Position numbers and translations under genes: made by a program. A DNA stretch of 62,830 nt, counting the filler, from Sphacelaria rigidula (lineage: Eukaryota), in assembly GCA_964200075.2 (NCBI GenBank). It is 7 parts of 7 records of this genome, joined end to end, with 100 filler letters (N's around TTAATTAATTAA, not from the genome) between each part and the next. Parts side by side here need not be neighbours in the genome. Positions count along the whole stretch, not along the records: positions 1 to 8,891 come from CAXNAA020009825.1; positions 8,992 to 17,882 come from CAXNAA020009826.1; positions 17,983 to 26,873 come from CAXNAA020009827.1; positions 26,974 to 35,863 come from CAXNAA020009828.1; positions 35,964 to 44,852 come from CAXNAA020009829.1; positions 44,953 to 53,841 come from CAXNAA020009830.1; 1 more part is not named here. One strand, 5' to 3'. Position 1 is the stretch's first letter, and every line of letters starts with the position of its first letter. The notes under the pieces were generated by a model. That model saw only the letters and a list, made by a program, of their open reading frames with translations. It ran no database searches and was not told where the DNA came from. Below are positions 1 through 62,830 of this stretch, piece after piece.

Positions 1-68
1 GTACTCATTTGTTGCTTGCCTTAGTCGTTTGACCATTGACCACGCATCCCTTTCGAGACGGAGCACCC
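1..68 (-). mobile_element. Family A dispersed repeat, 3' end (putative 5'-truncated retroposon)
   Basis: Reverse complement of GGTGCTCCGTCTCGAAAGGGATGCGTGGTCAATGGTCAAACGACTAAGGCAAGCAACAAATGAGTAC, which recurs at 17833, 35005, 35964, 48056 and 52455/52525. Confidence 0.8.
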
Positions 69-97
69 GGATGGGGGGGTTCATTATATTCCATGCC

Positions 98-270
98 GTA
101 CTCATGATACCGTTGATCTCGCATCCCTACAAAACCGAGACGGAGTACGCCGGGTTCTCTCTGGACCAGCCTCGCAATCAATCACCAAGCGCGAAGCGCT
201 ATGATGTGTTGCGTAAGTCTCATGAAGGGTGACCTACATCCTGCTGAGATTGTTCGGCCTGAAGCGTGCG
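98..270 (-). mobile_element. Family B dispersed repeat, 3' part
   Basis: Matches copies at 9075-9556, 13315-13588, 14609-15135, 44665-44852 and 53206-53362 (ctcgcatccctacaaa...gacggagYacgccggg...aatcaccaagcgcgaagcgc). Confidence 0.8.
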
Positions 271-582
271 TGGGGGAGGGCTAGAGCGATATTACAGAGA
301 GAGAGAAATCCTCTCCTAGTGCCTTAAAAGTTTACTCAATACCGTCTGACGATGTATAGGCCCGAGTACTGGCTCTACGTAATCGGTATGAATCAACGGA
401 CGCGGAAAAAATGTGTGCACTACGACTGCTCACAAGCACATAACATTTTCGACAGGCAGGAAAAGGAAGGATGCAACAGGATCGTTCACTATTCTGTATA
501 CTATACTTTGTTGTAAGCCATCGACACGTGGCATCGCTGGGGGGATTCAGGCACTTGTACTACTCAGGAATGACCTGATCAC

Positions 583-702
583 CTCGTTGTACATCTTGGC
601 CTCCGCCCTTTTTCTCCTGAGCTCGAGCACGGTGTCTCTTTTGTCTTTGTACGCCTTCAGTTCGCGCCCCACCTCGCGAGCGACGCACACCTCGGCCACC
701 CA
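583..702 (-). CDS. Internal exon, probably of an OSCA/CSC1/TMEM63-like membrane protein (WVAEVCVAREVGRELKAYKDKRDTVLELRRKRAEAKMYNE)
   Basis: cag|TGG acceptor, GAG|gtgatc donor, 120 bp open frame. The 'VAEVxVA' plus coiled-coil pattern fits the cytosolic loop downstream of the exon at 6344-6438. Confidence 0.55.
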
Positions 703-2164
703 CTGGGACGATCGAATTTTCAGGATAGAGCGATCAGTGGGGTTCGGATTCAGCGTTGTGCCTAGCGTTTAGGGCTGGCGTTGAAGGGTAGGTGAAGCAA
801 TAAGGCTCCAGTTCAGGGATAGAAACATGAAAAGGATGAGGACAACGTTACAGAACCAGAAGAGACGTGAGGTGTGGGGTGTAACAAGAGGATTAGCCTT
901 AGTCATAGGAGTGGCCGTAGGTATTTCGGAGCTTGGGTTTTCCACAACGGTAAAGGTTTGCAAATATGGCGTTTTCGATATGATGTTTGCTACTGACTTG
1001 GAACGTGGGGCTTCAGTACAGTCCGTGGTTACCCTCTCGTCCAGCGCGCCACACGGCGACAAATTTCACGCGTTTCTGACCCCTAGCAAATGGAGTAGTA
1101 CTACATACATACACAAGTCGTAGGGAATATTTCATGCTCATGATGATGTAAATATTGACAGACGAGTCTTGGGAAATCTGTAGAACCTGCTTACACTAGT
1201 AGTTGGCGACCCTGCTCGTCAGGCTAACGGACTGCTACAGTACGTGTCGTCGCTTTGTTCGACGCACTACGCAAAAACGCCACCTACTGTATCAAGGGTT
1301 TGGTTTTGCAGTATTACTATAGCAACAACGGCGACACCAACAGTCGCCTCGATTTTGGCCCCCAGGAAAAATACCCAACGTTTGCTTGAGCGCGGTTAAG
1401 AACGTATGCGTAGAAGAAACAGACAGGGTTGGGCGGTTGGGTGGGTCATGTTCTTTGAGATCCAGGTGGACGATATTGACAGGCCCGTTGTCTCGCAACC
1501 ATGTGTCTGTAGCATCGGGCGGCAACTGAATAAAATTATGATTTTGTGCATCACCACCTGAACTGATTTGGCTGTACTGAGCTTGCCTAACAAAGGTACT
1601 GCATGTGGGCATTGAATGTTTGATGCCCACATGGGTCAGCGCAGAAGATGACTGGTCGGGTACAATAGGAGGCATATAATATATATACATATACTCCGTG
1701 CTAGAACAAAATCGACTATACGGCTGTTTTCACTTGCCGGAATTCTTTGCGAGCCGGTTCTGTCCGGTAGTGTCAGGAGATGACCCTATGCAACGCGACA
1801 TGTACTCGCCTAAATCTAAACAAAAACTCTCATCAAACAACGCGATACACGATGTGCCACTCGCACCTTCCCGAGGTACCACTTGTCTTCCGTGTTGTCA
1901 GAGCTGAAAACTGGCTGTGCGGCAGCGTACGGCGGCCTCCCTTTCCAATCCGGACTTTCCAGCTGGTAGAGATCGCTGAGATAGGCAAGAGCGCATTTGT
2001 GACCGACCACATTGATCTGATTGATCTGATTGGTGTGGTTGAACTGATCGATTGTCGCACTTTGACCGATTCCCCAGGAGTCATGATCCAGGCGTGGTCA
2101 CATTATGGCAGTACCCTAGACAAAACAAGACTGAAAAACTCGCTGAAATACATATGTATACATA

Positions 2165-2507
2165 ATAGCCGATCATCGAAATTGAGGATGGAGCTTTTCA
2201 TTGACAATGAGAACCCGGAGAATTGGAATCTTCGTATTCACACCAAACCTTCGAAATTTGGTTCCATTCCTTCACGTACTGGTAGCGTTTGATCGCGAAA
2301 ATTCTGCGAAACTATTTTTCACCTAGGACCCCAACATTTCGATTATCGAAATCCAACTTTGTATGGCATGTAGTAGTTGCCAATAGCTACCAGTAGGGGA
2401 AGGAACTGAGCCATATTTCGAAGATTTGATGTGCATACGAATATTTGAATCCTCCGGGTTCTCATCCCCAATGAAAAGCTTCATCCTCAATCTCGATAGT
2501 CAGCTGT
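2165..2507. mobile_element. Fold-back MITE (ACAGCCGATC family), internally deleted copy
   Basis: About 120-bp imperfect inverted arms, TA at both flanks, homologous to 3888-4330. Confidence 0.8.
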
Positions 2508-3768
2508 TATATATATATATATATATAACTGGAATATGTGCGTAAAGGCACCTTCCGAGATGCCGTTAGCGTCGGTCTATCTATCTATATAAAAGGGTTA
2601 TTCCTGTAATAATTGCCTGTTTTGGTCCGTTAATTATTTCAAATGGCTGATATTTCGCGAAATTTGTTCTTACGGTGATGTAATATGCCTCTCTATCGAC
2701 GCGTGTCTGCATGCACGTGTACTGTACGTATATGGAGCAGGAAAAGTGGTGTTGAAAGTTGGCTCGCGGACAAGGTACTTTATCACGATAGCCGTAAGAC
2801 TAATCTTTGCTTTGCAGAAATGGTGTACGGGTGGAATTTAGGATGGAATGGGACAGGAGACGCGATACAAGGATTGTCGTACTTATCCAGCGAGGCATCT
2901 TTCGAATATTTTGACGTGGTAGTCGCAAGGTTATCATGCTCTTCCAGTCTGACATGTTGTGGGTATTGAGCGTAACCATCGTTTCCCACGTCTCAAATGA
3001 ACGCCGTAGTTTTTGCGGCCTTGCTTGTATGTACCGCATCTCTCATGAACAGGTAACACATGAGTAGGCAGGAGTATCTGGATGGTGTTTCATCCCCTGT
3101 ACTGTTTCAGGAAAGTACCCTAGAGTGGTGCTAGAGTAGGGGTGCATGCACAAATATTTTGCGAGGTCGGAATTGTGATGAGCCCTCTATCTCACCAAAA
3201 TATGAGTTCTGAAAAATGAGCACGCCACGATCAGCATTCCAACAGGCTAGGGATATCCCGAATGAATTTGAAACCGGAAATGTCACGACCCATATTCTTG
3301 TGTAGCTCCTAACTTTAGGAGCCCCAGAGTGAGAAGGATCTGGGCCTCACTGTGCTACCCCTACCGCACCATGACTCCCTAACCGTATGGAATCAAGTGA
3401 TTTGAGAACGCCATTTCACTGGGAAGATAATCTTATTGATATCGCAGTAACCGGATTGCTTGTCAACATGTTCTACGAAGACACCGATTGTCCATCGTAT
3501 TTCTTATTTTTAGTTATGCATGGAAAAAAACGAAACGTATGCGAGGCATTTCCCCTTGATGTATTGCATGGGATTGGTGCTGCCGGCGGTTGTTGACAAA
3601 AGTAAATAATGGTAAGCACGTGAACAAACAGGAACCTGCTACGACGAGACCAAATTGCCCTCAACCTGTTATTGTACCCAAAAGACACTCGACCGACGAA
3701 ATCATTTCATGTGGAACTCGCCATCTGACATTTCGTTCCACGACCGAGGGTTTCCGAATCCGACGCGT

Positions 3769-3876
3769 GTATGTATGTATGTATGCACGTATGCCATGCA
3801 TGCATGCATGCATGTATGCATACATGCGTGAATGTATATATGCATGCATGCATGCATGTATGTATGTATGTATGTA
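3769..3876. repeat. (TATG)n/(TGCA)n microsatellite; continues at 4331-4450 after the MITE
   Basis: Visible tetranucleotide repeats on both sides of the MITE. Confidence 0.9.
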
Positions 3877-3887
3877 CGGAACATATA

Positions 3888-4330
3888 GCAGCCGATCATC
3901 GAAATTGAGGATGGAGCTTTTCATTGAGATTGAGAACCCGGAGGATTGAAATCTTCGTATCCACACGAAATCTTCGAAATATGGTTCCATCCCTTCACCT
4001 ACTGGTAGCTATTGGCAAGTACTACACGTTATGCAAAATTGGATTTCGATAACCGAAATGTTGGGGTCCTAGGCGAAAAACAAAATTCGGGGAATTTCGG
4101 CGACCCGATCGGATCACCCAAGTTCCCGAGAATTGTTTTTTCATCTAGGACCCCAGATATTTCGGTTATTGAAATCCGAGTTCGTGAGACGTGTACCAAT
4201 TGCCAATAGCTATCAGTATGTGAAGGAATGGAATCATATTTCGAAGATTTCGTGTGGATACGAAGATTTTAATCCGCTGGGTTTCCATCCTTAATGAAAA
4301 GCCCTGAGCTCAATTTCGATGATCGGCTGT
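3888..4330. mobile_element. Fold-back MITE (ACAGCCGATC family), full-length 443 bp
   Basis: Palindromic over nearly its whole length (ta|gcagccgatcatcgaaattgag ... ctcaatttcgatgatcggctgt|ta), with TA flanks. Confidence 0.88.
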
Positions 4331-4566
4331 TATATATGTAATTAGGTTTGTATGTATATGTATATGTATATGTATGCATGTATGTATGTATGTATGTATG
4401 TATATATGTGTGGGTATGTGTGTGCGTATGCATGCGTGTATTTGCGTGTTATGTATATTCGAGATAATGTTAAGGCCAACAGTTTGACCACCGAACCATT
4501 CTCATCCTGTGTTCATTGCCTCCTTGTTCACGCGGATGACACTACAATACTGTACATGCTCTCTAC

Positions 4567-4725
4567 CCTTGTGGGTTGTTTTGTGCGGCCGGGTACACCA
4601 GGGGGCGGCTCTTTCCCACTATAATTTGTCGGGGGTGCATCATATATGCGTGAGAAGCAGGCAAGGATAGACTCTTGAGCTTTGGTCTTCGGAATAATCA
4701 AGGCAGGGAACTTCTTCATTTCGAG
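4567..4725 (-). CDS. Possible additional exon of the contig-1 minus-strand gene (LEMKKFPALIIPK...KQPTR)
   Basis: Pyrimidine-rich cag acceptor, gtagag donor, 159 bp open frame. No recognisable motif. Confidence 0.3.
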
Positions 4726-4826
4726 CTGGCACGGGGAGATCACGCAAACAGAGGGAAGTCGGCCACGCGACGATTAGTGAGAGAGAAGAAAACATCACGT
4801 TACTGCACTGCACCGCACTGCACTAG

Positions 4827-5210
4827 ACACGCGGCCATTCGGCTACCCCCAAAAATACTCTGTTCCAGTCAACTTTTCGAGCCTCCAGATGGATGAAACG
4901 CCTCCAGAGGGTACGCGGCCCTCGAGGGGAGTGGGATAAAAAAAACGCCTCCAGAGGCTTGTTTTGCCTCTGGAGGGCCACGCATCCCTCCGGAGGAATT
5001 TGGAGGATGCACGACCCTCCAGAGCACCAATGTTTTTGTTACTCTCGAGGGTCCAAACCTCAGAAGTCACTGGAGCATCAGATGCCCTCCAGAGGATTCG
5101 CTTATGACCGTACCTGGGGATGAAATACCCTCGAGACAGTATTGTTATCTCGAGAGGATGAAAATCGCGATAGACGATTTTTTCATGGGGGTAGGCGAAT
5201 GTCTGCGTGT
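4827..5210. mobile_element. MITE with ~23-bp TIRs and internal CCCTCCAGAGG repeats
   Basis: ACACGCGGCCATTCGGCTACCCC ... GGGGTAGGCGAATGTCTGCGTGT; many internal CCTCYRGAGG units; related copy at 59054. Confidence 0.75.
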
Positions 5211-5419
5211 ATAACCTTAACCCTACCCCAAGGTACACATATAGAGGATTTTTTGCTTTCAGTGCATTTTTGTCATTATTTAGTATGCAATTTTCAAGAG
5301 ACGGAGATGATGGCCTTCAGTGGACATACTGGTTGTAAGACCGCAGCAGCAGCGAAATTGTCGCGTATCCTTCAAGTATTGCAAGGCTGCGCGGTTCTGT
5401 AAGCTATACCCAGAAGTGG

Positions 5420-5716
5420 GGAATGTTTGGTTGTACACTTTCTACGATAGCCCTCACCCAGAAAAGCAGCTGATTTTTGGGGAGGAAAAATCTACACGTG
5501 AATCAAAATAAAAAGAAGCCGAGCACAATGAGCAGCTGGGAATTCTCAAGCTTGAGTTCGTTCTGGTCAATGTTGCTCATATGAGGCGCTTCATGCACCC
5601 TGAAACTAAACATCAGGCGCTGTATGACCATTTTCTTCGTGTGATAGTTGTGGGCTGCTTTGGGGGGGGGGGGGGGGCTATCGTAGAAAGTGTGGTTGGC
5701 ATACCAAATCATCCCC
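5420..5716. repeat. Inverted-repeat pair (decayed MITE)
   Basis: acactttctacgatagccc...aaagcagc paired with gctgcttt...gggctatcgtagaaagtgt. Confidence 0.6.
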
Positions 5717-6343
5717 GGAATGTGTACCGAACATTCTGGTATGATTTGGAAGGGTATCGAGCACTGTTTGGAACAATCCGGTGTAGTCCGGGAGGGTATT
5801 TACCGCTAAATATCCCTTTCACATGTCCGCAGATATCCTAATCTTAGTCGGTATGCCCCACGAAACACAACCTTGAAAAATTGCCTCGTGTATCCGTTTT
5901 TACTGAAAATCTCGCCCACCTCTAACATGCTCAGAGACTCAGATTTATATCCGTACAATTTTGGCTTTTCCCCCGCAGCATGTGTTTTCAGACCAGATGT
6001 CACGTGTTGCTACACAATTGCCCAGTCTTCCCCCGCTTTACCTATTCTAGCATTCAAGTTATCATGGCCGCTCATCGATTGATTGGTTTCGGTTTTGTCT
6101 GACCACATTTCCCGATGCACCCACCAATTCAATCCAGCCGTGGTCCGAACCTTGGTCACCGCAAAGGAAAAAAAAAAAACGGAAGAAGCACTCGCTGCAA
6201 AAAACGGAGGAGCTGCAGTAAAAAGGAGACAGAATAGAGGTGAAAATATTAAAATCAAGGAAGAAAGAAAAAAGAAAGAAAAAAGAAAAAAAAACACGAA
6301 CAAGCAAATACCGGGTTGATGGATTTCCGAGGAATCTGTATAC

Positions 6344-6438
6344 CTGAAGAATTGCCCGATTTCTTTCCTCCCGGCTGTTTTTGGGAGCCCTTGGATATAC
6401 ACAGCATAATCCGTCGCGGTGACTTTATTTGCATCCAC
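6344..6438 (-). CDS. Internal exon of an OSCA/CSC1/TMEM63-like membrane protein (VDANKVTATDYAVYIQGLPKTAGRKEIGQFF)
   Basis: cag|GTG acceptor, AG|gtatac donor. 'T-x-x-DY-x-V-x-I-x-x-LP...EI-x-x-FF' resembles the start of the RRM-like cytosolic domain of OSCA/TMEM63-type channels. Confidence 0.6.
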
Positions 6439-7062
6439 CTGTTGTGTTGTGATAAACAGCGACAAGAGAAAAAGGCGAAAAGATTCTACTCCGTATGACG
6501 TATTAAGGAACAGGAGAACGTTGTGCGTTAACAAGACAAAAAAAATTCCAGAATAGTGCTGCGCGCGTGCGCATATCTTTTCTTTCTCATCATGTGAATC
6601 AGACGTTCGTGTAGGAAAATCACGTACAATATTTTAGGGTGAACAAGAAGGACCATGAAAAATGTATTAAAGATTGTGGAACTCCCGAAAAATGCTGGTT
6701 CCATTCGTAACCGTAGTATATCGCCGAGACAAACCACCATACAAAACCGTTCTGAACTCTCATGTTTAAGCCAACACACGCTTACTTAAACGTCCATACT
6801 ATCGCTCCCCCGATCCACTGTTTTTGTTATGATTAGCCTGGAACACGACGATAGCGGTCAGATCACTCGCCCCAGCATCCGAACGAAGAAACGCCGCCTC
6901 ATTATCTTGAGTTGATTGCTTATCCATCGACTCCTTTTTCGGCGTCTTATAAGACCACGGAATACATGAAAAGAACAACAAAAACAAATCCGTCGAAATA
7001 CTAATTCTTCAGTGGGTATTGGCCGCTCAAACTCGAGAAAATACGTTCTTATGGAAACTGCT

Positions 7063-7302
7063 GCCGAGATAGCCCCCCCCCCGAACCGGCCAAAACCATG
7101 CACGGAGGCGATGATCATAAATGCCGTTAGAGCTGGTTTCATGGTGCACGACGCGACTCATTTGGGCGTTATAGCTGATTTCGGGCTGCTACAAAACGCC
7201 TCTCATGTCGGCGAAATTGCTGCAAACGAGCCCAAAAGTGGGATCGCAGCCGGTTTGTCGGACGGTCTCCGGTGCACTTTTTGTGGGGGTGCTATCTCGG
7301 CA
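7063..7302. repeat. Inverted-repeat pair (decayed MITE)
   Basis: tgccgagatagccccc paired with gggggtgctatctcggca. Confidence 0.5.
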
Positions 7303-7357
7303 TTAGTCTGGATAGCAACGGCCATGTTAGTGTTCCTTCGGCTACACAGTTTCACGG

Positions 7358-7555
7358 TTCGTACGAATCATCGCCGGTCCGAATGATCAAATCCACGATT
7401 TCTTAGGCCTGATTGCTCGGAAGAGAGAAAAAAGTCGACCGCTGGTCAAACAGGCCTTCACGTAACTGTTGCGCCATGCCACGAGCCTGGGCTGCGCGCA
7501 CCTGGGTTGCAACGCTAAAAACAAAGCCCAAGGGTTGATTCGTACGGTACGAATC
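7358..7555 (+). repeat. Dispersed repeat, inverted homolog at ~13060-13250
   Basis: cccaagggttgattcgtacgg vs ccgtacgaatcaacccttggg, plus a shared taggcct...aaagtYgaccgc block. Confidence 0.6.
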
Positions 7556-7864
7556 AATTACACAAAAATCAAGTAATTTCCAGACGAATCATTTATTCGT
7601 CCGACCCGTGAATAGAAAAAAAAAAAAAACGAATAAAAAAGAATAATTCATTCGTCCGACCCGTGAATAGTTTTCACCGCGGCACCCGGGCGGTCTAAAT
7701 TATGATGGTAAGCGATACCATTAGGGCGGGAAATACGCCGGTTCAATTCCCGCCGGATGTGTCTAGTTTGGCTCTTTTTCTCTCATACGTATCTGATTTC
7801 CGTCGTTGTTATAGCGTGAGAACATGAGTGGCAAAACAATATTAGCTTGACTGAGTTCTGAGTT

Positions 7865-8010
7865 CGTACGACGACGGTTGACGCGGTGCGGGAGTGCTGA
7901 CGGTCATGATCCAACCCACAAGACCAAAAATAGAAGGCGTGTGCCGGGGAGAAAGATGGGTCGATCCCTTTAGACCACGGACGCGTCCCGAGGAAGGGGG
8001 AGGGTTCGAA
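7865..8010 (-). repeat. Dispersed repeat shared with 46085-46165 and 49463-49525
   Basis: Shared cgaaccc...ctcgggacgNgtccgtggtct...gggatcRacccatct...ccggYacacgcctt...atcatgacc...cgcaccgcgtc. Confidence 0.6.
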
Positions 8011-8825
8011 GTGTGACCAAAAGCAGATGTCCGTCTGGCGTACTGATGATGCCACGGCTTGGCACGGCTTCGCGTGTGGTGTCGAAAGTGGTGGCATCCT
8101 AATTGGTTCGTGCCTATGTTTCGTGCCTGTGTTGTGTCCCCAGCTTCACGGTGTGTCGAATGCTGCTCTACATCGGAGTCCTCGTATTTCGTCCTCTTTT
8201 TGTGGCACGCAGATGAGGCTAACTTTTGGGGTGTGCGGCGGGCAGTCTCCACGAAGGTATATCGTAGACATGCATACACCTCATGGTATGTGAGGCGATG
8301 TGATACAATGCGATCGGTGGAATCGATCGATTGTCGCTCATCAAGATTAACCCAATACCCATCCGTGGTCACAGAAAGGACGCACCCAACGGGGAAAAAA
8401 GAAGAGAAAAGAAAACACGGGAGCACACGCTGGATGGAAGTCAACAGGGCGGAAAGACCGAAAAAAAATGAATAGGCACCAAAGTAATGACGATAGAAGA
8501 GGAGAAGACAAAATCAAAGCGAACAAAAACTAACGGGGAAAGAAAAACAGGAAAAGATTGTGCCAAGATATGGTAACACTGTCGTGCCCAGATCTAGTAC
8601 CAGCCCGCGAAAAACACCAGCTGGGGCCCCTGCGGCGCGGTGTCAGGTCAGTAAGGAAGCCTGCTTGAAAAGAAGTAGATGTATCCCGTACCCTGATGAA
8701 CCAAACCCTCGTGGCAAAAAGGAGCGGGCGTTCTTTAGATGAGTCCAAGCAAATGCACCAGGCCATGCTCCAAGAAGTCGTTACTAATGAGTGTCCCTAC
8801 GATACCCCCCCCCACCCCTCCCCAC

Positions 8826-8891
8826 GTAATGAGCGCCGGAATGTTGGGGGTGTCTCTATTAGGAGTAGGAAGGGTGCTCCGTCTCGAAAGG
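8826..8891 (+). mobile_element. Family A repeat, cut by contig end, preceded by a C-tract
   Basis: taatgagcgcc..aatgttg..ggtgtctctattaggagtaggaa.ggtgctccgtctcg is nearly identical to 48010-48069. Confidence 0.8.
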
Positions 8892-8991
8892 NNNNNNNNN
8901 NNNNNNNNNNNNNNNNNNNNNNNNNNNNNNNNNNNTTAATTAATTAANNNNNNNNNNNNNNNNNNNNNNNNNNNNNNNNNNNNNNNNNNNN
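8892..8991. other. Artificial contig linker N44-TTAATTAATTAA-N44
   Basis: Identical 100-bp spacer with stops in all frames, recurring about every 8.99 kb. Confidence 0.98.
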
Positions 8992-8994
8992 TTC

Positions 8995-9556
8995 CGGCCA
9001 TTTAGGGATGCGAGGTAAATGCTTTAATGACAATGGACCGCACGATCATGAGTACACCCCCCCCCCCCTCCTGATGACTGGCGTCGGTTGGCGAAGGTGC
9101 TGGGAAACACACCACTCACTACGTAAGCTAGGCAACCAGGTTGCCGTTTTTTTTTCGGTGTCCATTATGGTGGTCGAGTTGGATCATATTATACGGGGTG
9201 GATGACCTTAACTCCGCGCAAAGGAGATGTTCGTACTGCGTGGTGTAGAAATGGTGAGGCACCCATGAGGCAGTGTGTAACCCGTGGATGTCGCTGGAAG
9301 TAGCGACACCAGAGAATGAAGCGACTCATTGTGGGCTGCCGTCTAAATGGAATATAATCAGTACGCTTCGAGCCGAATAATCTTGGCGGGATGCAGCTCA
9401 CCCGCCATGCCTCTCGCCGCACACGTCAGGGCGCTTCGCGTTTGGTGATCGATGGCGAATCTGGTCCGGCGAAAACCCAGTCTGTATCATCCCGGCTATG
9501 TAGGGGTGCGAGGTCAATAGTGATCAGACTGTGTCATGCAATGTCATGTACCCCCA
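8995..9556 (+). mobile_element. Two tandem family B copies (short 3' end 8995-9070; ~480-bp copy 9075-9556)
   Basis: Each ends in catg(a)gtac plus a C-run; the long copy aligns with 14631-15135 on the opposite strand. Confidence 0.8.
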
Positions 9557-9564
9557 CTCCTCAG

Positions 9565-9773
9565 CCACCGCGACCCTCACACATGCCTTGGCGGTACGAT
9601 CTCCCCGTGTACGAGCAGCCGGAGATGAGCTCGATGAGCAGACGGCGGACAAGAACAAAAAGGAGGACCCATTGCGGGTGCGCGACGAGTCGTTGTTATG
9701 GACAAAGGGCCTGTCTGTGGCCGAAACGGCCACCATACAGGACGGGAGGGATCTGGAGGCCAATCGGGTTGAG
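9565..9773 (+). CDS. HID1: HID1/Ecm30-family protein, first visible exon (...DESLLWTKGLSVAETATIQDGRDLEANRVE)
   Basis: cag acceptor, GAG|gttcgt donor. 'W-x-x-G...D-x-x-x-NR-x-E' matches the HID1 segment preceding LL-x-LLL. Confidence 0.75.
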
Positions 9774-12399
9774 GTTCGTGCGACGATCAATCGAAGTGCA
9801 CCGTAGTCGCGGTATTGTACGGGCACGCGGTCGTTCTGTGTGTTTCTCTTGCGTGTGTTATGCGTGTGCTGTGTGCGTTCCATGTTTGTGCGCGCGTACG
9901 TGGACCCCCCTTTCAGCAGATATTTGTTTTTAGTGCCCCCTTGTGCTTTCCGAACGTGATACAATCAGTGTACGTGCTTGTTGTTTTTCTGCGAGAGCTG
10001 AATGGGTGGGCGGAGTATCTCTGCGCAATATTTCTTGTGTTGGATGTGGACCTGCGTGGCCTTGGTTCATGGAAGAGTACCCGCGGGGCCGGATTCCGAT
10101 CCCATACTGACCTGAGCCAAACTGTAATTGTGTCTTGGGTTGCGGTGTAACCGCAGGTTCAACCAACCGCCCTCTAGAATATGCATGTTGATCGTCGTTT
10201 CTGTAAAGGATGGGGGGCGCGGTTTTTGTTTCTGTTTTTCTGTTTTTATTTCTATTTCGTGTTAATGGTATGGGTCTGGTTGCTTCCTGTGTGTGCTGGC
10301 ATCTTCGTATATTTATGATGACCGCATGTATGTACTACGACTGCTGGGTCGGTCACCGCTACATTCTGTTTGACTGTACTGAAACGAGAAGGTTGCTGAT
10401 GGTCATATTGTTCGCAGCCCATGCACGAATGACTTTTTGGACGCACGGCGTATGCGTGGGTGGCGGTCGTTTTTTTGTATGTAGGCGTTCTCTCTACACC
10501 AAGAACAGTTATTGCGAACTTCCCCCCCGTCCCCCCGTCCCTCTTATGGCAGACTGTCCGTGTAGCATCCAACTAGGGGTCGGAGCGGTACATGTAGTGT
10601 GTCCAAGAAGCTTGCGTATTTCACGTCTTGTCTGTTGTCCGAGGGTAACGCTTTCAAATCGTGTTGATGACCTTGGTGTTGGATGCCAGTGTCGTCCGTG
10701 ATAGTCGTGTTCAGCGGGGATATTGTTGATTTTCATTCGTCCAGGTTCGTTTTACAGTACCTCTTTCTCGCCGACAACCGCGCCTGCCTGGTCTGTTATG
10801 CCATCTCCTTTCCTTTCCGCACCCGTTTCATGTTGAAAGGTAAGTCTTTCGTTATTGCCAATCGCGTGTAGAACGTCATGTTCCTGATAACTGAAAGTGC
10901 CTCAATCTTATAAATGCTGTACTGTTTTGGTTGCCACATGCACATGTCACAGATGACCCCTAGATCTACCGTACCACCTGCCGCACACGGGAAGTCGAAA
11001 AGTTTCTGGCACAGCGCAGACCTCACTACATGTCGGAGAGAAACGTGCGCTCCAATTGAACATGATGTAGAAGTGACCCCCCTGTTATTTCTGTGCTGCG
11101 GACGGCTGGTTGAGGTGTGACGTGGTTGCTGGTCATGACTGGCGTGGTCAGGCTCGTGCCGACTACGCTAGCAAAGTCGTTTTTTCATTCTTGTAACCTC
11201 ACCGTAAACGAGGTTATGAGGGCCAGATTGTAACACTCCCAACCATGGGATAAGTGGTGCAAAATTTGGGTTATGTCAAAGGATGAAGTGCAGAGGATGC
11301 TGACAGGAAAGAGAAAAGAGACATGAAAAAACGGGACGTATTTTGTGTAGATGTATGGGTCGAAATAGGCCTACTTTTGGACTAATTTTCGGATTTTCTT
11401 CGAGATGTTTCTGAGATTATCTTGTGAGAATTCCTGGGGGGGAAAATGGGAGTAGAACACCTTTGCACGCCAAGCCCCCTGTGTGTTTTTCTTTTCTAAT
11501 TTCAACTCTGTTTTCGCCCCTGGAATAGAGGCGAAATACAGCCTCTTTCAGGCCGATTGATTTTTGAACAGGTGGTTCGGCCACCCAATGGGGCGACGTG
11601 CACACGTGAAACCGAATAAAATCGACCCGAAAAAAAAAAAAAAAACGAAATAATATGACACACCACGCGTCCGCCACGGTCAAGGGCCTGTGTAAACGTA
11701 AGATAGTTTTACTTTATGAGACAGAGGAAGTGTATATTGTAATACGGACTGTTGTTTCTTTTGTTCTTTGAAGGAATGAGGAAACCTGATCTAACACTCA
11801 CCCCGCAAGCGAGTTCGTGTGCCGATCACCCGGAGGCTTGGGGGCCATGACTGCCTCACGTCAGTCATGTGGGGTAAGCGCCTCGAGTATTCGCATGCTT
11901 TGCTCGAGACGTTGTAGGGGCCCGACGCACGAACCCCCCCGTCAATTTGGCGCAGTACGCCGACTGATATACGCGTATTGCCTGTCACGATGGCTCTCCT
12001 GTAGTTTAGGCGCGAGGTCTTGTCCTTGCACACCAGTGATGAATCACAATGATCAGCCCACGTCTGCACTGATACCCAGCACCACGGGCGGTGAAATGCC
12101 GTGTAAAAAACTCTTTGCTTGATTCTTGCGCGCGTTCTAAGTCCGATTCGTGCCCCGAGCTGGTGACGAACAGGTGGTTGATCTAGGGGAGTCTTGGTCA
12201 TGGTATGATGTACGATGTAGCTCCCCTCCCCAAGAAATCGTTTCATGGAAAGTGGCAGCGAAAATACATGTACAGAAAGGACGCTTGGCGCACAAGGGGC
12301 GTAACCGTGTGGCGAAAGTTTCCATGTTGACTTTTTCAAGGACAGGAAGGCTAGAAAAAAAAGAAAGGAACCGGTTCCGATGGAATAATACTGTTACTC

Positions 12400-12660
12400 A
12401 ATATTTCAATAGTCCAATAGTCCAATAGTCCAATACTTCAAACCTTCAACCCTTCAACTTTTCAACACTTCCAACACTTTAATATTTCAAATATTTCAAT
12501 ATTTCAATATCTCAATATTCCAACACTTCATTTCTTCAATACTCCAACACTCCCATGTTTCAACATTTCAGTGCTTCAATACTGCAATAGTTCTGTACTT
12601 CAGTACTTCAATAATCCAAAAATTCAATACTTGAATACTTCGACAATTCAATACTTCGAT
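12400..12660. repeat. Degenerate ~8-bp minisatellite (TCAATANT)n in an intron
   Basis: Repeating ttcaata/tccaata/ttcaaca units. Confidence 0.8.
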
Positions 12661-12710
12661 AAAATTGCCCCTGCTCTCTGCCCCCCTCCCACCCCGCCTT
12701 TCCCGTTAAG

Positions 12711-12787
12711 GTGATGCGATTAGTGCTGGTGTTGATGTGCGAGCCGTTGTACCAGCGAAACGTCAACTTCGATCCTTCAGCTTCGAG
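12711..12787 (+). CDS. HID1: HID1 exon (VMRLVLVLMCEPLYQRNVNFDPSAS)
   Basis: aag|GTG acceptor after a pyrimidine tract, AG|gtgaac donor; phase 0 to 2 links the neighbouring exons. Confidence 0.8.
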
Positions 12788-13314
12788 GTGAACACGCATT
12801 GCTCAACAACCATGTCTCTTCTACAGAGTTCACATCTTCGATTCTTTGTTTTGTTACAAGTGGCTGAACTTGACTGAAGAAGACTTGCGATATTGTGTGA
12901 AATTCGGAACATATTTCATCAGGATTTTTGCGTCTTTTTTTTTTTTTCATGTGGGTGCGTGTGTGTATGTGTGTATGTGTGTGTATTTTGCGCGTGTTCG
13001 AGAGTCGAACAAATGATGATTTGTCTAAGAAGTACGTACTTTTTTGTGCATTTGATTTGTTCCGTACGAATCAACCCTTGGGTTTTATTTTCAGCGCCGT
13101 ACCCCAGGTACGAGCACCCGGGGCACATGAGAACAGCGCCAAACTTTGCCTTTAGATTGTTTTCACCGGCGGTCAACTTTTCCTTCCTTTCGGACAATTA
13201 GGCCTCATGAATCGTAGATTTGGTGATTCGAATCAGCGATGGTTCGTCCTTTGGACGTTTCCACCAATGCTTTTTTTTCTCGCCACCCCCCCCTACCCCC
13301 CTACCCCCCTCCGT

Positions 13315-13588
13315 GCGATGCCAGAAAGTGAAGCAACTCATTTTAGCCTGTCATCCATATGCAAGACAACTAGTACGCTTTGGACCGAACAATCTCAGCA
13401 GGATGCAGCTCACCCTTCATGCAATGCGAGTCGCCAAACACATCACGGCGCTTGGCGCTTGGTGGTTGATTCCAAGCTTCGTGCGGCGAAACCCTGGCGT
13501 GCTCCGTCCCGGCTTTGTAGGGATGCGAGGTCAATGGTCATATGACTACAGCATGCAAGATCATGAGTATACCCCCTCCCCCCCCCCG
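13315..13588 (+). mobile_element. Family B copy flanked by C-tracts on both sides
   Basis: C-runs at 13286-13310 and 13572-13587; ends gcaagatcatgagtatacccc. Confidence 0.85.
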
Positions 13589-13623
13589 GCACCCGCGTGC
13601 ACTTTACACCCCTGTGCTCTCAG

Positions 13624-13786
13624 GTTTGCGCCCGAGGGTTGCAAGGAAGACGCGCCGTTCGCACCGGAGTTATTTTTCTCGCTGCTGAGCGTGGTGTCCA
13701 CCTACGATCCGGTGGGCTGGGGTGTGCCCTATGGCGGGTCGTTCACGAGCGACCTTCCTGTCAAACAGCTTGACATGGCTGTGCAG
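13624..13786 (+). CDS. HID1: HID1 exon (FAPEGCKEDAPFAPELFFSLLSVVSTYDPVGWGVPYGGSFTSDLPVKQLDMAVQ)
   Basis: Contains the diagnostic LF-x-SLL...YDPVG-[YW]-G-[IV]-PY HID1 motif; canonical splice sites, phase-compatible. Confidence 0.9.
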
Positions 13787-13848
13787 GTGAGGCAGTCAAA
13801 GAACAGGGCGATTTTATGTGTGTGTGTTCGTGTGTGTGTTGTCGTCAC

Positions 13849-14125
13849 ATCTATTCTGGACGCCAGTCTGCACCGTTCCGTATGTGCGTGGGCTCATCAG
13901 CCGGGGTCACACGGGAGGAGGGTGAAGACAGGAGTTTTTTTTTTCATTTTTCACTTTCGTTTTATTGTGGTACTCCGCGTTCCTTCTGCGGCGCTTGCCT
14001 TATTTTTTATCGCGAAAGGGGTTCAGCAGTCCCTTTCCCTCGTCGACCGTGAAGTTCAATTTTGTCTACCCACGACATCGTCGCTCTCCCTCTGTTGGGT
14101 ATTGTGTGAGAAAAAATCCCAGATC
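13849..14125 (-). mobile_element. 5'-truncated tRNA-derived SINE (same family as 19382-19719)
   Basis: Shares cagccggggtcacac...ggggttcagcagtccctttccctcgt with the full copy. Confidence 0.8.
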
Positions 14126-14608
14126 TTGAATCGGTGCAAGCCTATATTATTATCTTGAGTGATTACACCAGATATCCCCGCAGCTACTGTACGTTTAAGT
14201 AGCATTCGGATACAGATCGTACATCATATCTACATATATATTACTTGAATTATATTTGCTTCTTTTATACGACCAAGATCAAAGAAACTCTTCCCCGCTA
14301 CTCGCGGTTATGTTGATTTTGTTCTGTTGCCTCATTTGCGATGTATATTGTGGTATGCACGCATACATACACACACATGTACATATGCTTGTGTACACCT
14401 GTCACTGTGCGTGTATCCGCTTCTATGCTCGTGTGACGGGCACGTAAAGAGAGGTGGGGGGGGGGGGGGGACCCTCCTGATTTTGGGGGGCGGGGGTTCC
14501 TGGCCATTGGCCCCGCCTCCCTACAAACCCGGGNNNNNNNNNNTTGTGTTTGTGTTCTTGTTTTTTTTTGTTTTTTCTTTCTTCTGTGGTGGTGGCCGGG
14601 AACGGAAA

Positions 14609-15135
14609 GGGGGGGGGGGGGGGGGGGGGGTACACTCATGATCTTGCGTGCCGTGGTCTCATGACCATTGGCCTCGCATCCCTACAAACCCGGGACGGAG
14701 TATGCCGGACTTTCGGCGGACCAGACTCGCAATCAATCACCAAACGCGGAGCGCCCCGGTGTGTGTAACGAGTCGCATGAGGAGTGAGCTGCATCCTGCT
14801 AAGATTGTTCGGCCTGAAACGTACTGATAATCTTCCATTTGGACGACAGCGTTCAATGAGTTGCTTCATTTTTCTGGTATCGCTACTTCCAGAGACAGCC
14901 ACGGGTTCCACACTGCCTCATGGGTGTCTCACCATTCAACTACCACGTAGTATGATCATTTCCTTTGCGCGGAATTGAGGTTTTCCCACCCCGCACAACA
15001 TGATCTAGTCCGATCACCATGATGGTCACCGCCAGAAAAAAAAAAAGCAAGCGTGCAAAAAAATCGGTAACTTGGTTGCCTAGCGTACGCTGTGAGTGGC
15101 GTGTTTTACCGCGTCGTTGTCGACCGACGCCAATC
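14609..15135 (-). mobile_element. Family B, longest copy (~500 bp) with a ~22-nt G-run (poly-C tail)
   Basis: G-run then tacactcatgatcttgcgtgccgtggtctcatgaccattggcctcgcatccc; G-rich tract also at the other flank (~15155). Confidence 0.85.
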
Positions 15136-15354
15136 CCAAAAATATATATGCGGCGGGGGGAGGGGGGAAGGGAAGAAATTAATGCGTGGTCTCGTCCACT
15201 GTGGTGTAGAGGCCCGGATATCACATGAAATGTTCCAAAAACGTTAGTGCCTGATGTCGTACACGTGTCCTCCCCCTCGTGTTTTACTGCCTTGGTATAC
15301 TTCTGGGGCTGGGGGTGGGGTGCGTACGCTGCTTGGGGTGGTGTGATCTTGCAG

Positions 15355-15444
15355 CTGCTGATCGTTCTGCTGGATAACGGGAAGCCGCCTCTACCGGTGA
15401 TTACGAGCCCGCCCGAAGGCGAAGATGGTGGTTACGGATCCGAG
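15355..15444 (+). CDS. HID1: HID1 exon (LLIVLLDNGKPPLPVITSPPEGEDGGYGSE)
   Basis: cag/gtaaga sites; continues Q|LLIVLLD, matching HID1 Q-x-LIV-x-LD. Confidence 0.85.
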
Positions 15445-15626
15445 GTAAGACGAGCTGGACCGCTGGGCCCTTGTTTGTGACGTGAAATAGGGGACCTACC
15501 GCACAGCGCACATCTTTTGAGATGGTGGGATACGAGCCGGTGGAAGGTTTTCGATTAACGGGGCAAGCGTTTTGCTGTTGATGCGTTAACGCGTGTACGG
15601 TTGTGTTTTTTGTGCAGAGAGAATAG

Positions 15627-15767
15627 CACACCCTGGACAAGAGAGTCCATTGTCAAAAAGTGTGCTGGGTACAGTATCTACCTTTGCGTCTATTGCAATA
15701 GACGACAGAGGATTCCATACTGTGCACGGTGCATTTGTTTACAGTGTAATCTTTTGTCCAGGGCGTG
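15627..15767. mobile_element. Palindromic MITE, CACACCYTGGACAA family (subfamily 1)
   Basis: cacaccctggacaa ... ttgtccagggcgtg termini; inverted homolog at 46385-46516. Confidence 0.75.
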
Positions 15768-15856
15768 GAGAATAGTGACGGTTGTTGTTTGTGCTGGGGT
15801 ATGAATGTCTTTATTTCGCTTTGCTTCGCTGGCGCGCGCTCATACACACACACGCT

Positions 15857-15889
<33 letters not shown>

Positions 15890-16145
15890 GTACACGTATA
15901 TTTATCCATGGCTTTCGCGTTGTGGTTCGGGCTAAAGACGATTTTGTTTTGCACCTCTCACTGCTGCTCTTGCTGTTGGTGGTGCTGTTGTTGCGTACCG
16001 ACCCCATTTCGAAAACCTTGTTGTTGTTGTTGCTGTTGTCTTTACTGCTCTCTTCTGAAATCGAAAACTGAACACCGTGGGGGGTGGTGCCTGCGGCGGC
16101 GTCGCTGGGCGGGGCGACTAATTTGATTGACGACCCCCTGAACAG

Positions 16146-16328
16146 CAGCGAGCTGTACGTGAAGACCCTCCCCCTCCCGGTGCGCGGGGGTATAACGTGT
16201 TCCGCAACCTGGTGTTGCACGCTCTTCGAGATGAGAGAGACTTCGGGGTGGTGTTCTCTGGGCTCTCTCAGCTGCTCAACAACCTGCACCAGTCACGCAA
16301 TGCCTACATCCCCGGCTCAGCGATGACG
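16146..16328 (+). CDS. HID1: HID1 exon (QRAVREDPPPPGARGYNVFRNLVLHALRDERDFGVVFSGLSQLLNNLHQSRNAYIPGSAMT)
   Basis: Branch site gactaat, CAGCAG acceptor, gtgagt donor; N-x-F...DF...G-x-x-x-LL-x-N...Y-x-P-x-S HID1 pattern. Confidence 0.88.
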
Positions 16329-16738
16329 GTGAGTGAGAGGGACATACAGACAGGGAAACAAACGCTGACAGAAGCAGGCAGACAGAGAAACGGGCGGAGA
16401 GGCAGTGAGCTTGGCACGAAACTGTCACGTGTCTACGGATGCGTGGTCGGTTGTGGAGAGCTTTTGTTTTTGGCACGAAGGCATCATGTTTGAGTCGTGT
16501 ATGTATGTATGTACGTGAAAGTATGTACCCCCCGCGGTTTGAAGGCGAAATGCCTACGGGATCCATACGCAATTGTGGAGAATGATAGTGCAGTAACCCG
16601 AGCAGCTAGCTTGTACCGGTGGCACTTCTAGCGGGCGCCGTTAGAGCGGTTTGCCAATTGATGGTGCGTGCAGTTTACACCGTATATGTATAATCGTTTA
16701 TTATTTTCGTACGATCTCCTGTGCGTGTACACTTTTTT

Positions 16739-16918
16739 ACACTCGGGACAATATATATGGTCAGTATAGTAGTTACAAACAACAGTGATGTACTGTGTAA
16801 AGTATAGGCCTATTGCAACGACTTGTGTCGGCCGACACTAGTTGCAATAGGCCTATACTTTACGGAGTACATTTTTCGTCTACGGAAACTTTTGGCCATA
16901 ATTTTTTGTCCAGGGTGT
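16739..16918. mobile_element. Palindromic MITE, CACACCYTGGACAA family (subfamily 2)
   Basis: Central palindrome gtaaagtataggcctattgcaac...gtcggccgac...gttgcaataggcctatactttac. Confidence 0.8.
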
Positions 16919-17548
16919 TCATTTTTCCCGCAAATGTTCCGCTTGTTTTCACTGTTGTGTTGTCTTGTGAGAACTTTCTTCGGGTAAAGTGTTCTTCAAG
17001 GTCATTTTTTGTCTCTTGTTTCGTCTTTTTTTTCTTTCTCACGTCTAAGCTCCAAGGCTGTGTTCTGTAGGGCATAACGGCTGACCTCAGTGTAGTTGTA
17101 AAAGTATAAAAAAGGTATTTTATTGGCGAATACCCTTCCGAATTATACGGGATTCGGAACACGGCTCCATACCTTGCTGAGCCGTACCGGAATGTTCTAT
17201 ACACATTCGGGTATGGATCGGCATGCCAACGAAAAATCTCTCACTTCCGAGTACATGTATTTAATACCCTACAGAACAAAACCCTGCAAGGGTCTGTTGA
17301 GTAGGGTAAATACCCGGGTATTTACTCTCCCGATGTTTCTGTCGTGATGATCCGATCTCCGAACCCTACCCAAATATTGGGTAATCTTGGGTACGATCGC
17401 AATACTCAACCCAATAGCTGGGTATTGTGGAATACGATCTCAATACTCTACCCGAGTTTTGTGTGCTTGAGAGTACGACCTTGAAAAAAAAATATATATA
17501 TATGCATATATAGGGGAATACCCTACCCAGCACACCCTTGTAACCTTC

Positions 17549-17724
17549 CACACCCTGGACAATATATGGTCAATAGATACATTAGACGAGAAGTGTATTG
17601 TATAAATATAAAGTATAGGCGTATTGCAACTATTGCCGGCCGACAATAGTCGCAATAGGCCTATACTTCATGCAGTACGTTTCTTGTCTATTGTAACTAC
17701 TGACCATATATTGTCTAAGGTGTG
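17549..17724. mobile_element. Palindromic MITE, CACACCYTGGACAA family (subfamily 2)
   Basis: cacaccctggacaatatatggtca ... tgaccatatattgtctaaggtgtg. Confidence 0.85.
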
Positions 17725-17819
17725 CAACCTTGCCAAACGCCTTCACTTCCGCAGTCGCGACGAGTACGTGCATGGTCTCGGGAGATGGATGAGAGGCGTC
17801 CCGCGATAGGTGTGTGTGT

Positions 17820-17882
17820 GGGGGGGGGGGGGCGTACTCATTTGTTGCTTGCCTTAGTCGTTTGACCATTGACCACGTCTCC
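17820..17882 (-). mobile_element. Family A 3' end with G-run, cut by contig end
   Basis: G13 then cgtactcatttgttgcttgccttagtcgtttgaccattgaccacg, identical to 1-44. Confidence 0.85.
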
Positions 17883-17982
17883 NNNNNNNNNNNNNNNNNN
17901 NNNNNNNNNNNNNNNNNNNNNNNNNNTTAATTAATTAANNNNNNNNNNNNNNNNNNNNNNNNNNNNNNNNNNNNNNNNNNNN
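17883..17982. other. Artificial contig linker
   Basis: N44-TTAATTAATTAA-N44. Confidence 0.98.
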
Positions 17983-19381
17983 ATCATCGCCATGTAGCAG
18001 CACGTTTACGCGTGGTAAACACCGTACGGTGCAGTCAGGGGCGCTGGCGCAAAGGGCATTCAAACCCACCCCACTGTGGTGCGTAGTAGTTAGATACTGT
18101 AGTAGGAGTTGATCTCCGCACAAGCCGAGTGTTGTACTCTTCCAGGGATCGCTGCTTTAGCCGGTGACGGCGGTTTGGGTCTACGACCGGGAAAGGTACC
18201 GACTGTATCACGGGTGATAACCACCGTATGGCTTGCACGAGCAGGGGTACGTGGGATGAGAAGTAACCCAGCTGCCGCACGGGCGTGGTACGAAGTAGAT
18301 TGACAGTTGATGTTCGGATACTCCGTACTAACCAAGTTGCTGCGTCTTTCCTTGGGCCGCTGCCGTCAGCCAGCCCAACCCGGCCTCAGCGCTCGGGCCG
18401 AGGCCGGAGGGAAAGCAGGGCTATATAATGGAGTAATAACTAGTGGTGAGCCACGGCTGACGCACGTAGCTGCAGCGCCACAGGTACCAACGCCACGGGT
18501 CTCGCACGCGTGGTTGTTTTGAACTAAATTGCGGAAACGACCCTGGCGTCAAGAATTCAGAAGTATAAAAGTGTGAGCAAATAAGGGCTTTCAGCCCCAC
18601 CGCTAACATGATCGTCAGGGGTGCTGAACTTGGGGGGTGTTAGCCCCCGAAAAATGTTCGGACTGTTTGACAATATGTTACTGTAAACTGCCCACTTTTC
18701 TCCGTTCCTTCGGATACGCTTGAGTGTAGACTACATCCTTGACATGGAGAAATCGTACGCTAAGGTGACGCGTTCCCTAATCAGATGCCACATATACTCA
18801 CACCAATGACACATTCCGGGGTTGAACCTTTCTCTCAAGTGCTTTCAAGCTTAGTCTCAAAACCAGCAGAAGTAGGCCATTTTCCGATTTTTTCCGCTGA
18901 GCACGGGACGTGCGCTGGAAAAGGTTATAAGCCGAGGAGTGCATTCGGGTTCGAAGCATACAACGCAGAAAATTGCGAACACGCTCCGGCCTTGTAGTGG
19001 GTGAAAATAATATCAAGAGTCGTCCTTTTTTTTTTTCTTCCAAGGAGGATATCTGAGTTGACATTTTTTGTGTGTGCGTGTGTTGAGCAGGAGCGACGGG
19101 CTTTGTCTTTCCGCTGCATGATCTCTTGGCTTTTGCCGTTAACGTTGGTTCGTCCGTGTATGTTCGCGTGTGAGCTGTGGCGTTGTGGGTGTGCGTGCCG
19201 TGGCGTGCGCTATCTGCTGGCTCGTGTGCGGGTGGAACAGCTTCTGCTCTGCCGGCGGGTTCTATTGCTCTGTCAATCGGTGCATGGTGGTAGCTAGGCA
19301 AATTGTGCGTCGCAAAACCTCATTTGGACAACAATGCGTACTGCGCAAGCTAGGAGCGCAGCGCCCATTTTGTGTTGTCCC

Positions 19382-19719
19382 ATTTATTCTTGACGCTGGT
19401 CTACACCTGTCGGTATATGCGGGCGCACCAGCCGGGGTCACACAGAAGGAAGGCCAACACAGGAGTTATTTTTATTTTTTGTTTGTTTTAGTTCTCTACC
19501 TTTCCTTTGCGGTGCCTTTTTTTTCATCGCGAGAGGGGTTCAGCAGTCCCTTTCCCTCGTTGACCACCGAGTCGAATCTTGTGTACCCACGGCATAGTAG
19601 TCCCTCTCCACTCTTGGGCATTGTGTAGGGGAAAATATCAGATTGCTCCGAGATTCGAACCCACGACCCAAGCGTCAGAAGGTTTCGAGGTTACCAACTG
19701 GGCCATCGGGGCGACCGGC
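19382..19719 (-). mobile_element. Full-length tRNA-derived SINE (~340 bp)
   Basis: Head has A box TGGCCCAGTTGG and B box GGTTCGAATCT but no proper acceptor stem; body is shared with 13849-14125. Confidence 0.8.
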
Positions 19720-19858
19720 GCTCATTAGACTTCCAGATATTAGTGTCCGCATTGGAGCCAAGTCGGGACAACTTCACCCCCCCAAGTGGTGAACTCTACT
19801 CTAACGAAGCAGAAACATCATGTGTACATCCGGGTGTACTATCGACACTGATGTGCAC

Positions 19859-20288
19859 CCTAGAACAGACGAAACTATAAAATGAGCTTGTACACTAAAA
19901 TGAGGTTCGAGCCCAAAACAGTGCTTTCCCCACACTTTGAGCGATGGTGCCCGATGACTTTCTTGTCGGCCCCATGCCCCTCGATCGTGTTGATACTTTT
20001 TCAGCGCATTTTACCGGCTTTGTGAGCTGACAGCGCTGACCGGAACCGCTATTTCCCATTTTTCACCCCTCCTCCCCCGGAAACAAAACAAAACAGGGAA
20101 AATGGCGGTGTCGGTCAGCGCTGCAAGCTCACAGAGTCGTTAAAAGAAGCTGAAAAAAGTATCTACGCGATCGAGAGGCCGACAAAAAATCATTCGGCAC
20201 CATCGCTGAAAGTGTGGGGAAAGCACTGTTTTGGGCTTGAACCTTATTTTAGTGCACAACCTCATTTTATAGAATTGTCCGTTCTAGG
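19859..20288. mobile_element. Fold-back MITE, 430 bp
   Basis: cctagaacagac...gcccaaaacagtgctttccccacacttt pairs with aaagtgtggggaaagcactgttttgggc...gtccgttctagg over ~200-bp arms. Confidence 0.85.
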
Positions 20289-21829
20289 ATAACGGCAAAA
20301 GCACTCGGGGCTCGTCAGTGTCGCATGACCACATCGACCGTGATGGCTTAGATCACACTTGCAACCGGAGTCAGCACAACCAGCGCAGAGTACAGCTGTG
20401 ACAGTAGTACAGTGAGATGATTTTGTGCTCCCTTTCATCTCTCACTACTCGTCGCGTGGCCGATTTCCTTGCGTCCGCGTGTCTTCCGTCTGCCAACTCG
20501 AAAAAAAGAAGAAGTGATCTGTGTTGATAATTTCAAACCGCGAAGGTCTGTGCTTGCGCCCTCAGCAGACGCCGACAAATTGCGAAGGAAAAAGAGCTGT
20601 CGCTTTGTTTATTGTACCCAGCGGCACAGAGAACCCCAGGTACAGAGCGTGGCATGCACCGGAGCAGCAACATCATGGTGACTGTATTATGTTCTTCTGT
20701 TTGTTGATTGTGTTGAATCTTTCGGCAGCGCCATGTCCACCGTACCATCTCTTCAGTAAAATGAGTGATGTTGCACAGACAGAACGGTACACACATGGCA
20801 AGGTAGGTAGACGCAAGCCCCATAAAAACATACAGGGCAGTACAACGCTGCACAGTACAGTGCAGTGCCTTCTTCAGTGCCCTCTTCTTTTCCCCCATCC
20901 CCCGCTGTGTTCCTTCCCTTTGTCTAAGGGAGTCACCAAAGGATCAGATTCCACCAAACCTCCGGAGAGTGTGACCCTTTTCTCCCGTCAGCTCCAAAAT
21001 GTATCAATTTGACCGCTAGGATGGCTCACCTGGGTCTTGTACTCATTTTCCAAGTGAATGTTTCGCCGAAACAACTGAGAACTTACCCCGTGGGTAACAC
21101 GCGGTCCATGCTCTTCCAAATAGAGGATGAGTGTTGTAGAGACGGCGCGGCGATCATGACCGTATCAATAGACTCAATATAATCAACGAACATGAGAGCA
21201 CAATACCTTCGCCATGATGTTGTTTATCCTGGTACACGCCACACATTTCACCTCGGGTTCGCTGTGCCGCTGGGTACACGAAGCGGTAGCTCTTTTCCCT
21301 TCATGATGTATCGGCGCGCACTGTACTGTACATGGAAGTAAGCGAGCATAGGATGTTCAGCTTTGGAACGACCAACACAGACCAATGTTATATTTTTGAA
21401 CTGGCAATGGAAAGCCACTGAGACAAGAATAAGTTGGCCAGGCGATGAGAAGTGAGAGATGAGAAGCAGTACAACATCATGTGACTGTCGTACTGTACAA
21501 GTGCACCCTGCGTTCGTGGTGCTGGCTTCGATTGAAAGTGTGAAAGTGTGGCTCAATTCACCTCGGTCCGGGGTGGTAATGCGATGCCGACCAGCCGCCA
21601 AGTATTTCGATGGTGCGCCGTGTGCACACACGATTTTCCGGAACCCATCTATAATTTTTCCGGAACCAAACATATATATCTCGTCCGTTGGAAAATATAC
21701 TCTTCATGCATGAGTTACTCTTCCGTGAATGAATACCCGAACATATGGGTATAACTATAATTGATTATATCCACATTTTCATACGTTATGATGAAGCCGC
21801 CAGAACAACAGGGACAGTCACGTACCATT

Positions 21830-22840
21830 CATGCGCATTAGTTCGAGCGGTAGCCCTTGCTAATGTACACAAAGCAGTCTGGAGAGAACGTGTCGCAGCT
21901 CACCGTTTGTGTCAGTGGATGGTTGCTCCGCTCTTTGTTCTGTCGCGGGTCATAAACTGTACGTGATGGTCTGTGGCGGAGGATAGTTGCTCCGCAATTA
22001 TCTTGATTTTGTAGCGTTGCCCAGCATTTAGTTCACTTGATTTTATGGGTGGCTGAAACGTGTGTATCGCTACAACAGGAAATGCGACACAAGACGACAC
22101 GTACACACGAAGGCCCGAAAAAACACGCACGGACACGTACCCGTCACGCGCATCAGCTTGCATTACCCTTGGTGATGTACGCGCATTAGTTCCAGCGGTA
22201 ACCCTTGTTCTAATGTACCCACGGCAGCCTGCGTTGGACGGAAATCCGTTTGCGTCGTCATTGCTGACCGCTGATGTCCGTGATACATACGGGCCAAGAC
22301 CTGTTCGCTCCGCTGTTACCTTGAATTTATACTGCACATGATGAGTATTCTTGTTGCTGTTTAGTTGCTCCGCATTTAGTTTAATTGATTTTACGCACAG
22401 AAGTCAGCGATGACTGAAAAACGTGTGTAGGCCGCAGAAGACACCGAGTCCCGAGAAAACGCGCACAGCTACGTGCGCTAGGTTGCATTTTCATTTTAAT
22501 CTACGCGCATTAGCGGCAGCCCTTGCTAAAATGTACATGCGGCAGCCTTCGTTTGACGAAAATTTGTTCAGTATATTGGAGGACACGTGTCGTTGCTAAC
22601 CGCTCGCGCGAGTGTGCTGTGATCGTCTCTCTTCAAGATCTGAAGAGATTTGAGCAAGGCCACGCAGAACGTGCTCAGGTGATGACCAGCTACGGCCCGA
22701 GCTGTGTGTTTTGGGTTTGCAGGGGCACCAAGTTACTGAGGTTCACCTCTGATTGTGTTGGGTTGTGTGAACGCGCATTACTTCCTACCGCTTGCTAATC
22801 CACGCGCATTAGTTCCATCGGTAGCCTTAGCAGCCTCGGT
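21830..22840. repeat. Degenerate tandem repeat, ~270-350 bp period
   Basis: GCGCATTA(GTTC..GCGGTA.CCCTTG) at 21833, 22181, 22505, 22773 and 22804, plus other co-linear blocks. Confidence 0.65.
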
Positions 22841-23066
22841 TGTCCTGTCTGTACGTTTTAGGTTGGGTTTGTCTATATATATACGGTCACCGCCAGGGTG
22901 ATCGGCAGTGGTGGTGAGGGGATGAAAATACTGTTCCGATAAGGATCATTGGTGACTTGGATACAGGATGGGAAATGCGGACACCACCGACTTGATTGCA
23001 GCATACAGCGGAGCGACATTACGCTATCAATAAATAGGGTAATAATATCAATAATAATAATAATAA

Positions 23067-23508
23067 TGTTTGCTGAGGACTCGGTTCACAGTGATGTCCA
23101 GCTTCGTCCAAACATATTTCTCTCCTCTCTTGACTTTGATGTATCTGTAGGGGCATATGCAACTACAGACGTCACATCATTTGATTTGCCTACGAAGTTG
23201 AAAGTCATCGACACGAGGCGTTCGCTAAGGAGTGCCTGAGTTCACATCGCCTTGTTGATGATTGACTCCTTGACCGCCAACCCGACCACATGCTCTCCGG
23301 CCCTTCCCTTGCCCCCTTCAGCCCGCAGCAGAAGATACGATATCCCGCCTCAATAAATCGGTTCGACCCGCTCTTCTGGTCTCCTGCAGTCCAATAACGT
23401 CACATCAGACTGCTTGGCATTTTTGCAGAACCACCTCAGCATGACCAGCTCCGTTCTTGCCCATGAGGGACAATGTACGTTGTAGGTCGCCACTTTGAGC
23501 TTCTCCAT
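23067..23508 (-). mobile_element. Decayed LINE (RTE-like) apurinic endonuclease fragment
   Basis: Frameshifted MEKLKVATYNV...CDVIGLQETRR...GLAVKESI...ERL...VAYAPTD, the canonical APE motifs. Confidence 0.85.
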
Positions 23509-25471
23509 GCGCAAGCTAGCTCTAGCCTTAACTATATTAGAGAGTTTGGGGGGGAAGAAATTATCATCATAGGGTCAGAGTTGAGAGCGGCAGCTTTGAA
23601 ACTACAAAGTGGACGCTAAAACGTTCATAGCGGAAGCTTATGTGACGTGGCTCCACGTAGATTTTTTTGTCGCAGTGATTGGCCGTAGGTTGTGCCGCAA
23701 AATGTGCGATCGACCAGCGTCCAGTTCGAAAATGCATAGGTCAGCACAGCGCTGACTGTATAATAACAGAAGCGAGTCTGTGTTGTACCGTACCCTGGGG
23801 CACCGTATGTACCGTACACTACGCTTCACTGCACTTGCAGTACTTCAACGCACTACGGTGGACTGCAGGGCACAGTAGTGCCGTACTGCTGTGCAGTGTA
23901 GAGTACAGACAGTGCAGTACAGACAGTGCAATGAAGGACCCTATAGGGGTGATACGGTGAACTACAGCGATACCGTACAGTCAGTTGTACAGTAGTACAA
24001 TACTTGCGAACAACAAAGCCGCATTGTAATGGTTTTCCAACATGCCACCCATGAGGGTGCAAGACACCATGACCTCTAACAAAATGGCAATGCAGCCAGG
24101 TATAGTACTGCTTGTGCGCTGTAGACTACGAATCGTCCACACCGTCTTCTTTCAAATGAGGCTGGCAAGAGTGAGGGACTGCATCCAAGGCAACGTCGTG
24201 TACCCGCCGAGCATTTTAACTCCACGCACACAACCGAGCGAATGCTGAATGCTGATACCATAGCGGTGTCAGTAAGGTACTCTGATTGCGATGCGAAACG
24301 TTGCTACTTCGTGAATGGACCATTGTGATCAGTATGACAGTTGTGATGGATGTCCCACTTTGCTTGTCAGAGGATACTGATTTTGGAAAGGCTGTGACCT
24401 TGGTGGTGAAGGTAGGGGTGGTTCTCTTTCGTTCCGCTATGAACTTTGAACAGGCACATCGGTTTTCAGAGTGGAGAGGTCCGAATCGGTCTCCCACTCT
24501 GAAAAAATCACCCTGAAACACTTTTTATAGCGGAACGTGCACCGTTACCGGCTATTTTTCCTTTCACCCTGACCGAAGATGCGGAAAAACATTTTCCGAA
24601 ACTCTCTATTTACACGTCTTTCTCTCTGTTCTGCCCTCGTTTTGGGTCTGTTTCGCCTTCTTCACGTGCGAGTTTTTTCATGTTCCGGTTTTTCTTGGCT
24701 TGTCGGTTATGGTACTTGCCTTCCCAGCCCGCATCGGACGCTAGTTCCAGTCCGCCGAAACTGTTACTTACTCACACGTGTCTCATCTCCATGAATGTTC
24801 TTTCCGTGACCGTGCCCAACGTCGAGTAAAGCTCTGCACCTGCAGGGTTCTTTTTAGATGTCAGTTCAAGGCAGAACCCTGCAGCTACAGGATTGAGCCT
24901 GGAGGTCAACACTGTCGATACGTCCAACTGCCTAGCTGCTTGTTGAATCATGACCGATACAATTCATTGTACAGCAAGAAGAGAACGCAACTCGTGCAAG
25001 CCTCATTTTGCCCACGTTGGGGCTGTCAAACTAAGTTGATCGCGCCCACAACGTCATCGCGGTTGTCTAGCTATTAGAAAACACGTGAGACTCGTCACGT
25101 TTGTAGCCAAAATGTCAGCATCATGTGGCCATCGTTCATTTACTGTTGCTATCGTTTCTAGACATGACTCACGCTACACGAGGAATTGACCAGAGCTCTT
25201 GGCACCAACCTGACTTTGGCCAGAGCGTTATTGTGCTTATCGTGCTTTCGAACAGTGTGTAGTCGCACACATCAAGCACAGTAGTACAAATTTTGCATAT
25301 ATCATTTTTTTTTTGTAACCGTCTTTCGCAACGGTGACAGGGCCAAGCATTCCAAGAGTCGGACGAAAAAATCGTGATTTGTCCCGTTTAGCTTCGGCAC
25401 GAATCAGCCATGCTAGTCTTGCACAAATCATGATTCGTACATGTCTTTGGGTCGTGATTCGTGCGACACTC

Positions 25472-26190
25472 CAGGCTGGTACATGCTAATTACCCAAAAT
25501 TGTGTCATCAGCAAATGCCTTTCGCAATACCTACCCAATAGTCGCATACGTGACATCATACTGCCCGCCATGGACAGCTAAAGAGCGTGACATCGCCGGA
25601 TTGGTATTTTGGGGCCATGGTGGTGGCGCAAAGGCGGCACCTCGACCAATCAGCGCCCGCCAAATTGTTCCGAAATCGAGGATACGAATTCCAAGCCCAA
25701 TATTCACCTAATCTCTACATGCGTTCATAGTAACCCCTAGCAGCTCGAGAATCTTGAACAGCGGAAAAACATATTTGAAAATAGTCAATACAGCATCAAA
25801 TTATACCCGCAACTGTGGTGTTTCGGTGATGTGGGGTTTTGGCGTCGTCTCGTCTCCACTGACGATACGCACGAAAGACCCAGGGAGCCTCGTAACAACT
25901 TCCCTTGTATCTGCCGTAGAAAAACTCAGATTGCCCTCAAACGTGGCAGTTCCGTAGGTGTTGATGCTTTCAATAAGAACGTGGATTCTGTAGAGTTTCT
26001 TCATTTTCTACCGGCTTCCGGGGGTCCCACTGTGAAGATTCCCGGAACGTGGTACAGGATGCCTCAAAAGGAACAAGAATGAAACGATGCGTCCCAGGAT
26101 AGTCCAGTGAACATATGTATAAAGTTTTATCGAGAAACTCGAAAACCTCATGCAGTTTTTCTCGCCTCAACCAAGGTCTGTCAAAAATAT
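25472..26190 (-). mobile_element. One end of the CAGGYTGGTTCAC TIR element (homolog of 62040-62721, inverted)
   Basis: caggctggtacatgctaattaccc-aaaattgtgtcatcagcaaatgcc matches the reverse complement of 62675-62721; co-linear for ~700 bp. Confidence 0.75.
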
Positions 26191-26690
26191 ATTTTGGAAC
26201 ACGTAGGCCCCAAAATCGAAAATTCGAGTTTTTGAGGGGGGGCGGATAAGGGGGGGTAAGGGGTCGGGGGGGGGGCACGTCCAGCCTGCTATCCTCTAGT
26301 TTATTGTCGAGGCGTTGGCGGATGCGGTCAGTTGCCATGTACAGAGATTCTCGTCATGGAGACCGCTGATATGACGGACATACAGTCCTCCAAGCTCATC
26401 ACCTACCATGATTACATTTATGGGATGATGTTTCGTATCGTGTGCCTCAACTTTTACCACTAGTAGTCTGGGCAAATTTGGCGAGGCGTCAGATAATGTT
26501 TCTACTTTTGCTACGGGCTGTCGCTATCGTGCGCTCGTGTATTGTACATAGACATATGTGAGCGTTGCCGGTATCCGAGGTCATCGGGACAGGGCGGGCA
26601 AGGAGCAGAGCCAGATATACGAACCTCGCAAAACCCGCCACACTTTTCGGTTTTTGTCAGTGTTTGTTGATCAATTTCCTTTATAAATTT

Positions 26691-26860
26691 CACACCTTGA
26701 ACAATATATGGTCAACAGTTGCAATAGACAAGTAACGTATCGCATAAAGTATATGCCTATTGCGACTATTGTCGGCCGACAGCAGTTGCAATATGCCTAT
26801 ACTTTATGCAGTGCACTTCTCGTCTATTGCATCTATTGACCATATGTTGTCCAGGGTGTG
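26691..26860. mobile_element. Palindromic MITE, CACACCYTGGACAA family (subfamily 2), 170 bp
   Basis: cacaccttgaacaatatatggtcaa ... ttgaccatatgttgtccagggtgtg. Confidence 0.85.
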
Positions 26861-26873
26861 AAAATTTTCAGCA

Positions 26874-26973
26874 NNNNNNNNNNNNNNNNNNNNNNNNNNN
26901 NNNNNNNNNNNNNNNNNTTAATTAATTAANNNNNNNNNNNNNNNNNNNNNNNNNNNNNNNNNNNNNNNNNNNN
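26874..26973. other. Artificial contig linker
   Basis: N44-TTAATTAATTAA-N44. Confidence 0.98.
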
Positions 26974-27204
26974 GGACCATAGCCTCTCTCCACCAGAGTG
27001 GCAAAATCAAGCCTACAAGTCATGGAGGTCACCCATCACAGAGTCCGGCAATCAGACCCGCAACTCCACCTCACAATGTCCCTAACCTTAGGTAACAATG
27101 GTGGCTAGAGTCTACATTCCTCGTTGTTGTGATCCATTTGGTGCAAAGATATCCACTACACATTCCGCCCTTTTCTTTTTTTTCCTCGTTCCCGTGCCTC
27201 TACC

Positions 27205-27570
27205 ATATCCACGCAAAGCGTACCGATACCGTAAGGGCGGCCCTAGTGAACTGCAGGCTAACGAGACAGCTCAACCTTTCTTCGTTTTCAAACCAGCATT
27301 TGCGCAAACGGATGACCGATACCCTATGGGCTTCCTCAGCGGACTGTGATGTCTTGCGTTTTTTGTTTTCCTCGTTTTTATTCTTTCAACTATTTTGCTC
27401 TGAGATTTGCACCAACCGATGATCAACACCCTAAGGGCTTCGTCAGAAAATTGTCATGTGTTTCAGTTGAAAATTATCATGTGTTTCATTTTCCCACTCC
27501 TAGAACGGCTCTTTTCCCGATTTTTGCGCAAGCAGATGGCCGATATCCCAAGGGCCTCCTCGGTAAATCG
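27205..27570. repeat. Degenerate tandem repeat, ~110 bp x 3-4
   Basis: ttgcgcaa.c.gatg.ccgata.cc.aagggc.tc.tc at 27300, 27408 and 27524; partial at 27211. Confidence 0.65.
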
Positions 27571-28069
27571 CTACGCGGCAACCATTCCTGCCTGCTCCTG
27601 GATTTATCGGTCACGAGCTACCTCGTCGGTCTATACATCAGCACGAGTATTACATGTACCTCACAGTTGGAGTGATGTATTCTTGATTGTTATGCCTTGT
27701 CGAGCTTCTTAAAACTACAACATTCGAAATCATTTCGCGAACAATGCGCTTCCCCTTCGATGCTCGTTTCGGCCGTTGATACTGAAATCCTAGCTGAGTA
27801 TTGACGAACCGTGATTCGCATAATGAAGAGTAGTTATGAGTGCGGCCGCCCAGGTCATACGCTGATCCTGAAGGTCGTAGCTCGTCTGATGCCCGCTTTT
27901 GGTTTGGTCTGATTTCTCTCTTTTTTAGGTGTGGGGGGTTGTCGTGAAACGTGTGCCTCCACAGCTCCTTGGGACATGCTGCAGACTCACGCTCCAGAGT
28001 GGGCAATTGTTATGGTATTTTTTTAGAGGCAGGGGTCTGGATGAGTACTAGCAGTCCTATCGGACAGAT

Positions 28070-28480
28070 GTGAACTCAAGATTCTGGATATTGTTGGTGG
28101 TTGATCCCGTCTCCTTACAGTGCATGGGTTCCATATGAGAGTTTGATGCTAAAGCTTCTGAGTTTTGCATGCTTGGCAGGTTATAGCACGGATCTGAATA
28201 TGGTTCTTAGCTAAACAGCCTACTTACAGGGTACCGGCTGCATGTAAGAGTTGCATATAGTAAAATTCTGTATTGCACACGCTCTGCAGGTTGTAGCACG
28301 GATTTGGATATGGCTCTTAGCTAATTCAGTCTGCTTACAAGGTACGAGCTTCATGTGAGAGTTGGGTAGTAAGGTTCCAAGTTGTGCTTATCCGGCAGGT
28401 GGTATAATAGCACAGGTTTGGATATGGTTCTTGGTTGATACATTTCGCTTGTTGTACATGCGTTTCATGTGCCTTTGGGT
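28070..28480. repeat. Degenerate tandem repeat, ~110 bp x 3-4
   Basis: gcagg..tagcac.g.t.tg.atatgg.tctt.g at 28176, 28286 and 28395. Confidence 0.75.
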
Positions 28481-28972
28481 TCACAAACACAGCCTCCATT
28501 ATCGGAAGTGATTCCCTCTGTGTACACACATCATATGTCAAGCAGCCATGGTCATACTCCATAGAATATCCCATGACCTAGTCTCATGTAAATGTTATAT
28601 CTATATCCTGTATCAGCAGACAGTTTATCATGCACGTGTACTGGAGGTGGACTACTCTACAGCACCCGCAAAACTCCGGACTACTCGAAGTAAAGCGAGT
28701 TTGACAAACAGAAGACACCGATAATCACGTGCATGCTACCTTTGCCCTCCACTCAGTGACACACGACCATGCAATTTCATCTTTGGCAAACGAAAATGAT
28801 AATTTGCACAACTCTGAACATCGACACTCAAAGACAACGTCTCAATCAAACTCAATGAAGTCAATAATTCAGCCAATGGTAGTTGCCACTCATAGCATAC
28901 TCACACAAAATAAACGCGTCAAGCATAATACTATTCTCAATCAGTATGGCATTCAATAATCATCCCATGCAC

Positions 28973-31400
28973 TCAAACGTTGATACCGTACTTTGCCTGC
29001 AAAACTTCCCGCATATTTTCACTTAGTCTCAACTTACGCAGCTCATATTTTACAAACTGCTTGACTCTTTCCAAAATAGTTTCCACAGGCTCCCACGGGT
29101 ATTCATCTTGGCCAAACCCGACCCACTCCACTCGTACATATAATCCATGTCTTGCCTCGTCCTCAGATATACCGATGATAGCCACCATCTCAAACTCTCC
29201 CTGTGCAAAAGCATGCTAGAACACCTCCTTCAGATCAGTAGTAACCTCCAGCTCCTTGTCTGCATAAAATCGAAGGCGGGCAACATGCACGGCCTGTAAC
29301 TCGTCGGTCACAATGCACTGAACCCCGTATACGTGCTGCTGCACCGCCGTCACGATCGGCCGAGGACCCGTCCACGTGCTCACAAGCTTCGGTGCTAATC
29401 CCGAACGTCTCATCCTCGCCGCCAGCACGTAATCGCCTACCATAAAGTTTGGAAGCTACCCCTTGCTAGTCCAACGTCTCTGTAAGTCGTGATTCTTCTC
29501 GATACGCTGCGCCACCTTCATGTGCAACTCTTGCAGAGCCTCGATGATTGACGTCACTTTTTTCCACAAAGCGTCGTCGTCAAGCTCCTCGACTTGCCAA
29601 TCGCTCCCAGTTAACGGCCCCAGAGTGGAGAAACTGGTGCGCGGTGCCCGGCCAAACATCACATGGTGTGGCATGCTAGCATAGCGCTCTCCGAAACCAG
29701 TGTTCGATGCCCACTGAACGGTAGGAATCAAAGCCACCCATTCACGAACATCGCGCCTTTCCTCTTGCAATGGCCTTCAGAGTGCGCACAATGACACACA
29801 TCATTTGCTCACAGGTACCATTAGACCACGGCGAGTTGGCAACCGCGAATCGTCGATTCAGCTTCAGCGCTTTCTCGAGCGCTCTCATCACACAAATCTT
29901 GAAATGCGATGCCGTATCGCTCACCCATACCCGGTCCCAGCGTTTTGTACCATGTCAGCAGATGCTCCACCGTCGCCACCGCCATACAAGACTCCGCGAG
30001 CTCCAACCACACAAAGTTGCTCAGATCATCCATCATCACCAATACAGTGTATACTTGAACCAGTCTCCTTCGTTCAATCCACCTTCTCCCAGGGAACCAC
30101 TCTCGCCAACGTGGAGAAAATCAAAACGCATCACCGCCCCTTGACGAGCACCGTGCACCGTCTGCCCGAGGGGACGTGGGACCTTCTCCCCCGCCTCCGA
30201 AAACAAACAGTGCAGGCACACTGCTCACAAACTCGGTCACATGAATCTCCATCCCGAACAAACAGCAATTCTCCTGCAAGCGCTGTAAAGTTATCACAAC
30301 CCCTCGGTGACGAGCCCCTTTCATGTGAGCGCATACCACCAAGCGTGTTTGTAGCTCTTTCGCTTCCGGCGGGATCTACAGTGAATCTCTTCCTGCAACA
30401 TGCATGCAAAACAACCCTCACCGTCTTTGGAAGCAGGCCCAACAGTTGCAGTGAAAGACTCGGCCCCATCCACCATAACCCCTAACCTTTCACGGGCTTG
30501 CTCTCGAGCTTCACAAACGGGCTCCTTCAACGATAGTGTTTCATCAGGCTCTCCACTTGCAAGAAACAGCTATGACTCACACTGATACCGCTAGAACATT
30601 CTCTCATCGGGACAGTAAATCCCCCCAGCAGTTACGTTCACCAGGAATATACCTGATTGAGTAGTCGGATTGCCCGAGCACAGTTTCATTGCTCAAGGTG
30701 CTGGGCAGCCGTTCTCGCCAGTGTGGTCACACATGCTTCGGGATCGAAAATGTAAGCGAGATTGCGATGGTCCGTAAGTGTGGCGACCCCACCCCACAGA
30801 AGGTACTCTAGCCTACGAAATGTACTCACGCTGGCATATCCTTACTTGTCCGCCGTAGCCCACTGCAGATTCGCTCCACAAAACGTCCCGCTAAGAAATC
30901 CCAGTGGCTCATGATTCATGTCCTACATGGCTACGTCATGGTCCATCTCAGTTCTCGGCGCCTGTGTCACAAAACTACCCCAATGAAGATCCGACGCGTC
31001 AGGAAACATCATCACCTCATATCCCTCCTTGGGGTGTGACAGAGCAACAGCATGTGTCAACAAATCTTGTGCCGCTGTCCAAGCTTCCGCACGCTCACAT
31101 GTTCACGCCGCGTCCTTAATTGTCCTGTTTGAAGCAACCCGCTTAGTACGGCGTACGTTGCCTACCATGCGCTCTCGTAGCAGGATACGAGGTGGCTCCA
31201 CCACCTCAGCGAGGCGCGGAAAAGATGTCCGCATCCGGTTCACCGCCTGCAGAAATTGCGTCAGATGGCCTGCAGTTTGAGGACGCCTCATATTTTCCAA
31301 ACCACTCAGCCGCTCCCGATCGTGAGCCACGATAGGCAGGTACTATACCCAGCTTTTGAACTACATCACCGCGTCCGGCCCTTGCGTGTCGCAGGCGCTC
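28973..31400 (-). mobile_element. Decayed Ty3/Gypsy pol: RT end, RNase H, integrase, C-terminal chromodomain
   Basis: Order RT connection (RPQTAGHLTQFLQAVN), RNase H (TDHRNLAYIF; IPGERNCWGDLLSR), HHCC (AH...HRG...CLHC), core (FDFLH...MDDLSNFV; SPWSNGTCE), GPY-like (PKLVSTWTGP), chromo (VRVEWVGF...WEP). Many stops and frameshifts. Confidence 0.9.
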
Positions 31401-34400
31401 GATTGCATACAAGGTGGCTTGACCAGAAGAAAAGCATACTAACGAGGATTATCCTCTTGTAAACGACGAAGTTTCACAGGCTTCATGTTTGTGCATCCTA
31501 ACAGCAGCGGACACGAGTCGATCAAGGGGCTCCAGGAGCAGATCGAGGGGTGGCCGAGGTGGTGGTGGAAGAAGGGCTTGGTGGACTACTTACTGTGCTA
31601 TAGAAAGTCTTCCCAAGGCTGGACCAAGACATAGTGTCTATTTTTGATTGATCAGTGACGCACTGCTTCAACCACTTCTTGTTGGTATCTTTTTCGGGGC
31701 GTATTTCCACGTTTGGGCTTTCGACGACACGGTTTTGGTCCCCGAACAGGAAATATCGCCACCACACGTCTTGGACACTTCACATCGCTCCCCCAAGAGG
31801 AATCTAGCACATTTTGCAGATTCGCTTCTGTCCGAGGTTCCGAAAACGACCTCTGGACGAATACGGCTGAAAAAAGAAGTGCGCTACAGCTGTTGATTCA
31901 CTAGACACGTATACTTACGTTCTCGAGGGGGTAGAACATTGCTTATACCCCGGAGCAACCTCTGATGGCCAATCGTTTAGGGTGGAGGGGACGCGTCATT
32001 TCCAACGTATTGTAGGAACACCACCAATACGCGGAGCAGGGAGATGACGGGCGCATTGCTACAACCATGTTGCCTCTGGTACTTGGGCTTGCGAGTACGA
32101 TGCAGGGGTGCTGTGGTGTTCGACAAACAAGTAGAATATATTTACATGGACGACATTGATTTGACAGAGCAAGAAGCGAAAAAATGTCAATCTTCTCAAG
32201 ACTTCAGTATACCTTCACGAGGACAAAGCGTTTGCTTGGTGGTGGGTCACAGGAGACGCAAGGGGTAGAGAGCGTTTTATTACTTTGGAATACAGTGAAT
32301 ACGCGAGGGAAAGGTAGTTTGGTATTGATTGCGAGAGAGGGGGATGGGAGGGGGGGGCACCTGTTGACACTTCATCATTCAACGCACTGTGACGTATCAT
32401 CTCGCGACACAACTAGTGTAGCCTTGTTGCGAGTGCCGTCACTCTACCCACCACTATCCGTAAATGTACTGGAGGTATTCGCTGGAGCTCTCTTCTGTTT
32501 TCGCGTGCCGCCAATCGGCATACTCACCCACAGATAAGTTCCATTGCTTTTTGCGGGCGCTACAACATTTTGTCAGCGTACAACCGCCTTTAATTTTCGG
32601 GGGTAGCGATAACACGGCGTTATCATTGCCATATCTACTCTTGTTGGTATGCTATAATATACATACAAGCATACCATCTGAGCTCTTTCTCCGGGGAGGC
32701 CCGTAAAGCTCGTATCGCCTGAGATAACCTATTGCGGGGGAACTCTCTCTTTGTGCACTCACGTTGTGGATCTTAATCGCCGGTAACATTCGTTCATCGC
32801 GAGCAGAATCCGTTGTTCGCACAGGCAGGAGGTACATGTGTGTACGCGGCTCATCATACAGGCGACCAGAGTGGTACCCTTGAGGCGCTTGTAGCGTTCC
32901 ATGATTTGAAGGGTGATGCCAACATGTATACAACGTCCGGGGGGCGTTGCCCCGAGGTTATTTAACGTGCACACGCCCTGTGCACCTCCTTGTGAATACC
33001 TGTCGACAACCTAGTTGGACCATAGACCATCGCAACATTTGCCCCGAGGTATTCCTCTGGCATCTCTGAGGATAATGCAGAACTTTGGTACGGCATTTCG
33101 TATCTCCATCCAGTATTATTGTGCGACCCCCGTTCCCCCCCCCACCTCCGTCGTATTCGCACGGCATCTCGACGCGCCGAACACTCTGTGAAACAGATTG
33201 CTCTGCTTTGCAATCGCGCTTCCGATTTCCATTATCCTTTTCCTTTGTTAGGCTACTTCTTATGTATGAAGAAATAAATCTTGTTGAAAAGTGTATTTTT
33301 GATCCTTCTCAATCGTTTTTCGCCCGAAAAGAGGGCCAGGCGGATGTTGACACCTTGAAATGACTTACTGCGTTCGTTGAGACGGTTCCGGAGTACCTCT
33401 GCGTTTTCCGTAGGTCACAGTTTTGTTATGGTGCGTAGGTGCCCGCTAGCCTGATCACCACCTTGTCCCCACTGTGCGACCCTCAAACGGCCAAGAAGCA
33501 AGTAAACAAGACTCGATATGAACACCCTTTGTCTCGCCCGAAGCACTCTCACCTCCACTGTGTATCCGAACGGCTGCACGGCGGCCTTCATGACCTCTTC
33601 AGCAGAAGTACCGGTGGCAGGAGCCAGCAATGCCGGCGGGATCGTGTCGGCCGGCAGCTTCGACGGGAGCAACCCTAGGCCCACATACACTGCGCCGCCG
33701 ATATCGTGATGTCGAGAAATAGAGGGTGAAAACGAGCCCAGCGGCAGTTGGAAAGATTGGTGAGAGTTCATGACACCTCTCACAAACGAAAACATTTTAC
33801 ACCTGCATGAAGACCCGCCGCTACCGTAATCAGGGAACACGACCTTTATGTTCGCATGTATACCGCCTAGCCGTGGTGCGGCTCTGTGTACCTTGAAGAG
33901 CCCAGAGGAGAATGCTTTCTGGAACGTCTTCTCTATGCGATCATGCACCACGACGGAGAGACTGGCATCTGAGAGAAAGAGCTCGATAGGGCGCCCGCCT
34001 TGGAGGGCGATCTCCAGCAGCTGTGTACTCTCGACCCCAACACCAAGGACAGCGTCGCCCTTGTTGGTGAACCTTCATGGATATGAAGAGGCAACGACGC
34101 TGGATAAACGACGCAGAAGTAAGACCTCGCGATCCGCGCAGAGTGGTTGATTGTAAGGTTCGTCGCTCAACGAATGAATCAGCACCTTTCGTGACACGCT
34201 ACCCTGATGTAATAGTATATACAACGACCCGCTTGTCGCGTTACGAGTTGCCTTACGCTAGTATGAAGGAGAAAAAACTAGACCCAACAATTTGGTGATC
34301 GAACATATCGGAGTAAAAAGTGGTATAGGACCGAGTGTACACGGTTTGAAAAACTACCAATCCATACAAATACCGACTACGACTGAATCGTCTGACAACA

Positions 34401-34898
34401 TCACTAGGGGTGGCTGCTGCTTTCCATTAACCACCGGGGGAAAAGAATTTTCGGGATCGCCGGCCGGAGCTCCTTGCTTGTACGTCAACATCTCGGTGTG
34501 CCCGCCGCCGATCTTCTGCCAGCAGTCTGGCATTTTCCCCCTGATTGTGCTGCCGTAGGGGTCGGCAAATGTGACGTGACCCTTTGATTCACCGTGAAAC
34601 ATTTTCCCTTTTGCTCTGACCGTTTGTGGGCCACCATGATGGCTTCGTGATGCGGGTAGAAATATAATTTCTCTTCTCTCCTCCGAGAGCCCCCGTGTTT
34701 GCTGGAATATTCGATGAGGACAGGGTCTTCTTCGAGCGCCATGGTGTGGTCTTGAGTGATGGCGTCTGTGACGTCGCGCAGACGGGTCGGCGACAGCGAG
34801 GGCCGGGGCGGGGCGGGGCGGTCGGGCGGGGGGGGGGGGGGGGGCACCTCTTTTTTTGCTTTTTTTCGCCATTTGACCATTGACCGCGCCACNNNNNN

Positions 34899-34949
34899 TG
34901 GGGGGGGGGGGGGGGGGGGGCGCGGGGGGGGGGGGGGCGCGGGGGGGGG

Positions 34950-35006
<57 letters not shown>

Positions 35007-35290
35007 ATACTCGTTCTTTGCTTGTCTTCGCCATTTGACCATTGACCGCGCGACACTTAGCCGGAGCACCGTTCCTGCACCTAATAAATACTTCCAACAT
35101 TTGGGCACTCATGACGTTTCTTCCATGCATGACCCAAAATTCTTTACAGATCTTATCCCCTTCCTGCTTCACCTTCTGTGGCCACCATCTATATCTGAGT
35201 ATAGCGATCGTTTTCTCGCTACAACTCCAAGTACCAAACGATTCTATACCACCTTCATTTATATCCCGCGTTTCCCCCTCTATGTATTGC
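34899..35290 (-). mobile_element. Family A, longest copy (~290 bp plus ~105-nt G-run), carrying an ORF C-terminal remnant
   Basis: Translates ...ESFGTWSCSEKTIAILRYRWWPQKVKQEGDKICKEF / WKKRHECPNVG / IRCRNGAP...VNGQMAK, then the shared tail. Confidence 0.8.
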
Positions 35291-35863
35291 GTGTGCGGAG
35301 GTACCTCTGATTCGATATCCATGCGGAAACCACGGCCGCGGCACGGCAAATGCGATCGTCCCCAAAGGATGCAAGGCGCTCCGCAGTTTGCCCACCAACC
35401 GCTTGAAGCATCTCTTGACGTGGTCGTCTGTTAGTGTCAGGATGCTTTTCTCGGCATCCAAGGAGACGAAAATAAGCTTCGGCTGGCGTGCCACAGCCAG
35501 TGAGTCGCCTCCATCGATGGGCTCACACCCTCTACGAAGTAGGTTTTCCGCGTGCGTGGTAGAATTCTTGCGCCTGTGCGAAAAAACAAAGGTCATTCCA
35601 CACGGTACATATCGACATCCGACGGAAGAACGCGGGTGAAGTGCGATCCTGAGGCAGACAACAAAAGCACGGTCGAAACACGCACCCTACCCGACGGGGC
35701 ATTATTACGTATTTCCGCTTTCATATTTATTAGCCTGCAGTTAACACCGACTCCCTTTAATGTATGATCTCCTCATTGCGTTAACCTGTGTCATGTTTTT
35801 GTTACGAGCGCAACTCTTGGGGGGGGGGGGGGGGGGGGGTTGGTCCCAACAAATTTTTTTTCC

Positions 35864-35963
35864 NNNNNNNNNNNNNNNNNNNNNNNNNNNNNNNNNNNNN
35901 NNNNNNNTTAATTAATTAANNNNNNNNNNNNNNNNNNNNNNNNNNNNNNNNNNNNNNNNNNNN
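35864..35963. other. Artificial contig linker
   Basis: N44-TTAATTAATTAA-N44. Confidence 0.98.
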
Positions 35964-36013
35964 GTGGTCAATGGTCAAACGACTAAGGCAAGCAACAAAT
36001 GAACGCCCTCCCC
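35964..36013 (+). mobile_element. Family A 3' end at contig start
   Basis: gtggtcaatggtcaaacgactaaggcaagcaacaaatga followed by a C-rich run. Confidence 0.8.
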
Positions 36014-36542
36014 TCGTGTCGTGCCGGAGAAACTCCAGGTAAATCGTTGACAATCCCTTGAACCACAGACATCAGACTTGCATCTCACTCCCCCACTAAG
36101 GGGCAACCTATTGCTTGAAATTGAAATTACTACATAAGAAAAGGATGATGAATCGCCGCAGGTTCTCAGCAACAAAAAACGCTGTAGTGAGGACCTCATG
36201 TAGAAAACATGTAAGCACGCCACACGCATCTTACCGGGGCGACGGGATCGATTTTTCTGCGCAGCGCTGGCCGTCCACTCAACAAAATCTGCCAGAAGGT
36301 TATTTCCTCTCCCTCCCGCCGCGAACAGACATCTGCGCGATACGTCGATACGCGAACGCTGTAGGGCTCGCTCGTTGTGCGGTATACTCTCTGCAACAGT
36401 TCCGATACCTGATCTATCTTGGCGTGATCTATTTTCCTCCCCCCCCCCCCTCTTTGTTTTTGTTTCTCTTTTTCTGTGTGCGAGTGTGTGAGTGTGTATT
36501 TTAGGTCCGTCTTTGTTCTCTTCTTTGTTCTACGGTTCACTC

Positions 36543-36752
36543 CGCTGTAATGCGTGGGAGGACAGCGTGGGTTTTGTTCCGCATTGGAATTTGAACAAGC
36601 CAATATCGACGTTTTTCAAGAGCGCTCGGGCAAATCCCTGCGCGGACCGCGCCCCTGACCCTTACCCTAACGCTAACCCTAACCCTAACCATAGGGGTAT
36701 TTGAACTCCGATGCGATCCAAAAAGCACGTGGTCCTCCCACGCATTATACCG
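36543..36752. mobile_element. Small TIR element with internal telomere-like (CCCTAA)n
   Basis: taatgcgtgggaggac paired with gtcctcccacgcatta; internal cccttaccctaacgctaaccctaaccctaacc. Confidence 0.7.
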
Positions 36753-39700
36753 TTCTCTCCCTCTATTCTCGTGTTCCCTCGTTCTGTTGCTTCCTATAGC
36801 GAGTGCTTCGTCCTTTTTCACGGTGGATACGTCCATTTTGCGGAAAATGACTCGATTCCTAGGGGATCAGCTATGTGCGTCAACTAACCAACCAATCAAT
36901 CAAATCAAGCTAATGTGTCGACAGAACGGGCCATGGATAGCCGGGTCTTTTGGCTGCGCAATTTTTTAATGCAAGTGATGCTACGGTAGGGGTGCACTTT
37001 TTGCGCACAATTTTGTCTGGTTCAGGGGCTCCCAACGATTCTAGAGGCACAAGAAAATGGGTCAGGGCATCCCCGTTTGCAAATTCATTCGGAACATCCC
37101 TAGCGCATCGGGATAGTAATCCTGGCTTACTCTCATTGATTCATAATGGGTCGTGTTTCGGGTGAGATAAAGGGCTCCTGACAATTCTAACCTCAGAAAA
37201 ATATTCATCACCCCTACCGTAGCATTACTCATCCGCATCGCTTTTCACGGGAAGAGCAATGCCGTGCCGTCATCGACTGCTTGGACTGAACATTAAACAT
37301 GATTTGCTGTTCACCACGACTTGCATTTCTTCCCATGTCTGCAGACGAAGCCCTATAGCATCTATCCGGGTTACTTGCATTGCTCACATGAAAAGACTTG
37401 ACAACAACATTGTCAAGTTTCAACACTCGGAGATGTAACATCTGAGGAGAAGTGTTATCTCCGAAGGAAACGTGTCTCCTACTACTGATATATGGGTAGA
37501 TGATGGCAATGTGTTCAAGTGTAAGGCAGTAGTCGTGGTCATCTGCATTACCACGCTGTTTCATACTCTGTGCCATAACCTGTCTCTCAACGACCCACCT
37601 GCCAATCTCCAACCAAGCTTGCCTCCGAGAACATCGCGCGCCGGACAGTTGCGGGACAAATGACCGACATTCCATAATGATGCTTTTGGCGCGGCCCCAA
37701 CTGACCGTATCAATTACACGAGAAACAAGCACGAGTAGCATCGATTACTGATTACATGGGCTGATCAACACACGAAAACGGATCAAGTGGAACTGATTTA
37801 ACACAACTGTGCCAAGCCCAACTGTGCACCCACCTGGCGCACATCCAAACCGCATGGCGGAAGTCGTTAACAAGGTTGCCGCTCTTGACATATTGAATCG
37901 TGCACACAACAGCCCTTCTTCACACGAACCCACGGGGGACCTCGCCCCCCTTCCCCTCCCCGTCCTCCCGTCCGTCAATCCATGCATCTACATGTACTTA
38001 CTGTGTTACCTACCTCATCATGGCTTGAGAGCGCTCGATCAATGCTCTTGCTTCATGTCTCGATGTCGTAGAGGTTTCCACCGATGTGCGCACGGCCTTC
38101 TCCTTCGCCAATGTCCGCAGAACGTTCATACCCCAACGGGCATCCAAGACTGCCACAACCCGATCGGATGACCCAAGGAAATGTCGCAAAGAGGGGGGAA
38201 GACGAGGGTTGACAACACCGTGCTCGTAGAAATGGCTTACTCAAGATGTTACTGTGGTATACGCTGATACGCTAAATGACACACCACTTGGGGTCAGCCG
38301 TGTGTATACTTTTGTCACTGGTGCGGTGCTGAATTGACAAATCTCAAGGGGATGAGTCGAAATGCACGGTTATTCCGAGCCGTGCAAACTCCCTGACGTC
38401 TAGGCATAGATGACCAAGGCGTACAGCTTGCACTGAGCTGGGGCACCATGCCCCGATATTCTGGGTTGTGCGGCACATGGTTTGCCCTATGTTACCGCTG
38501 CCCACTACCCATTGATTTCTACACACGCGGGGCTGTACCCAACAGCATGCGCCATGTTTCATCGCCCCACAGCATGTTGAAATCGTTTCTCTAGTGCTTC
38601 CAGTATCGTTCGAGGCTCACCCGGCAGGCGAAATGCGACGGTCTCTAGCCCCTGTTCTGGCCTCCCACGACGAGCTACATGATGACTGGTACGGGCACTG
38701 CACCGCACGACCAGCGCTCCCGGTAGCATGGCGGGGTTCAACTCCGTAAGCACAGTCGGGGTCGGGTTCGTTGTTGGAGGGAGTGTGGGACAGGGTGATG
38801 CTGGGTCGCCGGTTGTGGTCCCTCGGGATGCCAGTATAACGGATTGTGCTCTATTTTATTTGTTAAAAGAAGTAGTGGGAACGCATTCAGTGTTCCGGTG
38901 GGCAACCTCTCTTCTGATTACGCAGGAAAATCTCGTTGATATCAAGATGGGATCGCCCCCCCAAAAATGGGGATTGTCTTTTCAGCTTGCACACGGGTTG
39001 GACGCAAATGCCGATCTGGCGCGACTCCTAAACACGAGAGGAGCCCTCGACGAACTTACCCTACAGAAACAGCTTCAATTCGGAGCCACCCGGGCTTTCC
39101 GCCCAACTTTCTGAAGCCGCCCCCCTCCCCGCCGCCTCCGCCGCCACCTCCTTTAAGCAACAGCCAATCACCAGCGCGTAGGCTGGCCACAACAAAGCAA
39201 GGGTTACCCCTCTCCCCGTCCGCCTGCCCGTCCCCGTTACCTTCCTTGCCTGTCACATTTGAACCGCGATCGCTCGAAACCTTTTCGGACAAGTTCTGCA
39301 TCCTTGCCTGAAACGCGGAAATTCCCGAAAAGGGTTCCTCCTTGGCGACGCCCCGTGACACCTCGGAGGCACTCCTGTCACAGCGGCGGGCGTCAGTAAT
39401 GCGGAGACCCGGGACGTGGAGAGGCTGAGGTTCCGGGCGAAGTTCGCTTCGGGAGGGGGACGCCTGGTCTGCGTCATGATCAGGCGTTATCTTGGTGTGC
39501 TGCGGAGCTTTTGCTCTCCCCGAGTAGTCCGGGACATGATCGGCTGAGCTGTCCTTACTCTCGCGTTTCCCTGCTCTGTGGGAGGCGGTTGCTCGGACGT
39601 CCTCCTTGTCTGAACTCGTACTTGTACCTACAAACACGAGCTCTCGGCGTTCTGGTGTCCCCGGTGTCACAGGCAAATCGGCGTTAGTTCGAGGTCGAAA

Positions 39701-42700
39701 GGAGTCCCACACCTATGCACGTGCGCGGACGCAAAAGACGTGTTTTGGAACGTGAGGCGGCGGCAACACATGTGTATCCGAAGCGGAGAGACCCCTGGGG
39801 AACGAAGTAGATCACGGACGATATGTTGGGCGGCTATTACGCGACACCGTCACAAACCCTCGAAAAAATGTAGAAAAGGTTCGGCTTATAAGTTTGATCA
39901 TAAGCTCGGGAAGTATGGGTGTCATACGCGCTGAGGTAGGTCCCTCGCGATACACCGAGATAACATCCGGATTCCAGGCCACCGTACTGCCGTCACACGC
40001 AATTCCTTGCGACAACTCGCCACACCAGCTCCGATAGAGGCAGGGTAATGCGTCGCGTTGTTTCAAATGTGGTCCTGATAGTCGCTTGAGTGAAAAGAGA
40101 TGAACATGCACTGTATGCCTGTAGACTAGCATGAGTGTGAGTTGCGATACCGCTGGGTATTACCTTCACCCTGAGTTCATCTGCACCGAGATTTTTACAG
40201 AACAGCAATGTCTACATGCATCACGAACATCAGGACTTGGAATTGGGGACATGTACCCCCCCCCCCCCCCCCCCCCAACCCTCGTGGGCACTCGAACATT
40301 GAAAATCGTAAGAACCGCTCTAGTCGTCATCTCGATGACTGTATAAGCTTCTTGCGTCTCTTTTCATAGTACTGTACGCCCTCTGCCCCTATTGCGTGGC
40401 ACCAGCTACCCTACCGGGTCGTACCGTATAGTACTGCCCATTGATTCCAACGCACGGAGTGGATAAGGATACGCGTGGTTAGCGCAAAAGATACTGCCGA
40501 AGACCCCCGAGTGGTTCATGACTATCTGGGAATATACTTAATGTAGGAGTCCACGCTTCATTACACAAAGTAAAAGCCTTCACGACAACAGTTTTTGGTT
40601 GGTCGGAACTACATGAGACGGCCCATACCTATGGCGCCGTTTCCTACCGTATATCGGGGGTCCCAGCATAGTGCAGTGGACCGCCAGCCTGTAATGATCG
40701 AATTATATTGGAACCTCACCCTATATTGGCGTGGTCCAATTACTTGATAGTAGTGTAGAATATCGGACATGTGACCAGAGATTTGTTACCGCACGGTGTT
40801 GGGACCTCGCACATGAGAAAACCGCACTATTGTGCGACCCCGTCTGTATTGTGGACGCCCACTGCCCACCGGGGCATGACTGAAATTCTTGAAGCTGTAT
40901 ACAACATACCGCCAATACCAACGCCCCACACACACCCTATCCAAATCCACCGAATTTCAACTTTAGGGGCATACATATATTGGGAGTTGAAATATGGGGG
41001 TACCCCTGCTCTGTCCCACCTTGTTGCACCATGTCCGCAAAGACCGCCTTCTCTTCGGCAATCCGGAAAATACTGGTCTCCTTGGCGAACACGCGATGGG
41101 CGACTCATCTAGGGTTTTGGCGTAATATGATGACAACGCTCCTCCTGTTGTTGTTATAACCCACTGAATCCATTCGGTCTTCAAGCGCGCATCGACAGCA
41201 CGCAGTGCCCTACCAACCTGCGAGTGGCATTCGACGCCCGCGTGGATGAGGGCGAGACTGGCAAACATCACCTAGGAGGAAGGATGCGGCGAAGCGTACA
41301 TTACTCGTGCCACTGTCAACGCTATCGGAAAGAAACTTGCACACTGCTGCTCACTCGTGTGCGTGCTCTCAGGATGAGTGCGCTCGTGGCTGTATCATAT
41401 GACGACATGTCGCGCCTTCTCAGCAATTATGGAGAAGTTTCATCACAGCCACAGTTATTGCAGAACCAAATCGTGCCCGCGGGCGTGTAGTAGTGGGCAC
41501 CCGTCTGTTGGCACCTTGTCTTGGCGTGCGTGGAGCATGCACACTTGAGTGCGGAACAGGCATTGGTGTACAGCATCTCAACGAACGAGCGAGTGCCTTG
41601 GAATATAATAATACCGTTGACTGAGAAAACATATGCGCTACTGTATTAATCTTGGTCAGTGTGGGCACAAGATGGGCCGGCTCATTGTTACTTTGTGCAG
41701 AATCTCACTCAACCCTCTCGTGGAGTCCTAAATAAGTTAATTTGTTATCGACAGTAATGTACTGTTGTAGCCGGAGCTATAGTTTTTATCAGTCAATGGA
41801 GTTTCGGAAAATGCTTTTTTGTCATTTCAGAGTGCAAATCTCTCAGGATCGGAGTGCAGAATGAAACATTAAAAGACAAACTCATCGAAAGAATGGTAAG
41901 GGTAATATCACATTTGACGGAGGGGGAAATATTGTTTCGTTGAACTCTGACGCTGAAATATTTGCACTCTGAGATGACAAAAAAACGCGCTTTCCGAAAC
42001 TCTCTAATATTAGCAGTACTGTAGGTAGAGGCATACATACATGCATACAGAAGTGGCATGCAGGTGGTCTCGTATGTACAAAGGGTCGCAAGGGCAACAT
42101 ACAAGTACATGTAGTAAGAAACGCTCAACAGGTTACGAGTGTTTCGCGCTGTTTTGTCGAATTTACCTCCAACAAGTCCTGCCTGTTGTTGCTGGCGCAT
42201 CCCAACTTTTCAAGACATCCGAGTGCCCGTCGGCGTCTCACGGTGGCGAGCTCGAAAACTGCTGCTGCCATGCCCCCGGCATTAGCGTGTAGATGACTGA
42301 GGAGTGGAGACATGATGGAGTATTGTTCGGGGGTACGAATGTCACGTTAGGTAAAGCGCTCGCGTGTGTGCTTCGTACAGGTGTGTATCGCGGGCTTACT
42401 TGCTTCCTTCGATGTTAGAAATACTGCGGTCATTTCAGTGATCTCAAGATGTAGCAGTATGAGACAACGTACTGAGCAAAATAGCGAACGTATCTTCGAT
42501 ACGACATTGAAAAAAACTTATGACGTCAAGGTAATCAACCGTGAATGACTACCCAGTGCTTGGTGCTCTGAATCAAGATAACGAATGGATGAGGTTTTTG
42601 AAGATGGAGGTATATATACAGGTACATTTTGTACTCCGCTTTGACTTTTGAATTCATCATGCCTTGTAACCGGGGTGAACGGCGAGAGGGGTGCATTTTT

Positions 42701-43624
42701 CCATAAGTGCCAACTTTCCCCCCAAGTGCTAGTGCTCGCAGTACTCCCGCGAACCACTGACTAACTGGCAGCACCATAGGTCTCCGCCAGCCACCATCCC
42801 ACCCCCATATATATGTTCAACAAGAACATATAGGATTTGGTATGACGAAGAAACTGTTTTGGTGCACCGCAGCACTACCGATGGCACGTCGCCCTGCCGT
42901 GTCCGTGTTTCTGTTCTTGTCTTGTCAGGGTATTCTAGATGTGGGTAAACTCAAAGATGAACAACACCCCCCAAGTTCAAATTGAATCTATTTGTTGTGG
43001 CCACACCACCGCCCTTGCTGGCATGTGTGTCACAGAGAACAGTTGTAGCGATAACGGGAACATTGCCCTGTTTTCAACGACATGTTTTTCAGCGTGCAGA
43101 GGCGCGTCCTGTCCAAAAGGAGAGGCAGAGAGAAATCGATCTTCGCATTCGTGAGCTCGACAAGCAATTGTAAGACCAGAGAAAATCTCTCCGCTCGATG
43201 TTTCGGCACACGGAAAATTGGGCACATGCTGGTAACATCGATGATGTCAGTCTCTCGAGAGTTTGGTAATCGCCGAGCGAGGACGCACAAAGGACACGGG
43301 CGAGGAGCTTCCTCTCTGTCGTTGCTTCTCGTGTACACCGCATTCGTTAGGTGCACATAGCCACAGCTGCTTAACTGCTGCGGATATTTGGGGGGGAAGA
43401 TGGCTTCGCTCGGTCGTAAGTGTTTCGCGTCATCCCTGCAAAAGACAAATGCCACTTCAACCTTCATTTTTGAGATGGACCCCATTTTCCAGGATCTACT
43501 GTTATTGCCGTGTTTAACGGTACACAACAGTCTAATGAAATTGCTCCATGTTGGAATACGGTATGTGAGGTTGTCGTGTTTCCTGCAAATGTTCTTTGCC
43601 CAAGATTTCTGCTGTGGATCATGA

Positions 43625-44640
43625 TTCGGCGTGCCCCCCCCCCCCCCTGATGCTGGCGATTCTCCACCAGTTCCCCGACGGCACGAGGGCGTGTGTGCGA
43701 ATGGACGTGCTCCAACTACTTCGACGTGGGCCAGGGGCTCCGACAGGTGTACAACCTGGCACCCGATGCCGCACTACCGCTTCTTCGCCGCAATGCTAAT
43801 ACTGTCAAGAGACGACTTCGCCAAAGACGATGAGGTGACCGCGAAACACGATAAAACTCGAGAGAGAGAGAGAGAGAGAGAGAGAGGCAAGGGAAACGGG
43901 GGAGATCACGATGGCGGAGGTCGCGGAGCCGCTGCGGGGCACGCTATACGCCGACGACACGGGTATCGTTTCGCAATCGCCGGAGAGCCACGAGAAGATG
44001 ACGTGGACCATTGCGCGCGGTTCCGGTTTGCTTAGGCTGACGGTGTCGGAGCCGAAGACGAGGTACTCATTCAGGATCAACACCGGTGGCCAGGTATACA
44101 AGCAAACCACCCATCAAGCTTGTGTGCCTCGGGGGGACTATTTGCGAGAATGGGAAGGTGGACGAGGAGATGATAAATCGCCCGGATCAAGCATGAAGAT
44201 GCTACAGGCGGAATGGTCAAATTATATACGGTCGTGGGGAGCTCTCTTCCCGGCTCAAAGTGTGCCCCCGCTTCAAGCCGAGGTGCTTGACACCCCTCTG
44301 CACGAGTACAAGACGTGGACCCTGTCGAAGAAATAACGCGACAAGCTCGACGGGGTCCACCGCTATTTCTTCACACGCTGCATCGGGTGGAACAAGAGGA
44401 CGCGCACGGACCTCCCTCTGAGGTACGCCGAGGTCACCCTCAAGATCGACTGCACCGAGTCGCTCGAGGCTACCGTGCGCAACCGTGCGCAACCGAAGGC
44501 TACTCTTCGCGGGATTCGCCATGCGCATGGGAGACGACCGTCATTCGAAGCGTGTCATGCTGGGAGCGTTGGAGGGGAGAAGGAGTACAGAGGAGGGCAA
44601 GAGCTAGGTTACATGCATTAACTGGAAGTTGACTTTAAGT
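43625..44640 (+). mobile_element. Decayed LINE (RTE-like) reverse transcriptase and C-terminal region
   Basis: Frameshifted MLAILHQF.DG.RACVR, FDVGQGLRQ, FFAAML, LYADDTGIVS, LTVSEPKT, LGGTI, RCIGW, LFAGF..RMGDDR..KRVM.G motifs. Confidence 0.88.
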
Positions 44641-44664
44641 TACTCGATATCGAAGAAGAGAAGG

Positions 44665-44852
44665 GAGGGAGGGAGGGAGGATGGGGAGGGAGGGGTGCAC
44701 ACGTGATCTTGTATGCCATAGCCATATGACCATTGACCTCGCATCTCTACAAAGACGGGACGGAGCACGCCGGATTTTCGCCGGACCAGGTTCGCAATCA
44801 ATCACCAGGCGCGAAGCGCCGTGAGGTGTTCGGCGAGTCGCATGAAGGGTGA
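44665..44852 (-). mobile_element. Family B copy, cut by contig end
   Basis: G-rich tract then gatcttgtatgccatagccatatgaccattgacctcgcatc... Confidence 0.8.
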
Positions 44853-44952
44853 NNNNNNNNNNNNNNNNNNNNNNNNNNNNNNNNNNNNNNNNNNNNTTAA
44901 TTAATTAANNNNNNNNNNNNNNNNNNNNNNNNNNNNNNNNNNNNNNNNNNNN
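44853..44952. other. Artificial contig linker
   Basis: N44-TTAATTAATTAA-N44. Confidence 0.98.
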
Positions 44953-45607
44953 TATAGACGCGACCCCCCCCGGTCCCTTCTTTTTTTTTTTTCTTTCCCC
45001 CCCGATATCCGGGGTCTTGTCCTTGTTTTTTTTTTGTTCTCCTTCATACAAGTATTATTAGGCCAACAGCCGTGTTTTCCGCCATTATTGGGCCTTACTA
45101 TCGCTTTCGCGTCTTAATTTTCTGCCCTTCTTTCCCCTCCTTTCTTCTCTTTTTTATGAAAAGTAATTTTTTTCCCGAGCTCATAGCTTTTTTCTGATAT
45201 TTTTCTGTTTATGATCGTCATTTTTCTCCGTACAGCCGTGCACCATGCATACATACACTGAGCGCTGTGTCATGCTCCATTCGCAGCGCCATGAGGCAAA
45301 AAAAATGGTGCTGGATCGCCCTGTGTTGTTCGTATCCCATTTTTCTTCTCCAACGTCCTCCGTTTGCGAGTCTTTTTACTTCTATTTTATTTTTCATTTT
45401 CCCCCGGAAACGTCCGTCTGTCTTGCTGCCTTGTCTGGGTGACTAGGAGTGGAGACGAAAGTCAGAAGTTGTTCTAATCAATTTTTTTGTTCGATTTTTA
45501 TTTCGTGCTTGGGCTGCTTGCTTCTGCATGAGTATCCTGTCCTGTTTCCTGTCCCATCCCGTCCTGTCCCCTCACCCCCCCCCTCCATGGTTTGTGTTGT
45601 CCAACAG

Positions 45608-45724
45608 GTGTATCAACCGACAGGGGTGAAGACAATCAAGGGAGCGTCGATCGATGTCAAGGAGCGCCACGCATTCGTAGTCTTTTTTCACACCGACGAG
45701 AGTGGGTTAGTTCCCGTTGGCAAG
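45608..45724 (+). CDS. Exon of a putative chromatin reader, PWWP-like beta part (VYQPTGVKTIKGASIDVKERHAFVVFFHTDESGLVPVGK)
   Basis: cag/gtgcgc sites, 117 bp; 'V-x-FF-x-T-x-E-x-x-x-V' resembles PWWP beta3-beta4. Confidence 0.7.
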
Positions 45725-46384
45725 GTGCGCGGGTGCAAGTGCTGTGCTTGTGGAAATCGTTGATGGATGATGGTGTGTTGTGCTTGGAGATGGTGAGATG
45801 AACGAAAATCAACATCGTATGTTGACATCGTTCACACCGACAGAGGTACAATATTTTTTTCTTTTCTATGAATCCCAGTACTCGAACCAACTCCTGTTTG
45901 TCCAATATTGTATGGTCCCTTGTGTTTGTCATCTTCCGGGGGTGCTATATGAGGCGACCAAGTGGTTCACCAGTTGATCGCAGGTCTGAGTACTCACCTC
46001 TCTATTTCGTTTTTGACCATATTTTTATTCACTACAGTACCTCTCCCTCCTCGATATGAGCCCGCAGACTCTATGAGAACAAACATCCCATCTCTTCCCC
46101 GGTACACGCCTTATATTTTGGGATTTGAATCATGACCAAACGCTCGCGCACCGCGTCGACCCTTGTCAAATGCATTTTTTTTACTTTCTACAGTACTGCA
46201 CTGATGTTCCTCTCCCTCGCTCAACTATGGAAATCACATATTTTTCAAGAGAACGGGAAATACGAAAAAACGCGATGTGACGGGATTCGAATCTCCAATC
46301 TTCCGTATTAACTACCTTCAGTTTTAGCATTTCAATGTAGACCATCGAGTCGCTTAGGAGGTGAAGATACTGTACGGAGATTTT

Positions 46385-46516
46385 ACACCTTGGACAATAC
46401 CTTGTCAAGAAGTGTATTGCGTACAGGGTGGAATCTATTGTCTATTGCAAAAGACGCAATAGTCGATACTGTACGCAGTGCACTTTTTGACGATGTCACT
46501 TGTTGTCGAGGATGTG
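46385..46516. mobile_element. Palindromic MITE, CACACCYTGGACAA family (subfamily 1)
   Basis: acaccttggacaa ... ttgtcgaggatgtg; inverted homolog of 15627-15767. Confidence 0.7.
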
Positions 46517-46781
46517 GGAGATAGATTCCTTCTCCCTGAAGATATGTGGTATCTGAAAGAAGGCGACCCCGAATATTCGAGACTTCATCTGTGAGCTCTT
46601 CATCGCTCGTATATCTCCCACCCCCCGCTCGCAAATATCAACCGTTGTCTATTCCCTTTTACCCGTTTGTTTGCTTCGTTACTTGTGCCCCGACAATCAT
46701 CCCAACGATCGATATCACCGCCGAGCTCGAACTGCATAAAAATCAACCGTAATGTTTTTACTGCCAAGCACCCCCCCCCCC

Positions 46782-46942
46782 TGTCTCTAAATGCAAGACA
46801 GTTAGTACGCTTCAGGCCAAACAATCGTAGAGGATGCACTTCACCGTTCATAAGTCTCACTGAACACGTCACAAGGTTCGCGCTTTGTGATTGCGAGCTG
46901 GGTCCGGCGAAAACTCGGCGTGCTCCGTCCCGACTTCATGAG

Positions 46943-46979
<37 letters not shown>
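46782..46979 (+). mobile_element. Family B copy between two C-runs
   Basis: C-run at 46771-46781, body with a short internal deletion, catgagtaa then ~C34. Confidence 0.8.
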
Positions 46980-47181
46980 ATCCCCTCTACTTCCCCCACA
47001 CCCTACTCACCCCCCTGTCGTAGGCNNNNNNNNNNTAGGGTGCCGTGCTTGGGGGTTAGTGTTGGTCTCTTCCTGTCGGCGGTCCGGCTCTGCTTAACGT
47101 TTCCCCCCCCCCCCCCCCCCTTGCTACCCTCTGCCTTTGCTTCGTAATCTGCCCACCGATCGTCCTCTTGATTTCGTTCAG

Positions 47182-47298
47182 GGCTCCATTGAGGGCTTCG
47201 ACTCCCGACCAGACTTGCGAAACCCCCCGAAAAAAGCCTCGAAAGGTCTGGAAAAGGCCATCAAGGGTGCTCAAGTAGAAATGGCGAGCATGAAAAAG
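47182..47298 (+). CDS. Exon, PWWP-like helical end (GSIEGFDSRPDLRNPPKKASKGLEKAIKGAQVEMASMKK)
   Basis: cag/gtacat sites, 117 bp, phase 0; 'I-x-x-F...K-x-L-x-x-AI-x-x-A' pattern. Confidence 0.7.
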
Positions 47299-48008
47299 GT
47301 ACATTATTTTCAAGGCGTAGATGGGCACGTACGTAGTATAGCACCCCCTATATATACAACCCTAGTAACGTACATGGCATTGCTGCAAATAATCGCAGTA
47401 GGTGTCCTCCCTATGTTGAAGGCTCTTGGTTCCTGGGGTACGACATGTCTGTGGGGAGTAGGGTGGGGCGGGCGATGTTTCCCGTGGTCTCGGTCGATGT
47501 CTTTAGTCGGAGAGAACACTCAGATCTAATGGACAAGAACACGAGAAGCCGAAGCGTTACCTTCCCGCTACACGGCGTGCTCGGCGTCCATGGCTGTCGA
47601 GAGCTAATGCGGAAATAGTGGCCAAATGAGCTATTTAATTGCTCGTGATCCGGATAAGTACTCTAATGAGAAGTAATATCCAGATGGCTCATCAGCTGTT
47701 CGACGTGTGAACTTTTGCCAACCGCGGTTGAGCAGGTAGGTCTGACTGATATCTTGAATTGTATTCCTTGTTATCACGTTTGAACCCTCCACACACACCA
47801 CGTATGCTCACCTGAGGTTATGGCAGAAAAATCAGGTAGTTGAGCGTGATTGGCTCGAGTGAGCAAGGATCTTCACATCTTCGCGCACGGCGTTGTCAGA
47901 CCCAACAAGCAGGACTCCGAGCTTGAGCAATGGTAGTGTGCACCTCACCAGGCTATTCAGGCTACGAACCTGCCCCACTCCCCTTTTTCACTCCCTACCG
48001 TCCTCCCT

Positions 48009-48143
48009 CTAATGAGCGCCCAAATGTTGCAGGTGTCTCTATTAGGAGTAGGAACGGTGCTCCGTCTCGCGAGAGATGCATGGTCAATGGTCAAGTGACA
48101 AAGGCAAAGCAATGAATGAGTACCCTCCCTCCCCCCTTCCCCC
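48009..48143 (+). mobile_element. Family A copy flanked by C-rich tracts
   Basis: Ends gcaatgaatgagtaccctccctcccccc. Confidence 0.85.
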
Positions 48144-48168
48144 TGTCCATGCATTTGCGGTACATCAG

Positions 48169-48423
48169 ACCGCAGATGAGAGCTCTCGAAAAAGTAACGA
48201 GAAGATGGCCAGGCGAGACAGGGCAGCCCGGATGGAGCAACTCGCCGAGGACGCTACCAACAAGGCAGTGGCGATCGCGATAAAACTCACCATCGAGCGG
48301 CGCGTGAAGAAGCTAGTGGAGGAGCAGGAGGATGCTCGGCGCGCGGCGGAGGCCGCCCGGCAAGCGGCCGAGGAGAGGCGGCGTGCTGTGGAATTGGCCC
48401 GACGGATAGCGGAGGAGCAGCAG
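48169..48423 (+). CDS. Exon, charged coiled coil (TADESSRKSNEK...RRIAEEQQ)
   Basis: cag/gtgagg sites, 255 bp, phase 0. Confidence 0.8.
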
Positions 48424-50202
48424 GTGAGGGTCTTATAGTGATGGAGGGGGGGGGTGGTCTGGTCATTTCTGACGTGTTGTTTATCCCAAGTAGATGGCGA
48501 GGACGCCACAGCTTTACCGCATTTGTGCCGAACATACCGGAGCGATCCGAGGAAAACGGGGGCGGAGGGCGGGAGGCGGGAGGAGGGACCGCAGTGGAGC
48601 ATCATAGTGTGAAGTATGACTGAGAGCACGAGGACGAGTGGTCTGTGTTGGCCGTTGGCCGTTCTCGAGAAACGAATGAGTGGACGACACTCCAGGGTGG
48701 GAGTTTCGTGGTGTACTAGGATCAGTCGCACATAATCGCAGCCGCATTTTCTCCCTTGTCCGTGAAGAGTTCGTGCAAAATTTGGAACACGTACGACGAT
48801 TCCCGAGGGGCTGCAGGCATATGTCGGGACGGTGTTTTGCGAGCCGTTCTACAGTGCTCTACTTGTTGGCAGCTTCATAATCTATCGCGACGGCGAGTTT
48901 TACACAGCAGTCGCACTTTGTCTGTGCAATAATTATTTGAATCGTTCAGAACGCGTCTCCGAGACGCCGGAGAAGCTCCGCAAACCGCCCACGAGCGATG
49001 CCTTGAAAGCTGGTTTTTGCTCGCTCGGCATTTCTCATGGCGACTGGCCACGAGGCACATCGAGGCTCTTTTGTTGGAGTGCGGTGTATTTGTGGCGCTT
49101 ACGGAACGATGTATTCTCCCGCTAAAGGCAACTTTACACACCGTTATGTGCATATCTTTTGCGTCGTGCACGAGAATGGCTGCTGAAACTAACCCTATGT
49201 TGAACAGCGATGCCATTGCCGCCACGGGCTTGTCATGCGCGAAATGCTTGACACAGTGACAGCTCCAGTCGTGCTGTGGCGCACGGAGCCTGTGGATTTC
49301 CTCTGCCACATACTGGAACATCTTCTTTTTTTTTCTCGTTTTGTTGTCGCAGGTAGGTCGCAGTGCCGTCACCGAGAGCGAATCGTGTTTACTGATGGTC
49401 CGGAAATCTGTTTCTCTGCCGCGATTTTTATTTTCTTCTTATTTTATTTATTTGTCGCGCTGCGAACCCCTTCCTTTTCTCGGGACGAGTCCGTGGTCTC
49501 GAGGGATCAACCCATCTCTCTCCGGTATCCGGCGATGTTGGGAATATTCCCCGCGATACGCCAACGTATGTGTTCTTTCTTGCCGGTGTACGCCAGAGCA
49601 GTTTGGTTCCTCGCTTCCGTAGGGTCCATGGATGAGAGGTTTTATACCCAAACTAGTGAGGTCGTTGTAGAGGAGCCGCGACCTTTTCCCACGGCCGTTT
49701 GTTTTTTTCGACTGGGGATGAGTGTGGTTCCTCCGCAAGACCTTCGACCGAAGCCATGTAGCAGAGGCCGGCCATTTTCTCTTCTTTTTTTTTTTTCTCC
49801 CTCTCTTCGTCTACTCTGTTGGCTGCTTCAGGTATTACTGATTTAATTGATTGATTGTCGCACTTCAACTGACCCCCCTCCCAGGGATTCAGTCGTGAAC
49901 ACATGATAAGATGTACCCGAGACAAAACAAAACCGAAACACTCGCTCAAGAGAAAGAAAAAAAAAGGAGCAAACAGAAAAGTTAGAACAGACCAACAGAG
50001 TAGACTGCTTCAGGCACGGGAGGCTCCCGGATTATCGTATAGCCTCTTGTCAGCCGCTACGTGCGCCATGTTGTGCACTTCAATATTATACCCTACACGA
50101 TCTTCAAGTGTCTCCCCTGTCCCACCATGCTCCGCTTGCGTCGTGTTTCTGCCTTCTAATATTTATTGTGTATTACTCCGTATTCCTAATCGGCTGCTTC
50201 AG

Positions 50203-50265
50203 GCACGGGAGGCTCGAGAACAGCAACAGCGGGAGAAGCGCGAGCAGCAGGAGCGCGAGAAGCGC

Positions 50266-50307
<42 letters not shown>

Positions 50308-50326
50308 AAGGAGAAGGAGCAGCTGC

Positions 50327-50365
<39 letters not shown>

Positions 50366-51490
50366 CTCAACGCGCGGAGAAACAGAAACAGCATCAACGT
50401 CAAGACGCCGACAAGAGAGGTGGGAAGCAGGGCTTCGAGGGCGAGACGGAGGAGGAGACAAGGATACGGCTTGCGAAAGCAGACAGGGAGAGGAAGGACA
50501 AGGCGGCCGCAGCCCAGAGAAAGCGACGGCATATGATTCAACAGCAGAAACTTGCGAGGGAGGCTGAAATGAGGGAAGCGGCGTTGGCAACGGCAGCTGC
50601 TAAGGCGGCTACCGGGGCGGCAGGCGGGATAGTTGCAGGAACAAACGGCAACACTGGCGATGCGGCAAGGGTCAGCAACGCGGAGTTGCCGGTGACGACC
50701 AACCCGCCGCCGCCGAAGAGGCTCAAGACTAATGCCACCGGCGGTGCGAAGAAGAGGGGCGTGGACAAGCAGCACTCGCAGCTCAAGAGGAAGACGGGTA
50801 GCAGTAGTGCTGACGTTGTTACGAAGCTGGCAATGGGCGCGGTGCCTGCGACCGAAATTCCGGGGGGGGGAGCGGCGGAGGGACGCCCAGCAACTCCAGC
50901 GGTAGCTGTAGCAGTAGCAGCAGGATCGAAGGAAGGAGCACTCGCCCCGCCGCCAAGGACGGCAGGCGAACTCGGTAACAGCAATATTAGCGGTATCGGC
51001 GGCGAGAGCGGCAGCAGCAAGGCAAAGCTCAAGAAGGGCGGTGCTGCAAAGACGAGGCCCGCAGCAAAGTCCAAGATTCGCGGCAAAGATGGACCCCACT
51101 CCAACGGCGGCAAGAAAGACGGGCCGGGAGGAGCAAGCGTGCCCCGGAAGGTCGGCAAGAAGGCCCAGCGAGACGCCAGCGCTGCGGCGGGGCTAGCCGC
51201 TGCCGGCAGAGAGGGGGCGGCACGAGGAGGCGCAGCGGCAGCGGTGGCGGTGGCAGCGGCGGCGAGCGGAAGCGGTAGCCAGCTCGCGCAACGGCAACAG
51301 CAGGGCGTTTCGTTGGGGGTTTCGGGTTCGCCTGTGGAGACAGTGGTGGCGGGGGCCGGGATATCGTCGCTGAAGACAGATGATGAATCGGAGGGTGGTG
51401 GCGGTGGCGGCAGCGGCGGAGGCTCTGGCTTTCCGGTCGGTAGCAGTGGTGTTGAAGGCAGCGGCGGGGGCGGGGGGAGAACGGAAGGAG
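50203..51490 (+). CDS. Large exon: polyQ/coiled coil followed by an A/G/K-rich disordered region with NLS-like PPPPKRLK
   Basis: cag|GCA acceptor, G|gtgaga donor, 1288 bp open frame, (CAG)n tracts. Confidence 0.85.
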
Positions 51491-52454
51491 GTGAGATTGA
51501 TCATGGAGGCGACATTTTTATTTTGAGTTGCTGTATTTTTTGTTGCTTCGCCATGATTTTGTGATGATGCTTTTGCGGTATTGTGCACTTCTTTGATGCG
51601 GTCATTGTTTTCTGTTTTTTCGTGTCGAGGAGTAAAGGGGGGTCCGCTGTTTCGTGATGAAGCATGTAGATGTCGGCTAGAGCGGGGTATGTTGGTTCGT
51701 GTATACTCACAAGCCACATGATTTCGTACCGTGGGCCAAACGCGGTCAAGAAGGCTTGCCAAGATGAATTGTGGGAGCGTGAGTTAGATCACGGGCGGGG
51801 CATCAAAATATGACAACCTTATGGCATGCCAAAAAAATCATTCCGAGTGAGACCCTCGCTTTGGGTTTTCGTTTTACATGTAGTCAGAGGACGTGCTCCC
51901 TGGTTGTGTGACGGGGGGGGGTTAATGACTCCGTTCCCTGGCATTTGCCGTCTGGTACGTGTGGGGCACTCGGGGAATGTATTCCAACCGCGGGTTTGCG
52001 AAGAGCTGTTGCAAGAGGCAAGGATGGGATATCACAAGCCCTCACACGACAAAATCGCAGAATCTTTTTTTCGGGCTAAAGTAGAAAACGGATCCAATCC
52101 CGAGGACGCCCGTTGGTCAGACGCTGTGTTCCATCGTGTTACCCAGCTGGAGAGGGTTTGCTTTTTTTCACGTTTTTTTCTTCTACACTAGCTAGAAATT
52201 GGCCTAGGACAGATACTGGAATGCCGCTGCTGAAGGGGCATGTATTCCAATAATGTTGCAGACGACAGTTTCACCAGTGTGATACTACGGACATGCTATA
52301 TTTATACGTGAAGTGCACGGCGACGTTATTGTGAGCATGCGAGATACGTGGAATATATGTGAATGAGGGGATCTCCAGTGCTCCCATGACCAACGGGAAT
52401 CAAACGATCTTGTGATTTAATGTGATCAACAATACCCCTTCCCCCCGCGCGCGC

Positions 52455-52610
52455 GATGGTCAATGGTCAAACGACTAAGGCAAGCAACAAATGAGTACGT
52501 CCCCCCCCCCCGCGCGCCCGCGCCGGTGCTCCGTCTCGGAAGGGATGCATGGTCAATGGTCAAAGGACTAAGGCAGGCAACGAAGGAGTACGCCCCCCGT
52601 CACCCCCGCT
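52455..52610 (+). mobile_element. Two tandem family A 3' ends, each followed by a C-run
   Basis: 52455-52511 and 52525-52610, preceded by a C-run at ~52435-52446. Confidence 0.85.
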
Positions 52611-52813
52611 CACCCTCACGCTCTTGACATGATGGTGTCGAGTATGAGAGTGGTGAAACGAACCAAGGCTTGAATCCCAGCCTTGCGAAGGAGGGTTAGT
52701 GAAGTCACAGTAGAGTCTGTGAGAGGAATAACATGTGTGTTTGCGTGTGCAGTGTCAATCCTCCGGACAAATGTATGGATGAATGTTTACATGCCGTACC
52801 GTAAAATACACAG

Positions 52814-53175
52814 GGAACGATACCAGACTCAGCCCGGCTGCCGGTGCCGGCGGCGGCGGAGGTGGAGGGAAGGGCACCGGTAGGCGCAAGGCTGGAACGG
52901 GCGCAAGACGCGCGCGCAAGCAGTCGGGGGAGGTGAAGTCCAAATCGTCCACTCCCGAAGGTCAAGCTCTGGTGGGCAAGACAATCAAGCTTCACCGCGA
53001 TGACGTTGACTACCCGAACGGCCGCTGGTGCGTGGCGGACGTCCGCAAGTGGAGCAGCGCTCAGCGCAAATATCTTCTGGCGTACCATGGCCGTGGACCT
53101 GCTTGGCTGCCCCCCGGGTGGCTAGAGCTCAAGGAGAAGAGGAAGATGCAGATTGTGTCGACACCCAACGTAGAG
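52814..53175 (+). CDS. Exon with a Tudor-like domain (ALVGKTIKLH...GRWCVADVRKWSSAQRKYLLAY...WLEL)
   Basis: cag|GG completes phase 1 from the previous exon; GAG|gtgtgg donor; 'LVG-K-x-I...W-x-x-x-x-V-x-x-W...Y-x-L-x-Y...W-x-x-L' Tudor-like pattern. Confidence 0.7.
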
Positions 53176-53205
53176 GTGTGGGCTTGCTGTGACGCGCACG
53201 CGCAA

Positions 53206-53362
53206 GGGGGGGTGTACTCATGATATTGCATGCCGTAGTCATCAGACCATCGGCCTCATATCCCTGCAAAGCCGGGGTGGAGCACGTCGGGTTTTCGCCG
53301 GACCAGGCTCGCAGTCACCAAGCGCGAAGCGCCGTGATGTGTACGGCGAGTCCCACGAGAGG
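53206..53362 (-). mobile_element. Family B copy
   Basis: gggggggtgtactcatgatattgcatgccgtagtcatcagaccatcggcctc... Confidence 0.85.
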
Positions 53363-53804
53363 GGTCCATGTGGCGGTGGAGCGTCGATAGAAGCGGCAGT
53401 TGGGGTGTTTTGGCACAGTTGTGCTCTGTAGTCGATCCCTGATGCGTTCCCGTCAAGGAAACGGGTATGGGGTAAATAGCCGTTCTTCGGCTGCTTGAAC
53501 TTGGGGTCAGAATGTTTTTTTTTCAAAGCAAATTTCACAGCGCATTTCGTATGAGCGCAGTAAGGTATTGGCGTATATTTGTATAGCTGATAAAAAGTAA
53601 AAAATCAGCACACCTTCAGAACATCACAAGTTAGTGTGTGTGAGGGGGGGGGGGGGGGGGGGGGGGGGGATTCGAAAGACAAGGTTACTAGTCTTTCGCA
53701 TGCCTCCGTTGCTGAGACGATTTTTCGATAGGGTCGAGCATGGTTTACAATGGAGCAATCAACGACACCTTAATTCAGTCTCCCTAACCCCATTCAAACC
53801 TGCC

Positions 53805-53836
<32 letters not shown>

Positions 53837-53841
53837 ACCCC

Positions 53842-53941
53842 NNNNNNNNNNNNNNNNNNNNNNNNNNNNNNNNNNNNNNNNNNNNTTAATTAATTAANNN
53901 NNNNNNNNNNNNNNNNNNNNNNNNNNNNNNNNNNNNNNNNN
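53842..53941. other. Artificial contig linker
   Basis: N44-TTAATTAATTAA-N44. Confidence 0.98.
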
Positions 53942-54594
53942 TTCAACCCCAAAAATTAGGATCGGCTGTTATATGCAGGACACGTCATTCCCAACCAGCT
54001 TCTTTGATCGTTCTGGAGGCACAGTCCTAAAAGAGGTAAGCTACCTCAACGTACGTTGAGCTGAGGTAGAACGCTCAAAACACAAGAAGTCCCGAAAACT
54101 AATTGCTTTGTACGATATGAATCGACCACACTGAAAGCAGGTAACTTTGACATGAACCACTGTTCAATACCCTTGATGTGTTGTTCCATATTTCTGGGTT
54201 CAATCCGTATCGACTTCGCGGACAATAACTACATCATCATCAAAGGCGATGACGATGGCGACAACTGTACGGTTTGTTTGACTTGCGTCTGAAGCACTGG
54301 AGAGGAGCTCAGAAACAAGTATATTGCGGGTGGGAGGTCGTTCGTGTCGAGTTCGAAGAGGCAAGACGTTCAGACACCGAGGGAAGTATGTTCTCCGTCC
54401 AGAATGTGTTTTGTCGAAATCGCCCCCTGCGCGTCGATATCAGGTCTCCCAACAACGCACACTATATCTAGAGAAACGCATGTATGTTATGCATGTGTTG
54501 CTGTACACCCACAAGTGGCTGCAGTAGGCTGACTCTAGCCAATGTTAAGCTGCTGTGCGAGCTGTGCCTCAACTGTGCAAGACGAAAAAAATGA

Positions 54595-54970
54595 TGTTGA
54601 ATAGGCGCTCATGACCAACACAGACTTGTAGAGTACAACGGACTGCCGAAGTCCAGTTGAGAAGTTGGAGAAATGAAGAGTGAAAGAGTAGGGCTCGCGA
54701 TGTACTCGTGAGTCCTCTTGTGCTCCTCCTGTCAAGAGTTCGTATCTCAATCCTATCAAGGATTCTCGATCGTACTGGACCGTTACTCAGATCGATCTAC
54801 GGTGTACTGTACTTGTGCTAGAGGTACTCTAGTAAGTTCGTATAATCAACTTTTCAACCGACAGCGGTTGCTCCGCTCGAACACCAAACGACACATGTCA
54901 CCTGCGCTATGGTACTGAGCATTGCCTGGATAGTCTATGCCAAGGTCTTTTCGTAACACTCCCCCCCAAT
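54595..54970 (-). mobile_element. Probable PPT plus LTR (54595-54958) of a second Copia-like element
   Basis: Minus strand aacttccattgggggggag|TGTTAC...TCAACA; same PPT context as at 55641. Confidence 0.55.
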
Positions 54971-55229
54971 GGAAGTTAACTGCGCAAAAAATACTCCCGT
55001 GTTACCTGGTTGTCAATTGCAACTAATCAACCCCAATGACTACCTCACTTACCTCTCCCGAAGTGTCAACTTGATATGGTGCTTCTTACCGTAGAGCTCA
55101 CGTTGGCACGATACCTTGTGGAAATAAATGTCAATTACCAAACAAGTTTTCAATTGCTTTTAGAATTTCCACCTGCTTGCCATGAGCCAAACCAATTCCA
55201 TTTCTACTACAACAGCAATGAATTCTAGT

Positions 55230-56764
55230 TGTTGAACAATTTGCATACTATGCATGAGTTACAATTGCCTCATGAGAAATACAAATTACACGCGGATATT
55301 GTCGTCCCTTCAAAACGACTACTTATACTCTCTCTGCAATACCGGTGCTGCAAGAAAATCTCGCGGGATTATTGAAAACCAAAACAAGAAAAACGACCAT
55401 GCAACAGATCTGGCTGCACCTCTCCGCTTTCTAGAATATTAAACACACACGCATGTTCTAGACAAGTCTTAGTTTAGAAGCTTGTTCTGGGAACTACTGT
55501 TGCAGGAACCAAAGTACCGTTCTACGTGGCCTACTTGAACCAATTACTGTTCTTGAGAACCTATGCGGTGTACGCATTCAGATCTCGACTGCTATAATGC
55601 TACTGAATATTGACTTATGTAGCTTTGCTAATCCATAACACTCCCCCTCAATGGAAGTTTCGTGATACTACTTCAACAATAAATACTTCACATTCATCCA
55701 AAGACATAGTGTAGCCTAGACCATACGTTGTGCCGACTACTGCCCCTTCATGCAAGGAATGGAAACCTTTCAAATGCATTTCATGGCATGCAATCTTCTA
55801 CAGGATGTACTCAAGAGACAGAGATACGCTGATGTACCAAACACCAAAGTATATAATCCAATACAAGAATATTGCTAGAACTACGTAGTAGCGAATACTG
55901 GACTGTTAATGACTATTAGTTCCTAATCGCGAAGTCAAAACAGGGCGATCCCTGAATCTTGTAGATGGAAGTTCTTGCTCGAAGATTCTTGTTGAAGATC
56001 CTCAAGCTTGTCACGTCCCGAAGTTTTTGATGGGATACTTGTGACGTTGCTTGTTGAGGTGCTTTTTCCCGATGTCGGCGAGGTTGTCCTCGGTCGGAAC
56101 GTGGTGGATGGATATCCTCCCCTCCTTCACGATCTCGCGGATGTAGAAGAAGCGTAGTGCCACATGCTTTGTGCGCCCGCTGAAGGTCTGGTTGCCGATC
56201 ACGTTGAGCGTAGCGGTGTTGTCGATGTACAGTGGCGCTCACCTGAACTCATATCCGAATCCAAGTTCCGTCATCATGTTGGTGCAGAAGATCACTTCCT
56301 TCATCGCGAGTGCTGCAGCCACCAGCTCGGCCTCCATAGTAGACATGGCTTTCAGGCTTTGAAGTCCGGACTTGAAGCTCACCGGCGCCTTGGACATCAT
56401 CATGATGTACGATGACCTGGACTTTCCGTTGTCCGGGTTGTTGCCCCAGTTGGAGTCTGAGAATGTCGTGAGGTCCAATCCTCCTTTCTTGTACATGATG
56501 TTGAAGACCCTAGACCCGGAGAGGTAGCGAAGAAGATGCTTTGCTGCTCCCATGTGGATCTTTGAAGGGTTTGACATCGCCCGTGCAAGTTGACTGGCGC
56601 AGTACATGATGTCGTAGCGGGTGATTTGAGCCAAGTACATGGCGGAACCAATGATAGCCTGGTATCGCTGCTTATCCTCACTTCGACCTCGGCTCACGAA
56701 AACCCTTATCCCCCAACTTGGGGATAGTCTTGACTGTGTTGTTCATGTTGGTCGACTTGTCCAT
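55230..56764 (-). mobile_element. Internally deleted Ty1/Copia element: gag start, RT end plus RNase H, PPT, probable 3' LTR (55230-55640)
   Basis: YQAIIGSAMYLAQITRYDI, FSDSNWG, STMEAELVA, YIDNTAT, RTKHVALRFFYIRE, NLADI motifs with one in-frame stop; PPT ATTGAGGGGGAG then TGTTAT...TCAACA. Confidence 0.88.
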
Positions 56765-58699
56765 GATGCTTGAGTGCTACGCGTCAGGCGCGCAGGCTAA
56801 TCCTATGCACGTTTTAATTTATGCTGTCCGGCCACGTCTGTCCTCCAGGCACTACTCAAAAGTGCTTGACGGGCGTGCTGCAAGATGATGCGTGCAGGCT
56901 GTATTTGTGGGCAAGTTGTCAACACGCAATCACCCCCAAGAACTACAATTTCATCCGTCCTGAGCTTTTGAGTAGCTCAACACGCCGAAAGTGTATCTGC
57001 ACAGTTCTATACGCCGCCTATGAACCGACGTCTAGATAATTTTTGCCCCCGAATGCGATGCACCAACCAGTTTGTTCGTACCACTTGTTGTGCAGTATCT
57101 TGGATCCCAGCTGATCAGACCAGTATCCAGTCGCAGACGGGTTGACTCGAAATTTCTCACAGTCTGCAGAATTCTCGACACAGATCTCCGAAGCTCGCTT
57201 GTGCTGGATGCTCGAAGACGTCGATCCCCGATATACCCCGCACTAGCGCTGCGCTGAAGCGAGGCTCATAACCTGTTATGGATGTGTCTACCATGAACAT
57301 TTGTAGCCCAAGGTCGGCGAACCCTTGGACCACGATGTGGACAGTCTATCTGGAAGACCTGTGAAGACACGTTTTTTCAAGTGAAACTCATGCCCATTCA
57401 GAAGCTAACGTATACCCTCAGACCGCGAACGTAGTCCATCTGGACTTTGCCTACTTTTTTCAAGTGAAATTGATGCTGATTAAACAGATGGCCTACTCTC
57501 GCTGTCCAAGGTTTCCTCAAAACGTGGACAAACTGAAGCTCCCACCAGGACAGAGTCTGCTTGATTAAATTATTAGCGGGCGAAGCCCACATCATACGCC
57601 AAACTTCCCACGCAGAGATGAGGGTAACCCATAGTGAAATGAAAGAAGCCGGACTATGGCCGAGCGTTCAAACTCGGCACTGGCCCAAAACTTAGGACCT
57701 CCCCAACATCAGACGGAGGACTAAAACATGGAACATGCCCTGTTTCACCACTACTGTACCGCAGCAAACACACCCAAGCCCTCCTCATATGTTGAAGCTT
57801 TAACTGCCTGTACTGTTGTGGTGTGTTTAGGCCGTGCAAAGACGGGTTGGATTGCATGCGAGCTGCCATGTTGTCGTTGTGTTCGTCTCTGCAGAAAGCA
57901 ATGTTAGTCGGCACGTAGTGCTCGCTGCAGACTGTTGGGAACTTCATGGGCGTGTTGGCTCTTTCGTCTTCCGTTAGACGAACAGCGCGCTTTTCGGTAC
58001 TGCGACACTTCCGCTGGCGATGCGCGTTGGGGGTCTGCACTGTACCGTATTACTCTGTTGTGTTCAGTGTTGTATACTGTACTATCCATGATTCTGTATT
58101 GTGCTGGAACGCTACGAGATTAGACCGCACGAACACGAGGTTTTAGACTACTCTTTTGGCGATTCCAAAGCGAAATTGAGCGATCTGATGGGTAGTTTCC
58201 GAGCAAATTTGTCCCGCTCCAAATGCAGTCTGCCAAAACGTATGTGCGATCCAGATGTACTGCCCGCATCGCGGTCTAAGGGTTGAGAGTATACCAATGC
58301 TACACATACCGACGCTGGGGTGAATGACGCTTATGCGTGTATTCCAGAGGTATAAGCTCAAGTCGTAGCGGACGGAGGCTGTTCAGTCACCGTGATGCAG
58401 TATGTTCAGTCACCGTGATGCAGTCTGTTCTGCTAGTGCAGTAAACACTACGTTATCCGTTGCATTGGGCTATTTCATGTGTATGTACATAAGCGGCAGC
58501 GCTTTTGTCAACATAATTCCTTATTATGGGAGGCACGACAACCACTTTCACATTTGTCTCCCGCCATGTAACCAACGCAGCGGAGCCTCGGGTGTATAGA
58601 CGGTATGTCGCCACTTCAGCTGCAATACCCCAAAGCGTATATCCCAACAAATAGTGGGAACAAACCCTGGTTTATTCAAGAATCCTGCACAGGCACCGT

Positions 58700-59045
58700 G
58701 GGTAAGGTAGGTATCCGGTACCGGTATTTGGGACCCTACCGATACCGGTCCAATCGGGTATTTTCAAATGCCATACTGGTAAGGAATAGCGAGGACGGTA
58801 TTGGAAAGGCGAGCCTACGTCGGTGACCACGGCTTCGCGAGATCGGACTAATGTGCGGAAATAATGATTTAATAATATAAAATACCTACGTTACCCACGA
58901 TACCCCCGTATCTCGAGATTTCGATACCCACCGTACCCACTCAATCAGGTACTTTCAAAGCTCATACCAACGATACCTACGATGCCACGGTATTACGAGA
59001 TACCAATACCTACCGTACCCGCTCAATCGGGTATTTTCAAAGCAC
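58700..59045. repeat. TACC-rich repeat with ~45-bp direct repeats
   Basis: gatacc...accgtaccc.ctcaatc.ggta.tttcaaagc at ~58923 and ~58999; related unit at ~58740. Confidence 0.6.
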
Positions 59046-59053
59046 ATATTTAC

Positions 59054-59335
59054 ACACGCGGCCATTTAGCTACACCCCCAAAATGCCTTCGGAGGGATGC
59101 GCGGCCCTCCCGGGGGAGAACAAGTCTCTGGAGACTTTCCATGTCTCTGAAGGAGACCAGACTCTACCGACCCGGAGGGCCGCGCAACCCTCCAGAGGAA
59201 TTTGGAGGCATGCGCGGCCCTCCAGAGACGAAAAAAAGCTTTCGGAGGCGTTTAATCCCTCTCGAGGAAACCAAAAATCTCTCGAGGATCGCGCACCCCT
59301 CCGGAGGCGTTCAATTCCTCCGGAGGCTCGAAACG
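59054..59335. mobile_element. Truncated relative of the 4827-5210 MITE
   Basis: acacgcggccatttagctacacccc terminus plus CCCTCCRGAGG repeats. Confidence 0.65.
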
Positions 59336-60027
59336 TTTACTTCACGACATAACCCAGGGTGTCACTAGCAAGGTTCCTGATGATTCTCGCGTGCTTCCGA
59401 GCGCCGAGGCGTGCGTCAAGGGCAGCTCTGCGGAGTATTGTGCTTGGGTCCGAAATATTAGGTATTCGCCAAACGCGAAGGCTCGGCAAAAAAATTCTCG
59501 CCGCTTTATGTTGGGAGAACGTTCGAAAAAAGGTGCGAACACGCCTAAAATCTTGGCGATCTCCCCAAAACCTGTGTCGATAATAACGGCCTTAAAACTT
59601 GGCAGTGACATCCCTCCCGGCGACAGCCGCCGCCACTGGTCGTTCGGAACTGGTTGATAAATTCCGCCTTGCCGTGATTGAGGGGATCGCTCCTAGACTT
59701 GTCTGATAGTATTTTACTAATACACGGCGAACCCCTTGTTACTCAAGATCAATCCCAAAAGGGTCAAGGTACGCGCGCACCCGTCACGTGGGATTGCGCA
59801 AAGTGCAAAATTCACGTCGATATTGTTTTGACCCACGATCACAAGCGGTCAACTTTCTTCTCTCTCTCCTCCGAGCCACTGGGTGTCGGATTTTTCTAGA
59901 TTTGATGACTGGTCCCACACGCGAAATAAATAAAAGTCAACACTTGTCTCTGCTTCTTTGGTGTCGCCAAATCTAGCCATCTCAACCCATTTCACTGGTT
60001 CCTTTATTGCCAAACTGACGATCACAG

Positions 60028-60201
60028 ATAACGTTGGAAGAATTTGAGGAGGTGGAGGTCGACTTCACGGGTGCGAAGGCGGAATATGTGGCGGTGTCGT
60101 TTCTACAGTGCACAGGGGAGAAGCCCCAGGAGCTGAAGGTCAAGCTGGCCTTGGGGGAAGAGTATTCAGAGAACACGGGTGTCCATCCAGGATGCTTGAA
60201 G
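60028..60201 (+). CDS. Orphan internal exon, unknown protein (ITLEEFEEVEVDFTGAKAEYVAVSFLQ...HPGCLK)
   Basis: Branch site actgac, cag acceptor, AAG|gtatgt donor, 174 bp open frame, G/C-ending codons. Confidence 0.6.
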
Positions 60202-61219
60202 GTATGTAGGTACACTACAGTACGGCGACGCTGCTCCATCGGGTTTCACTTGATGTGCGGATCATAGGTTTAAAAAAAAAGTTTGCCATCGGTCGACTAT
60301 TGATGACTATCGTTACAGTATTATAACAATAATCTAGGATTCCAGTAGTCGTGTATGCTATACGCTATATTCTACTTCCTGTCGACCATTAGATGAGCTC
60401 AAAAGTGAGTTTTGGAGAAGAGATCAATAACGAGGTCTTTGCTGAGTCCCCAGAAGATATTTACCTACACTCACGGCAACCAGAGGGAGTCGGTCGCGCA
60501 GAACGAAAATTTACGGGTTGACAGCCTTCCCATCAATTTTTGGAAGAACGGTTTTGCTTATCATAGGCGTTTCGGAGAATCTCCCAAAACCGTTGTTTTT
60601 GAAAATCGGACCACCACAGCCTTATTTGAGCACACAGCAGTCAGCATACCATCAGGCGGCAGTATCATGTTGTCCCCGGGTCTCCAAGGTTACTTTTTTC
60701 TCATACACGTTCCCAATCGCTTTAAAACACACTCCGTGGGTCTGGGCATCGACAGTAAGGGTTCTTTGCACCCGCCATATCGCACATTGGCGCAAATTTC
60801 TGCGAAAACCGGTGTCCTCCTGCGAAAAGATTCATTAGATAAGCTCACTTCGTGCTGTTTTCACGCCGGGGACGATAACTCGTCATCCCCGTATCATTTT
60901 TTTTTCATGTGATGCCAGCCATATGTGGAACATGTGTTTGTGGCTGGACGGTCGAACACATCTGTTTGGCTGAGTTATCGCAATACAACCAAGTGAGCTT
61001 ATCTTATGATCTTTTGAAAGTAAGCGTATCTAATGGCCGAGAGGAAGTAGGTGGTATAAATGTCGAAGGCAAGGGTGCGGTCGATCGTTGTTTCGCAACA
61101 GTTTTGGCGTGATCAACGCGCATCGTGGAGGGGCGACTTATCTCGTTTTTGCGGCTGCTTCCTGGCATGCTCCTGCTTCCCTTGCATAGTCCACCCTGTG
61201 ATCAACTTGGGGGAAGCTA

Positions 61220-62721
61220 CAGGCTGGTTCACGTTGATCACCCAAAAAACACTCATCGGCAAAACCTCACACCGTTTTAAGGAATTAGACCCTGAAATTG
61301 TGCACGAACGTTCTAGAGGTAGTTACACAACTTTCGAAGATCGAGGTTTTTCGACTTTTTTACTTTTTTCACCATTTTTCGGGGGTCCCAGTTTTGTGGG
61401 GGGAACCTCGACCCAATCGGACCCCCCCAAAACGGTAATGAGGAAAAAAATCAAGAAACCCCGTTCATCCACAGTTTCTTAATGACCCTAAGCACTGTTG
61501 TACAAAATTTCAGGGTCTAACTCCTCCAAATGGCGTGAGGTGTTTCGCTTTTGTGCGATGAACTTTGCCGTGCCGCGGTGAAACCGCAAACTACTTGATT
61601 TTAGTACCAAAATGGCGTTTTTGGGCCTCCTTTGACGTGAACATGAAAATTCAAGCATCAGTTGATCGAGTTTTGCGACGAGACATTGTGGAGCCCATCC
61701 TTGGGTTATGCGGAGGCAGATAAATCGCGAAAAACTGAAAAAAAACCGTATCACAGTGCCGTTTTTCTGCGGTCGCAAAATGGAGACTACTTCGAAAAAC
61801 GACTTCGATCTCGTCGGACCCCCAAAAAACGGTGAAAAACTCAAGAAGTAAAAACACATGGTCCCGTAGAAAGTTGCGTAATAATACATAGCATATTTAT
61901 GCAAAGCTTCAGGATATAACTCCTAATGACAGCGTGAAAGTTTGCGCGTTTGTGGAGGACGTGGGCTTGAAACGTGCAACTCCTAACTACTCGGGTTTAG
62001 TATGGAAACGTCCGTTGGGGATGAACTTGACGTGAAGGCAAGACAAACTGTATGAGGTTTTCGAGTTTCTCCACCAAACTTTGTTCATGTGTTCCTTGGA
62101 CTCTCCCGAGATGCATGCTTTCATTATTTCTCTTTTAGGGCATTCTGTACCGCCTTCCAGGGGTCTTCATGCTGGGACCCGCGGAAGCCGGTAGAGAACG
62201 GAGAAAACATGATGTATTGTCAAGAATACAATTTTCCATTTTGAGCATCAATATCTACGGAACTATCGAGTGTGAGGGTGATCTGAGCTCTTCTACAGCA
62301 GATGTAGGAGACACCGTCACGAGGCTCCCTGGGTCTTTCGTAAGTATCATTATTTGTGGAAATTTGACCACACCAACACCCAACATCACCGAAACATCAC
62401 GATTTCGGGTATAATTCGACCCCCGTAGGAACCGTTTCAAAAATCTGTATTTTTCGTTAGATTCCCGTGTCGACGACGGTTACTACGATTTGAGACATGT
62501 AGAGAATGGGTGAAAATTGGGCTTGGTATTCGCAATTTCGATCTCGGAACAGTTTTCGTCTATCGCGCCACTGCTACGGCCTTGAACAAAAATCCGGCTA
62601 TGTCACCCTCTTCGTCTTTTCATTGCGGTCAGTATAATACAGTTTATGCGATTATTGGGTGCGTATTGCGGAAGGCATTTGCTGATGACACAATTTGAGG
62701 TGATCACCGTGAACCAACCTG
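61220..62721. mobile_element. 1.5-kb non-autonomous TIR element with TA target duplication (Tc1/mariner-like)
   Basis: TA|CAGGCTGGTTCACGTTGATCACC ... GGTGATCACCGTGAACCAACCTG|TA; internal inverted repeats; no transposase motif seen. Confidence 0.75.
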
Positions 62722-62763
62722 TATTTTTTTCACTGTGTTCATGACGCCTCTCGCTTACTGTTA

Positions 62764-62830
62764 ACAGCCGATTTTCGAAAATGGGGTTGAAAAACAAAAT
62801 GAGGTTCAACTCAAAAGCCGTGCTTTCCTG
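62764..62830 (+). mobile_element. Terminus of an ACAGCCGAT-type element (opposite-orientation terminus at 53942-53969)
   Basis: ta|acagccgat...ggggttgaa; reverse complement ttcaacccc...gatcggctgt|ta at the contig start. Confidence 0.55.

What the first reader, a model, noticed from the sequence alone, without database searches (positions are those of the whole stretch)
1..53362. Two abundant repeat families share a structured 3' end and finish in poly(C): candidate C-tract-targeting retroposon system
Seen in the sequence: about 8 family A copies (1, 8826, 17820, 34899, 35964, 48009, 52455, 52525) and about 8 family B copies (98, 8995, 9075, 13315, 14609, 44665, 46782, 53206) on five unrelated contigs. 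They have variable 5' ends and a fixed 3' end. The bodies differ, but the last ~75 nt align: A GTGCTCCGTCTCG-AAAGGGATGCGTGGTCAATGGTCAAACGACTAAGGCAAGCAACAA-ATGAGTAC versus B GTGCTCCGTCCCGGCTTTGTAGGGATGCGAGGTCAATGGTCATATGACTACGGCACGCAAGATCATGAGTAC. A C-run follows, never an A-run, and most copies also have a C-rich run at the 5' junction. Established: 5' truncation and a shared 3' tail are hallmarks of target-primed reverse transcription by stringent LINE/SINE partners, and some non-LTR elements target microsatellites. Inference: one RT mobilises both families into oligo(C) tracts and/or adds poly(C) tails, which I do not know as a described behaviour. The family may already exist in brown-algal repeat libraries.
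Basis: partly seen in the sequence, partly recalled or inferred. Interest (0 to 1): 0.72.

Follow-up and report, generated by a model that had tools for sequence, protein, structure and literature searches.

The report
Brown-algal C-tract LINE and hitchhiker
The two repeats are the cut-off ends of a 6-kb jumping gene (a LINE retrotransposon) and a short non-coding partner that shares its two ends, both sitting in C-rich spots that they likely target; a matching pair was described in the brown alga Ectocarpus in 2025, so this is likely a known system seen in another genome.

Summary
In detail: all 16 copies are at the stated places on five of seven joined contigs, the two tails are 83% identical, and C-runs, not A-runs, follow them. 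Family A is the 3' end of a 5.8-6.1 kb LINE with one endonuclease + reverse transcriptase frame that stops 5 nt before the element's end. Family B is a ~567-nt non-coding element sharing the LINE's last ~70 nt and a ~40-nt piece of its 5' head. Target-site duplications that start inside a C-tract (15 of 140 copies, control 16 of 3,000 pairs) show that the C-tract mostly pre-exists; a few extra Cs appear at the 3' side. I could not read their consensus files, so the match rests on description plus 75% protein identity of a close relative to an Ectocarpus protein. Small additions: the 3' signal lies inside the ORF across many relatives, and B has sharp 5' ends at both copies of an internal 50-nt repeat.

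The parts
1..67 (-). Family A: last ~67 nt of the LINE (codes for the last 20 residues of the ORF); 3' flank cut by contig start
   Evidence: 95% identical to P0002 residues 1341-1360; C7 at the 5' junction
81..269 (-). Family B, 5'-truncated (~190 nt), rearranged tail, directly upstream of the A copy
8824..8891 (+). Family A, 5' end ~121 nt from the element end; tail cut by contig end
   Evidence: C9 run at 8805-8813 upstream
8994..9056 (+). Family B tail; 5' cut by contig start; followed by C12
9079..9548 (+). Family B, ~500-nt form starting at the head shared with the LINE; begins just after the C12 of the previous copy
13315..13571 (+). Family B, 5'-truncated (~255 nt), C-rich on both sides
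14471..14533 (-). Degraded B tail beside a scaffold gap (possibly an assembly duplicate)
14631..15138 (-). Family B, ~500-nt form; C22 at 14609-14630
17833..17882 (-). Family A tail; 5' cut by contig end; C13 at 17820-17832
34848..34889 (-). Degraded A tail beside a scaffold gap (possibly an assembly duplicate)
35005..35282 (-). Family A, ~280 nt or more of the LINE 3' end; very long C-run beside a gap
   Evidence: tblastn to P0002 residues 1239-1358 reaches 35361
35964..36008 (+). Family A tail; 5' cut by contig start
44695..44852 (-). Family B; 5' cut by contig end
46781..46945 (+). Family B with most of the shared tail deleted; C11 upstream, C34 downstream
48010..48123 (+). Family A, ~118 nt, pyrimidine-rich on both sides
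52455..52500 (+). Family A, ~45 nt, C-run plus (GC)n on both sides (duplication-like)
52524..52593 (+). Family A, 70-nt form in tandem with the previous copy
53213..53363 (-). Family B, ~150 nt, followed by C7

Best explanation
Family A is the 5'-truncated 3' end of a ~6-kb single-ORF endonuclease + reverse transcriptase LINE, family B is a ~567-nt non-coding element sharing its ends, and both are likely inserted by the LINE protein through target-primed reverse transcription at pre-existing C-rich tracts. Shown: the LINE anatomy, the shared tail and head, the C-rich flanks and target-site duplications that begin in a C-tract. Inferred: the endonuclease nicks the G-rich strand at the edge of the tract; the RNA, which would end in a few Cs read through from the donor's own C-run, pairs with that G-rich primer (the mirror image of L1's poly(A) on a T-tract); the RT recognises the last ~70 nt; a second nick about 9-17 nt away gives the duplication. 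Each insertion duplicates a C-tract and so makes new targets, which would explain the A/B clusters. By description and protein homology this is likely the Ectocarpus RTEX-1/RTEX-2 + RTEX-N1 system.
For: A copies extend 5' into RT and AP-endonuclease coding sequence; near-full-length copies measure 5,833, 5,919 and 6,058 nt with a common 5' end; 682 endonuclease candidates, 152 matches. Intact relative P0002 (1,360 aa): Exo_endo_phos E 3.4e-12, RVT_1 E 9.8e-31, ends in the residues coded by the A tail. An independent metagenome contig (L152, 88% to P0002) ends in the same tail plus C8. Exact duplications of at least 9 nt with at least 4 non-C bases: 9 of 64 A, 6 of 76 B, against 16 of 3,000 mismatched pairs; an earlier pass gave 7 of 25 A, 0 of 29 B, control 15 of 2,862. 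B shares only the head (B 61-104 with LINE 12-52, 80-90%, E 5e-10 to 1e-5) and the tail with the LINE; longest Met-ORF 44-89 aa in 4 copies. P0006's cluster holds named Ectocarpus proteins, one 74.8% identical to P0002 over 783 aa. Published entries match in length, (C)n end, C-rich TSD, 83% tail identity, weak 5' homology and tandem occurrence.
Against: 125 of 140 copies show no clear duplication by my strict test (age, pure-C duplications and boundary error could all hide them). No empty orthologous site could be compared (no relatives are held). No intact ORF was seen in this genome: the copies I translated carry stops and frameshifts and the longest open frame among 150 listed endonuclease matches is 478 aa. 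Mobilisation of B by A's protein is inferred from shared ends only. RTE-X membership was not tested on a tree, and the published consensus files could not be read.
Confidence: 0.85

Rival explanations
1. The C-runs are mainly added tails (non-templated addition by the RT, or a poly(C) tail put on the RNA), and the elements insert with little sequence preference.
For: In several duplicated sites the 3' C-run is longer or purer than the copy at the 5' junction: L033 C12 against an interrupted tract, L050 C9 against C6, L035 C6 against C4, L043 C10 against an interrupted tract.
Against: The 5' junction, which no tail can reach, is C-rich in 39 of 64 A and 51 of 76 B copies against 8.7% background; in L032 and L056 the target accounts for every 3' C; L037 has a 10-nt duplication, no C tail, and a C-rich stretch just upstream.
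Confidence: 0.08
2. B is moved by a Penelope-like (Chlamys) element: its layout repeat-body-repeat-tail resembles a pseudo-LTR with a tail, and Chlamys elements target (C)n.
For: B carries a ~50-nt direct repeat at its 5' end and again before the tail and occurs as tail-less tandem units (L002, L120). Chlamys elements target (C)n and (CA)n (PMC8557442 sections 9, 15) and exist in Ectocarpus.
Against: B's tail and head both match the AP-endonuclease LINE; no GIY-YIG domain in the intact relative; the Ectocarpus Chlamys-1 entry ends in (A)n.
Confidence: 0.03
3. B is the decayed 3' end of a second autonomous LINE family rather than a non-autonomous element.
For: B shows a 5' truncation gradient like a LINE.
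Against: 26 of 30 head loci start within about 2 nt of one position and only 1 continues upstream, into another B body; no long ORF.
Confidence: 0.02
4. The C/G runs are sequencing or assembly artefacts attached to repeats at contig ends and gaps.
For: The longest runs (C54 and neighbours at 34900-35004, C34, C22) lie near gaps or degraded duplicates; 6 of 16 window copies touch contig ends.
Against: Short C-tracts are duplicated on both sides of internal copies, an independent contig has the same tail plus C8, and the curated Ectocarpus library from a near-gapless assembly records (C)n ends.
Confidence: 0.02

Closest known systems
RTEX-1_Ec32 / RTEX-2_Ec32 (Ectocarpus sp. 7 RTE-X LINEs; Dinatale et al. 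2025, PMC12477816, supplementary annotation table)
   Same: Single EN-RT ORF, 5.5-5.9 kb, (C)n 3' end, C-rich TSD, thousands of mostly truncated copies; a close relative of family A's protein is 75% identical to an Ectocarpus protein.
   Different: This genome's copies are older and broken (no intact ORF seen). DNA identity to the published consensus was not measurable here. The readable text and table do not remark that the ORF runs to 5 nt from the 3' end.
RTEX-N1_Ec32 (same paper; probably the earlier 'Sower' repeat, my inference from both being the most abundant repeat at ~2.5 Mb, PMC3145265 passage)
   Same: ~600 bp non-autonomous, 3' ~60 bp 83% identical to the LINE, weak homology to a LINE 5' end, C-rich TSD, found in tandem, origin of head unknown.
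   Different: Here 565-567 nt plus C-run against 604-607 bp. The internal 50-nt repeat and the sharp 5' ends at 97, 504 and 567 nt from the 3' end are not in the parts of the paper I could read.
Chlamys Penelope-like elements (Craig et al. 2021, PMC8557442)
   Same: 5' truncation, tandem insertions, targeting of (C)n repeats.
   Different: GIY-YIG endonuclease and telomerase-like RT, pseudo-LTRs; family A has an AP endonuclease and a LINE RT.
Stringent LINE/SINE pairs (review PMC3747384, passages)
   Same: Shared 3' tail with a predicted stem-loop.
   Different: There the shared tail comes from the LINE 3' UTR and the SINE has a Pol III RNA head; here the tail is coding sequence and no tRNA, 5S or SRP head was detected.

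Membership tests
Ectocarpus RTEX-1/RTEX-2 (RTE-X LINE) | Single ORF with AP endonuclease and RT | tested here: met
   Broken in genome copies, intact in P0002/P0006
Ectocarpus RTEX-1/RTEX-2 (RTE-X LINE) | Length 5.5-5.9 kb | tested here: met
   5,833, 5,919 and 6,058 nt for 3 complete copies; a fourth lacks its 3' end
Ectocarpus RTEX-1/RTEX-2 (RTE-X LINE) | (C)n 3' end and C-rich TSD | tested here: met
Ectocarpus RTEX-1/RTEX-2 (RTE-X LINE) | RT groups with Repbase RTE-X references on a tree | not testable with these tools
   No named RTE-X reference among the 120 listed homologues; solved structures offer only L1 and R2
Ectocarpus RTEX-1/RTEX-2 (RTE-X LINE) | DNA match to the published consensus | not testable with these tools
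   The FASTA supplements cannot be read; indirect link through Ectocarpus protein CAB1110456.1
RTEX-N1_Ec32 (non-autonomous partner) | ~600 bp, non-coding | tested here: met
   565-567 nt, longest Met-ORF 44-89 aa
RTEX-N1_Ec32 (non-autonomous partner) | 3' ~60 bp about 83% identical to the LINE; weak 5' homology; tandem copies | tested here: met
   55 of 66 aligned positions; head match E 5e-10 to 1e-5, 0 of 1,000 shuffles as high; tandem L002, L120
RTEX-N1_Ec32 (non-autonomous partner) | DNA match to the published consensus | not testable with these tools
SINE in the strict sense (Pol III RNA head) | Head derived from tRNA, 5S rRNA or 7SL RNA | tested here: inconclusive
   No such Rfam hit; best of 59 own tRNAs no better than shuffled tRNAs (25, 36 and 42 of 60 nulls as high; the tRNA set is incomplete); own 5S 30 of 300 shuffles as high; no SRP RNA found to compare
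Chlamys Penelope-like element | N-terminal GIY-YIG endonuclease | tested here: not met
   Pfam finds AP-type endonuclease only
Chlamys Penelope-like element | Pseudo-LTRs | tested here: inconclusive
   None seen in the LINE; B has a 50-nt terminal repeat

The most novel reading that the evidence does not exclude
This LINE lineage keeps its RT-recognition signal inside the last codons of the ORF and swaps only the microsatellite it lands in: 25 of 81 relatives end in the same short residue motif, and a relative at 27% identity has a similar terminal DNA motif but sits in (TC)n. B's 50-nt repeat sets sharp 5' ends at both of its copies (97 and 567 nt from the 3' end), so it may be an unrecognised internal promoter or RNA-processing element, which would answer the open question of RTEX-N1's head; and G-strand priming by a C-tail would be a natural mirror of L1's poly(A)/T-tract rule.
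Probability: 0.3. Interest if true: 0.45.

Novelty: new member of a known kind. Interest (0 to 1): 0.2.

Why it matters
As a discovery it matters little: the LINE, its partner, the shared tail and the (C)n ends are in a 2025 curated brown-algal library. It is useful for annotating this genome, where the two families are very abundant (first-look candidates 2,217 for A, 1,473-3,566 for B; not copy numbers) and break the assembly. The mechanism has not been tested in anything I could read: a C-tract-targeting AP-endonuclease LINE with intact relatives in hand is a ready system for asking how nick specificity and tail sequence are matched, and what B's unexplained head does.

Tried and rejected
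Penelope-like origin: considered from B's repeat-body-repeat-tail layout, dropped once A proved to be an AP-endonuclease LINE. tRNA, 5S or SRP origin of the head: no support; a pattern search for a Glu-type anticodon arm gave 11 matches, control 7, none a tRNA. Ribozyme in the head: no Rfam hit; by-eye parsing as HDV-like or hammerhead did not fit; the consensus fold of 26 heads has 38 pairs with 1 showing a two-sided change, so no covariation support. Terminal hairpin: no compensatory change. Exact-pattern scan of metagenome contigs for the shared head: 0 matches. A genome search with the 67-nt A tail returned nothing, although the window holds it; the tool skips very common words. Earlier findings of the scan: nothing by words or by sequence. 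Literature searches; none of the listed titles or abstract starts describes a mechanistic study of C-tract-targeting LINEs, but the library lacks most subscription papers and Repbase Reports. No tree was built, for lack of named RTE-X references.
Full report
Setting. The window is seven contigs of about 8.89 kb joined by N spacers, from a fragmented 244-Mb assembly in 27,214 contigs. The closest named relatives of the element's protein are Ectocarpus proteins, so the host is likely a brown alga; I did not test a host gene.

Observation. All 16 copies are present on five contigs (127 hits against 1 in 20 shuffles). The A and B tails share 55 of 66 aligned positions. Two copies have their 3' flank and four their 5' end cut by contig ends, one B copy lacks most of the tail and one has a rearranged tail. 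In 218 genome loci chosen by my queries, 140 copies had both flanks: 58 of 64 A and 73 of 76 B have at least 6 C in the 12 nt after the tail, only 2 and 2 have an A5 run within 20 nt, and 39 and 51 have a C4 run within 30 nt of the 5' junction against 433 of 5,000 random windows. Copies lacking a flank or with N in a flank were left out of that count.

Family A is a LINE. Extending A copies upstream gave RT motifs and then an AP endonuclease. An endonuclease query gave 152 matches among 682 candidates. Of 20 longer stretches fetched, seven reach a common 5' end also seen in L061; complete copies measure 5,833, 5,919 and 6,058 nt. The layout is a short head, a 63-nt tandem array, more leader, then one long frame. 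The copies I translated are broken, but intact relatives exist: P0002 (1,360 aa; Exo_endo_phos E 3.4e-12, RVT_1 E 9.8e-31, a C-terminal Cys/His motif seen in the alignment). Eight genome copies match P0002 at 55-64% over summed tblastn pieces, and window 8-67 matches its last 20 residues at 95%. So A's share of the common tail is coding: the stop codon lies 5 nt before the element's end and there is practically no 3' UTR. A metagenome contig at 88% protein identity ends in the same tail followed by C8 (L152).

Family B is a non-coding partner with both ends from the LINE. Full copies are 565-567 nt: a ~50-nt repeat R, a short linker, a ~40-nt head H, a body, R again, then the tail. H matches LINE positions 12-52 at 80-90% (0 of 1,000 shuffles as high); apart from head and tail only one weak hit (E 0.065) was found; the longest Met-ORF is 44-89 aa. 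Of 30 head loci, 26 start within about 2 nt of the start of R, 3 start inside R and 1 continues into another B body. Among 76 copies, 5' ends cluster at 93-102 nt (9, the start of the second R), 504-507 nt (7, the start of H) and 565-567 nt (9, of which 4 are my reference copies); among 64 A copies, 15 end at 66-74 nt, the edge of the shared tail. The head shows no detectable tRNA, 5S, SRP or other Rfam origin.

Target or tail. Exact duplications of at least 9 nt containing at least 4 non-C bases flank 9 of 64 A and 6 of 76 B copies against 16 of 3,000 mismatched pairs (earlier pass 7 of 25 and 0 of 29, control 15 of 2,862). Most begin in or just after a C-tract present on both sides, so the tract was there before the insertion. 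The 3' run is sometimes a few Cs longer or purer (L033, L035, L043, L050), sometimes fully explained by the target (L032, L056), and once absent (L037). 125 of 140 copies give no clear duplication. New copies often follow the C-run of an older one (L100, L108, L109; window 8994 then 9079, 52455 then 52524). I infer target-primed reverse transcription in which the G-rich strand is nicked and primes on an RNA ending in a few read-through Cs; no poly(C) polymerase is needed. The nick position, the RNA end and the mobilisation of B in trans are untested.

What is known. Dinatale et al. 2025 (PMC12477816; I read the abstract, part 1 of the first Results section, passages, and part 1 of the annotation table with search hits in three supplements) report that the most abundant Ectocarpus family is RTEX-N1_Ec32, a ~600-bp non-autonomous element with 3' conservation to RTEX-1 and RTEX-2, origin of its 5' region undetermined. 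Their table lists RTEX-1a as 5,867 bp, single EN-RT ORF, (C)n 3', C-rich TSD; RTEX-2 with (C)n termini; and RTEX-N1a as 607 bp, 60-bp 3' end 83% identical to the LINEs, weak homology to the 5' of RTEX-2, present in tandem, C-rich TSD. Every one of these points fits A and B. Of the LINE entries in that table only RTEX-1 and RTEX-2 are EN-RT elements with (C)n ends. The sequence bridge is indirect: P0006's cluster holds Ectocarpus CAB1110456.1, 74.8% identical to P0002 over 783 aa. The consensus FASTA supplements could not be read and bear directly on the identification. (C)n targeting is also reported for Chlamys Penelope-like elements (PMC8557442; abstract and sections 9 and 15 read). From PMC3145265 I saw passages on the 'Sower' repeat, from PMC3747384 passages on stringent LINE/SINE tails and a table giving green-algal RTEX 3' repeats such as (CA)n and (CAA)n, and from PMC11203168 and PMC3905857 passages naming RTEX.

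What may be new. Of 120 homologues examined, 81 reach the C-terminal Cys/His motif and 25 of these end in the same short motif as A's ORF (control 85 of 4,050 internal positions; a stricter first pass gave 9 of 15). One distant full-length relative (L154, 27% in the best segment) has a similar terminal DNA motif and lies between (TC)n runs; this is one locus. That the residue motif reflects a conserved RNA signal is my inference. The sharp ends at both copies of R point to a sequence-determined start or cut, mechanism untested. Predicted hairpins in tail and head have no covariation support.

Verdict. A real and well-observed feature, correctly read as a LINE-driven, C-tract-associated pair, but a new member of a system already catalogued in brown algae. 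Interest 0.2.

Noticed in passing
L154:1-5234 (metagenome contig): Apparently complete single-ORF LINE, distantly related to family A, flanked by (TC)n on both sides; its frame also runs almost to the 3' end; its 5' head has a T-loop-like motif by eye but no tRNA by ARAGORN or Rfam.
   Followed up: partly
P0122-P0237 (protein homologues): 25 of 81 relatives that reach the C-terminal Cys/His motif end in the same short residue motif as family A's ORF.
   Followed up: partly
L061, L100, L107 (LINE 5' region): A variable-length tandem array of 63-nt units in the LINE leader; L061 lacks about 1.7 kb between the array and the endonuclease.
   Followed up: no
L273, L280, L282: 97-nt mini-copies made of B's second repeat plus tail, two with clear duplications; may be a separate short subfamily.
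   Followed up: partly
L102:1981-6434: Two long pieces of the LINE in opposite orientation.
   Followed up: no
window 56239-56742 (-): Open frame that looks by eye like the RT/RNase H end of a Copia-type LTR element; not scanned.
   Followed up: no
window 43839-44336 (+): Open frame with a YADD-type RT motif, not matched by family A proteins; probably another LINE family; not scanned.
   Followed up: no
window 2148-2524 and 3883-4340; 16819-16900, 17608-17727, 26688-26844; 25472-25602 with 62591-62721: Other dispersed repeats, some with long inverted arms (possible MITEs).
   Followed up: no
window 12382-12673: Degenerate 8-nt tandem array.
   Followed up: no
window 34828-35004: Very long G-runs on both sides of a 6-N gap with a degraded duplicate of the A tail; likely partly an assembly artefact.
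   Followed up: no
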